In this document: piece after piece, positions 1 through 64,000 of the stretch
Layout of the letters: each line of letters opens with the position of its first letter
Numbering within the stretch: the stretch's first letter is position 1
NCBI GenBank assembly: GCA_030753015.1
Contig: JASMDC010000011.1
Location: 1-64,000 of the forward strand
Origin: Candidatus Undinarchaeales archaeon
Lineage (GTDB): Archaea; SpSt-1190; JASMDC01
DNA length: 64,000 nucleotides
Reading direction: 5' to 3'
The notes under the pieces: model-generated
Databases searched by the model: none
What the model was told of the DNA's origin: nothing
Seen by the model: only the letters and a program-made list of their open reading frames with translations
Program-made: the position numbers and the translations under genes

Positions 1-299
1 TATACGTTTCCGTTATGCGTTTTCAAGAACGAGGCCGTTCAGCTCAGGGGTAAAATTCTAAAAGGTGCCGGTATTCGGTCGTGTCCTTAATGATACGGTA
101 AACAGTTAGTGGGGGGTCGAGCGGAGGGATTACCCTATACAAGTAGTATAAGACCATTCTCCTGATCCGGGCCCCACGTTACGTTCTTTAAAAAATAGAC
201 GCTTATCCACATCGGGTTGTTATCCGACATTCGGATGCCATGTTGAAATGCTATGATATCCGGACCGACCCGTTCCCCGGACAGGCGAGGACCGGAGCA

Positions 300-1124
300 T
301 CAGTCACAGTAGGTATAATTGATACCGAAGCTGCAGCCCATCAAGGCACAATTCTGCTCATTGACCACTCTTTTTTCCTCTTCGATGATCTTTGAAAGGT
401 CGTCCCCCTTGGATCGATAGAGGCACTTCTGCTGTGGTTCATTACCGCAACACCCGCAACCGCATGCAAGATACCACTCGACGGCAGCCTCCTCCGTCCC
501 CGTGCAGTCCTCAGGGCAGTTGCACGGCGACTCCAGCTCCTCGTCGCACACACCGTTCCCGCATGGGGCGCAAACGGTCGGCAGCTCCATCTGGGCCATG
601 CTCTCCATGCACGTGCCGTCCTCCGCCACCGAGTACTGGTCCTTGCGCAGCACGCGCACTCCGCCCTCGGGCCCGCAACCATCACCGCCAACCTCCAGCA
701 CGCACCGGCCGTCGCGGCACAGCGCCCGTGTCCGCGGTATGTCGGTGAGCTGGCAGGTCGGTACCATGAAGCACGTCGGTTCGAAGCACTGGTAGTCTGC
801 CTCGCACGCCTCCCCGTCCTTGATCGAGGTCTCCCACGCGCTGGCCCCGTTGCAGAAGAGGTTGTTGTTGTCCGTCCGGTCGCCCGGCGTGCACGGGGAC
901 GCAGCGCACCGGCCCATGTCCGCCTTGTAGTGGTCGCAGGCGTTCGAGGTGCACTCGGCATGTTCGCGACAGTCCTCACCTGCGGCCTTCAATGTTGCTG
1001 CTGGCGTGCTCGTCGTGGCGGGTGCGGCACCCGGCGCCACGTCCTCACCCTGCAGGCATCCTGGAAGGAGGAGGAGGCATCCGATGATCGCCAGCACAGC
1101 AGCATCACGAGGTATCATCGCCAT
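300..1124 (-). CDS. Cys-rich putative lipoprotein
   Basis: Start moved to ATG 1124 (GGTGA SD upstream, next to stop of previous gene); hydrophobic N-terminus with lipobox-like LLLPGC; many Cys incl. CGNGVCD..ESPCNCPEDC module. Confidence 0.75.
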   Translation of the reverse strand: MAMIPRDAAVLAIIGCLLLLPGCLQGEDVAPGAAPATTSTPAATLKAAGEDCREHAECTSNACDHYKADMGRCAASPCTPGDRTDNNNLFCNGASAWETSIKDGEACEADYQCFEPTCFMVPTCQLTDIPRTRALCRDGRCVLEVGGDGCGPEGGVRVLRKDQYSVAEDGTCMESMAQMELPTVCAPCGNGVCDEELESPCNCPEDCTGTEEAAVEWYLACGCGCCGNEPQQKCLYRSKGDDLSKIIEEEKRVVNEQNCALMGCSFGINYTYCD

Positions 1125-1132
1125 CACTGTAC

Positions 1133-4100
1133 TCACCCTGTAACTTCGCTCCCGGGCAATTCTGCCTGCGGCACTATGCGCTCGACGGTGGGGATGCACC
1201 CGCACTCCTTGGGCTCGATTGTGCACACGTCCTTGTCCACGTGCAGCTCGCAGGTGTCCAGGCAGCGCTTCGCCGTCACCTTGAGCTTGCATTCGCCGTA
1301 CACGATGGACGCGTCGATGTCGATGTCACCGAACTCGGTCTGCTTCATGACCACCAGGCGCGACTCGGGGAACAGGTCGGAGGGGACGATCATGTCGAGC
1401 CACACGGTCCCGTCGTCGGTACGGGCGACGATCCTTATGAGCGTTGTGGTGTCGGCCGGCACGTTGACGGGATCCGAGACCAGGGACGCGCTCTCCTGCG
1501 GTACCAGTATATCGGCCGTGATGTATGGTGCAAGCTCGACCGAGTGGTTGGCAGCATGGAGCACCTCGCCGCCCTCGGTGACGACCGAGAGCTCGACCTC
1601 GCCCGAGAACGGGCGCGGGTGCCAGTTCTGGAGCTCTATGGCCGCACGCACGTCGAGCGGTTCGCCCGAGCGGCTGACTGGACGGTCCTCCCTGTCGATG
1701 AAGAACGCATAGGTGAGCGTGAGGTCGAACGCCCTGACCTTAAGGCGCGCATCGGCGTAGATCTTCGGATTATCGTGGGCGAGGCAGTCATGGGTAACGG
1801 TGGAGCCGGTGCACGGATTGTCCCCGGCCTCGGCGTGGAGCACGTCGCGGAATAGGACGTGGTCCGTGGAGTTGATGACCTCCGCATGGAGCCCGAACGT
1901 GGCCCCGTCCATCGACGGCGGTATGGTGTACGTCCGTGTGTGGAGCTCTGTCGTCCCCTCGGAGCCCGTGGTCGCTGTGCTCTCGCTCTTCGTGCCGTCG
2001 AGCATGTTCCCGTCATGGGTGATGGTCCGGGTGACGGTGAGCTGGCCCTCGCCCTCGACGACCACGACGCCCGCCACGGTGTCCCCCGGATAGGCCTCGC
2101 GGGCCGTGGTGTTCTCGGGGAGGAGGATGAAGGAGCCGTCGCGCACGGCGCCCACGTCGAGCATCGTTGCAAGCTCGCCGATCTCGGAGACAACCTTGTC
2201 GCCCGCGTAGGTGGAGACCGAGGCCTTGGGGCGCAGGAATCGGATGTTCCCCTGTCTGTCCGCCTCGAGCGGGTCGCTGGTCAGCGTCAGGTTGTCCCGT
2301 GCCTCGAGCTGGAAGTTCTCGTCCGACACGAACACCGCGGTCTTCATGCACGAGCACCCGCCGGTCTCCGGACAGGTGCAGGTGAACAGCTTGTCTACCT
2401 CGATATCGATCGATCCCTCGAAGGGGAACACCCCGGAGTTCTCGACGCGCGCTGTGATGTCCACAATCTCACCCGGCAGGACGGCATGCACGTCGTCGGC
2501 GAAGGAGACGCTCAACCGCAGCGAGGGGGCCAGGGCACGGCACGCCTTGATGCAGGAGATGATGCGGGCGGAGGGGCCTGTGGCCTCGGCGGGGACGCAC
2601 TGGGCCATGCAGTGGATGGCGGACTGCGGGATGTCGTGGCCCGAGCCGTCCTCGTCGAGGCGACCGTCACCGTCATCATCGATGGTGTTGACCATGTCCT
2701 CGTCGATGTCGCCGTCACCGTCGTTGTCGAGGCCGTCGCCGCACGAGGAGACGCAGTCCATGCCCTCCAGGTTCTCGAGGCAGTTGCTCTCGCAGGTCAC
2801 GTTGATCTCGTTGCACCTGACGGTGCACAGCCTGGCTGCATTGACGTCGTCGGGGAACCGGTCGAAGCAGATGGTCTGGCACCGGTCCTCGTCCGAGCAG
2901 CCGTCCGCATTCGCCACGCACACGCCGCGGCAGCATACGCCGCCATCGCACTCCTGACCGTCGGCCTTGTCATCGCAGGCCGGTGAGCCCGAGCACGCGC
3001 TGGCGCCGGGAACGCAGTTCTTGTCGCAGCACATCCCCTCCTCGGCACCGGCGGCGCAGGGGATGCCCTCGTGGATGTCGCACTGCTCGTCAGGCGACCC
3101 GCAGGACTGGGCTCCGGGGATGCAGGTGGTGTCGCAGCAGAGGCCCTCGACGCCCTCGCACGCGTCGCTCTGGACCTTGCCCGCGCATTCGATCGAGCAC
3201 GCCAAGGCCCCGGGGACGCACCGGTGCTCGCAGCAGAGCCCGCCCTCGCACTCGGTACCGTCCGCAGCCTCGGCACAGGTGTCGGTGGTACAGGCAGTGG
3301 CGTCCGGGACGCACAGGAGGTCGCAGCACCAGCCGCCGGAGCAGGCCCTGTCCTCCTCCTCGCACGTTTCGCCATCGCACGAAGAGGCGTCGGGCACGCA
3401 CTGGCCCTTGCAGCACAGCCCGCCCTCGCACTCCGTCTTGTCGGGCCGTCCGAGGCAGGTGTTCCCCGCGCACTTGGCCACGCACCGCATCGCATCCTCC
3501 GATCCGGCCGTGTGCTTGACCGAGCACATGTCCTCGCAGGTCACATCGCAGGTCTCTGCGGTGATGCGCTTCTCGGCCTCGAGCCCGCGGCCCGTGCAGC
3601 AGAGGTCGCCGGAGCCGTCCTTGCACAGGCCGAAAGTGACCTTCGAGGAGGTGCCCGTGGTCGAGACGTCCCCGATGAGCCGGCATGCACCGGCCCAGTG
3701 CTTGGCCTTCCTATCGGCCGTGAGGGTGCTCGTGATGACGCCGTACTTACGACCGGCGGCGTGAAGGTACTTCCCGTCCCCGAGCCAGATACCCGTGTGG
3801 GAGATGCCCTGTTTGTAGGTGTTCTTGAAGTAGATGGCGTCCCCGCGCACAGGTTCGTCCACGAGCTTGCCCTGCTTGCGGCACCACTCGTACTGGGCGG
3901 AGGCCGTGCGGGGGATGTTCACGCCATGCTTCTTGAACACCTGCTGGGTGAGCGACGAGCAGTCGATGTAACACTTCCCGCCGGAGCAGTAGGGTACCTT
4001 GGTGGACATCTCGTAGTTCCAGCCCAGGTACTCCCTGGCAGTCCCGCACACGGCGTCGGACTTGTCGGAGTCGGTCCTCGTCGCACCCTTGAACGTCTCG

Positions 4101-7100
4101 ACGCCAGCGGTCTCGCCCACCATCTTCTCGCAGCACGCCGCGAGCTTTGCGGCCAGCGCCGAGTCCACCCTCTCGTCGCAGGTGGCGTCGGTGATCTGCT
4201 GTAGGCCCTCGACCAGGCACACGCACACTCCCAGCTCGGGATGGCAGTGCCCCTGGGGAGCGCCCATGGAGCCGCACACCAGCGAGCACTGTTCGCTCGC
4301 ACCCCCCGGACCCGTGCCAGGGGAGGATGACGGAGGGCCACGGTAGTCGAAGCATTTCTGTGAGTCGAGGAAGATCGCCTGCGGGTCCAGCTTGCCCATG
4401 GACACGAGGCTCATAAGAGGGGCGTCCGGCCACACGTCCAGGTTCGACTCGCGGACGGTGACGGGCTTGGGCTCCTGGAGGCACCGGCCGACCTGCTTGT
4501 TCTCTTTGGCGCACCCATCGCAGGAAAGATCGTTGGCCACGGCGGTGATCTCCTGGAGGGTCGCAGGTCCGGTGAGAACGCACTCGTCGTCGAACACAGA
4601 GGTGTCCACGGTCCCGTCGAACATGCACAGCTCAGCTCCCTTCCATCCCTCGGTGGCCTTGATCTGGTACGAGTTGAGATCTCCTGCCTCCTGGTTGTGG
4701 GTCCCGCTCACGTCGTTCTTGAGCTCGTTGCTCCCGGCGAGGCCGACGATGTCGATCGCCAGCTTCTGGAACTGTGCCAGGGTCGTCTCCCCGTTCGTGG
4801 CGAGCTCGTTGGAGCTTTGCTCGATGCCCAGCAGGATGTCGATGGTGTCCTTGCGTGTCGTCGCCGCGCCCTGGCGCAGGTTCTCCTCCTCGGCCTGTGC
4901 CAGCTCGCGCATCTTGGCCTCGAGGGACGGGTAGACCTTGTCGTAGTGCTCGAGGAACCGGACCGCGCGGCCGATGGCGTCCGCCACGTGGCCGGGGCTG
5001 TGCGTCCGTCCGTCACCGAGGACCGCCGAGCCCTCCACGGTGCACAGGTCTTTTACGTCAAAGGCCTTCTGATAGCACTCTTCCAGCGTGCGGGGGAACA
5101 CGAGAGCGTGCTCGCGCTTCTCCTTCGAGACCACGACCGCCGAGCAGGCGTCGGTGTCGGTGAACCGCTTCCCGTCCTTGCACACATCTCCGTCCTTCTC
5201 GTGGCAGCAGGAAACGGTGAGCGACTGGCCGGAGACCTCGCACGACGTGACGCCCAGGTCACCGCCGTCCCCTTCCTCCTTGGGTGTGAGCGTGCACCCG
5301 CTGGATGGCACGGTCCGCAGGCCCGCCGGGCACCCCTCCTCGCACTTGTCCTTGTCGGTGTACCGGCACTCGCCCTCGACCGGGTCGATGTCGTCCTTGC
5401 CGCACTTGGTGGTGTCGGCCGGATCGTTCCCCGCAGCGCATCCCGTTCCGGGGCAGCAGGGGAGCACGATGCACAGCGAGCACGTCTTCGCCTTCTTCAG
5501 GGCGTCAGCGGGCCGGGCGTCCTTGAGGCAGGCGGCGAGCTCGGCAGGGCAGGCCTTCACCGCCATCTCGCCGCATACGGCGGGCGTGAACTCGGGGCTA
5601 GCCACGCCCTCGGGATCGAGATTCAGCTCGTCGCACGATGTGTACTCGCCCGTGAACTGGGTGATGGCCTTCTCGCACTGCTTCTCCTGCTTCCTCAGCG
5701 CGTCCTCGAGGACGACGAGGTGTTCTTTGAGCGCCATGTAGAACTGTTTCATCTTGCCCAGCGTCTCGATGAGGTCGGCGCGGTACTCGTTGATGTTGTC
5801 GTACGTCCGGTCGGGGCAGGTGAGCAGCGACGTGTCCAGGCTCACGGACGCATGGGCACCCGCATCGATGGGATCGACGGTCACGCTGGCACGCTGTGTG
5901 CTGTCGGGCTCGCACTTCGTGCCGAGGTAGGGGATCGTTTCGAGATCGAGAGTGCCCGGGAGGATGGCGCCGGTGGCGGTCGTGGCCATGGCGGGCGCGC
6001 TCTGGGCTCCGGAGGGCATCGACGCCTCGAGGTGGTCCATGCACTTCGTCGTGTCGCAGGGACCGGTCACGCACATCTCGACCCTCGTCTTGTCACCACC
6101 GCCCTTGGTACCGGCCATCACCTGGCACCCAGCACAGGGATTGGCGTTGGTGTCGTCCTCACCGTTGGGCGCCCCGTCGTTGTCCCAGTCATCGTCCTGA
6201 GCGTTCGGGATGCAGTCGCCGTCGAGGTCGAGGTTGGTGACCCGGGGATCGGCGTCGGTGGAGTCCGGGATGCTGTCCCCGTCGCAGTCGTAGAGGTACC
6301 GGCAGTCCTCGACCTCCTGGTTGTCGGGGAGGCCGTCGTTGTCGTTGTCGCCGTCAAGGGTGTTGGGCGTTCCGTCGCCGTCGATGTCCTGGTCCTGGGC
6401 GTTGGGGATGGAGTCGCCGTCCATGTCGTCGTCGAAGTTGTTGCAGATGCCATCACCATCGATGTCGTTGCGCGGGTCCACGGACCCGGTGCTCCCTGAC
6501 TCGAGCTCGGGGAGCGGGTCGATGGCCTTGTCGTTCACCCTGATCTCGAAGTGGAGGTGGGGTCCCGTGGAGTACCCGGTGCTACCAACGAGGGCGATCT
6601 TCTGTCCCTGGCTGATGTCCTGACCGGTGGAGACCAGCAGCTTGGAGCTGTGGCCGTACCGTGTCTGGACGTTCTTCCCGTGATCGATGTACACGACGTT
6701 CCCGTAGCCCGTGGCCCACCCGGCGTACTTGACCTTGCCGGCCCCCGCGGCGACGATGGGCGTGCCCTGGGTCTGAGAGATGTCGAGCCCGTGGTGGTAG
6801 GAGCTGCAGTCGGCACAGGGTTTGGGACGCGGTCCGAACCGGGAGGTGATCCTGCCCTTGAGGGGCCAGATCCACTGGCTGTTGGTGAGGTAGTCCGGGC
6901 AGTTGACGGTACCGGCGGCAGGCGAGAGGGCCGGGACGTCGGCGGGTGTGCCCCCCAGCTCCTTGCATGCCTTGCGGAAGGTCGAGTAGATCTTCTCGGG
7001 ATAGACCGTACCGGTCTTCTTGCAGTAGTAGTCGACATCGTTCCACTTGGTACCCGGCCCGTAGTACTTGATGCACGACTTCATCATGGCGTCGGCGAGC

Positions 7101-7594
7101 GACATCCCTTGCTTACGGTTCTCGATGGCGGTGGCCATGGCGCCGTTGCCCCGGTTGTACCCGAACAGGATGAGGGTGAGCACCTCGTCCTCGTTCGCGC
7201 CCATGTTCATCGCCTTGTCCAGGCTCCCCTTGAGGTGCTTCATACCAAGGTCGATACCGAACCGGACGTCGGTCTTGCACCTGCAGTAGTCGGGCGACCC
7301 CTTGTCCACCCGGCATGGGTGGTCGACCTGCATGATACCGCCGCAGTTGACCTGGGCCCTGCAGGACGATTCCCTGATGACCTGGGCCATGAGCATCACC
7401 GGATCGATGATCTTGTCGACGCCGTATTTGCCCATGAACTCGAGGAAGAGATCCTTGTACGGAGCGCAGGACCGCAAGCTGCTAGAGCCGAGCCGGGAGA
7501 GGTCGGCGCCCTCGCAGGCGGCGATCCCGGTGGCCGTCACGAGTAGGAGCGGGATGAGCAGGAGCACGAAACGGCGGACCGCGACCACGGTCAT
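1133..7594 (-). CDS. Giant secreted multi-domain peptidoglycan hydrolase (lytic transglycosylase/lysozyme-like + M23 peptidase + TSP3-like Ca repeats + NlpC/P60 + Cys-rich and Ig-like regions)
   Basis: Signal peptide; SLT motifs RESS/GIMQ/GYNRG; M23 HHGLD..YGH..HLH; DxDGDG repeats; NlpC/P60 DCS..HTG..LH; ATGA overlap with upstream gene. Confidence 0.9.
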   Translation of the reverse strand: MTVVAVRRFVLLLIPLLLVTATGIAACEGADLSRLGSSSLRSCAPYKDLFLEFMGKYGVDKIIDPVMLMAQVIRESSCRAQVNCGGIMQVDHPCRVDKGSPDYCRCKTDVRFGIDLGMKHLKGSLDKAMNMGANEDEVLTLILFGYNRGNGAMATAIENRKQGMSLADAMMKSCIKYYGPGTKWNDVDYYCKKTGTVYPEKIYSTFRKACKELGGTPADVPALSPAAGTVNCPDYLTNSQWIWPLKGRITSRFGPRPKPCADCSSYHHGLDISQTQGTPIVAAGAGKVKYAGWATGYGNVVYIDHGKNVQTRYGHSSKLLVSTGQDISQGQKIALVGSTGYSTGPHLHFEIRVNDKAIDPLPELESGSTGSVDPRNDIDGDGICNNFDDDMDGDSIPNAQDQDIDGDGTPNTLDGDNDNDGLPDNQEVEDCRYLYDCDGDSIPDSTDADPRVTNLDLDGDCIPNAQDDDWDNDGAPNGEDDTNANPCAGCQVMAGTKGGGDKTRVEMCVTGPCDTTKCMDHLEASMPSGAQSAPAMATTATGAILPGTLDLETIPYLGTKCEPDSTQRASVTVDPIDAGAHASVSLDTSLLTCPDRTYDNINEYRADLIETLGKMKQFYMALKEHLVVLEDALRKQEKQCEKAITQFTGEYTSCDELNLDPEGVASPEFTPAVCGEMAVKACPAELAACLKDARPADALKKAKTCSLCIVLPCCPGTGCAAGNDPADTTKCGKDDIDPVEGECRYTDKDKCEEGCPAGLRTVPSSGCTLTPKEEGDGGDLGVTSCEVSGQSLTVSCCHEKDGDVCKDGKRFTDTDACSAVVVSKEKREHALVFPRTLEECYQKAFDVKDLCTVEGSAVLGDGRTHSPGHVADAIGRAVRFLEHYDKVYPSLEAKMRELAQAEEENLRQGAATTRKDTIDILLGIEQSSNELATNGETTLAQFQKLAIDIVGLAGSNELKNDVSGTHNQEAGDLNSYQIKATEGWKGAELCMFDGTVDTSVFDDECVLTGPATLQEITAVANDLSCDGCAKENKQVGRCLQEPKPVTVRESNLDVWPDAPLMSLVSMGKLDPQAIFLDSQKCFDYRGPPSSSPGTGPGGASEQCSLVCGSMGAPQGHCHPELGVCVCLVEGLQQITDATCDERVDSALAAKLAACCEKMVGETAGVETFKGATRTDSDKSDAVCGTAREYLGWNYEMSTKVPYCSGGKCYIDCSSLTQQVFKKHGVNIPRTASAQYEWCRKQGKLVDEPVRGDAIYFKNTYKQGISHTGIWLGDGKYLHAAGRKYGVITSTLTADRKAKHWAGACRLIGDVSTTGTSSKVTFGLCKDGSGDLCCTGRGLEAEKRITAETCDVTCEDMCSVKHTAGSEDAMRCVAKCAGNTCLGRPDKTECEGGLCCKGQCVPDASSCDGETCEEEDRACSGGWCCDLLCVPDATACTTDTCAEAADGTECEGGLCCEHRCVPGALACSIECAGKVQSDACEGVEGLCCDTTCIPGAQSCGSPDEQCDIHEGIPCAAGAEEGMCCDKNCVPGASACSGSPACDDKADGQECDGGVCCRGVCVANADGCSDEDRCQTICFDRFPDDVNAARLCTVRCNEINVTCESNCLENLEGMDCVSSCGDGLDNDGDGDIDEDMVNTIDDDGDGRLDEDGSGHDIPQSAIHCMAQCVPAEATGPSARIISCIKACRALAPSLRLSVSFADDVHAVLPGEIVDITARVENSGVFPFEGSIDIEVDKLFTCTCPETGGCSCMKTAVFVSDENFQLEARDNLTLTSDPLEADRQGNIRFLRPKASVSTYAGDKVVSEIGELATMLDVGAVRDGSFILLPENTTAREAYPGDTVAGVVVVEGEGQLTVTRTITHDGNMLDGTKSESTATTGSEGTTELHTRTYTIPPSMDGATFGLHAEVINSTDHVLFRDVLHAEAGDNPCTGSTVTHDCLAHDNPKIYADARLKVRAFDLTLTYAFFIDREDRPVSRSGEPLDVRAAIELQNWHPRPFSGEVELSVVTEGGEVLHAANHSVELAPYITADILVPQESASLVSDPVNVPADTTTLIRIVARTDDGTVWLDMIVPSDLFPESRLVVMKQTEFGDIDIDASIVYGECKLKVTAKRCLDTCELHVDKDVCTIEPKECGCIPTVERIVPQAELPGSEVTG

Positions 7595-10500
7595 ACCCTC
7601 CCACGCGGTGCATATATAGGTTTCCTCGCGATCGCCGTCGCTGCCAGGAGGCCGAGCAGGGCAAGATGGGCGACGGTAAGGCCCGGGGCCGTGCGCATCT
7701 CCACGCCCATGGACTGGGCAGGCGAGCGGACCACCACGTCGATAGCACCGGAGTCGCGCAGTTCGCCGTCCTTCTCCTCTACATCGATGACGAGCGTCCG
7801 CTTCCCCGAGATGAGGCCGGTCACCTGGAGCAGGAGCTGGCGGTACTCCCAGGGTTGGAGCACGAAGGTCGGGCGGAAGATCATCACGTTGTCAGCGAGC
7901 ACACCGCTGGCCCGCACGGTAAATGTCTTTGCGACACCCGATGGATTTGCTATGTGGACGGCGATGACGTACGAATCGCCAAGGATTACCTCGAACTGGG
8001 TTTCCGATATGAGCAGAAGGTTGAGCTTGTTGGAGCACACCATGTTGATCGGATCCGCGAACTCCCCCTTGGCGCAGCACACGCCCATGGTGCACAGGTT
8101 GGAGGCACAGATCTCGTTGCACTGGCAGGCCTGGCCCTTATCGAGCCGTGAGCTCTCGGCCACGCATGCACCATTGCCGTTGCACACCTCGTACGCAGGA
8201 TCGCCCGAGTCGCACACGGTCCCGCACGCCGTGCACTGGGTGTTGCAGACGCCCAGGGGATGGATGTTATCGCAGACCTCTCCCTCCTTGCAGTCCGCGA
8301 CGGTCCGGCACAGGCCTTTCTTGGCCACGAACTTCAGCTCGAGGACATCGTCCACTTCGAGGAGCGGCACCTCCCACGCCACCAGGGAGACGGCGTCGAG
8401 GACCTTCACCTTACGGTCGAAGTGGAGCTCCTCGATGCTGTGGGTCACGCCCTTCTTCACGCGGTAGGGCACCACAACGTCCTCCATGGCCTGGCCCTTG
8501 GCGTTGTAGAGCCTGATGGTGAACAGCGACCAGTAGTACTCGATCCCATCGGGAACGGAGATCTCGACGAGGGCGGGGACGGTGACGGCGATGAGGTTGT
8601 CCTCGGTGAGGTTGAGGGTGAGGATGTCCGTGCGCCGTTTGAGCGCCAGTGCGGTCTTGGATACGTCCTCGCGCTCCACCTCCAGCCGGTACGACTCGCG
8701 CTCGGTGATGGTGATGGTCACCCATCCGGCAGCGACCTGGGCCACCTTGGACCGCACCTCGTCCATGAACGCGGGGTCCACGGCGACGCCCGACACGCTC
8801 GTCGCGAGGATCGCGTCCCGAAGCCGACCCTCCTGCTCGGCGAGCCGATCTTGCGCCACCTTCGTCTCGTCCACTTCGAACACGGTGTTGACCATGCCCA
8901 CAAGGACACGGAGCGCGGTCACCGTGGTCATGAGATCATCCGACGGGAGGTCGGTAAGCTGTGCCTTGGTGAAGAACTGCTCGATGGTCCTGTTGTTGAT
9001 GATGGCACGGAGGTTGTCCAGGGAGCGGGCGCGGTCCTGGATGCGTTCGAGCATGAAGAGCGCGGTGTCCATGCCCCCGGCGGTGCGGGCGTACTCCTGG
9101 GTTGTGGTGAGCCGGTAGAGGGCAACGACACCGTAATCGAGCGCCCGCGAGAGGTCCTCCTCCATGTTGAAGTCGAGCTCGGTGGCAGTATCCTTGATCG
9201 ATGCGTTGAGGGCGATGGTGGCGTTGAGGGCCTGGGCGAGCTTCGGGAACCGGTCCTGGAGCTGGGCGGCAAGGACCGCGGTCTCGCCCGCCGCGTTGGC
9301 CACCATCTCGTTGATAGCGGGCCCGAGCATCCTGGTGAGCTCCTTCTTCTTGGTCAGCGGGAGGATGTCGGCGTATCTGCGGGCCGCGAACCGGTTGTTC
9401 ACGTCCTCGAACCGATACCCGAGACCCAGCGGGACGTTGCACATGAACACGACCTTGGCAAGGTCGTCGTCTGCGAACTCGCACAGCAGGGCCGCCCGGC
9501 CCGCCAGCGCCATCAGGGTCTCCCGGCAGGCGGTGAGCCCGCCGAAGAAGCACTCCTGGAATGTGATCATGTCGGTGTTGAGGAGGCCGTCGCAGATCTG
9601 GGTGTTGTCGATGCAGAGGTCGAAGTGCTCACGGCACTCCTCGTCGTCCAGGCAACGCTGACAGGTCTGTAGGTGGCGTGCGCATTTGAGACAGCGGTTG
9701 TTGTTGGACGCGTCCGTGTACAAGCAACCCTCCAGACCGCCGATGAGCTCATCGGTGCAGTTCTCGGGATGGAACAGGCAGAAGTGGCACTGTGTCTGCC
9801 GCACCTGGCACTTGTCGATGTGGTCGAAGCACCCGTCCGTGCGGTCACAGACATCGCACATGGTCGTCGGGTACGAGAGGGTGACCGACGAGTAGAAGCA
9901 CTGGTCCGTCGTTGCCGAGATCCTTACGCGTTCGCCCGTGGCGTTGAGCCGGATATGGGTGGCATAGCCCAGTTCCTGGGGTAGGTCCTGGTACCGGCCC
10001 TTGAGATAGGTGAGGCCCTGGTAGGTGTCGAACAGGTCGAACATCGGGTAGGTGCAATGGCATCCCAGAAGCGAGCAGGTGAAAATGTTGATGTCCAGGG
10101 ACGCGCCCGGGAACACCTCGTAGGTCTTGCTCTCGGCGCAGCTACCCTGGTTGAACGGATCACGGAGGGGATCGGTGGCGCAGGCCTCTTCCGCGTAGAC
10201 AGGGGTCTCCCGGGCGAACACCTCCAGGCCGATGGCCGGATGGTAGTCGCCATGGTAGCAGTAGCCGGCGGTGCCGCACCACTTCTCGTCCACGTCGTCG
10301 CCGCAGCACGTCCCCTCGCGCCATTCCTCCTCCACGCACTGCTCGCAGTAGTGGGCGTCGTCGTCCGGATCGGCGACAGGATGCCACACACCCTCGAGGC
10401 AGTAGCCCCGGTCACCGCACCAGGACTCGCCCGGGTCGTCGCCGCAGCACTCCTCGTCCGAGAGGTCGTAGAGCGATTCCCAGATGTTGCCCGCACAAGC

Positions 10501-13500
10501 GGTGCAGAAGTGCTCGTCGTCGTCGTAATCGGCCACGGGGAACCAGGCCGCCTGGAGGCAGTAGCCGTCCTCCTCGAGCCCGCACCAGCTCTCCCCCGCG
10601 TCGTCACCGCAGCACGTGTCGATGTCGTCGTCGACGCTCCTGAACCACCAGCCGTTGGGAGTCATGCACCGGCACGCGGGCTGGTCGAAGTCGGGCTCAT
10701 CGGTCCGCTGGTTCTCGTTGCAGTACCAATTCTGTGAGCCGTAGGACGGGGACGAGCACCAGGTGTCGGTCTCCGTGTCGCCACCGCAGCAGCGGTTCTC
10801 CCCGGACGGGTTGTCGGTCGTGAAGAGGTTCTGTCCGGCCTTGCAGTCGCAGTACTCCTTCTTGTCGTCAGCGTTGTCCTCGCGCACGGCGTTGTCGCAG
10901 TACCACGCACCATCGCCGGGATTAGGGCTCTCGCACCAGCTCTCTCCGGCCTCCTCGTTCACGCCACCGCAGCACTTGAACGGTCCCCCGTTCTTGTCCG
11001 AGTAGAGGTCTGGGCCCGCCTCGCAGTCGCAGTAGTCGCGCTTCAGGTCGGCATCGTCCTTGCGGACGTTGGTGTCGCAGTACCATTCGCCGCCACCGGG
11101 TACGGGATTCGAGCACCATGTGTCCACCTCGCCGACATCACCACCGCAGCACCTGTCGTCGCCTGCGTTGTCGACCGTGTAGAGGTCCTCGCCGGCCTCG
11201 CACTCGCAGTACTCGAGCTTGCTATCGGCATCGTCCTTGCGCACAGCATTGTCGCAGTACCATGCACCGTCACCGATCCTCGTGCTCTCGCACCATGTCT
11301 CGCCGGGTTCCTCGTTGACGCCACCGCAGCACTTATCGGCGCCGCTGTTCTTGGTGGAGTAGAGCTCCTCCCCGGCCTCGCAGTCGCAGTAAGCCTGCTT
11401 CACGTCGGCATCGTCCACGCGCACGGCGCCGTCACAGTACCACTGGCCGTCGCTGGCGGTGGGGCTCTCGCACCACGTCTCGGCCGCCTCCTCGTTGACG
11501 CCGCCGCAGCACCGGTTCGAGCCACTGTTCTTGGTGGTGTAGAGGCTGGGACCGGCCTCGCAGTCGCAGTAGGCCAGCTTGCTATCGGCATCGTCCACAC
11601 GCACAGCGCCGTCGCAGTACCAGGCGCCGTCGCCGACGGTAGGGCTCTCGCACCACGTCTCTCCAGGTTCCTCGTTGGTGCCCCCGCAGCACATGCTCGC
11701 ACCGCTGTTCTTGGTGGTGTAGAGGCGTAGCCCCGCCTCGCAGTCGCAGTAGGCCTGCTTCGTATCGGCGTCGTCCACGCGTACGGCGCCGTCACAGTAC
11801 CAGTCACCGTCACCGGGCGTTGGGCTCTCGCACCAGACCTCGCCGGGCTCCTCGTTGACGCCACCGCAGCACTTGTTGGCGCCGCTGTTCTTTGCCGTGA
11901 AGAGACTGGTGCCTGCCTCGCAGTCGCAGTACTCCTGCTTGTAGTCGGCGTCGTCCATGCGCACAGCACCGTCGCAGTACCAGGTGCCGGCACCGCTAGT
12001 GGGATTCTCGCACCACGTCTCCCCGGCCTCCTCGTTGGTGCCGCCGCAGCACTTCTTCGAGCCCGCGTTGTTCGTGGTGTAGAGGTTGGCGCCCGCCTCG
12101 CAGTCGCAGTACTCCTGCTTGACGTCGGCGTCGTCCTTGCGTGTAGCACCGTCGCAGTACCAGTCACCGCCACCGGCGGTAGGGCTCTCGCACCACGTCT
12201 CGGCCGCCTCCTCGTTGACACCGCCGCAGCATTTGTTGGCGCCCGCGTTCTTTGCCGTGAAGAGGTTGGTACCTGCCTCGCAGTCACAGTACGCCTGCTT
12301 GTAGTCGGCGTCGTCCTGGCGCACGGCGCCGTCGCAGTACCAGGTGCCGCTGCCCGCCGTCGGGCTCTCGCACCAGGTCTCTCCGGCCTCCTCTGCGTTC
12401 CCGCCGCAGCATCGTTTATTGCCGCTGTTCTTTGTGGTGTAGAGGTTGGACCCGGCCTCGCAGTCGCAGGCTGGCTGGGTCGTGTCGGCGTCGGGCTCGC
12501 GGGCGCCGTCGTCGCAGTACCAGGTACCGGCACCGGAGGTGGCGCTCTGACAGAAATCCTCCCCCGCGTCATCGCAGCACGTGGACCGGGCCCAGTGGTC
12601 GGCTCCCAGGATGCAGGTACAGGCCTTCTTCGAATCGTCACCGTCCACCGTCTTGGACCCGGTCAGGCAGTACCAAGACGAGGTGGCTGCGCAGAAGTCG
12701 TCGGTGGCTCCGCCATCGTCACCGCAGCATATAGTCTCCTGGGACGACCATAGCTTGGAACCGCAGGTCTGGCAGCCGTAGGACGACTGGTCGTAGTCGG
12801 TGATGTAGACACCGGAATCGCAGTACTTGTTGGTCGGCCCGCAGTAGGTGTCGGTCGACCCCCCGTCATCGCCGCAGCACTTGTTGCTGAGCCATACCTT
12901 GCTGCCACAGGTGACGCACCCGTACTCGGACTCGTCGGGATCGTTGTGGAGGGTACCCGACTCGCAGTACTTCCCGGACGCATCGCAGTACGTGTCGGTG
13001 GCCCCACCATCGTCACCGCAGCACTTGCTTTTTAGCCAGCTCTTGGACGCACAGGTCTCGCACCCGTACTTCTTCTTGTCCGGATCGGTGTACTTGACAC
13101 CGTCGAGGCAGAAGTTCGTGGAGCCTGCGCAGTAGTCGTCGGACGCACCGTCGTCCCCGCAGCACTTGTTGTTGAGCCATACCTTGCTCGCGCATGTCTG
13201 ACACCCGTACTTCTTCTTGTCCGGATCGGTGTACCAGCTGCCGTCGAAGCAGTAGCTCGTTCCCGAGCAGTAGTCGTCATTGGAGCCGTCGTCGCCGCAG
13301 CATTTGTTGGCCTTCCATGAGCCGCCCTTGCACACACAGCTGTTGGCGTCGTTGTCGCCGTTGCTGTTGGCGCACTTCGAGCACCAGTTCGCGTTCCCGA
13401 CGGCACAGTTGTAGCCCCCACCGCCGCATTTCAGGCCGGTGCACTTCTTCTCGCCGTCGCACTTCTTGCAGGCACCGCACTCTGAGTTCGAGCAGCAGTT

Positions 13501-13689
13501 GCCCCCGGCGTACCAGTTACCGCCGCAGCAGATGCCACCGGTCTTTGCCTGACAAGCATCGCTGACACAGTCCTGGCACGCGTTGCAGACCGGATCGCAA
13601 GCGGCGATGCCGAGATCGGGCAGGACCACCAGGGCGAGGAGGGCAGTAAGGACAAGGCAGATGCCCCACTTCCCGTCCGGTATTTCCAC
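7591..13689 (-). CDS. Giant Cys-rich repeat surface protein with C-terminal membrane anchor
   Basis: Signal peptide; about 20 six-Cys repeats; helical region; Ig-like segments; C-terminal APG + TM helix + RK tail. Confidence 0.85.
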   Translation of the reverse strand: MEIPDGKWGICLVLTALLALVVLPDLGIAACDPVCNACQDCVSDACQAKTGGICCGGNWYAGGNCCSNSECGACKKCDGEKKCTGLKCGGGGYNCAVGNANWCSKCANSNGDNDANSCVCKGGSWKANKCCGDDGSNDDYCSGTSYCFDGSWYTDPDKKKYGCQTCASKVWLNNKCCGDDGASDDYCAGSTNFCLDGVKYTDPDKKKYGCETCASKSWLKSKCCGDDGGATDTYCDASGKYCESGTLHNDPDESEYGCVTCGSKVWLSNKCCGDDGGSTDTYCGPTNKYCDSGVYITDYDQSSYGCQTCGSKLWSSQETICCGDDGGATDDFCAATSSWYCLTGSKTVDGDDSKKACTCILGADHWARSTCCDDAGEDFCQSATSGAGTWYCDDGAREPDADTTQPACDCEAGSNLYTTKNSGNKRCCGGNAEEAGETWCESPTAGSGTWYCDGAVRQDDADYKQAYCDCEAGTNLFTAKNAGANKCCGGVNEEAAETWCESPTAGGGDWYCDGATRKDDADVKQEYCDCEAGANLYTTNNAGSKKCCGGTNEEAGETWCENPTSGAGTWYCDGAVRMDDADYKQEYCDCEAGTSLFTAKNSGANKCCGGVNEEPGEVWCESPTPGDGDWYCDGAVRVDDADTKQAYCDCEAGLRLYTTKNSGASMCCGGTNEEPGETWCESPTVGDGAWYCDGAVRVDDADSKLAYCDCEAGPSLYTTKNSGSNRCCGGVNEEAAETWCESPTASDGQWYCDGAVRVDDADVKQAYCDCEAGEELYSTKNSGADKCCGGVNEEPGETWCESTRIGDGAWYCDNAVRKDDADSKLEYCECEAGEDLYTVDNAGDDRCCGGDVGEVDTWCSNPVPGGGEWYCDTNVRKDDADLKRDYCDCEAGPDLYSDKNGGPFKCCGGVNEEAGESWCESPNPGDGAWYCDNAVREDNADDKKEYCDCKAGQNLFTTDNPSGENRCCGGDTETDTWCSSPSYGSQNWYCNENQRTDEPDFDQPACRCMTPNGWWFRSVDDDIDTCCGDDAGESWCGLEEDGYCLQAAWFPVADYDDDEHFCTACAGNIWESLYDLSDEECCGDDPGESWCGDRGYCLEGVWHPVADPDDDAHYCEQCVEEEWREGTCCGDDVDEKWCGTAGYCYHGDYHPAIGLEVFARETPVYAEEACATDPLRDPFNQGSCAESKTYEVFPGASLDINIFTCSLLGCHCTYPMFDLFDTYQGLTYLKGRYQDLPQELGYATHIRLNATGERVRISATTDQCFYSSVTLSYPTTMCDVCDRTDGCFDHIDKCQVRQTQCHFCLFHPENCTDELIGGLEGCLYTDASNNNRCLKCARHLQTCQRCLDDEECREHFDLCIDNTQICDGLLNTDMITFQECFFGGLTACRETLMALAGRAALLCEFADDDLAKVVFMCNVPLGLGYRFEDVNNRFAARRYADILPLTKKKELTRMLGPAINEMVANAAGETAVLAAQLQDRFPKLAQALNATIALNASIKDTATELDFNMEEDLSRALDYGVVALYRLTTTQEYARTAGGMDTALFMLERIQDRARSLDNLRAIINNRTIEQFFTKAQLTDLPSDDLMTTVTALRVLVGMVNTVFEVDETKVAQDRLAEQEGRLRDAILATSVSGVAVDPAFMDEVRSKVAQVAAGWVTITITERESYRLEVEREDVSKTALALKRRTDILTLNLTEDNLIAVTVPALVEISVPDGIEYYWSLFTIRLYNAKGQAMEDVVVPYRVKKGVTHSIEELHFDRKVKVLDAVSLVAWEVPLLEVDDVLELKFVAKKGLCRTVADCKEGEVCDNIHPLGVCNTQCTACGTVCDSGDPAYEVCNGNGACVAESSRLDKGQACQCNEICASNLCTMGVCCAKGEFADPINMVCSNKLNLLLISETQFEVILGDSYVIAVHIANPSGVAKTFTVRASGVLADNVMIFRPTFVLQPWEYRQLLLQVTGLISGKRTLVIDVEEKDGELRDSGAIDVVVRSPAQSMGVEMRTAPGLTVAHLALLGLLAATAIARKPIYAPRGRV
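10240..13330 (-). repeat. Intragenic tandem repeat array (about 11 units of 177-180 bp flanked by shorter approx 140-165 bp units)
   Basis: gtcgcagtacca recurs at 180-bp spacing about 10.7-12.5 kb; protein unit CCGG.NEE..E.WC.SP..G.G.WYCD.A.R.DDAD.K..YCDCEAG. Confidence 0.9.
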
Positions 13690-13754
13690 GGATAGATCCT
13701 CCGCTCGATAGACCTTCGTCTACCTGCTAGGAGTACAATCCGCGTTCGTGTTTT

Positions 13755-14219
13755 TTATAGGTTGGTTTTTAAGGGGAACCGGAGCACGCGCCGCACCGGG
13801 ACGAAGCCGCAGAGCTCGTAGAACGCGGCGGCGCGTTCGTTGCCCTCGTTCACCGAGACCTCCAGAACAGAGCAGTCCTCGCGCTGACCATCGCTCTTGA
13901 CGTGGTCCATCAGAATGCGGCCCACACCCTTGCTGCGAACATCCCGGTCAACGGCGATGAAGGAGAGGCGGCATACGTCCTGGCCGCTCCATCGGTCGCG
14001 GGTGAACCGGAACCATGCAGCGCCGACGACGCGTTCACCATCGCAGGCCACCACCACCCGCTCGCCCCGAGCAAGGCTCTCGCGGAGCTCGCGCTCTCGC
14101 TCGGCGGCGTTCCAGACCCTCTCGGGGAAGAACTCCTCGGTGAATGTGAGATCCAGGGCTACAACAGCGGCGAGGTCGGCGGGAGAGCTGGGATTCAGGG
14201 GGCGGATGGTGACGGGCAT
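13755..14219 (-). CDS. GNAT family N-acetyltransferase
   Basis: Motif A IAVDRDVRSKGVGRILM and motif B NERAAAFYELCGF. Confidence 0.9.
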   Translation of the reverse strand: MPVTIRPLNPSSPADLAAVVALDLTFTEEFFPERVWNAAERERELRESLARGERVVVACDGERVVGAAWFRFTRDRWSGQDVCRLSFIAVDRDVRSKGVGRILMDHVKSDGQREDCSVLEVSVNEGNERAAAFYELCGFVPVRRVLRFPLKTNL

Positions 14220-14234
14220 GTCCTCTCTCGACTC

Positions 14235-17200
14235 CTATCCCGTGATGATCATGTCCACGGGCGGTGCCTCGGTCTTTGCGTCCGGACGGTAGTAGTCGTA
14301 CACGATGGATCGCGGGGCTGTGGCCTTCACCGGGTAGAGCGCTACGAGCCTGTACGTGAACTTCAGCCCCTCCTTGTCCAGGTTCTGGATGTAGAGGATC
14401 GCCTGCCGCGGCTTCACGGAGTACCTAGAGATGACACCCCGCTGTTTGAGATTCTCGAGGTCCTCTGCCACGACGGCGAACCCGGGCGGGATGCCCATAT
14501 CGGCGACGATGAAGGGCGCCACGCCGGCACCGTTGTTCCATACCTTGACGTCGGCGGTCACCATGTCATTGGTGGCAAGCTCGGTCCTGTCGTACTTGAG
14601 CGAGAACCCGACCATGTCCTGGGCCGAGCGCTCGGCGAGCACCGTGGGGTGCGACCATGGCAGATAGTACGAGCCCACGACCTGGTAGTGGAGCAGCCCT
14701 CCACCCTCGGTGACGAGCTCTACGGTGTGCGCTCCGGGTGCCAGTTCGTCGCCCAGGGAGACGAGGTGCATGATGTCGACGTTCCCCTTCGTGACACGGA
14801 GGGTGCGGACCTCGGCGTCGTCGACCTTAACGGTGATGGTGGCGTCAGCGCTCTCCTTGGCCTTGAGGGACGAGCCCATCAGCGCCTTGAGGCTGAGCAC
14901 CGTAGAGTAGGTGGAGCCCCACTTGCCGAAGCTGTCCTTCTCCGAGGTTATGAACGCCAGCGCCTTGGTGACCAGCATGGGGGAGTGTTGTGCCTCGATG
15001 AGGGCGAGCGCGATCATGGCGCTGTCCTCGAGGCTCTTGGCCTTTCCGCCCGAGCCCATGAACCCGCGTGGCGCGTCCATGTCCTTGGGGGCCCACCACG
15101 CCATGTCGTCCTTGACGGTGGCCCTGTCGACGGCCTGGACGAGGAGCTGGTTCGTGAGCGAGTCGGAGACGTCGTACTCCACCATGGCGCTGAGGCAAAG
15201 GGCGATGGTGTACATGTCGGCCGTGGCCGGATCGATGTTCTTGCGGAGGTAGCTCAGCGCACGGGAGAACGCCCTATGGTCGCGGTCGAGGCCCGACTCG
15301 AGCAGGCTCCATACAAGGTAGCACGTGGTGCCCGTCATCGACTTCTGCCGCTTGCTCATTTCGAACATGGCTCCCTGCGGCTCCCACGAGCCGTCGGGCT
15401 TCTGCTCGGAGAGCAGGTACCTCTGGGTCCGCTCGATGACGGCCGGGTCCACCTCGTACACCTTCGCCATGTCGCTGAACTGCTGTAGTCCCATGGCGGT
15501 GAGCAGGAGCTTGGCCGGCGGATTACCGAACCAGTCGAACCCGCCGGGCGTCGATGTCTCGAAGCTCAGCAAGCGCTGGTAGCCCACACCGATGAAGTTC
15601 TCGGCCTTCAGCTCCAGCTCCGGATTCGCCTGCTTGGTCTCGCGCAGGTACTGGAGCACCATGATGTTGGGATAGGTCGTGGACGAGGTCTGCTCGAAGC
15701 ACCCGGTAGGCATCTTGAGCATCCCGTCGAGCCCCTCGACGATCTGGCTCATCACGCCGGGATGGATCTTGAGGATGGCCTTGTAGCTGTCGGGGATCGC
15801 GTCTGCCGGGACGGTGAGCGGCACCGTCACGGTCCCCTCCTTCAGACGTTCGGACGTGCTCGTGCGGAACTCACGGCCGTTGGGGAGGATCTCCACCTCA
15901 CGGCGCACAGCGTCGCTCGAACCGGTTCCGTAGGCGAACACGGTGAGGTTGTGGCGGCCGATGGTGTCCGCGCGCAGAGACAGGTGAGCCGACGTGATAT
16001 CGTTGGCACCGAGCGTGACGATGATCTCGCGCTTCGAAGGATCGCTCATCGGAAGCAGCGTGTCCTGGAGCGTGAACCACGGATCATCGGGATCCTCCTC
16101 CACCACCAGCCGCACATCCTGCTCGGCGTCGAGGTAGTTGTACACCGTCAGCGGCACGGTCACTGTATCGTTCTGTGTGAGGAACACGGGGAAGTCGATG
16201 TCCACGAAGAAGTCCTGGAACACGAGGATGCCCGCCTCGGTCGAGCCCAGTTCGCCGCTCATGGCGTTCGCCATGGCGCCCACCTTCCAGGTGGTGATGG
16301 AATCTGCCAGAGGGACGTAGATATCGGCCTTCCCCTGCTCGTCGGTGATGACCTGGGGATTGACGTAGAGCGTCTCCGGGAAGAACGCACGGACGCGCGG
16401 GCCCTCCTCCTCGCTGCCCCCGCCACCTTCCTCGTCCAAAAACTCCACTTCCATATCAGCCTTACCCATCGAGAACGACGTCATGATCTGCTTCTCCGGC
16501 CTGCTCTTGATGTCGTTGAGGATGCGCTCGCGCATGGTGTCGGACACCTCGTCGTTCATCCCCATGTTGACGCTCCGCATGAGGGGTGTCGCCAACGCGA
16601 AGAAGCCGATGATGAGGAGGGGCAGTGCGATGCCGAACGCGGAGATCAGCATGGGCAGTGCGAGCTTTGTCCGCTGGCGCATGTGCCGGGCAGCGCCCCC
16701 GCAGAACGGGAGCATCAGCAAGCTCGAGGCAAGGAGGAAGACCGCGCCGACGCTTCCTTCATCGAGCGCACCGCTCCGAGAGTATGAGAAGATGAAGGGC
16801 ATGGCGATGATAACCATCATGAAGACGAGAAGGGCGAAGAGATGGTTCTTGATGCCGGCGAGCACGGTGTCCGTCACCGAGGCGTTGTACAGGATGAAGA
16901 GCGATCTGAGCATGAACGCTCCAAGGACCGCGACGCAGGCGACGATCACGATAGGGCTGCGGACCATGGTCCCGGCCGCCATGACACCGAGCAAGGCGAT
17001 TGGGAAGAGGATACCGGCGATGAAGCGGGCATAGTACCCTGCCGCACGGACGTGCTGGAGCCGCCAGAGGGTGACGCTCAGGAGGAGGAAGGTGAGGAGA
17101 AACACGCCTTTCGGTGCGTCCTGTTCACTATAGCTGAGGTCGTCGATGCCATCGTCCACCCACTCGAGCATGTAGATGAACGCGACCAGAGCGCCGAACA

Positions 17201-19373
17201 CCAGTCCGACTAGGACAATGCCCTTGACGAGGTCCTTGATGGCGGCCCACCACCCCTCCTCTGTACCTCGTACGAAGGCAGCGACGCTCGCGAGGCCCGC
17301 CAGAAGGCATACAAGAGAGAACAGCAGGGCCTGGTTCCGGAAGAACGAGCGCTTCGCCTCCTCCACTTGGGCCTCCTTCTCCTCACGTGTGGATACCTGG
17401 ATGCCGAACGGGCCCAACTTTGCCTCAGGCGCGTTGCGCGCCAGGAACACCTGCTCGGCGATGTGAATGTCCTCCTCCACCTTGACGGTGTCAGGTGCCG
17501 GTGCCGGCCGCTCGGGTGCCATGGGGTTGAACCCGTACACCGTGAACCGTGGTCGTGCAAGCTCGCGTCCCAGGTAGAACGCCATGCGCTCGAACCCGGC
17601 CTTGGCCTCCTCGAGAGCGAACACCGACTCGTCCACGACGGTGAGCCCGACGGCCGCGGGGACGCCTTCACCCTTCCGTTCGGTAGCGATGCTGAGCTGG
17701 GCTAGTTCTCCCGGTTTGTAGCTCTCCTGGTCCGTCCCGATGGACACCGCGAGCTGGTCTGCGGGGAGCACCACGATGCGTCGCGTGGCCCGCTCGACGG
17801 CTGTGCTGCGAGTGGTGTGATAGGCGTGCACGATGAGCTGGCCCGCCATCGAGGCGTCGATGTCGAACACCGCGTCTCCCTGTCCGCTCTTGAGGGTGAG
17901 GGAGCGGGCGTCCACGGTCTGTCCGTCCTTGACCATGTCGACGTAGGCGGCAGGAGCGGCCCCCGAGTGGAGCACGGTGACCGTCGCCGTATCGCCCACC
18001 CGGTACACACCCCTGTCCGTCCGGACGAGGATGGTGCTCCGCTCGAGCTCGTAGTCGCGCCGTTCGCGTCCCTCGCGATAGGACCACTTCTTACTGCCCG
18101 TGCGAGCTTCCGCATCCTTCGCCTTGAGGATGAGCTGCGGATTGTTGTTCTGTGGCCTGAACTCGAACGAACCGAGGCCGAGGCTCCCGGTCTTCACGGT
18201 CGTCGAGAAGTCGACGTCACCGCTCACTTCCACCGTCGCGGGGACCGGTACACCGTCGGGTGTCGAGGTGGCCACGTACATCACGTTGAGGAAGTTGAAG
18301 TTCAAATGCCCGCTCTCGGGGATGAGGTCGATTACGATATCGGATGTGGACACGGGGAACTGGCGCACGATCTGCTCGACATGGTCGCCCCGGTCGGTCA
18401 CCGAGACGTTGAGAAAGAGGAGAGCACCGCCCTTCTCCAGCTCGGAGCCGTGGAACGCCGCGGGCAGGGTGTAGGTGAACTTGACCTGGCCCATCTCGTC
18501 CGTGGTGCCCTTCCAAGAGTGGAGCTCGCGCTCACCGACGTCCACGGTATAGAACACGACCTCGGCCTCGCTCTTGGAAACGGGCTTGCCGAAGAAGTAC
18601 CGGGCGGTGATGGTCCCCTCGAGCTTGTCGTTCGGCTTGTAGAAGGAACGGTCGGTCTGCAGGGCGACCCTGAACTTGGGAAGGACGTACCGCTCGACCC
18701 TGATGCTCTTCTGGCTCTGGACGCCGTTGACGATGACGGTCACGCGGTACCTGCCGAGGATGAGCTCGGGGGCCAGCGCGATGCTCACTGACGCGATCCC
18801 GTACTCGCTCGTGGTGATGACCTTGCGGAACACCTTGTTGCCTTTGGGATCCTCCAGCTCGAAGGTGGCGTTCGTGGCGGCAAGGGGCTTGGCGTCGATG
18901 GAGGAGAGAGCAAGAGCGCGTACGTGCACCAGTTGCCCGGGCTGGTAGAGGGGCTTGTCCGTGGACACTAGCACCTTGGCCTTGCGCTTCACGGTCAGGA
19001 TCGCCTCGTGCGTATCGGTCCCCGACTCGATGATGAGGGTGTAGGTCCCCTCCTCCTCGGGCGCGACGAACTTGGGCGCAGAGCTCCCTTCCGTGTTCGT
19101 TTTTCCCTCGAACATGAGCTTCTTCTCGCCGGGCCGGTCCTTGGGTGTGATGTAGACCTTCACGGCCTCGTCGGGACGTGGCTTGTCGGTACCGACGTGG
19201 CGGGCGACCACCCTGATCGCCTGGGGCGCACCAGGCTGCACGACCGCCTGGCCGAGGACGATGGTGTCGTACTGGTCGATGCGCTCCTCCATGGTGGAGG
19301 CGCGGTACGCCATGAACTGGTTCGCACCCAAGAAGAGGATAACGAGGAATACAGCAAGAATATACCTTCCCAT
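14235..19373 (-). CDS. Alpha-2-macroglobulin / thioester-containing protein with internal multi-pass TM insertion
   Basis: TDKPLYQPG, EYVLP-like RYVLPKF, VVDESV, RAFFPETL, DSITTW, thioester GCFEQ (15690-15704), QKPDGSW, C-terminal YDYY. Confidence 0.92.
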   Translation of the reverse strand: MGRYILAVFLVILFLGANQFMAYRASTMEERIDQYDTIVLGQAVVQPGAPQAIRVVARHVGTDKPRPDEAVKVYITPKDRPGEKKLMFEGKTNTEGSSAPKFVAPEEEGTYTLIIESGTDTHEAILTVKRKAKVLVSTDKPLYQPGQLVHVRALALSSIDAKPLAATNATFELEDPKGNKVFRKVITTSEYGIASVSIALAPELILGRYRVTVIVNGVQSQKSIRVERYVLPKFRVALQTDRSFYKPNDKLEGTITARYFFGKPVSKSEAEVVFYTVDVGERELHSWKGTTDEMGQVKFTYTLPAAFHGSELEKGGALLFLNVSVTDRGDHVEQIVRQFPVSTSDIVIDLIPESGHLNFNFLNVMYVATSTPDGVPVPATVEVSGDVDFSTTVKTGSLGLGSFEFRPQNNNPQLILKAKDAEARTGSKKWSYREGRERRDYELERSTILVRTDRGVYRVGDTATVTVLHSGAAPAAYVDMVKDGQTVDARSLTLKSGQGDAVFDIDASMAGQLIVHAYHTTRSTAVERATRRIVVLPADQLAVSIGTDQESYKPGELAQLSIATERKGEGVPAAVGLTVVDESVFALEEAKAGFERMAFYLGRELARPRFTVYGFNPMAPERPAPAPDTVKVEEDIHIAEQVFLARNAPEAKLGPFGIQVSTREEKEAQVEEAKRSFFRNQALLFSLVCLLAGLASVAAFVRGTEEGWWAAIKDLVKGIVLVGLVFGALVAFIYMLEWVDDGIDDLSYSEQDAPKGVFLLTFLLLSVTLWRLQHVRAAGYYARFIAGILFPIALLGVMAAGTMVRSPIVIVACVAVLGAFMLRSLFILYNASVTDTVLAGIKNHLFALLVFMMVIIAMPFIFSYSRSGALDEGSVGAVFLLASSLLMLPFCGGAARHMRQRTKLALPMLISAFGIALPLLIIGFFALATPLMRSVNMGMNDEVSDTMRERILNDIKSRPEKQIMTSFSMGKADMEVEFLDEEGGGGSEEEGPRVRAFFPETLYVNPQVITDEQGKADIYVPLADSITTWKVGAMANAMSGELGSTEAGILVFQDFFVDIDFPVFLTQNDTVTVPLTVYNYLDAEQDVRLVVEEDPDDPWFTLQDTLLPMSDPSKREIIVTLGANDITSAHLSLRADTIGRHNLTVFAYGTGSSDAVRREVEILPNGREFRTSTSERLKEGTVTVPLTVPADAIPDSYKAILKIHPGVMSQIVEGLDGMLKMPTGCFEQTSSTTYPNIMVLQYLRETKQANPELELKAENFIGVGYQRLLSFETSTPGGFDWFGNPPAKLLLTAMGLQQFSDMAKVYEVDPAVIERTQRYLLSEQKPDGSWEPQGAMFEMSKRQKSMTGTTCYLVWSLLESGLDRDHRAFSRALSYLRKNIDPATADMYTIALCLSAMVEYDVSDSLTNQLLVQAVDRATVKDDMAWWAPKDMDAPRGFMGSGGKAKSLEDSAMIALALIEAQHSPMLVTKALAFITSEKDSFGKWGSTYSTVLSLKALMGSSLKAKESADATITVKVDDAEVRTLRVTKGNVDIMHLVSLGDELAPGAHTVELVTEGGGLLHYQVVGSYYLPWSHPTVLAERSAQDMVGFSLKYDRTELATNDMVTADVKVWNNGAGVAPFIVADMGIPPGFAVVAEDLENLKQRGVISRYSVKPRQAILYIQNLDKEGLKFTYRLVALYPVKATAPRSIVYDYYRPDAKTEAPPVDMIITG

Positions 19374-19452
19374 ACAGGTCCAGAGTGCAGGAAATATTAA
19401 ATGGCCTTTGTTATGTTTGGTAGTGAGGGTGTGTGAGCTTCTCCTCCCGTCT

Positions 19453-19477
19453 CCCCAAGGGTATGTTTAAATGGGGC
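19453..19477 (+). promoter_or_regulatory. TATA-containing promoter motif CCCCAAGGGTATGTTTAAATGGGG
   Basis: Near-identical copy at about 21242-21267 upstream of the paralogous gene. Confidence 0.65.
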
Positions 19478-19496
19478 TTCCAACGGCACGAATGTT

Positions 19497-20312
19497 GTGC
19501 TCTACGAGATCGGTGCATATCTTACCGATATCTACGAGAACCTCGATCAGCCAGGACCTGAGCCGAACACAGGTCTGAAAGGACTTCTTCGACGGGATCC
19601 AAAGACCAATCCGCTCGACGACCTCAGCGCACTCAGGCCAGCCCTAGACAATGGCTATGAGAAGGCCATCCTCAGTCAGGCCGACGCGGTCCGCGAACAG
19701 CTCGAGGCATACGCGGTCGAGGCCGGGTACGACGGGCTCCTGAAGGTCCGGTACGAGCTCGCCGAGAAGGAGCGTGGACCTGGTAAGGACGGCGTCCTCA
19801 TGGCGACCTACGGTATCGGCAGCGCCTCGATGGACCTGCCCTTTCGTGTGCGATCAGGAGAGGACGGCGGCATCGCCGCTGTGCCGAGCTTCACGTACGT
19901 CTTCGATGACCAGGCCCGTGTCGCGTTCCACGATCCGCGGGGTCCGATGGAGTTCTTCCAATGGGGCCTGTACACGATCGTCGGCGAAGAGCATACGAAA
20001 ACACCAGAAGGGCTCATCGGCGCCGGTAAGGACGTGCGCCTCATCGGTCCCGAAGCGACAGCGTGGGCCGAGCGAAAGGGCCACAAGCTCACACCCGAGA
20101 TGGTCACGGGCGTATACGACCGGGATATCGATGTGCTGGTCATCGGTAATGGTATCAACAACATGGTAGAGGTACCCGACGAGGTCCGGGAAGCGGTAGA
20201 ATCCCACGGTCTCGAGCTCATCGTCGAGCGGAGCCAGGACGCATGCCTCACCTACAACGAGATGATGCGCGAGGGGCGCAAGGCCGCGCTGCTGGTCCAC
20301 GGGACCTGCTGA
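19497..20312 (+). CDS. Unknown 'MLYEIG' domain fused to Mth938-like (DUF498/AAMDC) domain
   Basis: C-terminal GHKL..DVLVIGNG..ACLTYN..ALLVHGTC is typical of Mth938/AAMDC; N-terminal half is paralogous to 21288..21746. Confidence 0.75.
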   Translation: MLYEIGAYLTDIYENLDQPGPEPNTGLKGLLRRDPKTNPLDDLSALRPALDNGYEKAILSQADAVREQLEAYAVEAGYDGLLKVRYELAEKERGPGKDGVLMATYGIGSASMDLPFRVRSGEDGGIAAVPSFTYVFDDQARVAFHDPRGPMEFFQWGLYTIVGEEHTKTPEGLIGAGKDVRLIGPEATAWAERKGHKLTPEMVTGVYDRDIDVLVIGNGINNMVEVPDEVREAVESHGLELIVERSQDACLTYNEMMREGRKAALLVHGTC

Positions 20313-20486
20313 GCCGTGTTCACTTGGATCATGTCTTTTCTGAAAAGCATTGGTGCTGTGTCACCTTTGGCTAAAGACCGAGGTTTACTGAACGATGATT
20401 CAGTAATATACCGCCCCCTGGGTACGAATCTCGTAACTCTTGAGCGAAACCTATATTAACGCCTTGCCCTGCCGAAAAATGTCCTC

Positions 20487-21227
20487 ATGCTCGGAGAGCT
20501 CGACCTCGATTGTGCGGACTATGGCACCTCGGGCGCCGCAGAGGGCTATTCCACCTCGGACGACCTCTCGGGGAAGGCCATCGCTTATGGCGCACTCCTC
20601 GCCGGGGCCATCGCCGGAGTGGTCTACGTCGGCGGCCGCCAGAAGTACGAGAACGAGAGCGAGTTCAACGTCGACGACGGCAGGTTCCGAGTCGAGGAGC
20701 GCCTCCTCTCCCTGCGAAAGCAGTACGACATCCTCAACGAGGAAGGGCATCGCGTCGCCTATATCCAGAAGCCCTGGCTCAGCTGGGGCGATGATTACAA
20801 CGTTTTCGATGGCGACGGGGACCTCGTTGCCAGGATCGACGGCAAGGTGCTCGCCTGGGGCCATGACTTCGATGTTTACGACGCACAAGGCTCCCTCATC
20901 GCCAAGATCGACGGCAAGGTCATGTCCTGGGGCTACGACAGCAACGTCCGTGATCCCGCAGGCGGCACCATAGCCGAGCTGGACAACAAGCTGTTGCGCA
21001 TCAACAACCACCTGGACGTGAGCCAGGGCGGCCGCGATCTGGCTGACATCGACTCCCGCGTCATCTCGTGGACTGACACCTACGACGTACAGTTCCAGGG
21101 TGTCGTGGACGCTGCCACCAAGAAGCTCGTCCTGTACGCGACGGCGACCTTCGACGGTATCAAGGACGCCGCCATGGAGTCCGACAACGACTCGTCCAGC
21201 TCGTCCTCGAGCTCGTCTTCCGAGTAG
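20487..21227 (+). CDS. Membrane-anchored LURP-one/scramblase-like protein with conserved acidic leader
   Basis: Leader + hydrophobic segment; approx 24-aa repeats (Y/F)xVxDxxGxxxAxIDGK..SW; C-terminal helix and poly-Ser. Confidence 0.7.
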   Translation: MLGELDLDCADYGTSGAAEGYSTSDDLSGKAIAYGALLAGAIAGVVYVGGRQKYENESEFNVDDGRFRVEERLLSLRKQYDILNEEGHRVAYIQKPWLSWGDDYNVFDGDGDLVARIDGKVLAWGHDFDVYDAQGSLIAKIDGKVMSWGYDSNVRDPAGGTIAELDNKLLRINNHLDVSQGGRDLADIDSRVISWTDTYDVQFQGVVDAATKKLVLYATATFDGIKDAAMESDNDSSSSSSSSSSE

Positions 21228-21241
21228 CTGCCGTGGCCCGA

Positions 21242-21267
21242 CCCCAAAGGGTATGTATAAAATGGGG
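21242..21267 (+). promoter_or_regulatory. TATA-containing promoter motif CCCCAAAGGGTATGTATAAATGGGG
   Basis: Duplicate of motif at 19453, same distance class from start codon. Confidence 0.65.
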
Positions 21268-21287
21268 ATGTCGAGCGGGCGACCTCC

Positions 21288-21746
21288 ATGTTGTACGAGA
21301 TCGGCGGATATTTAACCACAATTTATGATAATGCTGACCAGCTCGAGACCCTCGAGAATCCCGAGCACTTCCAGGAACCCGACGCGGTACTGGAACGCAT
21401 CCAGGGATTCAAGATCCTCGAGCCCGTCCAGAACAATATCTATCAGGAATGCATCCTTCACCAGGCACATGGTGTCATCGAGAAGCTCGAAGGGTACTTC
21501 GAGGACAGCGAGGATATCGGCGAGTTCAGGACACTCAAGTACGAGAAGTCCGGCACCAGCGAGAATCCCTGGGAGGACGGCGTCCTCAAGGTAACGTACG
21601 ATCTCAACGTGGAGATAGATCCTGTCTTTGGTTTCGAGGTCTCGGACGCTACCGTCGAGGTCCCCTTCCGGCTCCTTCCGGGAGAGAAGGGTGGCATCGA
21701 GCCTGTTGCCGGGTACGAGCTGGCACCACCGATCGAAGGCGAGTAG
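21288..21746 (+). CDS. Hypothetical acidic protein, stand-alone 'MLYEIG' domain
   Basis: MLYEIGGYLTTIYDNADQ..ILHQAHGVIE..DGVLKVTY..VPFRL matches the N-half of 19497 protein. Confidence 0.75.
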   Translation: MLYEIGGYLTTIYDNADQLETLENPEHFQEPDAVLERIQGFKILEPVQNNIYQECILHQAHGVIEKLEGYFEDSEDIGEFRTLKYEKSGTSENPWEDGVLKVTYDLNVEIDPVFGFEVSDATVEVPFRLLPGEKGGIEPVAGYELAPPIEGE

Positions 21747-21775
21747 TCACTCGGGACTGACGCTTCCCGGAGAGC

Positions 21776-22507
21776 TCACTCCAGCGCGTCGATGAGACGC
21801 TTCAGGAGCTTGAGTTCCTTGGGCCAGCCGATGGCCACGACCCAGCTGCCGGGCACGAGCTTCGTGTCCGGTGGCGGATTCTTCAAGAACGTCTTGTCCA
21901 TGTCGTCCCCCGGTAGCTTGACGGCCACGACCAGTGCGCCGGTCCTGCCCTTGATGTCCAGCTCGTCGAGCTTCTTGCCAGCGACGGTCCCGTCCTCGGG
22001 CACCTGTACCTCGTTGATCTCGATGCCGTAGGTGGATGTCAGAGCGTCGTTGAGGAACTCGGCCGAGTAAGGTCTCGTGGCCGCGCGTGCCAGGATATAC
22101 CCTCCTATGACGTAGGGCGACACCACGCGCTCGGCGCCGGTGCGGATGAACTTGCGCTTGGTGGACTCCGAGTACTGGTCGGAGCGGGCGATGATGCGGA
22201 TGTCCGGGTTCAGGTCCCGGGCCGTTAGGGCGATGAAAACGTTGTTGCCCACCTGGGGGAGCGCAGCGATGATCGTGTCGGCGGAGTCGATGAAGGCACG
22301 CTTGAGGCAGGTCTCCTCCGTTGGATCACCCGCCACAACGCCCACCAGATGCTCGGATAGGTACTCCATATCCTCCGCTGTGAGCTCGGGAGCGACCACC
22401 ATCACCTTCTTCCCGATCATCAGAAGCTCCTCGACCGTGTTCTTGCCTACCCCGTCGTACCCGCATACGATGACGTGGTCCGATACCTTCATCTCTCGTT
22501 TCTCCAT
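21776..22507 (-). CDS. Stand-alone RCK (TrkA-N + TrkA-C) regulatory subunit
   Basis: DHVIVCGYDGVG, GDPTEE..LKRA, ARDLNP..RIIAR, VVSPYVIGG, TrkA-C GALVVAVK..NPPPDT. Confidence 0.9.
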   Translation of the reverse strand: MEKREMKVSDHVIVCGYDGVGKNTVEELLMIGKKVMVVAPELTAEDMEYLSEHLVGVVAGDPTEETCLKRAFIDSADTIIAALPQVGNNVFIALTARDLNPDIRIIARSDQYSESTKRKFIRTGAERVVSPYVIGGYILARAATRPYSAEFLNDALTSTYGIEINEVQVPEDGTVAGKKLDELDIKGRTGALVVAVKLPGDDMDKTFLKNPPPDTKLVPGSWVVAIGWPKELKLLKRLIDALE

Positions 22508-22523
22508 GATGATACACCTATCC

Positions 22524-23510
22524 TTACATCGAGCGGAGCGTAGCGAGGTCCTCGCTGCGTCCTATGATGACCATGATATCGCCCTCGTTGACCGTCGTGT
22601 CGGAGGGCGGATTGCGCGTGATCTCCTCGGCGTCCTTCGGGAAGTGGGCCACCAATAGACAACCTGTGCGTTCCATGATGGCGCGGACCGTGTGGCCGTC
22701 CCATTTCGATGGGACCTGGATGTCGTCGATGTCGAGCCCCACCTCCGGGTCCAGGAGCTCCAGGGTGAATGACGTCGAGAGAGGATGGGTCCCGCACTGG
22801 GCAAGCAGCCGACCTGTGATGGACTCGGGGGAGATGGCGAGGTCAGCTCCGGCCCGCTTGAACCTGCCATGGCGGGTCTCGTTGGACATCGCAGCACAGA
22901 TGCGGACCTTCTCGTTCAGGTCCCTGGCCGAGAGGCAGATAAAGGAGTTGGCGCCATCGTCATCGCTCGCGGCGACAACGGCATGTGCGGTATCCACCCG
23001 GGCGGCCAGGAGCACATCCTCGTCGGATGGGTTGCCGCTCACCACATGGAAACCCTCGTCAACGACCTCCCGGGCCCGGTCGTCCTCCACCTCGTCCACA
23101 AGGACCGCGTCGTGGCCCATGGCCTTGACCTCGTGCATGACCATGGAGGCCAGCGCCGTGTCGCCGCAAACCACCACGTGGCGTTCGATGGTGGGCGGGA
23201 CGCCGGTGCGGGCGGACATGAGCTCTTTAAGCCTGCTCTCCAGCACGGCGCTCCCCAGCTGTTCCAGGACGAACATCACCACCATGATGCCGAAGGCGAT
23301 GACGAGCAGGGTGGCGGCGAATCCGGCCGGTGTAGTCGGTGAGAGCACCGACTCTCCGGTGGCCGAGACGATGATGCGGAAGAGCACCTCGGGGACCGAC
23401 TGCCCCTCGATGAGCTGTGGCTCGGCGAAGAGGATGACGACGTAGGAGAGGATTATGAACCCGGCGAAGAAGCCGATGGCGGTGACGTACGGCCGCATCC
23501 CCTCGCGCAT
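22524..23510 (-). CDS. MthK-like 2TM ion channel with RCK domains, atypical pore sequence
   Basis: TM1-pore-SPTTPAG-TM2 then HVVVCG RCK and TrkA-C; the filter reads ATGES rather than TVGYG. Confidence 0.85.
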   Translation of the reverse strand: MREGMRPYVTAIGFFAGFIILSYVVILFAEPQLIEGQSVPEVLFRIIVSATGESVLSPTTPAGFAATLLVIAFGIMVVMFVLEQLGSAVLESRLKELMSARTGVPPTIERHVVVCGDTALASMVMHEVKAMGHDAVLVDEVEDDRAREVVDEGFHVVSGNPSDEDVLLAARVDTAHAVVAASDDDGANSFICLSARDLNEKVRICAAMSNETRHGRFKRAGADLAISPESITGRLLAQCGTHPLSTSFTLELLDPEVGLDIDDIQVPSKWDGHTVRAIMERTGCLLVAHFPKDAEEITRNPPSDTTVNEGDIMVIIGRSEDLATLRSM

Positions 23511-23681
23511 GGTCGGCCGTGGGAGGTGAAGTTATAAATGGATTTCTGGCGGAGTAACCCTGCCCATTTCTATTTTGGGAAAATTATCTATTAACTACTT
23601 AACTGATACTAAATATGAGAATATAGTTTTCATATATGAGAAAATATATAAACTAACGAGGATATATTGTCAATATAGAAA

Positions 23682-24644
23682 ATGTTGCTGGATCTCGTCT
23701 TCGCGAACAGGAACGTCGTGCGTATCCTGCGGGCGCTCTCTTGCGGGCCTTCCCAGCGGTGGTACACTCAGGAGGACATAATCTATATCACGAACATATC
23801 ACGTACCGCCGTCTCTCGCGGGCTCATGCTATTGACCTCGTTGGGGCTTGTGGAAAAGGAGGGACGGGGCTACTTTCTATCTCCCTCTAATCCGCATACT
23901 GAAGCGATAAGTGCATTGTTCTGGGGGGAGATTGCTGATAATAAGATGGGTATCCACATCCGAACGTTCATCTCCGAGTTCACGTACAAGGCTCATCTGG
24001 AGCTGGGTTCCTCGCTGCTGACCGTGGCGCTCTTTGGCAGCTTCGCTAGGAACGACGACATACCGACGAGCGATATCGATCTGCTCGTCATCACCGAAAC
24101 GAAGAACAAGGCTACCAAGGCCGCCCTTGACAGGATCGCGGAAAAAGCTATCGGGAATCTGGAGAACAGGCCATCAATCCACCAGTTCTCCCGCAAGGAG
24201 TTCAGCGCTCTGATACGCGGGAACGATCCTCTGGTCCAATCGCTCGACCGTGAGGCCATCACCGTCTACGGCAGTGAGCTGCGTGCCGCGATCAAGGAAG
24301 GTGCTTTCTTCACGAGGTCCACGAGAAGCGAGGACGGGATGATGAAGGATGTGGTCTTCATCCTCATCAAGAACGGTTTCGACATCCTGTCGAGCCAGTC
24401 TTCGAACATAGACTATCTGGTAGATATCGTTGCACGCAAGAACAACAGGATGCTGCTTGTTGAACTGAAGAGAAGGATCGATAATCGCACCATCAAGAAA
24501 CTTGAATCACAGATCAACAGCATGGAGGGCCTTGTCGTCATCTGTGCGGAACAGCTCAAGACGTCCGTGACGGTCGGTGTTCCGGTCTTCTGCGGAAAGG
24601 AGGGCCTCCGCAGCTTTGAGCGGTACGTGCAGAAGGAGTACTGA
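23682..24644 (+). CDS. HTH + minimal nucleotidyltransferase (MNT antitoxin) + C-terminal PD-(D/E)xK-like domain
   Basis: N-terminal wHTH; GSFARNDDIPTSDID = GSx10DxD; C-terminal VDIVARK..LLVELK. Confidence 0.8.
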   Translation: MLLDLVFANRNVVRILRALSCGPSQRWYTQEDIIYITNISRTAVSRGLMLLTSLGLVEKEGRGYFLSPSNPHTEAISALFWGEIADNKMGIHIRTFISEFTYKAHLELGSSLLTVALFGSFARNDDIPTSDIDLLVITETKNKATKAALDRIAEKAIGNLENRPSIHQFSRKEFSALIRGNDPLVQSLDREAITVYGSELRAAIKEGAFFTRSTRSEDGMMKDVVFILIKNGFDILSSQSSNIDYLVDIVARKNNRMLLVELKRRIDNRTIKKLESQINSMEGLVVICAEQLKTSVTVGVPVFCGKEGLRSFERYVQKEY

Positions 24645-25147
24645 TGGTCACGCTGAAGGATGTAAAGGAACGTTACCCACGGGAATACCGCGATCTGACC
24701 GGGAACCGCTCCGATCAGAACAGACGGTACAAGGAATGCGTGAAACAGGCAAAGGCAGACCTCCACTTTGCAGAGGCTCTTCAGGATACTGGATGTGACG
24801 ATCTTCTGGATAGGGAGTATCGCCTCTATAGCTGGGTGGGGATCATCAGCTATTATGCTATGTACCATACTGCAGAAGCACTCCTCGCTCGGAAAGGGGT
24901 CGGGATGAGGAGCCATGCGGGTGTCGCAGAGACCTTGTCCGCGATGCAGGACGATGGAAAGCTCGACTGCTCGAAGGACACCTACGATTATAGCGATGTC
25001 CTGAAGCGGGCGCTTGGTTTCCGCAAGAACGCCAACTACGTGGAGCTTAGGTCCATCGGGCGAGAACGGAGCGGAGCGTTCCTTACGGCCACGGTCCGCC
25101 CGTTCATCGCGCGGGTCTTTAGTTTTCTTAGCGAGGACCTAACATGA
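24644..25147 (+). CDS. HEPN domain protein (toxin partner)
   Basis: YSW..SYYAMYH.AEALL..KG..SH and RKNANY; TGATG coupling to MNT gene. Confidence 0.85.
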   Translation: MVTLKDVKERYPREYRDLTGNRSDQNRRYKECVKQAKADLHFAEALQDTGCDDLLDREYRLYSWVGIISYYAMYHTAEALLARKGVGMRSHAGVAETLSAMQDDGKLDCSKDTYDYSDVLKRALGFRKNANYVELRSIGRERSGAFLTATVRPFIARVFSFLSEDLT

Positions 25148-25159
25148 GCCCGGTCACCC

Positions 25160-25354
25160 TCATCCCTCGTACTTGAACACATCCTCGATGGACACCTCGA
25201 AGTGCCGGGCGATCTTGAACGCCAGCTCCAGTGACGGGTCGTACTTCCCCCGCTCGATGGCGATGATGGTCTGTCGCGTCACTCCCAGCTTGCCGGCCAG
25301 GTCCTGCTGGGTGAGGTCGTGTTCGGCCCGGTAGACCTTGAGGCGGTTCTTCAC
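25160..25354 (-). CDS. XRE-family HTH transcriptional regulator
   Basis: GTG start; KNRLKVYRAEHDLTQQDLA..GVTRQTIIAIERGKYDPSLELAFKIA. Confidence 0.9.
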   Translation of the reverse strand: MKNRLKVYRAEHDLTQQDLAGKLGVTRQTIIAIERGKYDPSLELAFKIARHFEVSIEDVFKYEG

Positions 25355-25442
25355 GCGCCGTCCACCGTCCCGACCGCAACGGGCCCCTCGTCCACGAGCG
25401 CTCACGCTCAGAAATAGATCTATCATGAGCGTAAGGGCTCGA

Positions 25443-25937
25443 TCACTGCTTGGCGAACAGCTCCACGGCCAGCTCTGCACCCTCGACGATCGCCTCGTAG
25501 CCGGTGCACCGACACAGATGGCCCTCCAGCACGTCCAAGAGCTCATCCTTCGACGGAGATGGATCGCGCTCCAGCAGCGCCACCAGCTCCATGATGATGC
25601 CTGGTGTGCAGAAGCCGCACTGAACGGCACCGCTACGGACCATTGCTTCCTGCACGGGGTGCAGTGTGCCGTCCTTGGCTGCCAACCCTTCCACCGTGCG
25701 CACGCTCTTCCCGTCGGCCTTGCTGGCCGGAACGATGCAGGCCTTCACGGGCTGGCTGTCCATGATGACGGTGCACGCTCCGCACTTACCGTACCCGCAG
25801 CCGAACTTCGCACCGGTCAGGTCCAGCTGGTCGCGCAGCACGTCCAGGAGACTGGCCTTCTGGTGGACCGTGAAAGCGTATGGCTCCCCGTTGACGGTGA
25901 TCGTCACGGTGATGTACTCGTCGGCCATCTCAGGCAC
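25443..25937 (-). CDS. (2Fe-2S)-binding subunit of xanthine dehydrogenase/CoxS family
   Basis: GAKFGCGYGKCGAC..AC and QCGFCTPG..LCRCTGY. Confidence 0.95.
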   Translation of the reverse strand: MPEMADEYITVTITVNGEPYAFTVHQKASLLDVLRDQLDLTGAKFGCGYGKCGACTVIMDSQPVKACIVPASKADGKSVRTVEGLAAKDGTLHPVQEAMVRSGAVQCGFCTPGIIMELVALLERDPSPSKDELLDVLEGHLCRCTGYEAIVEGAELAVELFAKQ

Positions 25938-28260
25938 CTCCTCCCTTCTCGTCCATCGCTCTCTTCAGCTCATCGGGTCGCACGGGGACGCGGAAGAGGT
26001 CCACGCCAGTGGCGTCCTGCACGGCATTGAGCACCGCGGGGCACACCGCTACGATGGGATGCTCGCCCATGGCCCTGGCGCCGAAAGGGCCGTCCTCCTG
26101 TGGCGTCTCGAGCAGATCGACGGTCTGCTTCCCCGGCATGTCACTGGCCGATGGGACGTTGTACTTGCCGATGATCGGATTAGCGAGGTTCCCGTCCTCC
26201 TTGTAGAGGACCTCTTCCTTGAGGGCGTGACCGAGGCCCTGGACCACGCCACCGACGACCTGGCCGCGCGCGGTCTGGGGATTGATGACCTTGCCCACGT
26301 CGAGCGCGGTGGCGAAATGCGTGACCTCGACCTTGCCGGAGGCCTTCTCCACCCTGACCTCGCATGCCTGGGCGCCGAAGGTCCACTCGGCAGCACAATT
26401 ACCCTGCCCGCTCTCGGGATCAGGTGTCTGGAGCCCGCGTACGATGTGAGAGCCTACGGCGACAACAGGATCGCCCACGCAGTGGCCGTCCGGGTAGGTG
26501 TAGCCCTTGACAAGATCCTTGAGAGCGACCCTGCGGGACGGGTCCGAGGCGACGAACACGGCCTCCCCGTCGTACTCCAGCTCGTCCTCGGGCACACCCA
26601 GCACCAGGGCCGCGTTGTCCAGGAGACGGACGACGCACCGGCGGCAGGCGTGGACGATGGCGTTCCCCACCCGGTAGGTGGTCATGGAGGCCACGGTCAT
26701 CCATTCGTAGGGCGAGAGGTCGGTGTCCACACGCGGGATGACCCGGACGCGCTCGTAGGGTACTTTGAGCTCCTCGGCGGCGATCTGGGCGAGCACCGTA
26801 GTGCAGCCCTGGCCCATCTCGATCCCGGCCATCGATACCGTGACGGTGGCGTCGTTGTTGAACCTGACGACCGCGCAGGACGCGGCGTTGGAGGCTGTGA
26901 CCGGCGATTTCATCAGCGAGGCCACGCCCCTACCGTACACGTACCGGTCGTCCTCGGTCCGTTTGTCACCGGCAAAGACCGCCCTCTCAACGGAGGAGAG
27001 GCATCCGTCCAGATCGCCGTTGGCGGGGGTGATTGTCTGCCCCAGCGCATTGATCCGGCCAGCGCGCAGGAAGTTCTTGCGTCGCAGCTCGAAGGGCGAC
27101 ATCCCCAGCTCTCGGGCAAGAAGGTCCATGAGACGCTCACACATGAGGTGACCTTCCGGATGGCTGTAGCCGCGGAAGGCGCCCACAGGCGGTGTGTTGG
27201 TGTAGACACCGTATGAGTCCAGATGGCAGTTGGGGAACTCGTAGGGGCCTGTGCAGTTATGGCCCCCGGCGGTGACGACGTTGCAGGACGTGTCGGCGAA
27301 GGCACCGTCGGCGAAGTACAGACCAGCCTCGATGGCCACCAGGGTACCGTCCTTCTTTGCGCCGATGCGCATCCGGCCCTTCATTCCGCGGCCGACGACC
27401 GATGAGGTGAACACCTCCTTCCGGTCGAGCACCAGACGCACGGGGCGGCCCGGGACGGCCTTGGCAACGGCGGCCACCAGCGGCTCGATGATCACGTCGG
27501 ACTTGCACCCGAAGCCACCACCCAGGAACGGAACGACGACCCTGATCTTGGTCATGGGGAGGTCGTACATGTGGGAGAGGACGCCGCGGAGGATGTACGG
27601 ACCCTGGTTCGACGCCCACACGGTCACTCCGCCATCGGACTCCCAGCGGGCGATCGCGCCATGCGGCTCGATGGTCATGTGGGCCATGTGGGGGAACTCG
27701 AACTTGCCCTCCACGATGTAGTCGGCCTCGTCGAAGCCTTCGGCGGCCCGACCCTTGCGCAGCTTGTAGTGGTGGAACACGTTGCTCCCCTTCTCCGCAT
27801 GGAACCCGGGGACGTGCTCGTACTCTCCGTTGCGTTCGTGCACCTGGGGCGCTCCCTCCTTGACGGCCTCCAGGGGATCGATGACGTGGGGCAGGGGCTC
27901 GTACTCTACCTTGATGGCCTTGCAGGCGGCGGCCGCCTGGAGCTCCGTGTCCGCGATGGCCACAGCGACACCCTCGCCAGCGTGGCGCACCTTGTCCACG
28001 GCGAGCGGCGTCTGGTCCTCGATGCAGATGCCGAAGATGATGTTGCAGTCCTTGCCCGTAACCACGGCACGAACGCCGGGCATGTCCTCGGCCTCCGACG
28101 TGTCGATGGAAAGGATGCGTGCGTGAGCGACACCCGCCCGAAGAACCTTCGCATGGAGCATGCGGGGGAGCTTGATGTCGGCAACGTAGACTGCCTGGCC
28201 GGTGACCTTTTCGACAGCGTCGGCCCGCTTCTTGGAAACACCGATGGACTTGTACCCCAT
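25930..28260 (-). CDS. Xanthine dehydrogenase family molybdopterin-binding subunit
   Basis: EKVTG.A.Y, GGGFGCK, AFRGY, EMGQG, GQVVGG..QGLG, GARAMGE. Confidence 0.95.
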   Translation of the reverse strand: MGYKSIGVSKKRADAVEKVTGQAVYVADIKLPRMLHAKVLRAGVAHARILSIDTSEAEDMPGVRAVVTGKDCNIIFGICIEDQTPLAVDKVRHAGEGVAVAIADTELQAAAACKAIKVEYEPLPHVIDPLEAVKEGAPQVHERNGEYEHVPGFHAEKGSNVFHHYKLRKGRAAEGFDEADYIVEGKFEFPHMAHMTIEPHGAIARWESDGGVTVWASNQGPYILRGVLSHMYDLPMTKIRVVVPFLGGGFGCKSDVIIEPLVAAVAKAVPGRPVRLVLDRKEVFTSSVVGRGMKGRMRIGAKKDGTLVAIEAGLYFADGAFADTSCNVVTAGGHNCTGPYEFPNCHLDSYGVYTNTPPVGAFRGYSHPEGHLMCERLMDLLARELGMSPFELRRKNFLRAGRINALGQTITPANGDLDGCLSSVERAVFAGDKRTEDDRYVYGRGVASLMKSPVTASNAASCAVVRFNNDATVTVSMAGIEMGQGCTTVLAQIAAEELKVPYERVRVIPRVDTDLSPYEWMTVASMTTYRVGNAIVHACRRCVVRLLDNAALVLGVPEDELEYDGEAVFVASDPSRRVALKDLVKGYTYPDGHCVGDPVVAVGSHIVRGLQTPDPESGQGNCAAEWTFGAQACEVRVEKASGKVEVTHFATALDVGKVINPQTARGQVVGGVVQGLGHALKEEVLYKEDGNLANPIIGKYNVPSASDMPGKQTVDLLETPQEDGPFGARAMGEHPIVAVCPAVLNAVQDATGVDLFRVPVRPDELKRAMDEKGGGA

Positions 28261-28709
28261 ATGAACGACCCGAGCGGGCTAGCGGCTCGAAATATAAATA
28301 GCCTTCGTCGGAGTGGGCACAGGTCTTGGGGAGATGTAGATCAGACCTCCAGGATACTTCCACCCCGCTCCAGGGGCAGCCTCTTTCCTAGAACGTGTTC
28401 GAGAAATAAATCCCGCGTGCTTCACAGGCTGTCCGAGCTGTACTTTGACACTACGTTCTCGCTGGAGATGTGCTTAGTGCTGTCTCCCGATACCGACGAC
28501 CTGACCGAATACCTGTTCGGCGAGCGGCTGGTGCCAACGACGGCGAACCTGCGGGACGACATATTCAATCCAGATGCCGGCGAGACGCCGCAGAACTCGC
28601 CCGAGGACGCGTGCTCGTCGGTCTGGGTGTCGGGGATGACGCGCCACCGCGAGCGCGGCGGCATGCACGATGAGAAATCTATATATATGTACGTGTACAC
28701 ATACATAGT

Positions 28710-28931
28710 ATGGGCACCAAGACCATCTCCATCATGAACGAGGCCTACGAGGCGCTCGCTCGGGAGAAAGGCAAAGGTGAGAGCTTCACCGATGTCATCC
28801 TCAAGCTCGTCGGTAGGACGACGTCACTGTCCGATTGCATCGGCACATGGGATGTAGACGATGAAGAGTGGGCGCGAATCGAGAAGGATCTGGTCTGCAC
28901 GTGGCGTTCGTTCGAGGGGCGGCTCCTATGA
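28710..28931 (+). CDS. vapB: VapB-type antitoxin (UPF0330/DUF217-like)
   Basis: TKTISI.NEAY..L...K..GESFTDVI; overlaps downstream PIN gene by 4 nt. Confidence 0.85.
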   Translation: MGTKTISIMNEAYEALAREKGKGESFTDVILKLVGRTTSLSDCIGTWDVDDEEWARIEKDLVCTWRSFEGRLL

Positions 28932-29326
28932 TCCCTTTATGCCTGGACACGGACCTCTTGGTGGCCATACTTCGCGGCGACCCATCCGCCAGGCATTTTA
29001 TCCTGGGCAATGAAAAAGGGACCCAGCTTGCGACGACGACCGTAAACGCGTTCGAGGTCCTCTTCGGCGCGAACCGGTCGCGAAAGAGGAAGGAGAACCT
29101 CCTTGCCACCAACAGATTGCTCAGCAGGCTTCACATCCTTCCCCTCGACCTCGAAAGCGCGGACGAGGCCGCATCCCTGTTCGCCTCGCTCCACGACAAG
29201 GGGTGCCCGCTAGATCTTCGGGACACGCTCATCGCCGCTATCGCCCTGACGAAGGGCTATGTTCTTGTCACGAGGAATACCAAGCACTTTGACAGGGCGA
29301 AGGAGCTCGGTACCAAGATCTGGTAG
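28928..29326 (+). CDS. vapC: VapC PIN-domain toxin
   Basis: LDTD..V, FEV, DTLIAAIAL..LVTRN.KHF. Confidence 0.9.
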   Translation: MIPLCLDTDLLVAILRGDPSARHFILGNEKGTQLATTTVNAFEVLFGANRSRKRKENLLATNRLLSRLHILPLDLESADEAASLFASLHDKGCPLDLRDTLIAAIALTKGYVLVTRNTKHFDRAKELGTKIW

Positions 29327-29475
29327 CGGTAGTGGGGTGCAGGACGGCGGCAGGTTCACCGTTGAGCTGCGCGGCGAGACGGCGCCGTACCTCAAGGTCA
29401 CCCCCTCCATGGACAGGCTGTCCGATAATTCGTAGATCCTGTCGCTTCAAGGCCTCTGAACCATGTCACAGGAAG

Positions 29476-29566
29476 TGTGCACCCTAACTTCTATGGGGGT
29501 GATATTCAGCACCTGGATGGAAAGAGGCCCTCAAACAAGGTCAATAAAGTTGTGCACCCTAACTTC
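29476..29566. repeat. 16-bp direct repeat TGTGCACCCTAACTTC x2
   Basis: Exact copies at 29476-29491 and 29551-29566; the second ends 4 nt before an ATG. Confidence 0.85.
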
Positions 29567-29570
29567 AGTC

Positions 29571-29780
29571 ATGGTGTACACGGAGATCAAGACGATCAAA
29601 GGACGGCAATACAAGTACCTCCGCAAGTGCGTCCGGATCAACGGCCGTGTAGTTCACAGGACAGTGAAGTACCTGGGCCCTTTGAAACCAAGATACAGAT
29701 CCCAGAAAAAGAAGGCGATCCGATCAGACACTTACAACGGGTTTGAGTCAGAAAGCTCACCTCATTCATGGGTGGGATGA
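29571..29780 (+). CDS. Small basic beta-rich protein, probably truncated by the IS remnant
   Basis: MVYTEIKTIKGRQYKYLRKCVRINGRVVHRTVKYLG resembles N-terminal DNA-binding modules of IS1634-type transposases and related archaeal proteins; last codons lie within the IS left end. Confidence 0.55.
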   Translation: MVYTEIKTIKGRQYKYLRKCVRINGRVVHRTVKYLGPLKPRYRSQKKKAIRSDTYNGFESESSPHSWVG

Positions 29781-30319
29781 ATGACGTGTTTCCCTGAAGG
29801 GAACCAAACCCGAAAGGTAAAAGGACCACATGAATACCGGTATGTCGCCCCCCTTTGGTATTTATTGTTGAACGACCTCCTATTGTCTGGAGGGATGCTC
29901 AAGGGCCTTCAAGCGGTATTAAGAGGCGACGCTCATCTGGAGCGATCAGTGGGATGCCTTCATCGGTCTGCTCCGCAACACGGCTGTAGCGGCCTGGGCG
30001 GAGCTGGTCGAGGTGGGCCCGAGGAACACATCACCGATATGCAGCTCGTGCGGGACATAGTTACCAGGGCGCAGACCCGCGTCCATCGATGCCCGCACTG
30101 CGGGTTCGAGGCGTATCCGGATGTGAACGTCGCAGAGAACATACTCGTAGAAACTAGGGCTGGACGAGCCCGAAGTCACGCCTGTGGAGATCCCGCCTAT
30201 ACTCCCGCCATAGACGGGGGGGGGCAAGCGGAATCGCAGAAGCAGGAACTATACGCGGTGAGCCCATCGGGGCGATATACGCTGGAAGCCCGTGGATTTT
30301 ATCCACGGGAGGATGTCAC
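29747..30319 (+). mobile_element. Internally deleted non-autonomous IS200/IS605-superfamily element
   Basis: Left-end-like AAAGCTCACC..GGTGGGATGAATG; right-end hairpin CCCGTGGAT-TTT-ATCCACGGG followed by AGGATGTCAC (30289-30319); tnpB fragments between; left boundary approximate. Confidence 0.8.
29896..30160 (+). pseudogene. tnpB: tnpB remnant (C-terminal RuvC/Zn-finger fragment, frameshifted)
   Basis: One frame: WDAFIGLL..LVEVGPRNTSPICSSCG*; another frame: RVHRCPHCGFEAYPDVNVAENIL. Confidence 0.85.
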
Positions 30320-30402
30320 GATCGCTCCACAAGCAAGAATGGCACCTTGCCCCGGACATCGAGGGCATGATACAGGATGACCACTTTATCAGTGGGATGA
30401 TG

Positions 30403-31344
30403 TCACAGCCACTCCTGTTTGATGAAGTACACGACCGCCACTGCGGAGAACAACAGGCAGATGAGCATGATGATCCAGAACGCGTGGGGCGTCTGGTCGA
30501 GGGGCAGGGTGACGTTCATCCCGTAGATGCTCGACACGAGGGTGGGGAGCGAGAGGATGATGGTGATGGACGTGAGTATCTTCATCACCGTGTTGAGGTT
30601 GTTCGAGACCACCGATGAGTACGTCTCCATCGTCCCCTGGAGGATGTTCGAGAAGATGTTGGCCATCTCGACGCATTGCTGGTTCTCGACGATGAGGTCG
30701 TCGAGAATATCCTCGTCCTCCTCGTAGAGCTTGACGACCTTGCCCTGGGACAGGCGTGCGAGCACGTTCCCGTTGCCCACGATGCCCGTGCGGAAGTAGA
30801 TGAGGTCCTTCTGCAGCTCCATGAGCTCGATGATCTCCTCGTTCCGGATGGAGCTGAGAAGACCCGTCTCGATGTTCTGCATCTCCCGCTCGATGCTGGC
30901 CAGGTGGCGGAGGTAGGCGACGATAGTGCGTGAGATGACCTGGAGGAGGAACAGCGTCGTCTTTGAGGTGGCGAACGATCGCACCTTGTCCTCCCTGAAC
31001 GAGTGGAGCACCGTCTCGTCCTCGAGGCAGACTGTGATGACGTGCTCCTCCGCGAGGATGATGCCGAGGGGGAGGGTGGACAGCTTGAGCCTGCCGCCTT
31101 CCTTCTCGCTCTTGATGGGGATGCGGATGATGAACAGGCGGCTTCCCGGTTCGATGTCGAGGCGGGAACGCTCGTCGTCGTCGAGGGGGAAGAGCATGTG
31201 GTCCTCTACAGCGGTGGTGTTCCCGAGCACCTTCCCCATCTCATCAGGGGTCGGTCGGACCAGGTCGACCCAGTCGCCGGGCTTGACGTCGTCGACGAGC
31301 TGGAGGGTCTCGTCCGCAGCGTGCTTGCGGTAGATACGCATCAT
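30403..31344 (-). CDS. corA: CorA family Mg2+ transporter
   Basis: DWVDLVRPT, SNNLNTVMKILT, IYGMNV signature, two C-terminal TMs; start approximate. Confidence 0.93.
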   Translation of the reverse strand: MMRIYRKHAADETLQLVDDVKPGDWVDLVRPTPDEMGKVLGNTTAVEDHMLFPLDDDERSRLDIEPGSRLFIIRIPIKSEKEGGRLKLSTLPLGIILAEEHVITVCLEDETVLHSFREDKVRSFATSKTTLFLLQVISRTIVAYLRHLASIEREMQNIETGLLSSIRNEEIIELMELQKDLIYFRTGIVGNGNVLARLSQGKVVKLYEEDEDILDDLIVENQQCVEMANIFSNILQGTMETYSSVVSNNLNTVMKILTSITIILSLPTLVSSIYGMNVTLPLDQTPHAFWIIMLICLLFSAVAVVYFIKQEWL

Positions 31345-31435
31345 GGTAAACGACCCCACCTAGGGCTCGGCGCCCTTTCTGGCGCGGAACATAAGAAAAG
31401 CATTTAACCTTGTCCTTGGCCGGGCAGCAGCGCCT

Positions 31436-31966
31436 TCAGGCCGTCTCCCAGGGCAGTTCTGGGCCTAGGGCGTCGAGGAACCACGCGTTGAGCCGACGCA
31501 CGCGGTCGGTGGCCGTGTGGTCGGAGCCGAGCTCACGGATGAACCGTGCTTCCGCCTCCTCGGGGGTACCGACACGAACGCCGAACACCAGGTTGTCGGC
31601 GAAGGCGACCACCCGCTCCTCCAGGCTCTCGGGCAGATAGTCGCGTACCGGCAGGCCCACCGTGGACGCCTCCTTCCGGTCGATACCGGCGCCGATATGA
31701 ACTAGGGCGATCCGCGCGATGGTCTCGTCCTCGTCGCGGAGAATGCGGTAGCCCTCGAGACAATGATCGATCCCGTGGGAGCGAGACCGGCCGATGTCGT
31801 GGAGCAGGGCGCCCGTCTCCACCAGCGCCACGTCAACAGGATGCCCGCGACCTCTCAGTGTCTCGGCGACCCGGCAGGCCAGCCGTGCCACCGTCCGGGA
31901 ATGGTCGATGACGTGGGCCTCGAGACCTGACGAGGTCAGGAGCTCCTCAGCCCGTTCCCTGGTCAC
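31436..31966 (-). CDS. HD-domain protein (archaeal TIGR00295-like)
   Basis: DHS..V, LLHDIGRS, HIGAGI, EERVVAFADNL. Confidence 0.88.
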   Translation of the reverse strand: MTRERAEELLTSSGLEAHVIDHSRTVARLACRVAETLRGRGHPVDVALVETGALLHDIGRSRSHGIDHCLEGYRILRDEDETIARIALVHIGAGIDRKEASTVGLPVRDYLPESLEERVVAFADNLVFGVRVGTPEEAEARFIRELGSDHTATDRVRRLNAWFLDALGPELPWETA

Positions 31967-32441
31967 CGGCAAGGATGTCCCTCCGCGCCCGGAGCTTCTC
32001 GACCACCGTGTCCAGGGGCTCGAGCTGGATGCGGGTTCCTGCCGCGATGTCCATGAAGCCCATCTCGTTCGGGTACCGGGGGACCACGTGAGCATGGAGG
32101 TGGGGGATGCTCGCTCCCGAGAACACTCCTTGGTTGATACCGATGTTGAAGCCCTTGGGCGTGAACACCTCCTCGAGCAGCTGAACGCTCCGTTCCATGA
32201 GGGTGTAGAACGACCCGCGCTCGTCGGACCGGAGGTCGGCCAGGGTCTCGACATGCCGCAAGGGGATGATGAGGAGGTGACCGGGATTGTACGGGTAGAT
32301 GTTCAGCACGACCATCGTGTGATCGTTGCGGTACACCTCGTAGTCGGGATCGGCCCCTTCGCGAACAGCACAGAGGATGCATCCCTCTGGCCGCTCCCCG
32401 CGGACGTACTCTCCCTTCCATGGAACGGTGAGATACGTCAT
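31947..32441 (-). CDS. HIT family hydrolase
   Basis: GCILC, LNIYPYNPGHLLI, FNIGINQG..SGASIPHLHAHVVPR. Confidence 0.93.
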   Translation of the reverse strand: MTYLTVPWKGEYVRGERPEGCILCAVREGADPDYEVYRNDHTMVVLNIYPYNPGHLLIIPLRHVETLADLRSDERGSFYTLMERSVQLLEEVFTPKGFNIGINQGVFSGASIPHLHAHVVPRYPNEMGFMDIAAGTRIQLEPLDTVVEKLRARRDILAGDQGTG

Positions 32442-33562
32442 GATGCGTCCTCCAGCTTCAGGACGATCCGTCCCTCGTCCTCCTTGATCTCCACGACCGC
32501 CTTGGCCTCGGGGAGACCGGCCTTGCTCCCCTCCTCCAGTCGCTCCTTGATCTCGTCCCAGCCCAGGCGCCGCCGGGCCGCGAGCAGGTTCGCAAGGATG
32601 TTCTCCACGAGCTGGAGGTTGGCGAAGATGAGGTCGCCGCGTTTGCGGTCCTCCACGGACGAGGCCTTGAACCCATCGAGGAAGCGCTCCTGTTTCGCAA
32701 GCGTCTCTTCCAGCGAGCGAACCTTCGATTGGCGCTTATCCTCGGCCGCCTTCTCGGCCCTGCCACCGGCGTGCTCCGTGTAGTGGTCGTCCAGGGCCTG
32801 GTTGAATGTGTCGAACGTCTCGCGTTCGGTCTCCCCGTCGATCAATAGCTTGAGCGGTGCAGGTCTCCCCCCGGTAGGCGTGTTCGGCGAGAGCTCGCCC
32901 TCGATCGCCTCGAGGAAGGCGGTCAGGAACGGGAACACCTTCCGCGCTACTTCTTCTGTGGTTGGCGCGTCCTTCTCAACGCTCGCGCGCAGGCACACCT
33001 CTTCTGCATACCTCCCACCGAGCCCGACCTCAACGGCCAGAGCGCGGACGAGGTCCCGTTCGGACGCGGCGAGCAGCTGGACGAAACCCTCCTCGTCAAG
33101 ATCGTAGGGATCACTGGAGATGCTTGGCGGATACTCGTAGGACCTCCCGTGGAGCACGTCCCTGTCCCGCCATCGCTGACGGGAGAGGAGACCGATGATG
33201 AGGCCCTCAGGGCCTAGAAGGGCCAGGTTGCCCTTGCTGAAGAGCTCGAGCAGGAGCACGCGTTCTCCAAGGTCGACCTCGACGATGCGATCGAAGCCGT
33301 ACTGACGCACCTCCTTGATAACCTGGCCGCTAAGGTGCTTACGCAGCTGCATGGCGAGGGCCGTCGCCTGGATGGGGGCGCTCCTGCGCGTGACGCTGAG
33401 GTGGACGCTCCTGCCGGGGACCACGACCAGTTCGGCCTGGCCCGTCAGACGGGAGTAGAGGCGGATGCGGACCTCGTCCTCGAACTGGAACACCTTGTCC
33501 ACACGAGCCCCCTCGAGGACCGCCAGCTCCTTGACGACAGCACGCACGTCAGGGCTGCTCAT
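32438..33562 (-). CDS. NFACT/RqcH (Rqc2) N-terminal half, C-terminally truncated
   Basis: AMQLRKHL, QYGFDRI, LELFSKGN, GLGGRYAEEVCLRA, FNQALDDHY, GDLIFAN; ends at 374 aa without NFACT-R. Confidence 0.85.
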   Translation of the reverse strand: MSSPDVRAVVKELAVLEGARVDKVFQFEDEVRIRLYSRLTGQAELVVVPGRSVHLSVTRRSAPIQATALAMQLRKHLSGQVIKEVRQYGFDRIVEVDLGERVLLLELFSKGNLALLGPEGLIIGLLSRQRWRDRDVLHGRSYEYPPSISSDPYDLDEEGFVQLLAASERDLVRALAVEVGLGGRYAEEVCLRASVEKDAPTTEEVARKVFPFLTAFLEAIEGELSPNTPTGGRPAPLKLLIDGETERETFDTFNQALDDHYTEHAGGRAEKAAEDKRQSKVRSLEETLAKQERFLDGFKASSVEDRKRGDLIFANLQLVENILANLLAARRRLGWDEIKERLEEGSKAGLPEAKAVVEIKEDEGRIVLKLEDAS

Positions 33563-34029
33563 CGGCTCTGCCGTGATCTACCACCCCCGATCTTTAGCAT
33601 CCATCCCAGTTCGCGCTCGCCGTACCGTCCCCATGCGTCACCGACGCCCTCCCGCTCATCCTTATGGATGATGAGGGCCATGAGATTTACTGAGACCGCA
33701 GCGAGGACGGTCAGGTCACGGACATCCTTCATGTCAGCGTCCCGGCCAAGGATGCGGAGAGCGCTCACGGCACAAGAGTTCACCTTGCGAAGGATCCCGT
33801 GGTCCTCATCCTGCGGGGACGGCCATGGATTGTGGTCCACCTCGATCCCGAACCGCTCACGGAGATATGAGGGCTCGAACACGCGCTCCACCCGTTCATC
33901 GTCGACGAAGAGCTTGTAGTTCGCGATGGCATCCGATCGTGAGTCGAGCACAGCGATCTCCTCCATCGTGGGAACGCGTCCCTGCTCGAACACGGCACGG
34001 AGGACGTCGTTCGGGCGGATCCGGGGCAT
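33559..34029 (-). CDS. Hypothetical protein
   Basis: First gene of an operon; ATGA overlap with the NFACT gene; TATA-like element upstream. Confidence 0.6.
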   Translation of the reverse strand: MPRIRPNDVLRAVFEQGRVPTMEEIAVLDSRSDAIANYKLFVDDERVERVFEPSYLRERFGIEVDHNPWPSPQDEDHGILRKVNSCAVSALRILGRDADMKDVRDLTVLAAVSVNLMALIIHKDEREGVGDAWGRYGERELGWMLKIGGGRSRQSR

Positions 34030-34084
34030 GGTCGGGAGGAGGGCACACCACTTAAAAAATGTTACCTACGGCAATTGGACTGAA

Positions 34085-34951
34085 ATGCGCGTCGGTGTCG
34101 CCGTCTTCACGACCGCCGAGTTCTCAATGGACGATGTTGTCCAGAGGCTGGACGACATCGAGCGCTTGGGCGTGGGCCATGCCGAGCTGCGGTTCGGTGA
34201 CGTGCCATTGGCGCGTGAGGGCTCACGCTTCAATCCTCGGGCCCTGACAGAGTTCCAGGACATCCTCTCCTCTTACAGCCTAACCCTCTCGGCCCACGCC
34301 GCCATCTACCAGGACGGGTTCCGGCTCAATCCTGCGCACCCGTCTGCGAGCGTACGCCGCAGGAGCCTTGAGCTTCTCCGCCTCTACCTCGACACCTGCG
34401 AACGGCTCGACGCGTCCCCGCTCATCACGCACCTCGGGAAGGTGTTCCCGGACGGAAAGGACGACGAGTGGCTCAAGGGGGGCGAGGCCGTAGCGGAGGC
34501 GAAGCGCACGGTGCCAGCACTGGCACACGATTCATCGGTCCCGCTGGTGATAGAGAACTCGAACGTCGATCCAGTCCGAGTGGCCGTGTTCGAGCGCCCC
34601 GAGGAGGTCGCCGACCTCGAGTTCCCGGTATGTCTGGACATCGGTCACGGATGGGTGTCCTCATCATACCATGGGTTCGAGCCCGAGGAGTTCGTACGGC
34701 TCCTAAAGAAGCGCATCGTCCACCTCCACGTCCACGACAATCTGGGGCGAGTCCATCCCGAAGGGGAGAGCAATCCCGAGGAGGGATGGGGCGACATACA
34801 CCTGCCCATCGGGAAGGGGACATGCCCTGTGGAGCGCTTCCTCAAGGGACTCCGCGGATTCCGTGGCACGGTCGTGCTCGAGCAAGATCCGTTCAATCCA
34901 GAAGACGTACCGCCGGTAGTGCGACGGGTACGACAGCTCCTCGATGGGTGA
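34085..34951 (+). CDS. Sugar phosphate isomerase/epimerase (AP endonuclease 2-like TIM barrel)
   Basis: SAHA, ITHLG, LVIEN, CLDIGHG, HLHVHDN, DIHLPIGKG, VVLE. Confidence 0.88.
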   Translation: MRVGVAVFTTAEFSMDDVVQRLDDIERLGVGHAELRFGDVPLAREGSRFNPRALTEFQDILSSYSLTLSAHAAIYQDGFRLNPAHPSASVRRRSLELLRLYLDTCERLDASPLITHLGKVFPDGKDDEWLKGGEAVAEAKRTVPALAHDSSVPLVIENSNVDPVRVAVFERPEEVADLEFPVCLDIGHGWVSSSYHGFEPEEFVRLLKKRIVHLHVHDNLGRVHPEGESNPEEGWGDIHLPIGKGTCPVERFLKGLRGFRGTVVLEQDPFNPEDVPPVVRRVRQLLDG

Positions 34952-34999
34952 CCGCCGCCCCAGAAACCTTTATCAATCCCACACGTCCCTGCATGCGCT

Positions 35000-35422
35000 A
35001 TGACCGACCCCAATGCCGCCGAAATGCAGCAGCGGCTCTACGAGATCGAGATCCTCAAGGAGAGGGCCCAGCAGATCCAGCTCCAGCTCATGAAGGTCGC
35101 CGAGACGCGTGAGAGCCTCGCGTTGACCAATGATGCGCTCGAGCGGCTCAAGGACCTGAAGAAGGGTAGCGAGGCGCTCATCCCCATCGGCTCGGGCGTG
35201 TACGTCTACACCAAGCTCGAGGATACCAAGAAGGTCATGGTCAACATCGGGGGCGTCGTGGGGAGCAGGAGCATCCCCGACAGCATCACGTTCATCGATA
35301 AACAGCTCGAGAACCTCGAGAAGGGACAGGAAGGCCTGGAGAAGACCTTCAACGAGCTCAACGAGAACCTCCAGCAGCTCAAGCTGAGCATGCAGATGGA
35401 GCAGATCCCGCAGATGATGTGA
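35000..35422 (+). CDS. pfdA: Prefoldin alpha subunit
   Basis: Coiled coil - LIPIGSGVYV..KVMVNIGG - coiled coil. Confidence 0.9.
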   Translation: MTDPNAAEMQQRLYEIEILKERAQQIQLQLMKVAETRESLALTNDALERLKDLKKGSEALIPIGSGVYVYTKLEDTKKVMVNIGGVVGSRSIPDSITFIDKQLENLEKGQEGLEKTFNELNENLQQLKLSMQMEQIPQMM

Positions 35423-35508
35423 TACGACCGCCCCGGTCGTGCGAAGGTTGAACGCGGGATAGCCGGAGAGCGAAAGGTAGTTATTCCAGCACGGCCTCAT
35501 CTTCTAGT

Positions 35509-38500
35509 ATGAGGGGGGGAAGACTAGTTCGTAGGGTATTGGTCGTTCTCCTAATCAATGTACTCATTGCCATCCTGGCCCATGGAGCCGTGGACGACGG
35601 CCTCATAGCGCACTGGACGTTCGACGAAGGCCGCGGCTCGACCGTCAATGATCATAGCGAGTACGGAAACCACGGGACCGTGGACAGAGCGACATGGACT
35701 GCAGGCGTTTCCGGCGACGCCCTGTCCTTCAATGGGGAGAGCAGCAGTGTGCGGGTCTTGGATTCAGACAGCCTGGATGTCACTGTCGGGCTCACCATCG
35801 CTGCGTGGATCAACGCCGTGGCGTTCTTCGGCGAGGGCGACCACAATGGGAATCCCATCGTCACCAAATGGGAAACTACGAGGAACGGCGTCCCCATCGG
35901 ACAGTACCACCTCTCGCTCTACGAAGGGGGAAATATCATCTTCCGGGTGGCCGGGGACACCGAACTCGACGAGCTCGTCGCCGAGCAAGTGGTGGATGTC
36001 GGCGGATGGTCCCATATCGCGGCCTCATGGGATGGGCGCATAATGAGGTTGTACGTGAACGGAAGCGTGGTGGCCGAGAAATCGTCCAAGGTCGCAACCA
36101 TCCAGAACCGTGAGTACGGAGGGGACGACCTCAAGATCGGTCAAGACACGGGAGGGTGGGATCCGCCGGGCTGGTATTTCCATGGGGCCATCGACGACGT
36201 GCGTATCTACGGGAGAGCGCTGACGGCGGATGAGGTGACAGACCTGCACACGATAGTGGAGAGAGATGCGGGGATGGGACCAACTATGCCTAGTTCCTTG
36301 TACGATGGCCTCCCACCCAATGGCCCCCTCGACCTCTCGACTTTTGTAGTCCATTTCGGCGATGATCCAACCCACCCCTGCACGTCCTGGGACAATGAGG
36401 TTTCTCCGTCGCGGATCACGCTCAAATGCGATCACGCTTCAGCCTGGTGGTCGGCAGTGGCCCTGCGGGAGGTGGACGTCAGCGATTACAGTCGGATGCG
36501 GCTGACGGGTACGATCACGTCATCGCCAGCCATCGAGCGGGATTACCATTCGGTGCTAGTGGTCCTCCCGGGACGGGTGACCTGCGAGGACGGGGATAGG
36601 TACTCGCTATGCTCTCTTGACGGCGAGCCCCTGCAAGGCGTCACCGACGGCGTTGGGTGGGGCCGATGGGACGAGGCCGCGATCGCCTACTGCAATGTCC
36701 GCACGAACGAGGCTGACAGGGAGTGCGAGCTCGACGCGGATGTATCTGGACTTGATACGGTCACGATCGTCTATCTGTTCTCCGACGGTTGGATTATCTG
36801 GAGTGATCTGCACGGAACGCTCTCGGACGCGACTATCGAGCTGGTGCCTGAGGCTTTGGACGATAAGGGTAGCGACTGGCCCATGATCCAGCGGAATCCG
36901 GCGCGCACGGGATACACGGATGATGAGGTCCGGCCCCCCCTCAAGCTCGCATGGAGGTACAAGACAAACGAGGTCGTACGCTCCTCCCCTGCCGTCGTTA
37001 ATGGAACCGTGTACGTAGGATCGTTTGACAATCACGTGCATGCGATCGACGCGACCACCGGTGAGTCGATATGGAAGTACCGTACAAAGGACACGATATA
37101 CTCCTCTCCAGCGCTGTCCGACGGCAGTCTCTACATCGGCTCACACGACGGTTATCTCTATTCTTTGGACGCGGCCACAGGAGAGCTCAATTGGAAGTAC
37201 CAGATGGGTTATTTCTTCAACTGGGACAAGGTCCCCGGTGACGATGAGGGCCGGTTCCGTGATTATTTTTCAGGGAACAGGGTAGTCGATTGGGCGGACC
37301 GGGCCAAGATAACGAAAGCCGATGACAAGATGTCCATCACGGTCACATCGGACGGCGACAGCATCACCATATACCTCAATAAAGAACGGTCCGAGGCGAC
37401 CATTACAAGAAAGCAGCCCACGGGGCTTAGCATGTGGAACTTCCCCGTGTCAGTGGTGAACAACGAAACGATCGTGTACTATCCCAATGTCGCTGTCACT
37501 TCATCGCCCGTGGTATATGACGATACGGTGTACATCAACTCGGTCGACTACCTCTATGCCTTGGACGCGGGCACTGGAGGGCTCAGATGGAGGTATGACT
37601 CCGACCATGTGCTCGATGAGTATCCCGCGATCCACGACGGCCTTGTCTTTATTCCCACCACCGATGGACATGTTCACGCGATCGATGCGGATACAGGCGT
37701 TGGGATGTGGAAGAAAAGGCTAGGTAACAGCAGCATCACCTCGGTCTCCGTGATCCGCGGGATCGTGTACGCGGGCTCAAAGGACCATTTCATCTATGCA
37801 CTTGATGCCGCCAATGGGAACCAATTATGGAAATTTGAGACCGGAGGTAAGATCCACTCCGCTCCCGCCATTGATGATGAACGCGTGTTCATCGGATCGG
37901 ACGACGGTTTTGTGCATGCACTGGACGCGTCTACAGGCGAGGAAAGAGCGAGGTACTGGATCGGTATCTGGGTGTATTCGGCCCCTGCAGTATCTGGTGG
38001 GACCGTGTACATATCCTCACTCGATAATTCGATCTATGCCGTGGACATCGAGACAGAGGAGCAAACTTGGAGATACGAAACGGGTGGGAGGATATCATCG
38101 TCCCCTGCCGTCTCCAACGGTATGATCTACGTGGGCTCCGACGATGAGTACTTGTACGCTTTCAGGGGCTGTCGACCGTCCGAAGGCTGCTGTTCCGACG
38201 CCGATTGTGAGCAGGATATGACCTGCACCTCGCGCGAATGCCTTCCCCGCGACTGTGGTGAGCTAGAAACCTGTGGTAACGAGTGCGTCAATCCGACGGC
38301 AGGCCGATGCTGCAAAGACGCGTGGTACCCCGGTGCCGAGTGCTGCGCAAACGATGACTGCGACGCAGGGACGATATGCGTGTCCGGCACGTGCTCACGG
38401 ATGAGCACCTTCACCCCTTCGACCGACAGCCCCTGGCTCCTGGATGTTCTGGACCTCGGTCCGTTCGAGATCATCGATGGTGCGGCAGAGTGGACCGACG

Positions 38501-39708
38501 GCTACCTCCTCGTCCGCGGTCCCGGCCTGCTCCACTCAGGTTCCGACGAGGGGCTATTCCTCATGCACATCGATCTGGTCGGTGACCGGCTCTCGGCCAG
38601 GACCATCGGTCCGGCCGACGGCGCTACGGCCATGGCCCTCCAGCACCACCGGCTCCTCGTGCACTATGATTCAGGCGAGAGCGCACCCTTCCAGCGCATC
38701 CATCTCGTGAACGGATCCTACCTCCTGGAGCATACCGACCACCACTTCGGTAACCTCACATCGGTGACGGCTGACGGCGACCGTTTCGTGCTGTGCGGCC
38801 CGGACGCTCTCACCATCATGCGGACCGGTGCCTCGGAGGGCGTGGGACATCTCCTGCTCGACAACGGGACCGCTGCATGTTCGGGATACGACTGGATGGT
38901 CTCCGTCGTACATGTCGGAGGAAGGCAGGTCCACGTCCACAACGATACCTATCACCTGCCTCTGTGGTCCTCACCAGAGCTTGATGACGAGCCCACATCG
39001 GTGCTCCTCCATGACGGCCGTGTATACGCCGGTACGCCCCGAGGACGTCTGATGGCCTGGAACCTCACACGAGATCTGGGGGAGCGGACGCTGCCGGGGC
39101 ACACTGGCCCCCTCCAGGTGCTCGCGGCCGATGACAGGTACATCTACTCTGGCGGTGCGGACGGTGTGATAAAGGTCCGGGAGGCGGAGATCCTGTTCGG
39201 TCGCTTCACGCTCCGCGGCCACACTTCGCCGGTGCTGGGGATCGTCCCCCTCGACGACCGTGTCCTGTCCTTCGACAACGGTACTGTGCGCCTGTGGAAG
39301 CGTCCCTATCGTCCAGAACCGGTGGTCGTGACACCGACGATCCGGCCTAACGTGACAGTGGCCCCGAACGTCACACTCGTTCCGAACGTGACGCTCCAAC
39401 CCTCCCCCACCAAACCCTCTGGCAACCTGTTCAAGATGGTGTACGGCTCGTGCGGGGACGACGTGTGCGATACCGACGAGGACTCCGGGAACTGCTGTCG
39501 TGACTGCGGGTGCCCGCCGGGCCAGACGTGTACCGACGATGGATGCATCATCGAGGACCGTTCGATATCGGTGGTCCCGAGCGAAGAGCCGAAGGTCGTG
39601 CTCGAGGAGCCGGACGACCCCATGGACTACGATGCGACCGATGTTGTGAAGATAGTCCTCGTGCTGGGTATCGGAGCTTCCGCCCTTGCGGCCTCGAAGC
39701 GGCCCTAA
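35509..39708 (+). CDS. Secreted/anchored LamG + PQQ-type beta-propeller + Cys-rich + WD40 protein
   Basis: Signal peptide; LamG WTFDEG..WSHIAASWD..FHGAIDDVRIY; repeated SSPAV..VYVGS.D; GHT..V WD40 motifs; C-terminal TM. Confidence 0.88.
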   Translation: MRGGRLVRRVLVVLLINVLIAILAHGAVDDGLIAHWTFDEGRGSTVNDHSEYGNHGTVDRATWTAGVSGDALSFNGESSSVRVLDSDSLDVTVGLTIAAWINAVAFFGEGDHNGNPIVTKWETTRNGVPIGQYHLSLYEGGNIIFRVAGDTELDELVAEQVVDVGGWSHIAASWDGRIMRLYVNGSVVAEKSSKVATIQNREYGGDDLKIGQDTGGWDPPGWYFHGAIDDVRIYGRALTADEVTDLHTIVERDAGMGPTMPSSLYDGLPPNGPLDLSTFVVHFGDDPTHPCTSWDNEVSPSRITLKCDHASAWWSAVALREVDVSDYSRMRLTGTITSSPAIERDYHSVLVVLPGRVTCEDGDRYSLCSLDGEPLQGVTDGVGWGRWDEAAIAYCNVRTNEADRECELDADVSGLDTVTIVYLFSDGWIIWSDLHGTLSDATIELVPEALDDKGSDWPMIQRNPARTGYTDDEVRPPLKLAWRYKTNEVVRSSPAVVNGTVYVGSFDNHVHAIDATTGESIWKYRTKDTIYSSPALSDGSLYIGSHDGYLYSLDAATGELNWKYQMGYFFNWDKVPGDDEGRFRDYFSGNRVVDWADRAKITKADDKMSITVTSDGDSITIYLNKERSEATITRKQPTGLSMWNFPVSVVNNETIVYYPNVAVTSSPVVYDDTVYINSVDYLYALDAGTGGLRWRYDSDHVLDEYPAIHDGLVFIPTTDGHVHAIDADTGVGMWKKRLGNSSITSVSVIRGIVYAGSKDHFIYALDAANGNQLWKFETGGKIHSAPAIDDERVFIGSDDGFVHALDASTGEERARYWIGIWVYSAPAVSGGTVYISSLDNSIYAVDIETEEQTWRYETGGRISSSPAVSNGMIYVGSDDEYLYAFRGCRPSEGCCSDADCEQDMTCTSRECLPRDCGELETCGNECVNPTAGRCCKDAWYPGAECCANDDCDAGTICVSGTCSRMSTFTPSTDSPWLLDVLDLGPFEIIDGAAEWTDGYLLVRGPGLLHSGSDEGLFLMHIDLVGDRLSARTIGPADGATAMALQHHRLLVHYDSGESAPFQRIHLVNGSYLLEHTDHHFGNLTSVTADGDRFVLCGPDALTIMRTGASEGVGHLLLDNGTAACSGYDWMVSVVHVGGRQVHVHNDTYHLPLWSSPELDDEPTSVLLHDGRVYAGTPRGRLMAWNLTRDLGERTLPGHTGPLQVLAADDRYIYSGGADGVIKVREAEILFGRFTLRGHTSPVLGIVPLDDRVLSFDNGTVRLWKRPYRPEPVVVTPTIRPNVTVAPNVTLVPNVTLQPSPTKPSGNLFKMVYGSCGDDVCDTDEDSGNCCRDCGCPPGQTCTDDGCIIEDRSISVVPSEEPKVVLEEPDDPMDYDATDVVKIVLVLGIGASALAASKRP

Positions 39709-39711
39709 CCA

Positions 39712-40170
39712 CTACACGAAGTCCAGATCGACCCATACACCGTGCTTTCGCAGGAGCTGGGCTGCCACGTCGGAGGCCAGGTCCGACACCTTGTCGAGGC
39801 CCTCTCGCACGTCCACCGGGAGGTCCTTGTCCTTGGACATGATCGGATCGAACACGGCATTGATCATCTCGAACACGCCAGAGGCCCGGATGAGATAGTC
39901 CTTCTCCTTATCGGTTCCGGCCGACTCTCCCGCCTGGGCGAGGTAGAGGAAGCCCGTGGCGTTGAGCGCCAGCACGGTGCTGAACAGCGTGTAGGAGCCG
40001 TCCAGATCGAGCGTATCGTACACCTGCATCCGCGCCCGCTTGATGAGAGAGAGCAGGTGCTCTTTCGCCGTCGCGTAGTCCTCATCCTCGGAGAGGATGA
40101 CGACCGCCTTCTCCAGCTCCCCCATCATCCGGTGGAGCTTCTCAGCGTCAAGTGAGTCAAGTTCGCTCAT
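39712..40170 (-). CDS. Hypothetical helical protein
   Basis: GGTGA SD before ATG 40170; coding-like composition. Confidence 0.65.
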   Translation of the reverse strand: MSELDSLDAEKLHRMMGELEKAVVILSEDEDYATAKEHLLSLIKRARMQVYDTLDLDGSYTLFSTVLALNATGFLYLAQAGESAGTDKEKDYLIRASGVFEMINAVFDPIMSKDKDLPVDVREGLDKVSDLASDVAAQLLRKHGVWVDLDFV

Positions 40171-40184
40171 TATGATCACCTTGC

Positions 40185-40754
40185 TCAGAAGTCGGACGAT
40201 GTCAGCATGGCCATGAGTGACTGGGACAGCCCCTGCCGCTCCTCCTTGCACATGTCACCCGAGCTCGTGAGCCTGCCCTGGTAGAGCTTGAACTGATCGA
40301 TCCGGTCCTTGGCCTGGAGGAAGAACATGAGGCTGATGGACGTCTGGGAGAGGTCCTGGAGGGACGCGCCCAGCTCGTGGAGCATCTTGATGTCATTGGG
40401 ATTGGCCTGGAACCGCTGGGTGAGCGTCCGCACGACACCGTGGAGGCGCTTGAGCTCGGTCTTCCACTCCTCCACGTTGTTCTCCGCTTTCATGTAGGCC
40501 TCGGCGTCGCCAACGAAGAAGTCCTCGACGACAGCTGCCTCGTCGGTGGTGAGGGCCTGGTCCTGGTTGAGCTTGGTGATAACGGTCTGCATTTGCTGCT
40601 GCTGAGCGGCCTGAACGAACTCGCGGACATCACCGAGGGCCTCGTCCGCGGCCACCCGTACGTTGCCGAGCTTGACGCTGTCGCCCGCCATGACGGCGTT
40701 GGGAAGTTCTTTGATGATGCTGGCAAGCTTGGGTTCGAGGTTCATGTCGGACAT
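40185..40754 (-). CDS. Hypothetical helical protein
   Basis: Coding-like composition; divergent from hutI; start approximate. Confidence 0.65.
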   Translation of the reverse strand: MSDMNLEPKLASIIKELPNAVMAGDSVKLGNVRVAADEALGDVREFVQAAQQQQMQTVITKLNQDQALTTDEAAVVEDFFVGDAEAYMKAENNVEEWKTELKRLHGVVRTLTQRFQANPNDIKMLHELGASLQDLSQTSISLMFFLQAKDRIDQFKLYQGRLTSSGDMCKEERQGLSQSLMAMLTSSDF

Positions 40755-40809
40755 GCCCTCTTTATCACCCATCAGATTAATGAAGATTTACCCGCCCGTG
40801 GCCCACGCC

Positions 40810-42063
40810 ATGGCACGGATCGCCGCCGACCTCATCATCACCAACGCAGCGGAGCTGCTGATCGTCCCTGATGGGGGATGCCCCCGCACGGGTCCCGCGC
40901 AGGGGCACCTGGGCATCGTGCGCGACGGCGCCGTTGCGGTAGCGGACGGTCGCATCATCGGTATCGGAAGGACCCGGGACGTGCTCGGTGCCTTTTCAGG
41001 GGAGAAGCTCGATGCCAGCGGACGCGTGGTGATGCCCGGGTTCGTGGACCCGCACACGCACCTGGTGTTCGGTGGATCGCGCGAGCACGAGTACGTGATG
41101 AAGCTCGAGGGCAAGAGCTACATGGAGATCATGGAGGCCGGAGGCGGCATCTTCTCCACCGTGCGCGCGACCCGTGCTGCTTCCGAGGACGAGCTGGTCG
41201 CGCAGGCGCGCAGACGGCTCGACCGCATGCTCACCTGGGGGACGACCACCGTCGAGGCCAAGAGCGGGTACGGGCTCACCGTGGAGGACGAGCTCAAGTG
41301 CCTTCGTGCTGCCCTCAGGCTCGGGAGGGAGCATCCCGCGGACGTGGTGTCCACCTTCCTGGGGGCCCATGCGGTGCCCGAGGGGATGGATCCCGATGCC
41401 TACATCGACCTTCTTGTGCACGAGGCGGTCCCGAAGGTCGCCACCGAGGGCCTGGCCGAGTTCTGCGACGTGTTCTGTGAGAAGGGCGTGTTCTCCGTGG
41501 ACCAGTCCCGGCGACTGCTGAGCGCAGCGGCCGAAGCGGGTCTCGCGCCAAAGCTCCACGCCGACGAGCTCTCACAGCGGGGCGGTTCGGAGCTCGCAGC
41601 AGAGGTGGGTGCCGTGTCGGCCGACCACCTCCTCATGGCCTCGGACGCAGGGATACAGGCCATGGCGCGCGAAGATGTCATGGGCGTGCTCCTTCCGGGG
41701 ACGCCGTTCGTGCTGAGGAGCGACTACCCGCGGGCCAGGTACATGGTCGAGCAGGGACTTCCGCTGGCGCTCGCGACGGACCTCAATCCCAACTGCCTGA
41801 CCGAGGGCATGCCGCTCATGGTGGCACTGGCGTGCGTCCAGATGCGCATGCTGCCTGCCGAGGCCATCGTCGCCGCCACCCTCAACGCCGCGTACGCCAT
41901 CAACCGGGCCGACGAGGTCGGGAGCCTCGACATCGGGAAGAAGGCTGACATTATTATCCTCGATGCCCCGAACCACATCCATCTCCCCTACCACTTCGGG
42001 GTCAACCTTGTGGACACGGTCATCAAGGAGGGTGTGGTCGTCCGCGAGGGGCAGACCGGGTAA
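40810..42063 (+). CDS. hutI: Imidazolonepropionase
   Basis: PGFVDPHTHLVFGGSR..E, GGGIFSTV, EAKSGYGL, TFLGAH, DVFCEKG, KLHADE, SADHL, ATDLNP. Confidence 0.96.
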   Translation: MARIAADLIITNAAELLIVPDGGCPRTGPAQGHLGIVRDGAVAVADGRIIGIGRTRDVLGAFSGEKLDASGRVVMPGFVDPHTHLVFGGSREHEYVMKLEGKSYMEIMEAGGGIFSTVRATRAASEDELVAQARRRLDRMLTWGTTTVEAKSGYGLTVEDELKCLRAALRLGREHPADVVSTFLGAHAVPEGMDPDAYIDLLVHEAVPKVATEGLAEFCDVFCEKGVFSVDQSRRLLSAAAEAGLAPKLHADELSQRGGSELAAEVGAVSADHLLMASDAGIQAMAREDVMGVLLPGTPFVLRSDYPRARYMVEQGLPLALATDLNPNCLTEGMPLMVALACVQMRMLPAEAIVAATLNAAYAINRADEVGSLDIGKKADIIILDAPNHIHLPYHFGVNLVDTVIKEGVVVREGQTG

Positions 42064-42097
42064 CCTAACCGTGGTCCTGTAGCGAAGTGATATGATT

Positions 42098-42115
42098 TTG
42101 TATCAATTGATACAA
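42098..42115. promoter_or_regulatory. Perfect 18-bp palindrome TTGTATCAATTGATACAA, candidate operator
   Basis: Exact inverted repeat in an AT-rich intergenic region upstream of a TATA (AACCTTTATAT). Confidence 0.65.
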
Positions 42116-42204
42116 TTATGTGACGGTTGTGGGATTAAACGTGACCCTTGGGAACCTTTATATGGGAGCTCATCGGCCCGTTGCCTCCATCGGGAGGACA
42201 TGAC

Positions 42205-43032
42205 GTGCCGTACCTGGAGGTCGCATTGAATCCGGGAGATATCATATCGGACCTCTACACGGACCCCCGGATCACAAATGCGGGTGATACCTTCCCAGAG
42301 ACCACTCAGTACTCACTTAAGGCCGCCATCTCCCCTGAACCGTACCAGAGCGGTGAGAGGCCCATCTCCTACGGTCTGACGGACGTGTACAGGATCGACG
42401 AGTACGGGACGTGCGATGTTCCGGACATGGACAGGTCCGTTTTCCAGGTAGAGGTCTGCCGACGGGTGACACGAGGTGACGACGGGCAGCCCGTGGTGCA
42501 TGAGGAAGACGCGTACGCGGTCCTCTATCTCAACAGCCCGGACGGGACGAAGGCGTCCGCCGTGCGGTCGGTCGTCGTTGGATCTCCTGGCTACCGCGAT
42601 TACAAGGTCTCGCATCTCGACGGTGAGCTACCTAAAGGGTATACGGAAGGGAACATGAAGGATGTCCTGACCGAGATGGATGTCGTCATCGACGACCGGG
42701 TCGACGGGTTCCTCAGCGATGTGCTGCCAGGGTACGCTTCCGCCGGGCTCGCGTGTGCGTGGGGCCGCCAAGCGACGACCGTCCTCGAATCCATCGCCTA
42801 CCAGGTGGGCCCAGAAAGCGATCCTGACGCGCCGATCATCATCGAGAACTACCATGCCAAGCTCGATGTTGACGGTACCGATGATCCGTACTTCAACGTC
42901 GCCTTTAGAGTGCGGGAGGACGCGATCACCTCGGACTTCGGATCGGGTGAATGGTATGCCCGACGACACGAGAAGATGAAGCCGGTCATCGGATGTGGGC
43001 CTGGCGACGCAACGCTCCTCCTCGAAGGGTAG
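42205..43032 (+). CDS. Hypothetical protein, probable distant member of the 'MLYEIG' family
   Basis: GTG after GGAGG SD; motifs GDIISDLY, RQATTVLE, VAFRV, KPVIG echo the 19497/21288 proteins. Confidence 0.6.
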   Translation: MPYLEVALNPGDIISDLYTDPRITNAGDTFPETTQYSLKAAISPEPYQSGERPISYGLTDVYRIDEYGTCDVPDMDRSVFQVEVCRRVTRGDDGQPVVHEEDAYAVLYLNSPDGTKASAVRSVVVGSPGYRDYKVSHLDGELPKGYTEGNMKDVLTEMDVVIDDRVDGFLSDVLPGYASAGLACAWGRQATTVLESIAYQVGPESDPDAPIIIENYHAKLDVDGTDDPYFNVAFRVREDAITSDFGSGEWYARRHEKMKPVIGCGPGDATLLLEG

Positions 43033-43153
43033 ATGCTGAACATTCCAAACAATACCGTATAAATGATCCGGGTCACGTGAGGACAATCCGGATTCCGATT
43101 CCGCTCGTCGTAGGAACAACCTTTATTAACCCTGCCACGGTCTGACACGTTTC

Positions 43154-43885
43154 ATGGACGCTCTTGACCTCGAATCGGAAGGATATGCTGCTACCGAGTC
43201 GGCCGATGGTTACCGACAGACCAACGACCTCTCATCCTACAGTGTCGCTAGCGGTGTCGCCATGGCGGGCCTCATCATCGGGCTCGGCGTGCTCGCAGAA
43301 GAAGCGGAAGCGCGCGACTGGCGCAATTACGACGTTGGCCAGGACGACAACGGGAACCTCCCCAACCAGCCTCAAGAGCCGCATTACCAGCCTCAGCCCG
43401 AGACCAATCATGTTCAAGAGCACGTCCACCAGCAGCCGAACATCAACTACACTCAGGACTCTGACGGCGACGGTCTATCCGACTACAGGGAGGTCCACAC
43501 TTATGGTACCAATCCCCGCATGTTCGACACCGATCGTGACGGTATCAACGACGGGAGCGAGGTCAACTTCTACAGGAGCAATCCGCTCTCGAACGACACG
43601 GACGGCGACGGCCTCTGGGACGGGAAGGAGGTCTACCATGGGACGAACCTCACGGACTGGGACACGGACAACGATGGATGGTCCGATGGTGACGAGGTGC
43701 GCTACGGCACCAATCCACGCAACTCCCGATCGCAACCCCGTGGAAACAACAGACCCCACTGGCGGGACCGCAATCGCGGCTGGCGCGATCACAACGGACG
43801 ATACCGCCAACCGCACTATCCGCATCACAACGGCGGGGGACGGCTCATAATCAGGCTACCGCGGCTGAACTTCACCATCAGATGA
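43154..43885 (+). CDS. Secreted TSP3-like (DxDGDG) Ca-binding repeat protein with conserved acidic leader
   Basis: Leader + h-region + AEA cleavage-like site; four D.DGDG..D..EV..GTNP repeats; Arg/His-rich tail. Confidence 0.8.
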   Translation: MDALDLESEGYAATESADGYRQTNDLSSYSVASGVAMAGLIIGLGVLAEEAEARDWRNYDVGQDDNGNLPNQPQEPHYQPQPETNHVQEHVHQQPNINYTQDSDGDGLSDYREVHTYGTNPRMFDTDRDGINDGSEVNFYRSNPLSNDTDGDGLWDGKEVYHGTNLTDWDTDNDGWSDGDEVRYGTNPRNSRSQPRGNNRPHWRDRNRGWRDHNGRYRQPHYPHHNGGGRLIIRLPRLNFTIR

Positions 43886-43954
43886 GCTGATTTTCACTCA
43901 GCGGTGACAACAAAAGGAAAACTTTATTAACAGACCGGGGGCCGGAAATCCCTC

Positions 43955-44617
43955 ATGTATGGTCTTGACCTAGAAACCGATGGTATCGCGACCGCCGAGA
44001 AAACGGACGCCTACCATAAGACTGACGATCTCTCATCCTACGGTATGGCCGGCACGGCTATCGCTGCCGGTGCCATCGTGGGCGTGTTCGCTCTTGCAGA
44101 GACGGCCGAGGCCCAGGAGGGCTGGCGTGACAAGAGCGGCTCGTCCAACGGCAGCTGGCGTAACTACGATGTCAACGGTGGCGGTAACAACTACCAGGGC
44201 GGTAGTGATGTAGGCAGTAATGTCGGCAGTGGTATCGACACCGACGGTGACGGTCTGAGCGACCATGCTGAGCTCAACACCTACGGTACTAATCCGCGCC
44301 TCATCGACACCGACCGTGACGGGATCAATGACGGGACAGAAGTGAAATTCTACGGTAGCAACCCACGGGACATCGATACCGATTGGGACGGTCTCGCAGA
44401 TGGTAAGGAGGTCTACCACGGTACGAACCTCAAACACTGGGACTCGGACGGTGATGGCTGGTCCGATGGCGACGAGGTGCACCGCGGCACCAACCCACGC
44501 AATTTCAGGTCGCACCCCGGCCCGCGATACCACCACCGCTGGAACGGCCACCGTGGTCATCACAGTGGTGTGCGGATCCGTATCGGCCTGCCCCAGCTCA
44601 ACATTTCCATCAGGTAG
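43955..44617 (+). CDS. Paralogous TSP3-like repeat protein with conserved acidic leader
   Basis: Tandem paralog of 43154..43885 with the same architecture. Confidence 0.8.
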   Translation: MYGLDLETDGIATAEKTDAYHKTDDLSSYGMAGTAIAAGAIVGVFALAETAEAQEGWRDKSGSSNGSWRNYDVNGGGNNYQGGSDVGSNVGSGIDTDGDGLSDHAELNTYGTNPRLIDTDRDGINDGTEVKFYGSNPRDIDTDWDGLADGKEVYHGTNLKHWDSDGDGWSDGDEVHRGTNPRNFRSHPGPRYHHRWNGHRGHHSGVRIRIGLPQLNISIR

Positions 44618-44650
44618 TGTAGCGCTCCCGAGTTCGACGGGAACTCTTTG

Positions 44651-44938
44651 CTAGAGCGTCAGCGCCACGTCGAACCGTGAATAATCGCCAGTGGCCTCTT
44701 CCCAGGTGGTATGCACATCGTCCACCTTGGAGAGGCGCGGCCCCTGGTGTGCCCAGGAGATGAGGCGTTCGATCGCTCCACGGGGGCCTTCTACGATGAT
44801 CTCAACGTCGCCGGTGCGTAGGTTGCGGACCAGGCCCGTGAGGCCGAGGTCGTCGGCGACATCGCATGCTGTGACCCGGAAGAAGACTCCCTGGACGAGG
44901 CCTGATACGATCACGTGGGCGCGCACGCATTCATCCAT
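44651..44938 (-). CDS. acyP: Acylphosphatase
   Basis: VSGLVQGVFFR, GLVRN..GDVE, QGP. Confidence 0.93.
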   Translation of the reverse strand: MDECVRAHVIVSGLVQGVFFRVTACDVADDLGLTGLVRNLRTGDVEIIVEGPRGAIERLISWAHQGPRLSKVDDVHTTWEEATGDYSRFDVALTL

Positions 44939-44949
44939 GCGTTCACCTC

Positions 44950-45456
44950 CTAGACGGGGTGTGAGGGGTATATCGAGAACTCGCAGGCAGATTCTCCTCG
45001 CGCAGCACAGCGTCGCTCCAGGCACAGGAAGCGCTCGTGGTAGTGCCCTTCGAACACTCCTGCGAAGAGCCCGCGCAGGTAGTCGCAGACGGGTCGTTGT
45101 GACTCTCCTGCGTGCTCCAGGAACGATACGGCGAAGAACGAGTCCTCGACCCTGAGGATGCCCCCCTTGTGGCCTGTGTCCAGTGATACCACTGTCAGGG
45201 TACCGACGTTCGTCTCTGAGAGAAAGGAGCCTGCCTCGTCGAGGGACGCCTCGAGACCTTCGGTCACCAGTCTCAGGCCCATCTCCCTACCGGCGTCGAA
45301 GGCGATGGGGGACGAACCGCGACCCGCCATGCGCTGGAACATCCGCTCGATGCGAGCGATGAAGTCACCGGTAAGGACGGCGGAACGGATGCCCCGCACC
45401 CGGATGTTCCCGGGGGCGATGACTGTGTCGTTGTCGTCGGCCATGATGTGTCCCAT
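44950..45456 (-). CDS. V4R (4-vinyl reductase) domain protein
   Basis: PVCDYLRGLFAG..ERRCAARGESACEF; start uncertain (45444-45492). Confidence 0.85.
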   Translation of the reverse strand: MGHIMADDNDTVIAPGNIRVRGIRSAVLTGDFIARIERMFQRMAGRGSSPIAFDAGREMGLRLVTEGLEASLDEAGSFLSETNVGTLTVVSLDTGHKGGILRVEDSFFAVSFLEHAGESQRPVCDYLRGLFAGVFEGHYHERFLCLERRCAARGESACEFSIYPSHPV

Positions 45457-45529
45457 ATCGGCGGCAGTTCCGTCCGTCCGATAGTGCGACATCCTCTTTT
45501 ATTAACGTTTTGTCGCGGCAACGACGAGC

Positions 45530-46459
45530 CTACGGACGCAGTCCGCAGCAGAGAGCAAGGAACAGCCCGGCGGCGGTTATGTCGGCGGTCGTGCCGGGAT
45601 TGCGGCGGTTCCCGTCCCTGCGGAGTTCGTCATCGAGCGACCGGACCGCATGCCACCAGTCAACGGAGAGCGGTTCGAGCCCGGTCACGATCGACCTGGC
45701 GGCGAGCATGACCTCCCGGGCCACCTCGTCACCGCCCTTGCGCCGGATCAGCGAGTCGGGGCGCTCGGCGAGCAGCTCCATGTAGGCGAGCACCACAGCC
45801 TCAGGCTCCAACCTCTCGCGCTCGAGGAGGAGAGAGCAGCAACGGCGGGACCGGGGAAAGCCCTCAACGAGCTCACGGGCCACGTCGTCCCGCGACACGG
45901 CCTCGCCGAAGGCGATGAGCGGAGTTACACCCTGGGATACCACCTGCTCGGCAGCGTCTGATGCCGTGGCGTCCCAACGCTCCGTCCGGCCGAGCCCACC
46001 GGGACTGGCCGCAGCGATGGCGCGGTAGATCGCGCCAGTGTCCTCCGATGTCGCCTCGCGCATGAGCTCACCGGTGGCGCTGATGAGCCCCTCGAGGGTA
46101 CGGTCGTCAAGTGCGAGCGTGCGCACTGCGCCCGCTGCCAGGGGGACGATGAGGAATATGGTGCCAAGGAGGGTGTTCCCCCCATGGTGCCACCGCCCGC
46201 CCTGGAGCACGGCCTCCTCCATCGCGAGCCCGAGACCGGCAGCGGAGGGCTCTCCGGTGGCACGGGACGCCAGCCTGTGGAGCGGTCCATGGAGCGCTGA
46301 TGCAGAGGCCAGGAAGTGTGCGTGCGTGATGTCGGGGAAAGAGGCGACCGGCGACACGTTCCCCGGCTTGGGATGGGCACTGACCTCGATGGCAGGCGCC
46401 AGCAGGGCCGCAGTGATTGCATCGTCCGGTCCCTCGAGGATGAGGTCGGTCATCGTCAC
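45530..46459 (-). CDS. citG: Triphosphoribosyl-dephospho-CoA synthase (CitG family)
   Basis: EVSAHPKPGNV, NTLLG, PDSLIRRKGG, NPGTTADI. Confidence 0.9.
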   Translation of the reverse strand: MTMTDLILEGPDDAITAALLAPAIEVSAHPKPGNVSPVASFPDITHAHFLASASALHGPLHRLASRATGEPSAAGLGLAMEEAVLQGGRWHHGGNTLLGTIFLIVPLAAGAVRTLALDDRTLEGLISATGELMREATSEDTGAIYRAIAAASPGGLGRTERWDATASDAAEQVVSQGVTPLIAFGEAVSRDDVARELVEGFPRSRRCCSLLLERERLEPEAVVLAYMELLAERPDSLIRRKGGDEVAREVMLAARSIVTGLEPLSVDWWHAVRSLDDELRRDGNRRNPGTTADITAAGLFLALCCGLRP

Positions 46460-46568
46460 GGCCAGGGTAGGTGGGCCGGGGCTTAAAAAGATTGCGAGGA
46501 CGGAGTAGAGGCAACAGGAAAGTATAAAAACAGACGAACGGGCCGTCGACCACTAGAAGGCTCACGCT

Positions 46569-47441
46569 ATGCTTCGAGACTATCCAGTCGAATCTGTGAG
46601 CAGCGCTCCGGGGACCGGGCGCCTGCTCTACGACCACCTCATGAAGCATATCCACGTCCCTGCCACCGCCAACCACGACATCTGGTATGCTGGTGAGGAG
46701 GCGAAACTGGCGGACCCTGATACATACTCCTTCCGCGGAGGGACACCCTATGGTGAAACCCTTGAGCTCAGGACCCTGGCGGGACAGGACCTCGAGGAGG
46801 GCGATAACGTCGTCGCCACCGACCATGGTACCTTCCTCTATACATTCCCGACCAAAGAGGACTACACAGCCTCCGACGAGAATGAGGTACCCGTGTACGC
46901 CAGTGACCTCTCGACCGCTGCCCGCAAGGGGCTGAGCATCCCCGACACGGCCCGCGAGGAGGACAAGGTCTTCAATCCCAACTTCCGACCGTACGAGGAG
47001 CTTGACCCGTTCACCAAGTACAGCAACGAACTGGCGTCCCTCTCGCTCCCCAAGTCCCTCTCCAGCTGGTGGGCCGGCCTTCAGGGCAAGGTCAACTACT
47101 CCGAGGCCGATGTGCTCTCGTACCTCGACGCGTGCTTCGACAACCTGAGCGGCCCGGAGATGACCCACCTCATGCATGGGAACAACATGGCATGGTCGGC
47201 CCTGGCCTACATCCGCGAGCGCGGTGCCATCGAGGGCGACCTGATGAAGGAGTTCCACGCCCAGAACCCGACGGACTTCTACATCAAGGACCTGGGCACC
47301 CTTCTCCCTGCCATGTTCTACTCCCTGGCCATGCTAGGCAAGGATCCGGTGGAGTACTACGAGCGACTGGACATCGAGATATGGGGCGCCAAGGAAGCGG
47401 CCGAGCACATGCAGGGGCTCATTCGGAAGCCAGTGGAGTAG
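46569..47441 (+). CDS. Hypothetical protein with possible RyR-repeat-like motifs
   Basis: ATANHDIW ... NPNFRPYEELDPFTK..N; strong coding bias. Confidence 0.65.
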   Translation: MLRDYPVESVSSAPGTGRLLYDHLMKHIHVPATANHDIWYAGEEAKLADPDTYSFRGGTPYGETLELRTLAGQDLEEGDNVVATDHGTFLYTFPTKEDYTASDENEVPVYASDLSTAARKGLSIPDTAREEDKVFNPNFRPYEELDPFTKYSNELASLSLPKSLSSWWAGLQGKVNYSEADVLSYLDACFDNLSGPEMTHLMHGNNMAWSALAYIRERGAIEGDLMKEFHAQNPTDFYIKDLGTLLPAMFYSLAMLGKDPVEYYERLDIEIWGAKEAAEHMQGLIRKPVE

Positions 47442-47446
47442 GACGG

Positions 47447-47752
47447 TCAGTCCGCTTCGGCCGGTCCCTTGACATCAACGACCCGCACGATCTGTACCTT
47501 GACCTTGGTGAGCAGTGCGGCCAGGGCGCCCAGGATTATTATATGGGGCGCGAAGATCGTCAATGCGCCGCCCATCGCCACCCCGCCGGTAAGTGGTACT
47601 TCGAGAAGCACGTCGTCAGAGGATCGTCGCACGATGAGCCGGCGCACGTTCCCCTTGTGCACGATGTCCTTGACACGGTCCACCAGCTCCCCGGCATCGA
47701 GCTCATACTCCTCGATGCGCTCCTTCTTCCGAGCATCAACTTTCTTCGTCAT
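47447..47752 (-). CDS. DUF4342 family protein
   Basis: ELVDRVKDIVHKGNVRRLIV..LEVPLT.G + hydrophobic segment. Confidence 0.85.
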   Translation of the reverse strand: MTKKVDARKKERIEEYELDAGELVDRVKDIVHKGNVRRLIVRRSSDDVLLEVPLTGGVAMGGALTIFAPHIIILGALAALLTKVKVQIVRVVDVKGPAEAD

Positions 47753-47774
47753 TTCGGCACACCTGTCCTGTACG

Positions 47775-48059
47775 TTAAACGGCCGCTAAACAACTGGCAG
47801 TGGGATGCGTTCCATGAGCGAGGGCCACGGGGATCAGTGCATCCTCGCCCGTACCGGTGATGGGGGCAGCGTGTACCCTCCCCGGTCCTATCTCACCGAG
47901 GCACACGGGACACACTCTTCGTCCCTCCACGCGCTGGATGCAGGCGCTGCACACGACCGCTCTGCATCCACCGCATTCGAGGTACTCCCATTCTTCTTCA
48001 ACAGCACTCCCGCAGACAGTGCATGTCCGTTCACCGTCACGTTCGGTCAGTAGGTCCAT
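47775..48059 (-). CDS. Small Zn-finger protein
   Basis: CTVC, CGGC, CSAC, CPVC; GAGGTGA SD. Confidence 0.65.
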   Translation of the reverse strand: MDLLTERDGERTCTVCGSAVEEEWEYLECGGCRAVVCSACIQRVEGRRVCPVCLGEIGPGRVHAAPITGTGEDALIPVALAHGTHPTASCLAAV

Positions 48060-48069
48060 GTATCTCACC

Positions 48070-49518
48070 TCAGTCCTCGATGGCCTTCTTCAGGTCTCCT
48101 CCGCACTTGGGGCACCTGACGCACCTGTGGAGGATCGAGCTCTCGCAGTAGGGGCACACCTTCGTGCGCTCATCGTCCTTATCTTCGGTCTTGTCTTTGA
48201 TCGCTTTCTTCTTTACGGTCTTCTTCTTCACGTCCTCGGTCCGGAGGCTCACGACCTCGATGTCCTCATCTTCCTCCTCGGAAGGCGCCTTCCGGACGGT
48301 CCTTCTCCGCCTGCGGTCAACGATCTCCTCGTCGCTAGAACCGTTCCCCTGGTCCCAGGAGAGTGCCACGGTGACCATCGCCCCGAGCCCGACTATCATG
48401 CCCAGGAGACTGATCCATTCACCCAGTATCGGCAGCCAGCGGAGGACTGTGAAGATCACCCATCCACCAAGGAACTGGACGTACCGGTTCTTCTCGGGCA
48501 GTGCCTGCTCACCGATGAGCACCGAGATGACCACCGTCGTCAGGAACAGCGCTGCGACGAACAGGAATCCCCCCATGATGGAGAAGGGGATGCCCACGAT
48601 GGTGATCAGGAGGAGGATGAGGCCTATCGGTACGCCGATGAGCACCCCGAATCCTATTGCACCGGTGTACAGCGGCTCGTCCATGATGGCCTCCGAGGTA
48701 CGGTCGAGAAAGGGACCTCCCCAGTGCACCACGGCCAGGCCGAAGGCGAGCGAGGCCACTACGAACATGATGGTGAGCACGAACAGGACCATAGCTCCGA
48801 TGGCGAGGATGCCCCCGACGAAGGGGAGGTTGTGGGCGAGGTCCGAATCGTCGAAATCGAAGGGCAGGTTCTCGTCCATGTGCTCGACGCGCTCCACGCT
48901 CCCCCGGACGCGGTCCAGGTTCCCCGGTGCGTCCTCAGCGCTGTAGACGAGGTTGCCGCCGATGATGGCGTCGGGTGAGATGTCGAAGTCCCCGGCACCG
49001 ATCTTGGCGTTCGCCAGTACCTTCCCGCCGAGCCTCACGGCCCCAGCGTTCGCAGTAAGGTCGCCCCGCACGATACCGTCCATGTCCAGTTCACCGCAGA
49101 AGGCGACGAGCTCCCCGTCGATCACGGCAGTAGGACCAACACTGACCTCCCCGCCAAGGGCCACGACCTCGCCGGAGACATTTCCGCGGATGTCGACCTT
49201 ACCGCCACCGGTACGTACATCGCCGCCGACGGCGTCGAGGATTGTCACATGACCGCCGCCGATGAGTATGTCGCCACGGACCGGGGCCCGGACCTCGACA
49301 TCCCCTCCGAAGACTATTAGGTCGCCATTGACGGGAGCAGTGACACGGACATTGCCCCCAGCGCTATAGACATTGTCGTCGATAGCCAGGCCATCACCTC
49401 CGATGGTGACCGTCTCGTGCTCTCCCATTGCCAGTGTGTATGCAGCGGCCGAGCCGATCATCACGAACAAGCAGATGATCGCAACCAGCATCCGGTTCAT
49501 CGTTCGTTCCATCCTCAT
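48070..49518 (-). CDS. Polymer-forming (bactofilin-like beta-helix) membrane protein with C-terminal Zn ribbon
   Basis: Signal peptide, GG.V.V...V.GD repeats, several TMs, Lys-rich tail, CPYC/CPKC. Confidence 0.8.
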   Translation of the reverse strand: MRMERTMNRMLVAIICLFVMIGSAAAYTLAMGEHETVTIGGDGLAIDDNVYSAGGNVRVTAPVNGDLIVFGGDVEVRAPVRGDILIGGGHVTILDAVGGDVRTGGGKVDIRGNVSGEVVALGGEVSVGPTAVIDGELVAFCGELDMDGIVRGDLTANAGAVRLGGKVLANAKIGAGDFDISPDAIIGGNLVYSAEDAPGNLDRVRGSVERVEHMDENLPFDFDDSDLAHNLPFVGGILAIGAMVLFVLTIMFVVASLAFGLAVVHWGGPFLDRTSEAIMDEPLYTGAIGFGVLIGVPIGLILLLITIVGIPFSIMGGFLFVAALFLTTVVISVLIGEQALPEKNRYVQFLGGWVIFTVLRWLPILGEWISLLGMIVGLGAMVTVALSWDQGNGSSDEEIVDRRRRRTVRKAPSEEEDEDIEVVSLRTEDVKKKTVKKKAIKDKTEDKDDERTKVCPYCESSILHRCVRCPKCGGDLKKAIED

Positions 49519-50090
49519 CCCTCCTGTTTGATGATACTCGCGTTCCATTTCAGGTACCGGACCGTCAGGCCGGCGAAGGCCCTGGCCAGGTACATATCGA
49601 CCATGACGAAAAGCAGCCCACCGAGAGAGAGCCCGATCATGAAGATGAGGCCGATGAAGGGATGGCCCCCGATGGTGTAGCCATACCCGCCGATCGATGA
49701 CAGGATGATTGCGACGATCCCGGTGAGGCCACCGAAGGTAAAGCCCACAGCTACCGCGAAGAGCGCGAAGAGCACTCCGACCAGGGCAAGGAACGGTCCG
49801 AGGACGAACACGAGATTGAAGAAGCCGAGCCCTGCCGCAGCGAGCACCGCCCGCAGGATGTTCTCTATCGAAGCGGAGTCCTCGGCCCGCTGGACCATGA
49901 AGTCCGCCTTGAGCTGGCGGGCCAACGCCTTCGGGCTTCCGAGGGCGCGAGCTATACCATCCTCGCTCCGTCCCTCCTCGAGCCCTGCCTCGAAGTGCTC
50001 CCGGTAATCGTCGAGAACGTCCTCGAGATCGTCCTTGGGAACCCCACGTAGATGCCTCCTCAATGTCCCGATGTACTCCTTCCTATTCAT
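49515..50090 (-). CDS. DUF1700 (HAAS) membrane protein
   Basis: [29 protein letters not shown]; GLGFFNLVF. Confidence 0.9.
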
Positions 50091-50403
50091 TATTGGCACC
50101 CTCCAGGAAATGATTCACACGCTCGACGAAGGTCAGCCACTCGTCGGTAAGCTCGTCCTTCATCGTCTTCCCTTCCGATGTCAGCTTGTAGTACTTCCGG
50201 GGGGGCCCCTCCTGGGACTCCTGTAGGTAGGTGGTGACGTAACCGTCATTCTTCAATCGGCGGAGAAGGGGGTAGATCGTGCCCTCGGAGATTGAGATGT
50301 TCTTGGAGATCTCGGCCACGAGTTCGTAGCCGTAGCAGTCCTTACGTCTCAGCTGGGCGAGCACACAGAGCTCCAGTACGCCTTTCTTGAATTGGATGTT
50401 CAT
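50083..50403 (-). CDS. PadR family transcriptional regulator
   Basis: [34 protein letters not shown]. Confidence 0.95.
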
Positions 50404-50438
50404 GAAGTCATCACCTCACTAGGGTTTGTTGAATGCAC

Positions 50439-50500
50439 AGTACCTTGTAGTACAAGGTACTATATATACCTTTGCATTGGAACGCAAGGTACTATATATA
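50439..50500. promoter_or_regulatory. Candidate PadR operator: AGTACCTTGTA-G-TACAAGGTACT plus a second degenerate site
   Basis: Perfect 11-1-11 inverted repeat at 50439-50461; CAAGGTACTATATATA repeated at 50453 and 50485; upstream of padR. Confidence 0.75.
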
Positions 50501-50559
50501 CGGAGGTAATATGGCCCCTCGTGCAAAGGCATTTAAGGAGTGTTCCCCAACTCCGCCCG

Positions 50560-51276
50560 ATGCGCCGCTTCCACGACATCGGCCTCCGGTACCCCGGAAC
50601 ACCCGAGGACGCCAGGGAGCTCGTCACCGAGGCGAAGCGCATGGGCTTCCATCGCGTGTGCATCAACGTCCCGGTCCGGGGCAAGGAAGGGATCAAGCTC
50701 CTCAAGTCGCTCAGGGACCAGGACCTCGGAGAAGGGACGCTCATCGGCGCCGATATCGACGTGATCGGCGGCTCCAAGAACGGTCTCCATAACCTTCTCG
50801 GCCGGGCGAGGAAGCTCGCTGACATTGTCGCGGTACTGGGCGGTGACCTGGCGATCAACAAGTACGCTGTCGAGTCGCGCGAGACCGATGTGCTCCGCGC
50901 CCCCTATCGCGGCAGACGTGATTCGGGCGTGGACAAGGTCGTAGCGGAGGCCGCTGCCAGGAACGGTGTAGCGCTGGAGCTCTCGTTCGCTGATGTGCTC
51001 GCTCCCAACAGCGGTCGGATCGGTCTCCTCCGACGGCTCGGAGAGCTCGTTGAATTTGCAGGAGCGTTCGATACCTGCTTGGTGCTTTCCAGCGGTGCCA
51101 TCGATATGCTCGGGCTTCGGGTGCCACAGGACCTTGCCGCGTTCGTCACCTGTCTCGGGATGGACAATGAGGACGCCCTTGAGGCCGTAAGCACGGTACC
51201 GGGCGAGGTCGTGGACAGGGCATTAGAGCGAAAGGACGAGCGCATCATCGCGCCAGGAGTGCGGGTGATCGGATGA
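50560..51276 (+). CDS. rnp3: Ribonuclease P protein component 3 (Rpp30)
   Basis: VLGGDLAINKYAVE..DVL, AAARNGVALE, SSGA..LR; position upstream of pop5-psmA. Confidence 0.88.
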   Translation: MRRFHDIGLRYPGTPEDARELVTEAKRMGFHRVCINVPVRGKEGIKLLKSLRDQDLGEGTLIGADIDVIGGSKNGLHNLLGRARKLADIVAVLGGDLAINKYAVESRETDVLRAPYRGRRDSGVDKVVAEAAARNGVALELSFADVLAPNSGRIGLLRRLGELVEFAGAFDTCLVLSSGAIDMLGLRVPQDLAAFVTCLGMDNEDALEAVSTVPGEVVDRALERKDERIIAPGVRVIG

Positions 51277-51659
51277 ACGAGAAGAAGAAGCGGCGAGTGC
51301 CGGCTTACTTGCGAAAACGAAAGAGATATATAGTGTACCAAGTTTGGCCAGCCGGGAACCCTACCCCAGGGTTCAACGATGTGGACAGGGCCATCCGGTC
51401 GTCCGTCCGGTCATTTCTCGGCGACCATGGGGCGGCTCAGGCCGGCGTGTGGGTCATGAAGGACCGGTACGACCCCGCGACCGGGCAGGGCCTCGTCCGC
51501 TGCGTGCATGAACGGGTCGATCAGGTCAGGGCCTCTCTGGCCCTCGTGACCGGGATCGGCGATGCACGGGTCCGCATCGACACCCTGGGCGTCTCCGGTT
51601 CGATTAGAACAGCAAAGCGAAAGTTCACGGGTGATGAGAATGGAACTAATGACACCTGA
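51273..51659 (+). CDS. rnp2: Ribonuclease P protein component 2 (Pop5)
   Basis: P.YLRKRKRYI, FLGD.G, GLVRC, VRASL, TLGVSGSIR. Confidence 0.9.
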   Translation: MNEKKKRRVPAYLRKRKRYIVYQVWPAGNPTPGFNDVDRAIRSSVRSFLGDHGAAQAGVWVMKDRYDPATGQGLVRCVHERVDQVRASLALVTGIGDARVRIDTLGVSGSIRTAKRKFTGDENGTNDT

Positions 51660-52383
51660 AATGATGGGATATGATCGTGCGAGTACCGTCTTCTCTCCGG
51701 ACGGCCGCCTCTTCCAGGTCCAGTACGCCATGGAAGCGGTACGGAGGGGCGCCACAGCCATTGGCATCGTCTGCAAGGACGGTGTCGTGCTTGCGGCGGA
51801 CAAGCGCATCTCCAATGTGCTCATGGTCCACAGCTTTGTCGAGAAGATCTTCGAAGTGGACGATCACGTGGGGGTCGCAACCTCCGGACTTGTGGCCGAC
51901 GGGCGCAAGCTCGTGGACGACGCGCGCATCGAATCCCAACGTAACCATATAGTGTTCGACGAGGCCATCGAGATCGCCTCTCTGGTCAAGCGCATCTGCG
52001 ACATCAAGCAGCTTTTCACACAGTACGGAGGGCTAAGGCCCTTCGGTGTCTCCCTCCTCATCGTAGGTGTGGACGAGACCGGGCCCCGCCTCTTCGAGAC
52101 CGATCCCAGCGGTACACCTACCGAGTGGAAGGCCACCGCCGTGGGAGAGGGACGCAAAGAGGTCCTCGAGTACCTAAAGGAGAACTACAAGGACGATATC
52201 TCCCTTGAAAAAGGCCTCGGTCTGGTGTTCAAGGCGCTCCAGCGCATCATGAAGGAGCCGATCGAGCCCGAGAAGATTGAGGCCGCGATAATCACCACCA
52301 AGGAGCGGAAGTTCACCAAGCTAGGGAAGGACCGGCTCGTCAAGTACCTCAAGAAGCTCGAGCCTGAGAAGGACAAGGACTAG
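51640..52383 (+). CDS. psmA: Proteasome alpha subunit
   Basis: GYDR..TVFSPDGRLFQV.YA, SGLVADGR, TQYGGLRPFGVS, ETDPSG. Confidence 0.97.
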   Translation: MELMTPEMMGYDRASTVFSPDGRLFQVQYAMEAVRRGATAIGIVCKDGVVLAADKRISNVLMVHSFVEKIFEVDDHVGVATSGLVADGRKLVDDARIESQRNHIVFDEAIEIASLVKRICDIKQLFTQYGGLRPFGVSLLIVGVDETGPRLFETDPSGTPTEWKATAVGEGRKEVLEYLKENYKDDISLEKGLGLVFKALQRIMKEPIEPEKIEAAIITTKERKFTKLGKDRLVKYLKKLEPEKDKD

Positions 52384-52396
52384 GGGGTCGGCCAGC

Positions 52397-53101
52397 GTGG
52401 TCGACATCGACCGGGCAGTGATCGCCCGGCTCCAGAAGTTCGGATCGACCTTCGAGATCCTCGTGGACCCCGACGTGGCTCGGGAGTACAAGGAGGGCAA
52501 GAAGGTCGATATCGACAAGCTCATGGCGGCCCAGGACGTGTTCAAGGACGCTCACAGTGGAGACCGGTGCGGCGAAGAATCGCTGTTGAAGGTGTTCGAG
52601 ACCACCAATCCATTCGAGGTCGCCAAGCAGATACTCGACAAGGGCCAGATCCAGCTCACAACCGAGCAGAAGCGCCATATGGCGGAGGAGAAGTACAAGC
52701 AGGTCGCAGCCCTCATCGCCCGCAATGCGATCAATCCGCAGACAGGCACTCCGCACCCCGTTGTCCGTATCGAGCGTGCCATGGAAGAGGCAAAGGTGCA
52801 CTGCGATATCTTCAAGGACGCCGAGCAGCAGATGGCCGACGTCGTCAAGCTGCTCAGGCCGCTCCTGCCGCTCAAGTTCGAGACGCGAATAATCGCGCTG
52901 AAGGTTCCTCCGAGCTTTGCGAGCAACGCTCAGCGGGAGGTCCGCACGTTCGGTGAGATGAAGCAGGACCAGTGGCTCAAGGACGGATCATGGGTCGCCG
53001 TGGTGGAGATACCTGCGGGGATGCAGGACGAGTTCTTCGGTAAGCTCGCCGGCCTCACCCATGGCGAGGCCGAGACGCGCGTGCTGGAACATTTCCCCTG
53101 A
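52397..53101 (+). CDS. Ribosome maturation protein SBDS/Sdo1
   Basis: FEILVDP, KGQIQLTTEQKR, NPQT.TPHP..RIE.AM. Confidence 0.95.
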   Translation: MVDIDRAVIARLQKFGSTFEILVDPDVAREYKEGKKVDIDKLMAAQDVFKDAHSGDRCGEESLLKVFETTNPFEVAKQILDKGQIQLTTEQKRHMAEEKYKQVAALIARNAINPQTGTPHPVVRIERAMEEAKVHCDIFKDAEQQMADVVKLLRPLLPLKFETRIIALKVPPSFASNAQREVRTFGEMKQDQWLKDGSWVAVVEIPAGMQDEFFGKLAGLTHGEAETRVLEHFP

Positions 53102-53107
53102 GCACTG

Positions 53108-53788
53108 GTGACATCGATGGCCCGCATCCTTGTGAAACCTCGGCAGCTCGTCGTTCCCGGTACACCGCTAGCATCGGGTGTGGTGGGGGGCGCCGCCCCC
53201 GGCACCCGGCTCGATGGTGATACGCTCTATGCCACCGTCGTGGGCCTGGCGTCGGTGCGTAGTGGCGATGTGGGCATCATCCCCCTGGGAGGCCCCTACC
53301 TGCCGTCCAAGGGCGATATTGTCATCGGCATCGTCACGGCCGTACGCGGAACGTGGATAGAGATCGACATCAAGGCACCCTGGTCCGCGGACCTGGGGCT
53401 GGAGGGGGGTGACGACCGGAGACCGGAGCGTGGCTGGCGGAAAGGTGACGCAGTGCTCGCGACCGTGACCGGGATGGACGAGGAGAAGCACGCTATGCTC
53501 GACATCAGCGGAATGGACCATGGTCCGATCTCCGAGGGGCTCCTCATCGATGTACCGGCCCCCAAGGTGGCCCGGCTAATCGGGCGTAGTGGGAGCATGG
53601 TGGGCATGATCCGTGAGCTTACCGGCTGCACCATAATCGTCGGCCTCAACGGACGTGTCATGATACAAGGGACGCCCGGGGGCCAGCTCCTGGCCGCACG
53701 GGCCGTCGGGCTCGTCGAGGCCAATGCTCACACTCACGGATTGACCGATGCCGTTCGTGTGTTCCTGGAAGGTGAGCGCCGTGATTAA
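53108..53788 (+). CDS. rrp4: Exosome RNA-binding subunit Rrp4 (divergent)
   Basis: LVVPG, YLPSKGDIVIG, KH KVARLIGRSGSM, G.NG.V, AHTHGLTD. Confidence 0.9.
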   Translation: MTSMARILVKPRQLVVPGTPLASGVVGGAAPGTRLDGDTLYATVVGLASVRSGDVGIIPLGGPYLPSKGDIVIGIVTAVRGTWIEIDIKAPWSADLGLEGGDDRRPERGWRKGDAVLATVTGMDEEKHAMLDISGMDHGPISEGLLIDVPAPKVARLIGRSGSMVGMIRELTGCTIIVGLNGRVMIQGTPGGQLLAARAVGLVEANAHTHGLTDAVRVFLEGERRD

Positions 53789-54494
53789 TAGGCGACCCGA
53801 GAGCCTGTTCGTCGATGGAAGACGGCTTGATGGCCGAGCTCTCGACGCGTTGGGCACCGCTGTGGCCGAGACCGGGATAATCCCCCAGGCCGACGGGTCC
53901 GCAAAGGTGGAACGGAGCGGCACAAAGGTGCTCGCCACGGTCCGCGGTCCACATGAGCCCCAAAAGCATGAAGATGATCTCACGCACGTTCGCTGCACTA
54001 TAGATGTCCCCTCGTTCAGTGGTCCTGTACAGCATGACGACCTCACCGAACGGATGGAGGGGGCCTTGTGCTCTCTGGTGCTCTTCGACGACCTCCCCGG
54101 GTGTGTAGTCGATGTGCGTATCCAACTCGTGGCCTCGGGCGCAAGCGTTCTCGCCACGGCCCTCGCCGCCGCTACTCTCGCACTGGCCGACGCCGGTGTG
54201 CCCATGCGCGATCTGGTGGCCGCTGTGGACGTGGTCATCGTCCATGATGCACAGGGGAAACGGTTCATCGCCCTGGATCCGTCAGAGATCGAGGGTACAT
54301 GGGCCTCGTCCACGATCACTGTATGCTTCACCTGCCATAGGGGGGACCTCGTCCTTCTCTGTGCTAACGGCAGGCAATCACAGGACGAGCTTGAGAGCGC
54401 CCTCACGCTCGCAGCGCGTGGCATGGGCGCCGTCAGCGACCTCATGACCGACTCGTTCCTCCGCCGGTATGCGACAAGAGGTGAGGACAAATGA
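53781..54494 (+). CDS. rrp41: Exosome subunit Rrp41, catalytic motifs degenerate
   Basis: DGRRLDGR, ADGSA, TKVLATVRGP, LALADAGVPMRDLV; conserved position between rrp4 and rrp42. Confidence 0.88.
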   Translation: MINRRPESLFVDGRRLDGRALDALGTAVAETGIIPQADGSAKVERSGTKVLATVRGPHEPQKHEDDLTHVRCTIDVPSFSGPVQHDDLTERMEGALCSLVLFDDLPGCVVDVRIQLVASGASVLATALAAATLALADAGVPMRDLVAAVDVVIVHDAQGKRFIALDPSEIEGTWASSTITVCFTCHRGDLVLLCANGRQSQDELESALTLAARGMGAVSDLMTDSFLRRYATRGEDK

Positions 54495-55264
54495 TACCTG
54501 CCCGACTGGTGGATTGCACCGTGGTCCGTCGAACGGTACGACGTTCTCTAGCGAACGGTCAGCGGTTCGATGGCAGGGGTCTGGGCGATGTCCGGCCCGT
54601 GAAGGTCATGTGCGACGTGGCTCCCGTGGCCGAGGGCTCCGCTCAGGCGTTCATTGGGATGACGCATGTCATCGCCGGTGTCCGGCTCGAGGCTGCTCCG
54701 CCCGTGGCGGACCATCCTGTGGAGGGAGTGCTCCATGTCCATGCCGGCAAGGATGGTGCTCGTCTTGCCTGGGCCGTTGAGCGTACCCTTCGTGATACCG
54801 AGGCCGTTGACCTCATGCGTCTGTGCATCGAGCCAGGACGGACCGTGTGGCACGTGTGGCTCGACGTGCGCTGCATCAACGATGACGGTTCCCTGGTCGA
54901 TGCCTGTGTATTGGCATCGGTCGCAGCTCTCGCCACGGCGCAGATGCCACGCTTCGACGGCGGGAGAGTGGTCCGGGACGAGCGGATAGGTCCACTGATG
55001 GTGGACGGCCTACCTGTCACCTGCACTCTTGGCCTGGTGGACGGAAAGCTCGTGGCCGACCTCACCCGGGAGGAGGGGACGGTGGCCGACGCCAAGGTGC
55101 GCGTAACCTTCCAACCGGACGGCGCTCTCGCACAGGTCATGGCTAGTGGTCGGGGCACGCTCTCGTCAGACAAGATATCGCAGGCCGTCGCACTCGCGAA
55201 GAGGGCAGCACCGACGCTCCGTGAGGGTGTCCTGGCCGCCGTCGCAAGGTTTAAAAAAGCCTAG
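54491..55264 (+). CDS. rrp42: Exosome subunit Rrp42 (divergent)
   Basis: GQRFDGR, AEGSA, LCIEPG..VW...LDV..INDDGSLVDA. Confidence 0.9.
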   Translation: MIPARLVDCTVVRRTVRRSLANGQRFDGRGLGDVRPVKVMCDVAPVAEGSAQAFIGMTHVIAGVRLEAAPPVADHPVEGVLHVHAGKDGARLAWAVERTLRDTEAVDLMRLCIEPGRTVWHVWLDVRCINDDGSLVDACVLASVAALATAQMPRFDGGRVVRDERIGPLMVDGLPVTCTLGLVDGKLVADLTREEGTVADAKVRVTFQPDGALAQVMASGRGTLSSDKISQAVALAKRAAPTLREGVLAAVARFKKA

Positions 55265-55279
55265 GTGGTGGGCTTGGCG

Positions 55280-55876
55280 ATGAGCAGGCAAAGGAAACTC
55301 GTGCCGTTGGAGAAGTACCTTGTCAGTGGCGTACATATCGGCACCCGCCAGAAGATGAAGGATATGAGCGAGTTCATTTACAAGCTCCGTCCTGACGGTC
55401 TGGCCGTGATGAACATCCAGAAGATCGACGAGCGCCTGCGGGTAGTCTCCCGATTCCTATCCCGGTACGAACCTGGCGAGGTTCTGGTCGTGGCAGCCCG
55501 TGAGACCGCCAAGAAACCGATCCGCAAGTTCGCCGAGGCCACGGGGTGCAAGCCCTGCATTGGACGGTTCATGCCCGGGACCCTTACAAATCCTGCTTAC
55601 GAGAAGTACACTGAGCCGAGGGTCGTGTTCGTCAATGATCCGATCGCCGACAAGCAGTGTATCACCGAGGCCATGGAGGTGGGTATCCCCATCGTGTCCC
55701 TCTGTGATACCAACCACATTAAAGAGAACATCGACCTGATCATCCCCGCCAACAACAAGGGGAAGAAGTCGCTCGGGCTGGTCTACTGGATCATCGCTAA
55801 GGAGATGCTCATCGAGCGCGGGGTCCTTCCTCCGGATGTCGAGTACGAAGTACCAGTGGAAGAGTTCGGAGGCTAA
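55280..55876 (+). CDS. rps2: 30S ribosomal protein S2 (uS2)
   Basis: YLVSGVHIGTRQK, GRFMPGTLTNP, DLIIPANNKG. Confidence 0.97.
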   Translation: MSRQRKLVPLEKYLVSGVHIGTRQKMKDMSEFIYKLRPDGLAVMNIQKIDERLRVVSRFLSRYEPGEVLVVAARETAKKPIRKFAEATGCKPCIGRFMPGTLTNPAYEKYTEPRVVFVNDPIADKQCITEAMEVGIPIVSLCDTNHIKENIDLIIPANNKGKKSLGLVYWIIAKEMLIERGVLPPDVEYEVPVEEFGG

Positions 55877-55879
55877 GAT

Positions 55880-56719
55880 ATGCTACGGCTCCCGGCAGTG
55901 GCGGGCCAGCATTACTTTGCAGATACTGATAAGCTCGAGCTCCAGATCAAGCACTGTTTCACCCATGAGCTCGGTCCCGGAGCGCTCCCTGGAGAGCGCT
56001 CGGACAAGCGTATACACGGCATCATCGTCCCCCACGGTGCGTTCATGTTCTCCGGTGCCTGCGCGGCCCATGCCTACAAGTTGATCGGTGAGTCCGCGAA
56101 GCCGGACGTTGTCATCATCGTCGGACCCAACCACACGGGCACTGGTGCAGGCCTTGCCGTCTACCCGGCCGGCGCGTGGAAGACGCCGTTGGGGGAAGTG
56201 AAGGTGGACGAGGCGTTCGCCAAGACCATCGTGAAACACGGTGAGATGCTCGACCTGGACGAGATGGCGCACCAGTACGAGCCATCCATCGAGACACAGC
56301 TTCCGTTCCTCCAGTTCGTGCTCCCCGACGTCCCTATCGTCCCCATCCTAATGATGATCCACGACATGGACGCCTGCGACGACGTCGCCTTCTCGATCGT
56401 CGACGCTGCTGAGGAGATGAAGAAGAAGGTGCTCATCATCGCTTCCTCGGACTTCTCGCACTTCGTCCCCGCCCGCGTGGCATCGGAGCTGGACGATCTG
56501 GTGCTCCAGAACATCGAGAAGCTCGACGAGGAGCGTCTGATGAAGACCATCGAGCGTAAGAAGGTCTCCATGTGCGGATTCGCGCCCGTGAGCGCGATGA
56601 TGGTCGCCTGTAAGGAGATGGGCGCCAAGAGTGCCCGTGTGCTCAAGTACTACACTTCGGGTGAGATCCTAAACGACAACACCCAGGTCAATGGCTACGC
56701 ATCGTGTGTCGTGGAGTAA
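55880..56719 (+). CDS. MEMO1/AmmeMemoRadiSam protein B family
   Basis: PAVAG..Y, VPH...FSG, GPNHTG, WKTPLG, ASSDFSH, SMCG. Confidence 0.93.
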   Translation: MLRLPAVAGQHYFADTDKLELQIKHCFTHELGPGALPGERSDKRIHGIIVPHGAFMFSGACAAHAYKLIGESAKPDVVIIVGPNHTGTGAGLAVYPAGAWKTPLGEVKVDEAFAKTIVKHGEMLDLDEMAHQYEPSIETQLPFLQFVLPDVPIVPILMMIHDMDACDDVAFSIVDAAEEMKKKVLIIASSDFSHFVPARVASELDDLVLQNIEKLDEERLMKTIERKKVSMCGFAPVSAMMVACKEMGAKSARVLKYYTSGEILNDNTQVNGYASCVVE

Positions 56720-56818
56720 CGCTCGCATCATCTCCGAGACGTTCGGACGAGGCACCTCCTATACAAGCCTTATAAATATCAACGGGTATCAATACAGTAC
56801 GCTCGGAGGGCGAGAACC

Positions 56819-57079
56819 ATGGAGGAAACAGCGACCTGGCTCAAGGACGTTCTCGGGGGTGAGAAGCGGCTCCATGAGGTCCTCGAAAAGCTCGAGGGGA
56901 ATGAGAAGCTCTCTCTCCATTGGTTCGAGAAGCTCGGCGCGATCATCGACGAGCATGGCGCGGAGATCGATGATACCATGGTGATCCGCCTCTCCACCCT
57001 TCTGGACGAGTTCGGACGGCTCGCGTCCACCAGTTCCTGTCTCCGTTCGGAGATAGAGTTCATCCTCAAGAAGAGCTGA
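56819..57079 (+). CDS. Small hypothetical protein
   Basis: TTATAAATA promoter and GGAGG SD upstream; coding-like. Confidence 0.6.
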   Translation: MEETATWLKDVLGGEKRLHEVLEKLEGNEKLSLHWFEKLGAIIDEHGAEIDDTMVIRLSTLLDEFGRLASTSSCLRSEIEFILKKS

Positions 57080-57106
57080 GGCTGCTGGCCTCCAGAGGCG
57101 TTCCAC

Positions 57107-58246
57107 GTGGAGAGGATTAGCAACATAATCATTGTAGGAACGGCGCACGTCTCTGCCGACTCAATCGATGAGGTGCGTTCCGTGATCTCAAAGGAACGTC
57201 CTGGTGCTGTCGCCGTGGAACTGGACGAGAAGCGCTACAAGTCACTCGTTGAGGGAAAGGACTGGCGGAAGGAGCCCATCGCCGATCTTCTTCGCTCCGA
57301 CCGGCTCTACATCGCCCTGGCCAACGCGTTGATGCTCGCTTTCCAGCGAATGGTCGGACAACGTGTCGGCAGCCGCCCGGGGGAGGAGATGCTGGCCGCG
57401 ATCGAAGCGGCGAAAGAGGTGGACGCCGAGGTAGTGCTCGTGGACAGGGACATCACCAAGACCCTTCGCCGGGCTTTGGACGAGATGAGCGTTAGGGAGA
57501 AGTACGGTATACTCAAGGAGCTGCTGTCCCCTGACGACGAGGTTCTCCAGACGGAGGTGGACGAGCTCCTGGAGACCTACAAGGACGCCAATGTCATCTC
57601 GGAACTTGTCGACCAGCTGCGTGAATTGTCGCCTGGCGCCCACCGCGTGCTCCTGGCAGAACGGGACGCCTACATGGCACGTCGCATCCAGGCCGCGGCG
57701 AAGGACCGTTCAGTCGTCGCCGTGGTAGGCGCAGCTCACGCCAACGGCATAGCCACTCACTTGCGCACCGAGGAGGAGATCCCGGAGGTCGAGATCGTGG
57801 AGCGCCGGCACTGGGGCCGCATGTTCCTGTACGCACTCCCCTTCATGTTCGTTGCCGTGTTCCTGCTGGCCATGCTCAAGGGAGTGGCCATCGGTCCAGA
57901 GCTCGGCCGGTGGGTGCTCATCAACGGTGCGCTTTCGGCACTGTGCACGCTGCTCGTGCGCGGGAGCATCCCTGCCATCGTCATAGCGTTCCTGGCCGCC
58001 CCAATCACGAGCCTCTCACCGTTCCTGGCCGCGGGATGGTTCGCCGGACTGACGGAGGCATGGTGGCGGCGGTTGACGGTGGAGGACCTGGAGGACCTGA
58101 CGAAGATCGAGGATATGGACGATCTCATGGCCAATAGCGCCTTTCGCGTGCTCCTCGTGGGAGCTGCGGCGAACATAGGGAGCACCATAGGGACCTTCGT
58201 GAGCATCCCTGCAGTGCTCACTCCCATCCTCACAAAGCTAGGATGA
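57107..58246 (+). CDS. traB: TraB/PrgY (GumN) family protein
   Basis: VGTAHVS..S, VAVELD..R, PGEEM, DRDI..T, ERDAYM, VVGAAH; C-terminal TMs. Confidence 0.92.
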   Translation: MERISNIIIVGTAHVSADSIDEVRSVISKERPGAVAVELDEKRYKSLVEGKDWRKEPIADLLRSDRLYIALANALMLAFQRMVGQRVGSRPGEEMLAAIEAAKEVDAEVVLVDRDITKTLRRALDEMSVREKYGILKELLSPDDEVLQTEVDELLETYKDANVISELVDQLRELSPGAHRVLLAERDAYMARRIQAAAKDRSVVAVVGAAHANGIATHLRTEEEIPEVEIVERRHWGRMFLYALPFMFVAVFLLAMLKGVAIGPELGRWVLINGALSALCTLLVRGSIPAIVIAFLAAPITSLSPFLAAGWFAGLTEAWWRRLTVEDLEDLTKIEDMDDLMANSAFRVLLVGAAANIGSTIGTFVSIPAVLTPILTKLG

Positions 58247-58285
58247 GAGGCGTGCAACCCATCTGGGAAGTTTAATAAAGCCTTA

Positions 58286-59704
58286 GTGGTTATCGGCATC
58301 GTGGCACTGCCACTTACGCTGCCAGTCATCCTTCTCTTTATCGAGTTCGTCGTAGCCATCATCCTTGTGTACTTCGGCAGCGAGTGGGTGGTCGACTCGG
58401 CGTCGGCCATGGCGCTCTATCTCGGAGTGTCCTCCGCCTTCATCGGCCTCACCCTCATCTCGGTGGGGACATCGATCCCGGAGATCGCCGTTTCGACGAC
58501 TGCGGCGTTCAAGGGGTATGGCGGAGTGTCCGGTGGCAACATCATCGGCTCGGACCTTGTCCAGATCACCCTCATCCTGGGCATCTGTGCCTTCATCCGC
58601 CCCATCTTCATGGAGCGGTCCGAGGTACGCCAGGACGGTATCATCATGCTCGCGGCCGCGACCCTTGGTATCCTCGCGATGCTCACGGGGACCTGTGCGC
58701 ACACGCTCCAGTGCGAACCTGGCCCGGATACGTTCAGCTGCATCGACCGTAGCGGCGAGTTCACATCCCACCTTGAGTACATCGAGGCCTCCGGAAAGGC
58801 AAGATTGATCATGGGACTCGATATGCACGACGCGGAGCTCACCGTCGTGTGCGAGGGCGACGATCCGCCGGGACAGGACATCCCGTTCAACAAAGATACC
58901 CTGTGCATCCCCGAGAAGATCTCGCTCATCGAGGACGAAGTGGATTCGGACTCGTGCATGTGCAAGAAAGTGTTCGGGAACGACGGTGACATTACCATCA
59001 CCTGCAAGAACGTGTTGGTCCGGTACGATACTGAGCTCGACCAAACGACCGGGACGGTCGAGGTGACCTATCTCGATCCGAGCACCCAACAGCTGTCAAA
59101 GGTGAACGCCACCTGTACCTCGAACGCCGCCTCGGCGACCTTCGACACCGGGTGTGTCACGCGGTTCGAGGGGCTGGGACTTGCCCTGCTCTATATCTGT
59201 TACGTGATCTATCTCTACAAGCACTCCACTCCGCCCGAGGAGATCCAGCAGTCCAAGATCACCCGGGAGAAGGCCGTGGTGCTCCTGATAGCGGGATTCA
59301 TCTTTGTGGTGGTGGGGAGCAACATGCTCGTTCGCACGTCCGTGAACCTAGCCATCATGTTCGGCGTCCCTGCCTTCATCATCGGCATGACGATGGTCGG
59401 CTTCGGCACATCGCTGCCCGAGCTGATCATCTCGGCCATGGCCGCCTATAAAGGGGAGGAGGAGATGAGCCTGGGCAACCTCGTGGGCAGCAATATCACC
59501 GATCCGCTCTTTTCCATAGGCTTCGGCGCCTTCATGGGCGGGAACATCATCGTCAACTCGGGTCTGGTGCGCAGCAACGGCCTCTACATGCTGATCTGCT
59601 CTGCAGTGGCAGTCGCCATAATGTGGCGCACAGGTCGCGTAGGGCGCAAGGCCGCTTTCCTCCTGTCCGGCCTCTATTTTGTGTACCTGTACTTCCTGTT
59701 CTGA
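58286..59704 (+). CDS. Ca2+/Na+ antiporter (YrbG/CaCA) with a Cys-rich insertion
   Basis: Alpha repeats GTSIPE..GNIIGSD and GTSLPE..GNLVGSN; start approximate. Confidence 0.9.
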   Translation: MVIGIVALPLTLPVILLFIEFVVAIILVYFGSEWVVDSASAMALYLGVSSAFIGLTLISVGTSIPEIAVSTTAAFKGYGGVSGGNIIGSDLVQITLILGICAFIRPIFMERSEVRQDGIIMLAAATLGILAMLTGTCAHTLQCEPGPDTFSCIDRSGEFTSHLEYIEASGKARLIMGLDMHDAELTVVCEGDDPPGQDIPFNKDTLCIPEKISLIEDEVDSDSCMCKKVFGNDGDITITCKNVLVRYDTELDQTTGTVEVTYLDPSTQQLSKVNATCTSNAASATFDTGCVTRFEGLGLALLYICYVIYLYKHSTPPEEIQQSKITREKAVVLLIAGFIFVVVGSNMLVRTSVNLAIMFGVPAFIIGMTMVGFGTSLPELIISAMAAYKGEEEMSLGNLVGSNITDPLFSIGFGAFMGGNIIVNSGLVRSNGLYMLICSAVAVAIMWRTGRVGRKAAFLLSGLYFVYLYFLF

Positions 59705-59744
59705 ACGAGCGGTAGGCGATCCCGTCGTATATATGCTCGTGTCC

Positions 59745-60956
59745 CTACTCGTCGCCGACCTCGTACCCGCCGACGCGGCGCATCCCGGAGGCCGCGAAAG
59801 CCGCGTATCCGGTAGCTGCTCGGATGACCTCGCTAACGGGGACATGCTCGTCAGGGCGATGGGCCAGCGACTCGTCGCCCGGCCCGAATCCCACGGTCGG
59901 GATGTTGCGGACACCGGCCGTGTACGCCCCGTCGGTGCTGAAGTTCCATACGGTCGCTTCCGGTGAGAGCCCGACGGCCTCCAGCGTCCGGAGGCACCCT
60001 TGGCCCAGGGCCGAGCCGTCGGGGAGCAGCCAGGCCGGGTAGAACGCCTCACCTTCCACCTGGAGCCCTGTGTGGCATCTGAGCTGGTGGTGCCTGAGCT
60101 TGGCCAGAGCACCCTCCAGGCCGATGGATTCGATGAGCTCGCTGTACTGGTCCACAACGTCCTCTGCGGTCTCACCCATCACGGTCCGACGGTCGACCTG
60201 TACGGTGCATCGCTCGGGGACCACGGGGCCGTCACCGGGCGAGCAACCGATACCTACAGCGCACTGAGTGCCTCTGCCAAGGAGGTCGTGAGCGGGCAGC
60301 TGGATAGTGTCCAGCCGGTCCAGAACACGTGTCATCCCCATGAGCGCGTTCTCACCCAGATGCGGCATGCTCGCGTGGGCCGATACGCCAGCTGTCGTTA
60401 ACGTGACCTCGGCACGGCCCCGGTGACCGATGGCCAGGTCGAGGCCCGTGGCCTCGCCGAGGATCACGAGGGCGGGCTCGTGGACACGCCCCTCTTCGAG
60501 CAGGTGGCGCATGGCAAGGCCCTCGCACGTCTCCTCGTGAACAACGAAGCACACGATACGCTCACCAGGTGGCTCGATACCGGCCTTTGCCAGGACGTCG
60601 CCCATGAACGCCATGGCTGCCAGCGCGCCCTTCATGTCGACGGCGCCGCGGCCAAAGACCTGGCCGTCAACGACCGTCCCGCAGAATGGCTCGCACGACC
60701 ATGCCTCCCTATCTCCAGGAGGGACAGTGTCCATGTGACCATTGAAGAGGATCGAAGGGCCGTCGCCACCGTCGATCCGGCCCACCACGGAGCCCAGAGG
60801 ATCGATGAACACCTCATCGAAGGTACGGTCCAAGCGGTCCAGTAGGAGCTCGGCCACCGCTCCTTCGTCACCTGAGAGGGAGGGGGTCCTCACCAGTCGC
60901 TGGCAGAACCTGACGATGTCGTCCTCGACAAGATGGGCGGCCCTGGCGATGTCCAT
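59745..60956 (-). CDS. M20 family metallohydrolase (YgeY/ArgE/DapE-like)
   Basis: FNGHMDTV, GRGAVDMKG, HEE, GHRGR, SAHAS.P, FSTDG, GFGPG.E..AH..DE. Confidence 0.92.
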   Translation of the reverse strand: MDIARAAHLVEDDIVRFCQRLVRTPSLSGDEGAVAELLLDRLDRTFDEVFIDPLGSVVGRIDGGDGPSILFNGHMDTVPPGDREAWSCEPFCGTVVDGQVFGRGAVDMKGALAAMAFMGDVLAKAGIEPPGERIVCFVVHEETCEGLAMRHLLEEGRVHEPALVILGEATGLDLAIGHRGRAEVTLTTAGVSAHASMPHLGENALMGMTRVLDRLDTIQLPAHDLLGRGTQCAVGIGCSPGDGPVVPERCTVQVDRRTVMGETAEDVVDQYSELIESIGLEGALAKLRHHQLRCHTGLQVEGEAFYPAWLLPDGSALGQGCLRTLEAVGLSPEATVWNFSTDGAYTAGVRNIPTVGFGPGDESLAHRPDEHVPVSEVIRAATGYAAFAASGMRRVGGYEVGDE

Positions 60957-61040
60957 GTAGCTCCAGAAGGAGTAAAGGATTATATTGACATCGTACGAGG
61001 ATAGTCGCCCGGTGCAGAAGATTAATAATCATTGTAACAT

Positions 61041-62114
61041 ATGGAACAGGGGATTAGGTTGGAACGTCCTTCTACGACAAGCCTCATAGGGATTCTTGTC
61101 CTGCTACTATCGATTGGATACTTCTGGAGTACAGATGACGTGACGGAAGCCGAACTCGTAGTCCCATCAGATGCTACTCCCGATGTCGACGCTCTTATCA
61201 TCGACTTGCGCACAGGTGATACAGAGACTCGGTCTCGGGCTGCACAAGTGCTCATCAAGCATGGTCCTTTTGCAGTGGACTCTCTCTCAGAAATCATACA
61301 GGATGATGATCCTGCAGTCCGACAGTGGATCGCCATCGTCATGGGAAACATTAACCATCCACGGGCCGTGAAGCTTCTCCTCACCCTCCTCAAGGATGAA
61401 AACGCGACCGTTAGGTTCCACACGGTGCTAGCTCTGTCCAGCTTGAACGATACTCGTGCTATTGCCCCGCTCATAGAGATGCAGATGGACCCTGATCATG
61501 AAGTAAGGGTGGTCGTCGCCGAGGCACTCAAGGAGCTGGGCTATACCGAGCCCACACCCACGGAGCGCCCCCTAGACGAGCTGTTTGATGATATTAAGGA
61601 CAAGGAGATCAAGAATAGGGACCTCGCAGCTGCGGAACTTGCCGCGCAAGGGGAGCGTGCCATTGAACCGCTACTGGTCGAACTGAACGGGACGGACGCG
61701 AACGGAAGGGAGATGGCGGCGCGTGTGCTCGGGGAAATCGGCAATCCCCGTTCCGTGGACCCGCTCGTTGTAGCCCTTAACGATGAGAGCGACCTGGTCA
61801 GGGAGAGCGCAGCGCTCGCACTTGGCGCGGTGAACGATACAAGGGCCATCCCAGGTCTCATCGCAGCGCTCAATGACACCTCATCATATGTGAGGGAGAA
61901 CGCGGCCCAATCCCTCGGCCAGATCCATGATTCCAGGGCCGTCGAACCACTAATAGGATTGCTGAGTGACAGTGATGCTGACGTTCGAGCAGCTGCCGCA
62001 AGGAGTCTCGGTGAACTGGGTGACCCGCGCGCTGCAGATCAGCTTAAGACACTCCTCGAGGACGAGATGGACTATGTGCGCGAGGCTGCCAGGATGGCCC
62101 TTGAGACGCTCTAG
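61041..62114 (+). CDS. Membrane-anchored HEAT/PBS-lyase repeat protein
   Basis: N-terminal TM; repeated VR..AA..LG...D.RAV.PL..L.D. Confidence 0.9.
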   Translation: MEQGIRLERPSTTSLIGILVLLLSIGYFWSTDDVTEAELVVPSDATPDVDALIIDLRTGDTETRSRAAQVLIKHGPFAVDSLSEIIQDDDPAVRQWIAIVMGNINHPRAVKLLLTLLKDENATVRFHTVLALSSLNDTRAIAPLIEMQMDPDHEVRVVVAEALKELGYTEPTPTERPLDELFDDIKDKEIKNRDLAAAELAAQGERAIEPLLVELNGTDANGREMAARVLGEIGNPRSVDPLVVALNDESDLVRESAALALGAVNDTRAIPGLIAALNDTSSYVRENAAQSLGQIHDSRAVEPLIGLLSDSDADVRAAAARSLGELGDPRAADQLKTLLEDEMDYVREAARMALETL

Positions 62115-62214
62115 TCAAATATAGTACTGTTTATATTTTGTACACTCAATAAATACGTACTATACGCAATTTTTAATACGTACTAATACATACGTATTAT
62201 CAGGGAACAGCCCA

Positions 62215-64000
62215 ATGTCAGCTTCTACGAGGCGCAAGGATGATTCCGCTCCCGTGAGAGGACAGGCAGGCCTTGAGTTCTTAGCTACCTACGGGACCAT
62301 GATCCTCGTAGTGGCAATGGCCGGAGGTGCCATGCACTCCATTGGATTGTTCAACAGTGAATTATATGAAAGGGGTTCCTGCGTCGGCGGCCATGTCATT
62401 CAGTACCGTGACCACGTGTTCGGCGCGAACGGGGAGTTCCGGCTCCATCTCTTCAACGGAGCTGGGAAGCACATCAACATCACCTCGATCGATGTGGCCT
62501 ATCCGGAGAAGGATGAGTATCACCAGGGTAACACCGCACTGGAGCTCGTGGAAGCAGGTCATGGGATAGTAGTCATGCGAAGCTCCTTCAGAGAACTAGA
62601 GGAAGGTCGTAGGTACTCGGCTCAAGTGCGTATCAACTTCGACGAAGTGCACGGCATGTCGGACCACACAGAGGTCATGGTATGTACAGGACACCTGGTC
62701 AAATTTGACAACACGACGACGTTATCACCCTCAGTTTCTCCGACCGCCACTCCAACTCCCACACCCACGCCCACTCCCACGCCCACACCCACGCCCACAC
62801 CCACCCCGGGTCCATCCCCGGGCCCGCTGTGTTGTGGTGACAAGGACACTCCTGTGCTCTACAACGACATGGGGAACAAACCGGACTGCTCTAACCTCCC
62901 CGCGGCGAACAAGACCATCAAGCTCGTGGATAGCGAATGCAATCCGTTACCGAACGTTCGGGTGAACCTCCGTCGGTCTAACGGGGGCTATATCACCAAC
63001 GCACGGACGGACGCGAACGGTGTGGCGGATTTCAGTGGGTACAGCGGCCGTGCCACCCCTGACTTCTTCGAGATCGATTATAACGGTGCGACCTATCCCA
63101 CAGCACCGGGCACCTTCGACACAGGTATAGCACTCCAGACGAGAGAGTATCAGATACAATTCAAGAACCATGAATGCAACCCCATTCCCAACGCTCGAGT
63201 GAACTTGCGTCGCTCGAACGGTAGATACGTTACTCGGGCCAATACGGACGCCAACGGTTATGCTGTCTTCGAAGTGGTACCCGAATCCTCTATGCGGTTT
63301 GAGGTGAACTACAACGGTGGCACACTGATGACCGATCCGATGCCTCCGAACATCGACGTCATAGTCAGTGCCAGGGCCTACAGGCTCTACTTACTCAACA
63401 GCACTGGTGATCCCATCGAGAATGTCCGTGTGAATCTGCGCCGGTCCGACAACAGACACCTTCTGTACACACGGACGGATACTGAGGGCATAGCATCCGT
63501 GGATGTGCTTCCTGACCTACCTCTGCTCTTCGAGGTGGATTACAATGGGGCCACCCACAGGACGAACGTTACAACGACCCACGAGCTCGAGACCGTGCGT
63601 ACACATGCGTTTGACCTTGAGTTGACGGACAGCGATGACCAGCCCATTGAGAGCGTACGCGTGAGACTCCGCCGGTCCAACAACAGGAATGTGATGAGCG
63701 CGTACACGAACGCCACAGGTATCGCACGATTCCAGGTCCTCCCTGAGGCACAAATGAAGATGGAGCTTACGTACCACGGTGTGACCCATCAAACAGAACC
63801 CACTACGGTCAGCGAGGATACCCAGCTCTCCGTCCAGACCTTGGCCTTCGCCTTGAACGTAACTAACAGCACTGGTTATCCCATCGAGAACGTCAGAGTG
63901 AACCTCCGCCGATCAAATAACAGGAATGTAATGAACGTACGTACCAACGCCTCGGGCATCGCGAAATTCGAGGTGTTACCGGGCGCTCAGATGCGGTTCC
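62215..64000 (+). CDS. Class III signal peptide (pilin-like) protein with PT linker and approx 78-aa beta-sandwich repeats; runs off the window end
   Basis: Not in the ORF track; hand translation MSASTRRKDDSAPVRG|QAGLEFLATYGTMILVVAM.., (PT)n at about 62750-62810, repeats NVRVNLRRSN..RT(D/N)A.G.A.F. Confidence 0.85.
   Translation, partial: MSASTRRKDDSAPVRGQAGLEFLATYGTMILVVAMAGGAMHSIGLFNSELYERGSCVGGHVIQYRDHVFGANGEFRLHLFNGAGKHINITSIDVAYPEKDEYHQGNTALELVEAGHGIVVMRSSFRELEEGRRYSAQVRINFDEVHGMSDHTEVMVCTGHLVKFDNTTTLSPSVSPTATPTPTPTPTPTPTPTPTPTPGPSPGPLCCGDKDTPVLYNDMGNKPDCSNLPAANKTIKLVDSECNPLPNVRVNLRRSNGGYITNARTDANGVADFSGYSGRATPDFFEIDYNGATYPTAPGTFDTGIALQTREYQIQFKNHECNPIPNARVNLRRSNGRYVTRANTDANGYAVFEVVPESSMRFEVNYNGGTLMTDPMPPNIDVIVSARAYRLYLLNSTGDPIENVRVNLRRSDNRHLLYTRTDTEGIASVDVLPDLPLLFEVDYNGATHRTNVTTTHELETVRTHAFDLELTDSDDQPIESVRVRLRRSNNRNVMSAYTNATGIARFQVLPEAQMKMELTYHGVTHQTEPTTVSEDTQLSVQTLAFALNVTNSTGYPIENVRVNLRRSNNRNVMNVRTNASGIAKFEVLPGAQMRF

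Follow-up and report, generated by a model that had tools for sequence, protein, structure and literature searches.

The five minus-strand ORFs (P0001 to P0005) of the window, a 64,000-nucleotide stretch of a Candidatus Undinarchaeales archaeon contig, are best described as two neighbouring units rather than one machine: a bacterial-wall-directed group formed by P0003, P0004 and P0005, and an A2M-GNAT pair formed by P0001 and P0002. We place this reading at about an even chance. The first unit would be centred on P0004, an exported, disulfide-rich giant whose enzymes would cut three different bonds of peptidoglycan, namely the glycan strands (SLT-like domain), the peptide cross-links (M23) and the stem peptides (NlpC/P60). 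As the sequence-only reading had stated, the genes are co-oriented, with gaps of 15, 65, -4 and 8 bp, and its count of four exported proteins agrees with the hydropathy scan, in which four of the five carry an N-terminal hydrophobic segment and the GNAT carries none. The C-terminal anchor it gave to the 2032-aa protein is also borne out, since P0003 is the only one of the five with a hydrophobic segment at that end. The genes are:

14235..19373, minus strand: P0001, 1712-aa alpha-2-macroglobulin/thioester protein (Pfam) with an N-terminal signal anchor
13755..14219, minus strand: P0002, 154-aa GNAT acetyltransferase, predicted cytoplasmic (Pfam Acetyltransf_1, 1.5e-17; no hydrophobic N-terminus)
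7591..13689, minus strand: P0003, 2032-aa exported repeat protein, 8.5% Cys, with a C-terminal sorting signal
1133..7594, minus strand: P0004, 2153-aa exported triple peptidoglycan hydrolase, 6.2% Cys, H-family member
300..1124, minus strand: P0005, 274-aa Cys-rich protein (30 Cys), lipobox-like L-P-G-C at the end of the signal peptide (ORF 300-1292, likely start 1124)

The modules of P0004, from its N-terminus, are the following:

6950..7462, minus strand: probable SLT/lysozyme-like lytic transglycosylase domain, residues ~45-215 (motifs E-S, G-G-I-M-Q and G-Y-N-R-G)
6515..6799, minus strand: Peptidase M23 (LytM-type) domain (Pfam 1.4e-34), H-x3-D (267-271) and H-x-H (346-348) kept
6155..6472, minus strand: Asp-rich thrombospondin-type-3-like (calcium-binding) repeats (weak TSP_3 match, E 0.0063, under cut-off; D-x-D-x-D-G pattern from sequence)
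4025..5914, minus strand: H-family middle module, residues 561-1190, two long helical stretches with Cys-rich, poorly modelled parts between them
3686..3997, minus strand: NlpC/P60 cysteine peptidase domain (Pfam 9.1e-19), catalytic Cys (D-C-S-S-L, 1211-1215) and His (1266) kept
2795..3643, minus strand: six to eight Cys-rich repeats of ~30 aa (G-x-C-C ... C-V-P; motif spacing 29-36 aa)
1136..2695, minus strand: H-family C-terminal module, stacked Ig-like beta-sandwiches followed by a conserved Cys knot

The best solved match of the M23 domain is TagE (5j1l, 3.5e-24), with both Zn-binding motifs aligned, and those of the NlpC/P60 domain are wall hydrolases of Tn916-like conjugative elements (9ubf, 3e-12, and 4hpe), again with the Cys and His motifs in register. 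The third catalytic domain is probably SLT-like: Pfam SLT reaches just 14.3-14.8 bits there, under the cut-off, and it shares 53-55% identity with two domains from paralogs, which score 27.8 bits (above cut-off) and 19.6 bits, with SLT found in 25 of its 30 named nearest clusters in the ESM Atlas (top score 0.95). The earlier proposal that the 2153-aa protein is a peptidoglycan hydrolase is thus supported by the intact M23 and NlpC/P60 domains and the probable SLT; the SLT-like domain itself was not mentioned in it. A Pfam search of P0004 gave no match to a recognised wall-binding domain (LysM, SH3, PG_binding). The long helical mid-regions proposed for both giants survive in part. In P0004, the AlphaFold2 model of residues 561-1190 (mean pLDDT 49) holds two confident helical stretches only (~601-651 and 835-963, pLDDT about 70-87), and the P0003 model (pLDDT <50) gives no usable fold. 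The C-terminal module of P0004 is modelled as all-beta with a pLDDT of 82, and Foldseek retrieves just generic Ig, MG and adhesin arrays for it, with a TM of 0.31 or less.

P0004 belongs to a family of 19 paralogous giants in this genome (the H family). The middle module is common to at least 12 of the paralogs (22-29% identity), the ~30-aa Cys-rich repeats recur in those on C36, C53 and C25, and in the C-terminal alignment (A1) 12 columns are invariant across 18 paralogs, with Cys in 6 of them. All of the genome's matches to M23 (4/4), NlpC/P60 (4/4) and SLT (3/3) lie inside H-family giants, and wall-hydrolase domains are present in six of the 18 members scanned with Pfam; besides wall hydrolases, the heads of the family include FG-GAP repeats, inhibitor domains of the Kazal type and unassigned domains. 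Distant metagenomic relatives (22-62% identity) bear M23, C39-like, NlpC/P60, FG-GAP or C-type lectin heads, and relatives of the same class with small genomes likewise encode M23-bearing giants (1111-2287 aa), the domain being present in all four genomes of family f4. This pattern suggests a shared chassis (helical and Cys-rich middle, Cys repeats, Ig-like sandwiches, Cys knot) on which differing heads would be mounted, so that the H family could supply a polymorphic set of effectors, either secreted or displayed at the surface. In this it resembles the polymorphic toxin systems and VARTIG modules of archaea discussed by Makarova et al. (Front Microbiol 2021, PMC8416519), with their conserved scaffold, swapped modules, many paralogous loci and variable small neighbours. 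In those systems, however, the variable part is C-terminal and followed by immunity genes, whereas the H family has a conserved C-terminus behind variable heads and a variable middle, and the surroundings of its genes showed no immunity-like pattern.

The host genome is archaeal, 3.85 Mb in size and 98.9% complete, and gave no match to Mur_ligase_M, to the PBP transpeptidase domain or to FtsW/RodA (SEDS), all of which were matched in control genomes. Since the host is without genes for murein synthesis, the substrate of P0004 is most likely a foreign, bacterial wall. An anti-bacterial role, which the sequence-only reading had assigned to the locus, is then the natural reading of a multi-domain peptidoglycan hydrolase in such a host, but these data do not distinguish killing of or attachment to bacteria from the digestion of wall debris. 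The latter is the strongest alternative, although we consider it only about half as probable as the two-unit reading: P0004 and the hydrolase-bearing paralogs, released or displayed at the surface, would break down dead cells and the debris of bacterial walls on marine particles for carbon and nitrogen, living bacteria would not be attacked, and P0003 would be an adjacent adhesin or fibre and nothing else. The organism is indeed present in seawater and marine metagenomes (12 studies), its large genome and its wealth of further exported giants, which bear lectin-like, LamG and F5/8-type-C domains, fit a particle-attached degrader, and no toxin, pore-former or injection machinery is seen in the locus. 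Against this, the canonical routes for wall sugars were not detected in the genome (no match to anhydro-MurNAc kinase, AnmK, and none above cut-off to MurNAc-6-P etherase), three bond specificities in one chain are typical of enzymes for local wall penetration, and the tight coupling of P0004 with the anchored P0003 points to action at the cell surface.

This coupling, noted earlier, is confirmed by the -4 bp junction of P0003 and P0004, which is an ATGA start-stop overlap with GGGAGGG upstream, and which is bridged (5549-9866) by independent metagenome contigs with 0 differences. It is kept in the only relative carrying the locus, one genome of the same genus in which the order of the five genes is the same, where the stop codon is followed by 2 nt and a GTG. 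P0003 itself matched no Pfam, NCBIfam or PHROG family, and its homologues are itself and one 92% ortholog. Its main features are:

10240..13599, minus strand: Cys-rich repeat array, ~19 units of 47-60 aa, each opening with C-C-G
7594..7707, minus strand: C-terminal tripartite signal, R-T-A-P-G followed by a hydrophobic helix and an R-K tail (sequence, hydropathy)

The CCG motifs are spaced by 46-50 aa, then 59-61 aa, then 47-55 aa, and TRF reports a 180-bp unit in 9.2 copies and a 141-bp unit in 2; in one natural variant precisely 141 bp (13060-13202) are missing. The combination of [TS]APG, helix and basic tail was recognised by eye, among 88 regex hits, on six further proteins (C45, C29, C62, C78, C106 and C117), and the genome encodes a gene of the exosortase/archaeosortase family (PF09721, 40 bits, above cut-off). 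P0003 can therefore be described, from its sequence, as a Cys-rich fibre of 47/60-aa repeats with what appears to be an archaeosortase-type C-terminal signal. Fixed to the cell by this signal, it would hold or present P0004 at the surface, making the breaching of the wall local and contact-dependent, in an attack on bacteria or an attachment to them. The statement that the hydrolase has no anchor holds for its C-terminus and less so for its N-terminus: the signal peptides of both giants end in G-I-A-A-C (G-I-T-A-C and G-L-A-A-C in the congener), which is lipobox-like and would be compatible with an N-terminal lipid anchor. P0003 is not the general partner of the H family, because its pairing with P0004 is unique to this locus and ten of the 19 paralogs are flanked instead by two other conserved families, F950 and F600, both of which are absent here. 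P0005, without a match in Pfam, NCBIfam or PHROG and with an 80% ortholog in the congener as its sole relative, would be a small Cys-rich lipoprotein-like accessory.

The second unit is of a different nature. P0001 has the Pfam domains MG2, MG3, A2M_BRD, A2M, TED_complement (8.7e-39) and A2M_recep, and two further features:

15690..15704, minus strand: thioester motif G-C-F-E-Q (CxEQ), residues 1224-1228, from sequence, within the TED match
16593..17345, minus strand: eight predicted transmembrane helices, residues 677-927 (Kyte-Doolittle scan)

Its nearest solved structures are A2ML1 (7q1y, 1.6e-66), A2M and CD109, with E. coli YfhM at just 9e-7, and by its sequence it is a metazoan-like A2M with an apparently intact thioester motif. 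The archaeal A2M/TEP homologues described by Makarova et al. (PMC8416519) share with it the signal peptide, the MG/Ig domains and a TED with intact CxEQ; P0001 differs from that account in its closeness to the metazoan proteins and in its eight-helix insert. This insert separates the bait-region domain from the A2M (MG7) domain, in a region (residues 600-1000) without a Pfam match; among 5.8 bn proteins its homologues form only 3 clusters, all 81-87% identical, and it is lacking from the A2M paralog on C11. It was absent from the sequence-only reading. Bacterial A2M is often paired with PBP1C; the host genome gave no match to a PBP transpeptidase. With its N-terminal anchor and the insert, P0001 would be threaded through the membrane with both halves of the ectodomain facing outward. 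It is most likely a separate protease trap of the envelope, apart from the giants, guarding the cell's own envelope against foreign proteases. P0002, for which no paralog was found in the genome and whose top NCBIfam match, RimI, scores 38.9 bits (cut-off 86.4), would be a cytoplasmic bystander.

The sequence-only reading had instead joined all five genes into one stalk-delivered lytic apparatus, in which the A2M would trap prey proteases or covalently tag targets; on such a model the GNAT would modify a component. Co-orientation, short gaps and the gene order of the congener speak for such an apparatus, which we nevertheless regard as improbable. The congener is collinear overall, and the identity of the flanking housekeeping genes (75-96%) brackets that of the locus genes (75-92%); two DUF4382 genes on the opposite strand separate its A2M from its GNAT. 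Neither an A2M, a GNAT nor an anchored repeat protein lies beside any of the 18 other H-family giants, and the two other A2M paralogs of the genome have unrelated gene contexts, neither adjoining an H-family giant. The GNAT is also without an export signal. Candidate control elements, all recognised by eye, are the following:

19392..19402, minus strand: TATA-like A/T box, ~24 nt upstream of the A2M start codon
13751..13759, minus strand: TATAAAAAA box, TATA-like, overlapping the GNAT stop codon, ~66 nt upstream of the P0003 start
190..195, minus strand: run of six T, ~105 nt after the P0005 stop, possibly an archaeal terminator

The first resembles the archaeal promoter consensus, and its spacing would fit a leaderless mRNA. 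The TATAAAAAA box is a candidate promoter of P0003's own and, together with a Shine-Dalgarno-like GGAGGA (GGAGG) 8-13 nt upstream of the P0003 start, argues against a single unit running from the A2M to the giants. The 15-bp gap makes co-transcription of A2M with GNAT probable in this genome, and transcription could conceivably continue into P0003; the A2M-GNAT junction (13999-15072) is bridged by independent metagenome contigs with 0 differences. The locus was found in no RNA run. Both look like bystanders beside the giants. Since archaeal A2M homologues recur near Ig-domain surface proteins and conflict-system genes, as reported by Makarova et al. (2021, PMC8416519), which is a further point for the one-apparatus reading, a loose functional link to the neighbouring surface proteins may exist and the adjacency is perhaps not pure chance.

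Least probable of all, and very doubtful, is a substrate other than murein. On this view the M23, NlpC/P60 and SLT-like domains would cut protein cross-links, glycans or pseudomurein-like polymers in the envelope of the cell itself or on other archaea, and would serve in remodelling, in the fusion of cells or in attaching to an archaeal host, as might be expected of a DPANN-classed lineage. Peptides of other kinds can be cleaved by M23 and NlpC/P60 folds, and class relatives have genomes of 0.6-1.2 Mb, of a kind usually associated with life on archaeal hosts, but both the catalytic motifs and the closest solved structures are those of murein enzymes, three murein-specific activities occur together, and the genome itself has no murein-type synthesis genes.

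The two-unit reading has precedents for its wall-directed part. In Gram-positive conjugative elements and phage tails, a transglycosylase, M23/LytM and NlpC/P60-CHAP domains are likewise joined in one exported chain for local wall breaching. PrgK, for instance, has LytM, SLT and CHAP domains, and the Tn916-like Orf14/Orf16/Orf17 (solved 9ubf, 4hpe) belong to the very elements that provide the nearest solved relatives of the P60 domain of P0004. Those proteins, however, are of a few hundred residues, work in DNA-transfer or injection machines and cut the wall of the producer or recipient, whereas no such machine is encoded around P0004. Archaeal peptidoglycan hydrolases are able to kill bacteria, with zoocin A-like M23 in 10 archaeal genomes, according to Strock et al. 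(PLoS Biol 2025, PMC12352652), and the archaea described there are similar to ours in that they lack murein and encode exported M23-type and other wall hydrolases acquired from bacteria, which are patchily distributed and have been proposed to serve against bacteria. Their enzymes are small, with a catalytic and a recognised wall-binding domain such as PG_binding_1, unlike P0004 with its three catalytic domains in 2153 aa on a 19-paralog chassis. The 'vampiristic' Woesearchaeota (Vigneron et al., ISME Commun 2022, PMC9723730) are also DPANN-affiliated, with large GH23/SLT-type enzymes read as anti-wall weapons; they have small genomes and single transglycosylases, sometimes with a pore-forming toxin, whereas here the genome is large, the hydrolases are fused into giants and the locus shows no toxin. 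The Omnitrophota 'Archaeovorins' (West-Roberts et al., bioRxiv 2023, 10.1101/2023.11.21.568195) also export multi-domain proteins of great length, some of them with SLT domains and thrombospondin-type-3 repeats, for which a role in binding the walls of prey and breaking them down has been proposed. The Archaeovorins are bacterial predators of archaea with proteins >10,000 aa, while the present case would be that of an archaeon aimed at bacteria, with proteins of ~2,000 aa drawn from a multi-copy paralog family.

The five genes under study occupy the first 19.4 kb of the window, all on the minus strand:

14235-19373, minus strand, A2M/thioester protein (P0001), 1712 aa
13755-14219, minus strand, GNAT (P0002), 154 aa
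7591-13689, minus strand, Cys-rich repeat fibre with a C-terminal signal (P0003), 2032 aa
1133-7594, minus strand, giant hydrolase (P0004), 2153 aa
300-1124, minus strand, Cys-rich lipoprotein-like protein (P0005), 274 aa counted from the likely start

The sequence-only reading had joined them into one stalk-delivered lytic apparatus, and its description of the layout was reproduced. The gaps, re-read from the sequence, are 15, 65, -4 and 8 bp. A hydropathy scan places N-terminal hydrophobic segments in P0001, P0003, P0004 and P0005, the four proteins taken to be exported, and none in P0002; the sole C-terminal hydrophobic segment among the five proteins is that of P0003, to which the anchor had been confined. 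The -4 bp between P0003 and P0004 is an ATGA stop/start overlap, with GGGAGGG upstream. Independent marine metagenome contigs cross two of the junctions with zero differences, P0003/P0004 over 5549-9866 and A2M/GNAT over 13999-15072, so the layout is not an assembly artefact. The locus is present in seawater and marine metagenomes from 12 studies. Archaeal core genes on the same contig (proteasome alpha, RNase P p30, SBDS, exosome subunits and ribosomal protein S2) identify the host as an archaeon and, together with the identical pieces in independent runs, rule out a bin chimera at the locus. A prophage or mobile-element origin was also ruled out, as the PHROGs matches are domain-level only, neither tRNAs nor Rfam families were found in the window, and the cluster, at 61-67% GC, is near the 60% of the genome. 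The genome measures 3.85 Mb (117 contigs, 98.9% complete, 5% contamination) and has a sole close relative among the species genomes compared, the congener G001 (3.6 Mb). These two exceed the other 15 genomes of the class, all of 0.6-1.2 Mb, three- to sixfold in size. No relevant paper on a member of the class with a large genome turned up in literature searches, which is not proof that none exists.

P0004 combines two wall-hydrolase domains with a probable third. The M23 domain (Pfam 1.4e-34, 118.6 bits) aligns to TagE (5j1l), ShyA, LytM and lysostaphin, and its Zn-binding motifs, H-H-G-L-D at 267-271 (H-x3-D) and H-L-H at 346-348 (H-x-H), are intact when aligned with TagE 5j1l. The NlpC/P60 domain (Pfam 9.1e-19, 67.8 bits) aligns best to wall hydrolases of Tn916-like conjugative elements, and its catalytic Cys (D-C-S-S-L, 1211-1215) and His (H-T-G-I, 1266-1269) are intact in the alignment with 9ubf. 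Residues from about 45 to 215 probably form the third domain, of SLT type. The Pfam SLT score of P0004 itself is 14.3-14.8 bits, under the cut-off of 21.3; the region is 53-55% identical to the matching domains of two paralogs, the 55%-identical one scoring 27.8 bits, and SLT is carried by 25 of the 30 named nearest clusters in the ESM Atlas. SLT/GH23 enzymes are marked by a catalytic Glu-Ser, G-L/I-M-Q and A/G-Y-N-x-G, and all of these motifs can be read in P0004. In sequence searches against solved structures, the N-terminus alone gave no match and a three-sequence profile of the SLT-like domain matched an endolysin only (E 0.62). Pfam scans of the whole protein and of its segments returned no LysM, SH3, PG_binding or similar wall-binding domain; set against the definition of modular archaeal PGHs by Strock et al. 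2025, P0004 has the catalytic domains and lacks a recognised wall-binding domain. Interspersed with the enzymes are Asp-rich thrombospondin-3-like repeats (weak match), a middle module, Cys repeats of ~30 aa and a 520-aa C-terminal module. AlphaFold2 models the middle module mostly poorly (pLDDT 49), with confident helical stretches only at 601-651 and 835-963, and the C-terminal module (pLDDT 82) as a stack of beta-sandwiches with a small Cys knot at the end, for which Foldseek returned generic Ig/MG/adhesin arrays only.

The middle and C-terminal modules of P0004 recur elsewhere in the genome, and a profile of the C-terminal module defines a family of 19 giants, here called the H family, 15 of which match a regular expression for the terminal Cys-knot pattern. 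Wall-hydrolase domains are present in 6 of the 18 members scanned with Pfam, in varied combinations: P0004, the members on C21 and C41 (M23 and SLT-like), C46 and C53c (NlpC/P60) and C53b (M23 and NlpC/P60). The remaining scanned members have Kazal or FG-GAP domains, or nothing recognisable. All M23 (4/4), NlpC/P60 (4/4) and SLT (3/3) matches in the genome fall within these giants. The C-terminal module is found in 2 of the 17 genomes of the class, both of this genus. A search of 1.84 billion representative proteins returned 79 matches to the module at E <=0.001, of which 25 are at <=1e-30; about half of the strong matches are the genome's own genes, and the rest are relatives, 22-62% identical, bearing M23, C39-like, NlpC/P60, FG-GAP or C-type lectin heads. 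A word-based protein search with the P0004 C-terminus returned its own or near-identical clusters only. The family does not follow the layout of polymorphic toxins, since its conserved part is the C-terminal 500 aa while the heads vary, and its members are flanked by other giants, by F950/F600 or by housekeeping genes rather than by immunity genes. F950, with 19 copies of about 950 aa, and F600, with about 20 copies of about 600 aa and an N-terminal membrane helix, are families of exported proteins whose pair occurs in the loci of 10 of the 19 members; neither has a Pfam match, and both are missing from the P0001-P0005 locus. Their genes are always in tandem and flank giant genes (e.g. C21:7133-11802, C41:13822-18500, C39:8763-13291 and C117:31614-36142). 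The F600 helix is preceded by R-R-R-G-Q, an arrangement which we take to be reminiscent of a class III/pilin-type signal.

Because Mur_ligase_M, the PBP transpeptidase domain and FtsW/RodA had zero matches in the genome while the bacterial controls matched, the archaeon is predicted to make no murein; the search for PBPs covered the transpeptidase family (PF00905), which is unmatched anywhere in the genome. We give about even weight to the reading that P0004 is a surface-associated wall-breaching enzyme with three activities, aimed at bacteria and made with an anchored repeat fibre, A2M and GNAT being a separate unit. P0004 would breach the bacterial wall at the archaeal surface through these activities, and the anchored fibre P0003 would be made together with it. 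Plain digestion of wall debris is possible but rather unlikely, given that AnmK is lacking and that no MurQ match lies above cut-off in the genome.

The proposed partner of P0004, the fibre P0003, has a Cys content of 8.5% and no family match in Pfam, NCBIfam or PHROGs. Its first 1150 residues consist of about 19 repeats of 47-60 aa; the middle region is also without a Pfam family, and its ESM Atlas scores (<=0.78) are uninformative. In one marine run (X11), an in-frame 141-bp deletion at window positions 13060-13202 corresponds to exactly one 47-aa repeat unit, which indicates that the repeat number varies in natural populations. The C-terminus comprises T-A-P-G, a hydrophobic helix and a basic R-K tail. 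P0003 thus has both marks of an archaeosortase substrate, the tripartite signal and an exosortase/archaeosortase-family gene in the same genome (PF09721 match, 40 bits, on C23). The signal is termed archaeosortase-type only, because no curated PGF-CTERM or related sorting-domain model in NCBIfam matches P0003 at E <=0.01 and the motif is A-P-G, not P-G-F. The same kind of ending, [TS]-A-P-G followed by a hydrophobic helix and an Arg-rich tail, is seen in six further proteins of the genome:

C45:360-6473, [TS]-A-P-G protein
C29:26434-28512, [TS]-A-P-G protein
C62:16189-19527, [TS]-A-P-G protein
C78:10-864, [TS]-A-P-G protein
C106:50024-56905, [TS]-A-P-G protein
C117:57433-65904, [TS]-A-P-G protein

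To judge from these sequences, the combination is a lineage-specific archaeosortase-type sorting signal. Beyond the genus, no P0003 homologue was found in the metagenome contig scan; the genome contig scan found the congener only, and a word-based protein search with the C-terminal half returned its own or near-identical clusters only. Homology between the middle regions of P0003 and P0004 was considered and rejected, as they have no significant similarity (best BLASTP E 0.67). A predicted complex of P0004 561-1190 with P0003 1380-1720 scored 0.00, the fold of the P0003 partner being uncertain, so that the score speaks neither for nor against binding. P0005 is Cys-rich, its signal has a lipobox-like end, and its relatives are limited to the congener.

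The integrated five-gene apparatus of the sequence-only reading is improbable in the light of the gene contexts. G001 keeps the order A2M, GNAT, P0003, P0004, P0005 at 89, 75, 88, 90 and 80% identity, respectively; since the flanking housekeeping genes are equally conserved (75-96% identity), this reflects the collinearity of congeners. In that genome, two opposite-strand DUF4382 lipoprotein-like genes of 210 and 182 aa, missing from the window, lie between A2M and GNAT (L025:16029-17314), and any A2M-to-giant operon is therefore broken. The two other A2M paralogs are in different contexts, and none of the 18 other H-family giants adjoins A2M, GNAT or an anchored repeat protein. Inspection by eye shows an A/T box about 24 nt upstream of the A2M start, a TATAAAAAA box and GGAGGA upstream of P0003, and a T6 run downstream of P0005; the window begins at the end of its 92.8-kb contig, and the region past P0005 was read in G001 instead. 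Because of the G001 insertion, the paralog contexts, the promoter-like boxes and the T6 run, the locus is read as two putative units, A2M-GNAT and P0003-P0004-P0005. Short gaps and shared orientation alone had overstated the size of the "system". A caveat to the two-unit reading is that archaeal A2M homologues are mentioned as sometimes lying in neighbourhoods with Ig-domain surface proteins (PMC8416519). A non-murein substrate for the hydrolase domains is very improbable.

In the putative A2M-GNAT unit, P0001 matches all six A2M-type Pfam families over cut-off and in canonical order (MG, bait-region, A2M/MG7, TED, receptor-binding/MG8), and the thioester motif G-C-F-E-Q (CxEQ) is intact in the TED (residues 1224-1228). 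Full-length-type matches to A2ML1, A2M and CD109 range from 1.6e-66 to 3.3e-59, that to E. coli YfhM being 9e-7; the archaeal protein is much nearer in sequence to these metazoan proteins than to bacterial YfhM-type A2M. After the bait-region domain come a linker (about residues 590-676) and an insert of eight predicted membrane helices (677-927); with an even number of helices and an N-terminal anchor, both halves of P0001 would lie on the cell exterior. No family matches the insert, and the searches run here returned it from three clusters only, 81-87% identical and confined to the genus-level group. The A2M paralog on C11 is without it. Of the two A2M genes elsewhere in the genome, one adjoins a histone/helicase region and the other an IS605-type transposase gene. 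The A2M-PBP1C pair was not found: the A2M gene adjoins GNAT and DUF498, and PF00905 has no match in the genome. Anchored bacterial A2M has an analogous envelope-protecting purpose, and we infer that P0001 is a membrane-embedded protease trap protecting the envelope.

Archaeal antagonism against bacteria has been shown only recently, and with small secreted hydrolases alone. Published work describes archaeal wall hydrolases killing bacteria (PMC12352652), DPANN transglycosylases interpreted as predatory tools (PMC9723730) and giant wall-directed genes of predatory bacteria (10.1101/2023.11.21.568195), and in Makarova et al. 2021 the archaeal A2M homologues that keep CxEQ intact number 27, from 24 genomes (PMC8416519). 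What is new here is that three hydrolase types are fused in one 2153-aa protein, that this protein belongs to a polymorphic family of 19 giants holding all wall hydrolase domains of the genome, that it is coupled to an archaeosortase-type anchored fibre, and that a membrane-threaded A2M lies close by. All wall-cutting domains of this widespread marine archaeon sit on exported giants from a single expanded family, and these hydrolases are concrete candidates for anti-bacterial effectors, testable through three catalytic domains that can be separated. The archaeon may also be a DPANN-affiliated lineage that combines a large genome with a lifestyle directed at bacteria. It is a good deal more speculative, and on balance unlikely, that the genus is a large-genome offshoot of a 0.6-1.2-Mb DPANN-type class, now a predator or ectoparasite of marine bacteria with 19 interchangeable giant surface effectors. 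P0003-P0004 would then be a tethered wall-drilling device, a variable-length repeat fibre with a three-enzyme head, and the membrane-threaded, metazoan-like A2M a complement-like sentinel that binds prey proteases covalently where the cells touch. Should this hold, it would be the first time that an anti-bacterial apparatus dependent on contact is described in archaea.

Among the small-genome relatives within the class, M23 is present in 4 of 4 genomes of one family (f4). Three f4 proteins with M23, of 1111-2287 aa, are encoded at L060:2077-8940, L061:1031-7129 and L062:5912-9247. Their M23 domains lie in the C-terminal quarter, in two of the three at the extreme C-terminus, and the L061 protein has two M23 matches; one of the three also has an SLT match, and none has the H-family C-terminal module. 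In the large genome, 157 open frames of about >=900 codons make up 17.9% of the sequence (e.g. C40:16585-41628 and C51:104057-116449). Among these long frames, 108 are of at least 1000 aa and 30 of at least 2000 aa; an N-terminal hydrophobic segment is present in 108, and the Cys content is at least 4% in 64. The longest reaches 8347 aa, and Cys makes up 15% of another, of 4130 aa. On the same contig as the locus, an exported protein that runs off the window (62215-63999) carries repeated bMG3, MG4, Big_1 and CarboxypepD_reg-like domains and is a further macroglobulin-type or Ig-array surface protein. The window also encodes, at 35509-39708 and 43154-44617, a 1399-aa protein that carries LamG, PQQ/beta-propeller repeats and, at its C-terminus, a hydrophobic helix, and two small proteins built of bacterial thrombospondin-3 repeats.

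What the first reader, a model, noticed from the sequence alone, without database searches (positions are those of the whole stretch)
16580..17345. About 8 transmembrane helices replace the bait region of the alpha-2-macroglobulin
Seen: between the VVDESV motif and the RAFFPETL motif lie about 255 aa of consecutive hydrophobic helices (ALLFSLVCLL.., GIVLVGLVF.., VFLLTFLLL.., FIAGILFPI.., IVIVACVAVL.., LFALLVFMMV.., VFLLASSLLML.., LPMLISAFGIALPLL). Established: this interval is normally the soluble, protease-sensitive bait region whose cleavage exposes the thioester. Inference: the protein is tethered through its middle, and activation could be coupled to membrane events, intramembrane proteolysis or inward signalling. 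An even helix count would keep both halves outside.
Basis: partly seen in the sequence, partly recalled or inferred. Interest (0 to 1): 0.78.

Follow-up and report, generated by a model that had tools for sequence, protein, structure and literature searches.

The report
Membrane-spanning bundle inside a thioester macroglobulin
An archaeal alpha-2-macroglobulin-type protease trap carries eight membrane-spanning helices at the spot where relatives have a soluble bait loop, and dozens of related proteins share this unreported layout.

Summary
The gene at 14235-19373 (-) encodes a 1712-aa alpha-2-macroglobulin (A2M)/TEP-type protein with MG2, MG3, A2M_BRD, A2M, TED (GCFEQ) and receptor-binding domains. 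Eight hydrophobic helices (residues 677-935) lie between VDESV and FFPETL, the site of the bait region in A2M/CD109 and of the anaphylatoxin domain in C3.

It is not an artefact. Of 132 scorable relatives, 75 carry a multi-helix insert there: 64 with 6 helices, 5 with 8, and 5 with a threshold-sensitive 7. Most named ones are Anaerolineae; others are Verrucomicrobiota and DPANN-labelled archaea. Charge bias puts both A2M halves outside the cell.

"Replace" is too strong. A roughly 43-aa disordered acidic linker, hypervariable across the family, remains just before FFPETL and is the likely bait.

The bundle has no Pfam match, no PDB fold match and no stand-alone homologue found, and it is poorly conserved (24% identity). 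I read it as a family-specific multi-pass anchor for a surface protease trap. A signalling role stays open, because some bacterial relatives are fused to anti-sigma domains next to ECF sigma genes.

Side finding: many Anaerolineae relatives have TGA (probably selenocysteine) at the thioester cysteine.

Verdict: new variant of a known kind.

The parts
14235..19373 (-). Whole gene: 1712-aa thioester alpha-2-macroglobulin/TEP-type protein (P0001)
   Evidence: ORF and translation. Pfam hits: MG2 134-225, MG3 228-300, A2M_BRD 450-587, A2M 1005-1089, TED_complement 1208-1498, A2M_recep 1622-1702.
19305..19361 (-). N-terminal hydrophobic segment (residues 5-23): signal anchor or signal peptide
   Evidence: Kyte-Doolittle 2.08. 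Only four residues precede it. Relatives have cytoplasmic domains before the equivalent helix. Whether it is cleaved was not tested.
17613..18026 (-). A2M_BRD Pfam domain (residues 450-587), ending in VVDESVFAL
   Evidence: Strands modelled at pLDDT about 90.
17346..17612 (-). Soluble pre-bundle segment (residues 588-676): conserved helices, then two short low-confidence stretches and an amphipathic helix running into TM1
   Evidence: Family identity is 67.6% for 588-615 and 29.7% for 616-676.
16569..17345 (-). Eight-helix transmembrane bundle (residues 677-935): the finding
   Evidence: Hydropathy. AlphaFold2 helices. Homologous 6- or 8-helix inserts in relatives. Positive-inside bias. No Pfam, no PDB fold, no stand-alone homologue found.
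16503..16568 (-). Juxtamembrane helix after TM8 (residues 936-957, NMGMNDEVSDTMRERILNDIKS)
   Evidence: Modelled as a continuation of the TM8 helix. It is 60-64% identical to a segment behind the N-terminal helix of a 277-aa ORF on contig C84 of the same genome.
16401..16502 (-). Disordered acidic linker (residues 958-991), the candidate bait, immediately upstream of PRVRAFFPETL
   Evidence: pLDDT below 50 over model residues 518-560, which are protein residues 957-999. Sequence. It is the least conserved and most length-variable region of the family (20.6% identity, 34-108 aa). It is positionally equivalent to the segment just before human A2M residue 729. The bait role is inferred.
16107..16361 (-). 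Pfam A2M domain (residues 1005-1089) after the FFPETL strand
   Evidence: Alignments to A2ML1, A2M and CD109.
15690..15704 (-). Thioester motif GCFEQ (residues 1224-1228)
   Evidence: Direct translation. It lies within TED_complement. CFEQ is shared by all relatives with a TED.
14880..15752 (-). Thioester domain (TED, residues 1208-1498)
   Evidence: Pfam PF07678, E 8.7e-39.
14268..14510 (-). C-terminal receptor-binding-type domain (residues 1622-1702)
   Evidence: Pfam PF07677, E 3.9e-12.

Best explanation
The gene encodes a cell-surface, thioester-bearing A2M/TEP-type protease trap. A family-specific multi-pass helical bundle (eight helices here, six in most relatives) has been inserted between the two halves of the MG6 domain. 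That is the site of the bait region in A2M and CD109 and of the anaphylatoxin domain in C3/C4/C5.

The even helix count puts the chain back on the outer face of the membrane, so both the MG1-6 ring and the MG7-CUB-TED-RBD half sit outside the cell. The bundle acts mainly as a stable membrane anchor. It places the protein, and the disordered hypervariable linker that follows it (the probable true bait), directly at the membrane surface.

When a foreign protease cuts that linker (or one of the short loops before the bundle), the usual A2M conformational change would expose the Cys-Gln thioester. The protease would then be captured covalently on the cell surface.

Shown: the domain architecture, the eight helices, the mapping to the bait site, family conservation, the topology bias, and the variability pattern.

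Inferred: the anchoring role, the identity of the bait, thioester formation and protease trapping.
For: Architecture and intact GCFEQ motif.

Eight helices by hydropathy and in two AlphaFold2 models.

The insert lies between Pfam A2M_BRD (ends 587) and the FFPETL strand that aligns to human A2M residue 729 and CD109 residue 701.

Six of six distant insert-bearing relatives scanned have the same A2M_BRD...A2M arrangement.

Of 132 scorable relatives, 64 have 6 helices, 5 have 8 and 5 have an ambiguous 7. An independent extra hairpin in P0041 also keeps the count even.

In 66 of 69 relatives with 6 or 8 helices, the odd-numbered loops hold more Lys/Arg (572 against 339 in total) and fewer Asp/Glu (171 against 366) than the flanks plus even-numbered loops.

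Relatives with an N-terminal zf-HC2 or anti-sigma-like cytoplasmic domain before the first helix fix the MG1-6 half outside.

The bundle is weakly conserved (23.6% identity against 53-68% in flanking domains), and no polar residue inside the helices is conserved in 60% or more of rows. That fits a structural role better than a catalytic or transport role.

The post-bundle linker is the most variable segment (20.6% identity, 34-108 aa) and is modelled as disordered.

A paralogue in the same genome (contig C11) has a soluble interval and GCGEQT. The insert is therefore a lineage-specific addition to an otherwise ordinary scaffold.

The named insert-bearing records are mostly Chloroflexota and archaea. 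Both lack an outer membrane to retain a soluble trap; that point is recalled knowledge, not tested here.
Against: An N-terminal hydrophobic helix already exists in the window protein and in most relatives. A second anchor of 6-8 helices therefore looks excessive for tethering alone.

Verrucomicrobiota, which have an outer membrane, also carry the insert, so the link to cells without an outer membrane is imperfect.

A few loop positions are conserved and might bind something: a cytoplasmic (K/R)(K/R)D motif at alignment positions 833-835, and a Gly at position 896. The window protein itself has VTD at 833-835.

No experiment or dedicated topology predictor was available. Thioester formation and protease trapping were not tested. 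Which linker is cut is unknown.

The confidence of the AlphaFold2 bundle is only moderate (block means roughly 60-95).
Confidence: 0.58

Rival explanations
1. The bundle is a transducer, not just an anchor. Cleavage of the extracellular bait, or the resulting A2M rearrangement, is passed through the helices to the cytoplasmic loops or to the N-terminal helix. The protein would then work as a protease-sensing surface receptor. In bacterial relatives it would release an ECF sigma factor.
For: Seven insert-bearing relatives carry an N-terminal zf-HC2 anti-sigma domain: P0011 and P0085, P0087, P0088, P0096, P0101, P0102 (precomputed Pfam).

In 2 of 2 Verrucomicrobiota loci an ECF sigma gene ends 4 nt before the A2M gene, and the A2M has a roughly 115-aa cytoplasmic N-terminal domain.

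No zf-HC2 was listed among the relatives that lack the insert.

There is a conserved basic/acidic cytoplasmic loop motif.

A multi-pass bundle is more than tethering needs.
Against: The window protein has only four cytoplasmic residues at its N-terminus. No sigma or other regulator gene was found among the 10 neighbouring ORFs scanned.

Most relatives also lack a cytoplasmic domain.

Anti-sigma signalling in the fused relatives could run through the N-terminal helix alone, without the bundle.

The cytoplasmic loops are short and the bundle is poorly conserved.
Confidence: 0.2
2. The protein is a covalent adhesin rather than a protease inhibitor. The thioester would attach the cell to a partner or prey surface, and the multi-pass bundle would be a load-bearing anchor. 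This would suit episymbiotic or predatory small archaea.
For: The closest 8-helix relatives come from MAGs labelled as DPANN archaea (Undinarchaeota, Woesearchaeota).

The genome's class-level relatives have genomes of 0.6-1.2 Mb.

Downstream genes encode giant surface-type proteins, including one with M23 and NlpC/P60 cell-wall hydrolase domains.

That thioester domains serve as covalent adhesins in Gram-positive bacteria is recalled, not tested here.
Against: The full A2M architecture is kept, including a bait-like linker and the receptor-binding-type domain. This points to the protease-triggered mechanism.

Most family members are in free-living-type Anaerolineae.

There are no adhesion data.
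Confidence: 0.1
3. The helices themselves are the bait. An intramembrane protease (rhomboid or site-2 type) or membrane damage would disturb the bundle and trigger the thioester without any cut in a soluble loop.
For: The bundle sits exactly where the trigger region of A2M-family proteins lies. It evolves fast, as baits do.
Against: A separate disordered, hypervariable soluble linker is present at the canonical bait position.

No intramembrane protease gene is conserved next to the gene. Among neighbours in 17 insert-bearing loci, nothing recurs beyond close relatives.

No helix-breaking motif is conserved apart from one Pro in TM1.
Confidence: 0.07
4. Artefact: a mis-assembly or a mistaken fusion of an A2M gene with a membrane-protein gene.
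For: None found. The genome is a 117-contig assembly with 5% estimated contamination.
Against: It is a single uninterrupted frame. The same architecture appears in 75 independent protein clusters and 17 of 80 genome loci from several phyla, including a complete chromosome. The sister genome G001 has an 84%-identical copy.
Confidence: 0.01

Closest known systems
Human alpha-2-macroglobulin / A2ML1 (PDB 6tav, 7von, 7q1y)
   Same: The domain order is the same: MG2, MG3, A2M_BRD, A2M, TED with a CxEQ thioester, and a receptor-binding domain. The C-terminal 700 aa align at E 1e-60 to 1e-67. The trigger region sits between the VD(E/Q)SV strand and the FPETW/L strand.
   Different: Human A2M has a short soluble bait in that interval (about 39 aa, precursor residues 690-728; recalled). 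Here the interval is 415 aa and holds eight transmembrane helices. The motif is CFEQ, not CGEQ. The protein is membrane-embedded rather than secreted, and nothing is known about its oligomeric state.
CD109 (GPI-anchored TEP; PDB 8s3o)
   Same: It is a membrane-tethered member of the same superfamily and the best profile match in the PDB (E 2e-123). It also has a bait region at the same site.
   Different: CD109 is tethered by a C-terminal GPI lipid (search listings). The window protein is tethered by helices inside the bait interval.
Bacterial A2M: E. coli ECAM/YfhM and Pseudomonas MagD
   Same: These are prokaryotic A2M-type proteins held at the cytoplasmic membrane and proposed as protease traps guarding the envelope. 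The abstracts of PMC4498604 and PMC5764988 were seen in search listings.
   Different: They are anchored by an N-terminal lipid or a single anchor and have soluble bait domains. The lipoprotein anchor and the pairing with PBP1c are recalled. The window protein has no Cys in its N-terminal segment, no PBP1c-like gene among the neighbours scanned, and matches the eukaryote-type TED_complement and A2M_recep models.
Complement C3/C4/C5
   Same: These also have a whole domain (the anaphylatoxin domain) inserted at the same point between the halves of MG6 (recalled). The family profile aligns to C3 from residue 756 onward.
   Different: Their insert is a small soluble helical domain released by cleavage. 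Here it is a membrane bundle. No ANA or C345C match was found.
Archaeal A2M homologues described by Makarova et al. 2021 (PMC8416519; passages read)
   Same: They are archaeal proteins with MG/Ig domains, a TED and an intact CxEQ motif. They are usually predicted to have a signal peptide and sit near other surface proteins. They are proposed to act in defence or inter-microbial conflict.
   Different: The passages I read mention no transmembrane insert in the bait region. The supplements, which list the domain organisations, could not be seen.

Membership tests
A2M/TEP thioester-protein superfamily | Array of macroglobulin (MG) domains, including A2M_BRD and the A2M domain | tested here: met
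   Pfam MG2, MG3, A2M_BRD and A2M are all above their gathering scores.
A2M/TEP thioester-protein superfamily | Thioester domain with a CxEQ motif | tested here: met
   TED_complement at E 8.7e-39. GCFEQ at residues 1224-1228.
A2M/TEP thioester-protein superfamily | C-terminal receptor-binding (MG8) domain | tested here: met
   A2M_recep at E 3.9e-12, residues 1622-1702.
A2M/TEP thioester-protein superfamily | Soluble, protease-sensitive bait region between the MG6 halves | tested here: inconclusive
   The interval holds eight transmembrane helices. A 43-aa disordered, hypervariable linker remains at the canonical position. Its sensitivity to proteases was not tested.
A2M/TEP thioester-protein superfamily | A formed thioester bond (methylamine-reactive) and protease-induced conformational trapping | not testable with these tools
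   This needs purified protein.
Bacterial ECAM/YfhM-type A2M | N-terminal lipoprotein anchor (lipobox Cys) | tested here: not met
   There is no Cys in residues 1-40. That this feature defines the family is recalled.
Bacterial ECAM/YfhM-type A2M | Adjacent PBP1c (pbpC) gene | tested here: not met
   Ten neighbouring ORFs were scanned. None is a penicillin-binding protein. No neighbour is conserved across 17 insert-bearing loci. That this feature defines the family is recalled.
Complement C3/C4/C5 | Anaphylatoxin domain at the MG6 insertion site and a C345C domain | tested here: not met
   No such Pfam matches at E <= 0.01.
zf-HC2 anti-sigma factors | Cytoplasmic N-terminal zinc-finger/anti-sigma domain with a partner ECF sigma gene | tested here: not met
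   The window protein has four residues before its first helix and no sigma gene among its neighbours. The feature is met in relatives P0011, L009 and L019.
Known membrane-protein families (for the bundle itself) | Sequence or fold similarity of residues 660-960 to a described family | tested here: not met
   Pfam: 0 families at E <= 1. Foldseek against the PDB: 0 matches at E <= 0.001, best E 0.049, TM-score <= 0.25. Atlas: no usable hit. No protein of 165-527 aa matched.

The most novel reading that the evidence does not exclude
The insert-bearing A2Ms are a prokaryotic surface immune sensor. A complement/A2M-like ectodomain is wired through a dedicated helical bundle, so that attack by a foreign protease both traps the protease covalently and sends a signal into the cell. 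In the anti-sigma-fused bacterial relatives this would switch on an ECF regulon. Within the same family, many members have replaced the thioester cysteine with selenocysteine, which would give a more reactive 'selenoester' warhead.
Probability: 0.2. Interest if true: 0.88.

Novelty: new variant of a known kind. Interest (0 to 1): 0.68.

Why it matters
A2M, complement and TEP proteins are textbook soluble (or lipid-tethered) innate-immunity molecules whose trigger is a soluble loop or small domain at one fixed site. This family has a multi-pass membrane bundle at that same site. That shows the site tolerates a third kind of insert, alongside the bait region and the anaphylatoxin domain.

It also suggests how cells without an outer membrane could keep a protease trap on their surface. 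With the anti-sigma fusions, it offers a testable route from extracellular proteolysis to gene regulation.

The architecture recurs in 75 protein clusters, yet the databases name these proteins only 'MG2 domain-containing' or 'alpha-2-macroglobulin family'. Seven full-text searches found no description of it.

The probable selenocysteine forms would, if confirmed, be the first selenoester version of this warhead that I know of. They also mean many database entries for this family are truncated at the TGA.

Tried and rejected
Origin of the bundle. All of the following came back empty:
- Pfam on residues 660-960 at E <= 1.
- NCBIfam on the whole protein, which gave only weak squalene-cyclase-like noise.
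- The ESM Atlas.
- Foldseek against the PDB.
- A search for stand-alone proteins of 165-527 aa.
I therefore dropped the idea that the insert is a recruited transporter, rhomboid or other known membrane enzyme.

Conserved operon. All-against-all BLAST of neighbouring ORFs in 17 insert-bearing loci found no neighbour shared beyond close relatives. I do not claim a partner gene.

Direct sequence mapping of residues 440-699 onto PDB chains found nothing. The mapping rests on Pfam and the profile search.

Docking of the N-terminal helix to the bundle. One complex-prediction job (chain 1 = residues 655-965, chain 2 = residues 1-40, both from alignment A4) gave no verdict, with score 0.00 and no controls run. 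It counts neither for nor against.

CAGE-complex preprint (10.1101/2025.09.22.677704; passages read). It mentions A2M only as a fold comparison and is not relevant.

Vampirococcus paper (PMC8080830; one passage read). It notes large membrane proteins with A2M domains as possible defence and says nothing about a transmembrane bait.

SECIS-like hairpin. Its folding energy is no better than shuffled sequence (z -0.31). The hairpin claim rests on position and invariance only.

First FastTree run. It placed the window's clade among insert-less proteins on a long branch, with a long-branch warning. I did not rely on this. The IQ-TREE subset (52 of the 123 rows, chosen by me to span the clades) groups it with insert-bearing proteins (7 rows, SH-aLRT 95). 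The AU test does not reject one clade for all 29 insert-bearing rows (p 0.86).

Not attempted: RNA or read evidence (look-up of sequencing runs, read laying).

Paper supplements were closed. The supplementary tables of PMC8416519 might list domain organisations that bear on novelty.
Full report
WHAT IS THERE

The window is about 62% G+C. On the minus strand at 14235-19373 it carries one uninterrupted ORF of 1712 aa, P0001.

Pfam finds the full eukaryote-style A2M/TEP architecture:
- MG2, residues 134-225
- MG3, 228-300
- A2M_BRD, 450-587
- A2M, 1005-1089
- TED_complement, 1208-1498
- A2M_recep, 1622-1702

The thioester motif reads GCFEQ at residues 1224-1228. The best solved relatives are A2ML1, human A2M and CD109, at E 1e-59 to 1e-67 for the single sequence and 2e-123 for the family profile.

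THE OBSERVATION

There are 415 residues between VVDESV (579-584) and RAFFPETL (995-1002). A 19-residue Kyte-Doolittle scan at 1.6 or above gives eight separate segments: 683-701, 718-736, 757-775, 784-802, 808-826, 845-863, 875-893 and 909-927. It also gives an N-terminal segment at 5-23.

I built two AlphaFold2 models with a 67-row family alignment. One covers residues 440-1100 (mean pLDDT 73.9). The other covers residues 660-960 (mean pLDDT 79.1, pTM 0.72). Each shows eight long helices at those places.

MAPPING

Pfam A2M_BRD ends at residue 587, and the Pfam A2M domain starts at 1005. P0001 residue 992 aligns with residue 729 of human A2M in 6tav numbering. In the family profile, the VDESV column aligns with VDKSV of CD109 (to residue 618) and the column before FFPET aligns with CD109 residue 701.

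The insert therefore lies in the interval that holds the bait region in A2M and CD109. From recalled structural knowledge, the same interval holds the anaphylatoxin domain in C3/C4/C5.

A paralogue on contig C11 of the same genome has GCGEQT and a soluble interval of roughly 130 aa, read by eye from the translation. This shows what the scaffold looks like without the insert.

IT IS A FAMILY TRAIT

An exhaustive phmmer search used residues 577-1003 against 1.84 billion representative proteins. It gave 32 hits at E <= 0.001. These include P0006 (32% identity over the whole insert, E 6e-18) and several others with 6-8 hydrophobic segments. Six of six such proteins scanned have A2M_BRD before the insert and A2M after it.

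A profile of the insert region (A1, 11 rows) then found 144 longer proteins at E <= 1e-5, of which 120 were listed.

Over all 150 proteins collected, 132 contain both flanking motifs. Helix counts in the interval were 0 (55), 1 (1), 2 (1), 4 (1), 6 (64), 7 (5) and 8 (5). The intervals are 283-415 aa with helices and 105-406 aa without. All five '7' counts become 6 or 8 at other thresholds.

In genome records, 17 of the 80 loci returned have six or more helices. They carry these labels:
- Anaerolineae or Chloroflexota: 12
- Verrucomicrobiota: 2
- Woesearchaeota: 2, one of them a complete 1.54-Mb chromosome
- Undinarchaeota: 1; this is L007, 84% identical to the window protein

A partial protein 85% identical to the window protein is labelled Methanopyri archaeon. 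The window also encodes an Hjc-type resolvase. The organism is therefore archaeal.

The sister genome G001 has the gene. The 39 other relatives searched gave no match to the insert itself; one, G023, matched only the conserved residues 381-448 that follow it.

TOPOLOGY

Among the 69 proteins with 6 or 8 helices, 66 have more Lys/Arg in loops 1, 3, 5 and 7 than in the flanks plus the even-numbered loops. The totals are 572 against 339. Asp/Glu go the other way, 171 against 366. By the positive-inside rule the odd-numbered loops are cytoplasmic and both A2M halves are outside.

There is independent support from relatives. P0011 and six others carry an N-terminal zf-HC2 anti-sigma domain before their first helix. 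The two Verrucomicrobiota proteins have a roughly 115-aa N-terminal domain and an ECF sigma gene ending 4 nt upstream. This fixes the N-terminus inside and MG1-6 outside.

The two extra helices of the 8-helix forms align as a hairpin inserted between helices 2 and 3 of the 6-helix forms. P0041 has gained a different hairpin. Helices are thus added in pairs, as expected if both ends must stay outside.

WHAT THE BUNDLE IS

It matches no Pfam family and no PDB fold (best Foldseek E 0.049, TM-score <= 0.25). The Atlas gave nothing usable, and no stand-alone protein of 165-527 aa matched.

Mean pairwise identity across 64 family rows, by region:

| Region | Identity | Length |
|---|---|---|
| Flanking domains | 53-68% | - |
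| Pre-bundle linker | 29.7% | - |
| Bundle | 23.6% | - |
| Post-bundle segment | 20.6% | 34-108 aa |

Inside the helices, only hydrophobic positions and one Pro are conserved in 60% or more of rows. The conserved charged positions are all in loops. This is the pattern of a structural membrane module, not of an enzyme or transporter.

WHERE THE BAIT PROBABLY IS

After helix 8 the model continues as a helix to about residue 957. It then loses confidence (pLDDT below 50) until residue 999. That stretch reads ...EKQIMTSFSMGKADMEVEFLDEEGGGGSEEEG and ends just before PRVRAFFPETL.

It is disordered, acidic, hypervariable in the family, and positionally equivalent to the residues just before human A2M residue 729. 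I take it as the likely bait. That is an inference. Two shorter low-confidence loops before the bundle (610-626 and 644-660) are alternatives.

The helices therefore do not replace the bait. They are inserted upstream of it.

MECHANISM PROPOSED

The protein is a surface-anchored protease trap. The N-terminal helix and the bundle hold the MG ring and the TED half on the outer face of the membrane. A foreign protease cuts the linker, the A2M-type rearrangement exposes the thioester, and the protease is bound covalently at the cell surface.

Architecture, topology bias and the variability pattern are shown. Anchoring, bait identity, thioester formation and trapping are inferred. I give this reading 0.58.

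The main rival (0.2) is that the bundle also transmits a signal. The anti-sigma/ECF-sigma relatives make this plausible for bacteria. The window protein, however, has no cytoplasmic domain, and no regulator gene was found next to it.

The other rivals are a covalent-adhesin role, a role as the bait for intramembrane proteolysis or membrane damage, and an artefact. They are given in the Rival explanations section.

EVOLUTION

A FastTree of 123 proteins was built on the regions flanking the insert, with the insert itself left out. It needs only 2 changes of the trait, against a shuffled mean of 40. It puts the window's long branch among insert-less proteins, with a long-branch warning.

An IQ-TREE of 52 rows, which I chose to span the clades, places the window clade with P0006, P0011, P0034 and P0139 (7 rows, SH-aLRT 95). 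The tree with all 29 insert-bearing rows held together has a higher likelihood than the free tree, with p-AU 0.86. A single origin followed by transfer between Chloroflexota, Verrucomicrobiota and archaea is compatible with the data. It is not proven.

CONTEXT

Directly downstream, on the same strand, are three genes:
- a GNAT acetyltransferase (13755-14219)
- a 2032-aa cysteine-rich repeat protein with terminal hydrophobic segments and no Pfam match (7591-13689)
- a 2153-aa protein with M23 and NlpC/P60 peptidase domains (1133-7594)

The order A2M, small ORF, giant ORF recurs in L007. No neighbour is conserved across the wider family.

LITERATURE

Seven full-text searches found no description of transmembrane helices in an A2M bait region, of A2M-anti-sigma fusions, or of a selenocysteine A2M.

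Makarova et al. 2021 (PMC8416519; passages read) describe archaeal A2M homologues with a TED, CxEQ and signal peptides, located near surface-protein genes. The passages I read do not mention such an insert. The supplements could not be read.

Database names for family members are generic.

SIDE FINDING

Twenty-six collected proteins of 1044-1246 aa lack the thioester motif. Twenty-three of them end in [LM]PxG, two more end in VPYG, and one (P0107) ends differently. Twenty-five therefore end exactly one residue before the thioester Cys.

In 9 of 9 such genome loci the next codon is TGA. The frame then continues ...FEQ(T/S)TS(V/A)T(Y/F)PN... for 470-480 aa through the rest of the TED and the receptor-binding domain.

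A 6-7-bp hairpin with a GG(U/C) loop starts 13 nt after the TGA codon and is invariant at synonymous sites. One stem position changes T-A to G-U. Its folding energy alone is not significant (z -0.31).

Five of the nine genomes were searched. All five have SelB above the curated cut-off, against 2 of 14 control genomes. All five have a tRNA-Sec hit above the gathering score: four at 70-74 bits and one at 48.4 bits, against a cut-off of 47.

These are probably selenocysteine-containing A2Ms whose database entries are truncated at the TGA. The window protein itself has Cys.

VERDICT

This is a new architectural variant of the A2M/TEP family, widespread and apparently undescribed. Interest 0.68.

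Noticed in passing
L018:9708-9760 and the equivalent sites in L033, L036, L047, L055, L058, L069, L077, L083: In 9 of 9 'short-form' insert-bearing A2M loci of Chloroflexota, the thioester cysteine codon is TGA (G-TGA-F-E-Q). The frame continues for 470-480 aa, and a conserved hairpin follows 13 nt downstream. SelB and tRNA-Sec are present in 5 of 5 genomes checked. This is a probable selenocysteine ('selenoester') A2M. Of 26 short protein entries, 25 end exactly at this position, so they are probably truncated gene calls.
   Followed up: partly
L009:822-6662 and L019:5415-11273; proteins P0011, P0085, P0087, P0088, P0096, P0101, P0102: Some bacterial insert-bearing A2Ms are anti-sigma fusions. 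They have an N-terminal zf-HC2 or a roughly 115-aa cytoplasmic domain. In both Verrucomicrobiota loci, an ECF sigma gene ends 4 nt upstream.
   Followed up: partly
window 16503-16568 (-) and L006:1384-2217 (+) (= G000 contig C84); also G001 contig C5: The juxtamembrane helix after TM8 (MGMNDEVSDTMRERILNDIKS) is 60-64% identical to a segment right behind the N-terminal hydrophobic helix of an unrelated 277-aa ORF with no Pfam match. The match appears in both sister genomes and at only this one other place in the genome. The reason is unknown; it could be a shared membrane-proximal module or bait mimicry.
   Followed up: partly
window 7591-13689 (-): A 2032-aa protein made of many cysteine-rich repeats (CCGDDG...YC...). 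It has an N-terminal hydrophobic segment and a C-terminal one (2003-2021) preceded by PGL, which is reminiscent of PGF-CTERM sorting signals (recalled, not tested). It has no Pfam match.
   Followed up: no
window 1133-7594 (-): A 2153-aa protein with Peptidase_M23 (266-360) and NlpC/P60 (1200-1303) domains. These are bacterial cell-wall hydrolase types, found here in an archaeal genome, in the same gene string as the A2M.
   Followed up: no
whole genome G000 and its relatives: G000 (3.85 Mb) and its one congener G001 (3.6 Mb) are classed with genomes of only 0.6-1.2 Mb (15 same-class genomes). Close homologues carry DPANN-type labels. This is an unusually large genome for that class. No 16S rRNA was found in the assembly.
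   Followed up: no
G000:C11:45406-49422 (-) and G000:C95:74479-78303 (-): There are two further A2M-type genes in the same genome. One is a 1558-aa frame with a soluble bait interval and the canonical GCGEQT motif. The other lies in a 2505-aa frame.
   Followed up: partly
L013, L015, L025, L027, L028, L037-L039 and other Acidobacteriota loci: Acidobacteriota CFEQ-type A2Ms have equally long intervals (about 355-390 aa) at the bait site but no hydrophobic helices. This suggests a different large soluble insert at the same position.
   Followed up: no

Follow-up and report, generated by a model that had tools for sequence, protein, structure and literature searches.

Three genes in the window, the 64-kb stretch of DNA that was analyzed, encode proteins that begin with much the same residues and then continue into cargo of different kinds. 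The locus raises the question of what kind of element this shared N-terminus is, how many proteins of the archaeon carry it and what it may do for them.

Three window proteins share an N-terminal leader

The three open reading frames lie on the forward strand at positions 20487-21227 (protein 1, 246 aa), 43154-43885 (protein 2, 243 aa) and 43955-44617 (protein 3, 220 aa), and in each of them the ATG is the earliest start codon downstream of an in-frame stop. Their first ~45 residues align with a one-residue offset, as an earlier note on this DNA had observed for the N-termini, and the invariant positions listed in that note hold (L5, D6, L7, Y21, D26, L27, S28, A33, A39, G40, I42 and G44 in the numbering of protein 1). 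The resemblance of the three N-termini is far beyond chance level. What had been described as a 40-aa acidic leader is indeed a shared N-terminus, but its acidic conserved part spans ~28 residues and the remainder is a hydrophobic segment.

In protein 1 the acidic conserved N-region comprises residues 1-30 (20487..20576; MLGELDLDCADYGTSGAAEGYSTSDDLSGK) and the Gly/Ala-rich hydrophobic segment residues 31-50 (20577..20636). The cargo (20637..21227) consists of a LOR/scramblase (tubby-like) domain, identified by Pfam match, and a C-terminal poly-Ser tail; the match values were 6.4e-8 and 32.9 bits for LOR (cut-off 24.5) and 2.9e-6 and 27.2 bits for Scramblase (cut-off 25.4). The leader of protein 2 (43154..43312) is divided into an acidic part (residues 1-29), a hydrophobic part (residues 30-48) and a c-region (residues 49-53, EEAEA), with a candidate signal-peptidase I site after A53, and is followed by a low-complexity linker, bacterial TSP3 calcium-binding repeats and an Arg/His-rich tail that ends in RLIIRLPRLNFTIR (43313..43885). 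Protein 3 is a tandem paralogue of protein 2 and has the same plan, with an acidic N-region, a hydrophobic segment and the c-region ETAEA (43955..44113), a candidate cleavage site after A53, and a cargo of TSP3 repeats with a basic tail that ends in VRIRIGLPQLNISIR (44114..44617). The TSP3_bac matches of proteins 2 and 3 had E-values of 5.8e-24 and 1.7e-20, so that the difference in cargo seen earlier, LOR/Scramblase in the first protein versus TSP3_bac in the other two, is real. Contigs identical to parts of both TSP3 genes were found in four metatranscriptome runs from two studies, which attests to their presence in RNA libraries only and gives no transcript start, strand or level.

A sharply bounded family of leader proteins

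An HMM built from the three window leaders alone, as the earlier note had proposed, was run against 53,673 six-frame ORFs of the genome, and every match sat directly behind a Met. The HMM was then iterated and converged on 28 proteins of this genome with domain E-values of 2e-17 to 1e-9, the next match having a value of 0.23, and it identified 33 leader proteins in a sister species. The motif was at the extreme N-terminus in 28/28 matches of the first genome and in 33 of the sister species. The expectation of further matches with diverse cargo was therefore borne out in both species, and the family that includes the window proteins is larger than the earlier note had it and is sharply bounded. 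The module marks about 1% of this archaeon's proteins, and these are often tandem paralogues. An acidic N-terminus is also present in the C41 peptidases, which were considered as a remote branch of the family and rejected: the family HMM misses them, and an HMM of their own retrieved those four tandem genes only.

Architecture and constraint of the leader

The consensus of the 61 proteins reads M-Y-D-hydrophobic-D-L-E-T-x-G-Y..A..A-D-G-Y..T-D-D-L-S-x-(K/R), with two G-Y motifs within the acidic stretch, and then passes into a glycine-rich uncharged segment of ~21 residues (median 21). Among the 61 aligned leaders the D was kept in all, L6 in 60 and the Y in 52, and the third position after D-L, shortly ahead of the segment, was K/R in 21. 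The distance from the Met to the invariant D-L was 24-32 residues in the 43 of the 61 proteins listed. The first 11 consensus positions hold a single basic residue among the 61 sequences (none in 60/61), and in this genome almost every one of the 28 proteins has 5-10 Asp/Glu in the N-region ahead of the segment, together with 0-3 Lys/Arg. The acidity was also considered as a mere effect of a halophilic proteome, and this was rejected, as the proteome has a median pI of 5.5, with 13.5% Asp+Glu and 10.6% Lys+Arg. A hydrophobic segment follows in nearly all members; these segments are Gly/Ala-rich and modestly hydrophobic (KD 1.3-2.2) and contain G-x-G and G-x-x-x-G patterns, and G is found in one column in 50/61 and in another in 42/61.

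Across 24 reciprocal-best pairs from the two species, the acidic part has an identity of 0.82, the hydrophobic part one of 0.87 and the cargo one of 0.83, and the constraint on the leader equals that on the cargo. Distant transglutaminase orthologues (57% and 46% identical) retain M1, Y4, D25 and L26. Paralogous leaders outside close paralogue pairs share 18-51% identity and still keep the invariant positions. One member of 65/67 aa, conserved in both species, has only ~10 residues beyond the segment, and the leader therefore cannot be solely a disposable export signal. Structure prediction added little: AlphaFold2 rendered the leader as one long helix of low confidence (pLDDT 58-66 in the acidic part), which is uninformative; an oligomer prediction for three copies of the 58-residue leader scored 0.02, a value that counts neither for nor against self-association; and residues 1-58 gave no usable feature match in the ESM Atlas, the structural matches being generic single helices.

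Cargo diversity and distribution

The 61 leader proteins fall into 20 cargo groups that are unrelated by BLAST and include TSP3 repeats, FG-GAP, transglutaminase-like proteases, LOR/scramblase and many small membrane proteins. Where cargo can be recognised it is of extracellular type, with TSP3_bac, FG-GAP_3 (4e-45) and transglutaminase/BTLCP-like domains, and exported proteins are the usual bearers of TSP3, FG-GAP and BTLCP-like domains. No model in Pfam or NCBIfam covers the leader in the 28 + 33 proteins, and on the same proteins Pfam returned cargo domains only, whether at E up to 0.1, 0.01 or 0.001.

The earlier proposal that the leader is lineage-specific was supported, as 2 of the 17 genomes from the phylum have it, and a search of 1.84e9 representative proteins gave 35 genuine N-terminal clusters. 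A profile scan of genome contigs with a narrower leader alignment gave six pattern matches, none of which was confirmed, and a scan of viral contigs gave 122, again with none confirmed. A record-level search of the literature on signal peptides of Undinarchaeota, and on archaeal signal peptides with an acidic n-region, found no such leader. The transglutaminase cargo had four matches, and the two that were inspected both bear the leader; the LOR cargo had two matches, both from the same clade; and a metagenome scan gave one match, a transglutaminase-like protein that is bacterial, cytoplasmic and unrelated. The question behind these searches was whether distant homologues of the cargo bear canonical signals, and they showed the cargo families to be lineage-restricted as well. 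The host is an uncultured marine archaeon of a deep-branching lineage, and its genome is 3.8 Mb in size, those of other members of the phylum being 0.6-1.2 Mb.

Upstream elements

Each of the three window genes is preceded on the forward strand by a TATA/BRE-like box: AACCTATATTAAC at 20448..20460, which ends 26 nt before the ATG of protein 1, AACCTTTATTAAC at 43118..43130 and AAACTTTATTAAC at 43919..43931, which end 23 nt before the ATGs of proteins 2 and 3, respectively. The similarity of these boxes had been pointed out before, and it exceeds expectation, since CTWTATTAAC occurs three times in the window (at 20451, 43121 and 43922 only) versus 0 expected from 100 shuffles. The 26-nt spacing in front of protein 1 implies a leaderless or nearly leaderless mRNA. 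Genome-wide there are 11 occurrences of CTWTATTAAC, four of them at leader members (three or four members share the variant), and upstream of the remaining leader genes there are different TATA variants, at -14 to -50, unless the gene is part of an operon. The box is an ordinary archaeal TATA element and not a family-wide element. Recent recombination of a promoter-plus-leader cassette was also considered and rejected, as the 5' DNA alignment contains a TATA box and codon-level similarity only.

Sorting machinery of the genome

The genome encodes SecY, TatC, an Oxa1-like insertase, archaeal signal peptidase I, four A24 peptidases and five to six T2SSE ATPases, and an EMC3/Oxa1-like gene adjoins secY. 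Canonical basic Sec, lipoprotein and class III-like signals are all present, and ordinary basic signals such as MRRALAVLAVLALLAGCTG coexist with the leaders. A partner peptidase or transporter co-distributed with the leader, which the earlier note had proposed to look for, did not emerge from the neighborhood: 150 of the 158 crude ORFs within 3.5 kb of leader genes were scanned (of the other eight, three had already been scanned as window proteins and five were short or overlapping), and these were mostly housekeeping genes with no recurrent candidate. Among the 150 there was no C39 peptidase, and the sole ABC transporter match was one ABC_tran ATPase. The A24 peptidase and T2SSE ATPase genes are on contigs other than those of the leader genes. 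An M50 protease 1 kb from one leader member was considered as a partner and taken as coincidence.

Comparison with known signals

The leaders lack the short net-positive n-region of Sec class I signals. Tat signals resemble them in that the n-region has a conserved motif and, in archaea, is often long; a lipobox may also be part of a Tat signal. It is the RR motif (S/T-R-R-x-F-L-K) that defines Tat, however, and the leaders are acidic although the genome has TatC; RR is absent from the aligned leaders except for DLDRRHLTF in the orthologue pair C41_39252 / L120. Class III signals are likewise leaders that stand ahead of a hydrophobic helix at the N-terminus of archaeal surface proteins of various kinds, and this genome has four A24 peptidases, but a class III leader is short and basic and ends in a [KR]-[GA] site, cut by an A24 peptidase, before a helix of ~20 residues, whereas those described here are acidic, extend over 24-32 residues and have no fixed G/A. 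Double-glycine leaders, which measure 15-25 residues, end in GG/GA, lack a membrane segment and are encoded beside a C39-ABC transporter, also differ, as a segment follows in nearly all members here and no C39-ABC transporter was found in the 150 neighbors. Proteins of the Pf3 coat type, inserted by YidC/Oxa1, share a short acidic N-tail nearly free of basic residues before one membrane segment; they differ in having a basic cytoplasmic C flank and no large cargo, the leader proteins having an acidic C flank (-2.2) and cargo that looks extracellular.

Outside the archaeal N-terminal signals, the logic by which the leader was found in silico is that of PGF-CTERM/archaeosortase and PEP-CTERM/exosortase, which are short, lineage-restricted tripartite signals shared by numerous unrelated proteins within a genome. 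They sit at the C-terminus, and each occurs together with an identified sorting enzyme, whereas the leader is N-terminal and no partner enzyme was found in its gene neighborhoods. The YSIRK-G/S motif of Gram-positive bacteria is similar in being a conserved n-region motif on a Sec-type signal with unrelated surface cargo, where it sets the place of secretion and not whether secretion occurs. Septal secretion is reported to require the YSIRK motif (PMC5962339). The motif differs in being basic, short, bacterial and always on cleaved signals, the leader being acidic, archaeal, ~28 residues long and probably mostly retained. The ESPR is a conserved N-terminal extension of ~25 residues ahead of a normal signal peptide in autotransporters and two-partner secretion proteins, and it too stands in front of the signal on a defined class of exported proteins. 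It has charged and hydrophobic sub-regions of its own, is bacterial, is restricted to very large passengers and has no sequence similarity to the leader. Pfam presumably includes models for both YSIRK and ESPR, and the leader proteins match neither. By analogy, and given a recognition factor, the leader would play a part similar to that of the n-region motifs conserved in YSIRK, ESPR or Tat signals.

Processing and topology

The suggestion that leaders are cleaved at AEA found partial support in the sequences. The TSP3 subfamily has a conserved AxA, a candidate site with small residues at -3 and -1, behind the hydrophobic segment, with variation of the middle residue (AEA, AEA, ANA, AMA, AYA). 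Most members, however, have the look of uncleaved anchors or two-pass membrane proteins, so that cleavage does not appear to be general. Most non-TSP3 members have no obvious AxA site, and the median length of the uncharged segment, 21 residues, is that of an anchor and unlike that of a typical cleaved h-region. In C77_949 and in C74_14786, an FG-GAP protein, the hydrophobic segment ends directly in the lipobox LSGC (pattern [LVI][ASTVI][GAS]C), and the sister-species orthologue of C77_949 keeps it as LAGC; lipoboxes were found in these two cargo families only (FG-GAP and DUF4347-like) and are absent elsewhere.

Charge gives a mixed picture of orientation. Within six residues of the first segment there are on average 0.90 Lys/Arg on its N side versus 0.67 on its C side (p = 0.02). 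The 15-residue flanks have net charges of -2.4 (N side) and -2.2 (C side), and the more positive flank is C in 29, N in 22 and neither in 10 of the 61 proteins, so that charge rules leave the topology unsettled. A second hydrophobic segment is present in eight members of this genome, in four of which it has two or three K/R after it and none before, and this basic tail suggests an internal C-tail and an external loop. The opposite orientation is favored in the C84 transglutaminase family by a KKRK that flanks the C-terminal hydrophobic region on the cargo side.

Proposed role of the leader and alternative explanations

On balance, the leader is probably a signal anchor or signal peptide in N-in orientation whose conserved acidic extension stays in the cytoplasm, its topology, its cleavage and the existence of a recognition factor being inferred. 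The module has two parts, a strongly acidic, conserved stretch of ~28 residues placed obligatorily at the very N-terminus and a glycine-rich uncharged segment of ~21 residues, often with one Lys or Arg ahead of it. The hydrophobic segment would enter the membrane by the general Sec/SRP route with the N-terminus inside, so that the acidic stretch would be kept in the cytoplasm and the cargo displayed outside; this orientation is proposed because of the lipoboxes, the AxA sites, the basic C-tails and the extracellular-type cargo. The whole leader would be removed at the AxA site in TSP3 proteins and at the lipobox cysteine in FG-GAP and DUF4347-like proteins, and in most cargo families it would be retained as a membrane anchor. 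The acidic stretch may serve as a recognition handle for a lineage-specific factor that acts in targeting, envelope placement or timing.

An orientation opposite to this one, in which the acidic N-tail would be sent outward by an Oxa1/YidC-like insertase and the membrane potential, as in Pf3, and the cargo would stay cytoplasmic and tethered to the membrane, is unlikely. The exposed acidic peptide would bind cations or the surface layer. Such a topology would suit the single basic residue in the first 11 consensus positions of 61 sequences, the 5-10 Asp/Glu of the N-region, the C flank that is the more positive one in 29/61, the cargo-side KKRK of the C84 transglutaminases and the EMC3/Oxa1-like gene beside secY. 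According to two papers, charges in the YidC groove and in the N-terminal region govern N-out insertion (PMC8920935, PMC8548208). It is opposed by the lipoboxes and AxA sites at the cargo end of the segment, by the basic C-terminal tails in 4/8 two-segment members, which would place both termini inside, by the enrichment of K/R directly ahead of the segment and by the general knowledge that TSP3, FG-GAP and BTLCP-like domains belong to exported proteins. The same lipobox and AxA sites, being behind the segment and not ahead of it, also speak against a long acidic variant of the class III (prepilin-like) signal, in which one of the A24 peptidases would cut after the D-L-S motif, ahead of the hydrophobic segment, and the helix thus made N-terminal would assemble into or beside type IV filament-like structures. 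We regard this variant as improbable. Four A24 peptidase and five to six T2SSE ATPase genes are available, but no leader gene shares a contig with any of them; Gly/Ala is often right before the core, sometimes with a K ahead (AKG-FIAVGL, KAG-VVLTAL), but no Gly/Ala is invariant at a fixed position; and many members are small and pilin-like (89-136 aa), but the segments are Gly/Ala-rich with KD of only 1.3-2.2. Archaeal class III signals do occur on diverse cargo, which counts in favor of the variant, whereas the class III-like N-termini of this genome are short and basic (RSRRG-VTPVIAIILLL), not acidic and 24-32 residues long.

The leader could instead act on the mature proteins, the acidic stretch and a glycine-zipper helix together gathering ~30 different envelope proteins, by contact among themselves or through a scaffold, into one membrane complex or domain. 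This assembly or docking role, to which we give a low probability, would account for leaders being conserved between species to the same degree as cargo, for the leader-only proteins of 65 and 67 aa kept in both species, for the G-x-G and G-x-x-x-G patterns (G columns 50/61 and 42/61), for the frequent tandem paralogue pairs and for a spacing of roughly 3-4 residues that we read in the hydrophobic positions of the acidic part. It is at odds with the cleavage motifs in three cargo families, which imply that the leader is removed there, with the conserved Gly ahead of both Tyr, which argues against one continuous helix, and with the AlphaFold2 result of a low-confidence single helix only. It is very improbable that the leader is without special function, a 5' gene segment spread by duplication and cargo replacement that provides a generic membrane anchor. 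The many tandem paralogues and the TATA-box variant shared by three or four members (4/11 of the genome-wide CTWTATTAAC) are what such a history would leave, but leaders only 18-51% identical outside close pairs have the same invariant positions, their 5' DNA similarity is no greater than the protein motif requires, and the motif is kept in orthologues at 46-57% identity. A generic anchor would also have no need for the exclusion of basic residues from the first 11 positions in 60/61 leaders. The present data suggest that purifying selection acts on the acidic positions more strongly than membrane insertion alone would require.

Implications for archaeal envelope biogenesis

The earlier note had inferred a lineage-specific targeting or export signal with a dedicated factor. 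Its lineage specificity, the diversity of its cargo and its lack of a matching domain model held up; a factor was not found in the gene neighborhoods. In its strongest form this idea would add the leader to Sec, Tat and class III as a fourth kind of N-terminal sorting signal in archaea, with an acidic n-region read by its own machinery, a possibility that we raise tentatively. If it were true, the machinery might consist of a receptor in the cytoplasm, a peptidase specific to the leader or an insertase, and ~30 envelope proteins could be placed or processed together. N-terminal sorting signals are thought to depend on a basic n-region, and a conserved, strongly acidic, strictly N-terminal motif on ~1% of a proteome would be an exception to that rule. 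The leader family defines the probable surface proteome of this uncultured marine archaeon, and a protein that reads the leader, if it exists, would be a new component of archaeal envelope biogenesis.

A common leader on unlike cargo

Three ORFs on the forward strand of the window, at 20487-21227 (246 aa), 43154-43885 (243 aa) and 43955-44617 (220 aa), have N-termini whose first ~45 residues could be aligned with a one-residue offset, and in each the first start codon behind the in-frame stop is an ATG. The positions L5, D6, L7, Y21, D26, L27, S28, A33, A39, G40, I42 and G44 (20487-protein numbering) are invariant, which bears out the observation of an earlier note that the three N-termini align. 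As that note had also claimed, the leader precedes unlike cargo: Pfam identified LOR (6.4e-8) and Scramblase (2.9e-6), each above its cut-off, in the 20487 protein versus bacterial TSP3 repeats (5.8e-24 and 1.7e-20) in the other two, which are tandem paralogues. Its description of a 40-residue acidic leader was right as to the leader but not the length, as the acidic part comprises only ~28 residues and the remainder is a membrane-type segment.

An HMM built from the three window leaders alone was searched against 53,673 six-frame ORFs of the genome, and gave 19 further matches under the HMMER inclusion threshold, each directly behind a Met. Iteration settled at 28 proteins spread over 18 contigs (domain E-values 2e-17 to 1e-9), and since the best match outside these had an E-value of only 0.23, the edge of the family is sharp. 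The sister species G001, of the same genus, has 33 leader proteins, and a profile from all 61 leaders indicated a possible 34th. The scan of genome and relatives suggested beforehand thus returned many members with diverse cargo.

In a Pfam scan of the 28 proteins, cargo was assigned to TSP3_bac (two members), LOR/Scramblase (one), Transglut_core (four above cut-off and one below, two also matching the periplasmic BTLCP/LapG-like protease family), FG-GAP_3 (one, 4e-45), PhageMin_Tail-like (four in tandem, 474-561 aa, one above cut-off) and DUF4347 (one, weak). The other 14 (65-233 aa) had no match at E up to 0.01, and the kinds of cargo in G001 were the same. When the parts behind residue 58 were clustered by BLASTP (E 1e-3) for the 59 proteins with at least 25 such residues, they fell into 20 unrelated groups, in the biggest of which TSP3 and transglutaminase proteins are linked by common TSP3-like repeats. 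The two additional proteins, 65 and 67 aa long, are a conserved leader-only pair.

The window TSP3 proteins also have an Arg/His-rich C-terminal tail (43700-43885 and 44480-44617) and end in a conserved strand-like motif, RLIIRLPRLNFTIR and VRIRIGLPQLNISIR, which may be a second sorting or anchoring signal; relatives elsewhere end in IRIRIPGFDFRIR, FIIRVPGIRVTIH and PLFRIRF.

Anatomy and distribution of the leader

The consensus drawn from alignments of 28 and of 61 leaders begins (counts out of 61) with M (42), Y (34), D/E (43), L/I/M/V (52), D/E (60), L (60), E/D (54), T/S (51), any residue, G (38) and Y (40). After a short Ala/Ser-rich stretch follow D/E (48), G (36), Y (52), any two residues and T/A/S (55), and it ends with D/E/N (55), D (61), L (55, otherwise M or I), S/D/N (48), a small residue and K/R (21). 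The D of the D-L motif is therefore invariant (61/61), and the first 11 positions contain a single basic residue in all 61 sequences together. Measured in 43 of the 61 proteins, the distance from the initiator Met to D-L is 24-32 residues, and therefore the motif is tied to the N-terminus. The uncharged Gly/Ala-rich segment behind the acidic part has a median of 21 residues (range 11-29) and two glycines that are well conserved (50 and 42 sequences out of 61).

No model covered the leader in Pfam (leader proteins of both genomes) or in NCBIfam (24 of the 28 proteins), and a full-text literature search turned up no publication on a signal of this kind. Among known signals the YSIRK, ESPR and Tat n-region motifs are its nearest functional counterparts, but by sequence and defining features the acidic leader is a member of none of them. 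The earlier interpretation is thus supported in part: the leader is a lineage-specific signal at the N-terminus, borne by diverse cargo and matching none of the described signals. Its recognition factor, topology and cleavage are parts that we infer.

When whole genomes were searched, 2 of 31 relatives had the leader, as did 2 of 17 genomes in the class and 2 of 17 in the phylum; one additional weak match in the phylum (5.7e-4) was over the hydrophobic part alone. Among 1.84 billion representative proteins, a profile search gave 36 matches at E up to 1e-3, of which 35 begin no further in than residue 17, on proteins of short to medium length, and the 36th, a repeat protein, was regarded as spurious. 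The 15 matches from a word-indexed search, made among 5.8 billion proteins, were all unnamed or labelled 'hypothetical protein', and pattern scans of 185,579 species genomes and of viral contigs yielded no confirmed leader. Two distant transglutaminase orthologues (P0025 and P0048, 57% and 46% identity) have a diverged leader in which M1, Y4, D25 and L26 are kept, and based on these the leader is older than the genus.

Upstream box and expression

The box reported before each of the three genes was confirmed: CTWTATTAAC occurs three times in the window (0 expected), solely before the leader genes, and ends 23-26 nt upstream of the ATG. This spacing agrees with a TATA/BRE element of the archaeal kind on mRNAs that are leaderless or nearly so. 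The box is not family-wide, however. The genome has 11 copies, one of them next to a fourth leader gene (contig C23) in inverted orientation, and the remaining leader genes either carry a different TATA variant, 14-50 nt upstream, or lie inside operons. Given this, its position, and the fact that the 5' DNA of leader genes has nothing in common except box and motif codons, the box is an ordinary promoter element, at most a variant common to a few members. Six RNA-library contigs (164-261 nt, from four runs, at most three samples and two studies) match parts of both TSP3 genes without differences; they show that the sequence is present in RNA libraries, and give neither transcript start nor level.

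Neighbouring genes and other large proteins

The LOR leader gene is flanked by paralogues at 19497-20312 (+) and 21288-21746 (+), with 34% identity over ~150 aa and a common N-terminus, MLYEIG(A/G)YLT.IY.N.DQ; only the former runs on into DUF498 (2.9e-16), and the two are the only members in the genome. Also in the window are an alpha-2-macroglobulin-like protein of 1712 aa (14235-19373, -) with MG2, bait, thioester (TED) and receptor-binding domains, and a 1399-aa protein (35509-39708, +), probably another large surface protein, in which a Laminin_G_3 domain is combined with several PQQ-like beta-propeller repeats. Giant proteins of 1366-2037 aa are encoded at 7591-13689 (-) of the window, C45:360-6473 and C74:957-5057. 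Two have Cys-rich N-terminal regions, two end in a PGF-CTERM-resembling motif (RTAPG, hydrophobic segment, basic tail), and three different leader genes have paralogues nearby.

A leader-bearing transglutaminase gene is followed immediately downstream by four genes in tandem (L005:691-5123; C41:25634-31622, -), three of them clostripain-like (Peptidase_C11) and one encoding a subtilase S8. These have a different acidic N-terminus with a membrane segment, MMY(V/I)E.E...EGLT.KQVA.YAA.GLGL, an HMM of which found no genes beyond these four. Two families without a Pfam match recur beside leader genes: one of ~100 aa (L016:5520-5834, +; L004:4221-4514, -) with three to four genomic members, two within 1 kb of a leader gene, and one of ~260 aa (L007:1378-2157, -; L017:6221-8822, -) with five members at three loci, two of which are near leader genes. 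The fifth of the latter (C76:2494) has a CTATATTAAC box upstream, as before leader genes. An IS605 OrfB/TnpB-like gene (L004:2804-3982, -, contig C37; OrfB_IS605 and Cas12f1-like TNB domains) lies 1.1 kb from leader gene C37_5122.

Organism and export machinery

The genome, whose contig C20 supplies the window (C20:1-64000), has 3.85 Mb in 117 contigs at 60% G+C, is about 99% complete and differs in size from the remaining 15 of the phylum (0.6-1.2 Mb). Its closest SecY match is 94% identical and labelled 'Candidatus Undinarchaeota archaeon', with every other match at 55% or below. Either the placement is wrong, or the organism belongs to a DPANN-type phylum but has a large genome and is probably free-living. 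Metagenomes of marine, seawater and hydrothermal-vent origin, from about ten studies, contain its DNA. Acidity extends to cargo, one member having 21 K/R versus 109 D/E. The proteome as a whole is no more than mildly acidic (median pI 5.5, Asp+Glu 13.5%, Lys+Arg 10.6% in 3,354 crudely called ORFs), and a general halophile trait was thereby ruled out as the source. SecY, TatC and archaeal signal peptidase I are encoded, and an Oxa1/EMC3-like insertase gene adjoins secY. Four A24 (prepilin-type) peptidase genes (C42:4158, C117:15844, C28:8738 and C28:44092) and five to six T2SSE ATPase genes make an unusually rich type IV filament-like set for one archaeal genome.

Topology, processing and constraint

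We consider it likely that the N-terminus of leader proteins is inside and the cargo outside. In favour of this orientation, a lipobox lies exactly at the segment end in two cargo families (LSGC in the FG-GAP protein and in C77_949, whose G001 orthologue has LAGC), and the TSP3 family has an AxA site behind the segment with a varying middle residue (AEA, AEA, ANA, AMA, AYA). Four of the eight members of the genome with a second hydrophobic segment have two to three K/R in the next 10 residues and none before, indicating a C-tail inside and a loop outside. Further support comes from K/R within six residues of the first segment (0.90 on the N side versus 0.67, p = 0.02) and from the extracellular-type cargo. 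The rival, in which the acidic tail is translocated outward, is favoured by the equal net charge of the 15-residue flanks (-2.4 and -2.2), by KKRK at the cargo side of the C-terminal hydrophobic region in one transglutaminase family, and by the resemblance of an acidic tail nearly without basic residues to N-out YidC-type insertase substrates (PMC8920935, PMC8548208).

A further rival is that one of the four A24 peptidases cleaves the leader in a class III-like manner. The genome also has ordinary basic N-termini of Sec, lipoprotein and class III-like kinds, so that the acidic leader is a further class beside these and not the organism's general style. Faster evolution than in the mature protein would be expected of an ordinary cleaved signal peptide, whereas the acidic leader does not show it: in 24 reciprocal-best pairs of the two genomes, the acidic part had an identity of 0.82, the segment 0.87 and the cargo 0.83 (acidic part versus cargo, Wilcoxon p = 0.71). 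Together with the conserved leader-only proteins, this argues that the leader sequence itself may be read by something and would stay on the protein in many members. Two other rivals are that the leader is an assembly module and that it reflects neutral inheritance.

Our preferred reading is that the leader is a signal anchor or signal peptide, inserted N-in, whose conserved acidic extension would lie in the cytoplasm and serve as the recognition handle for a putative factor. In a few cargo families the extension would be removed by cleavage together with the segment, and in most it would be kept on the protein.
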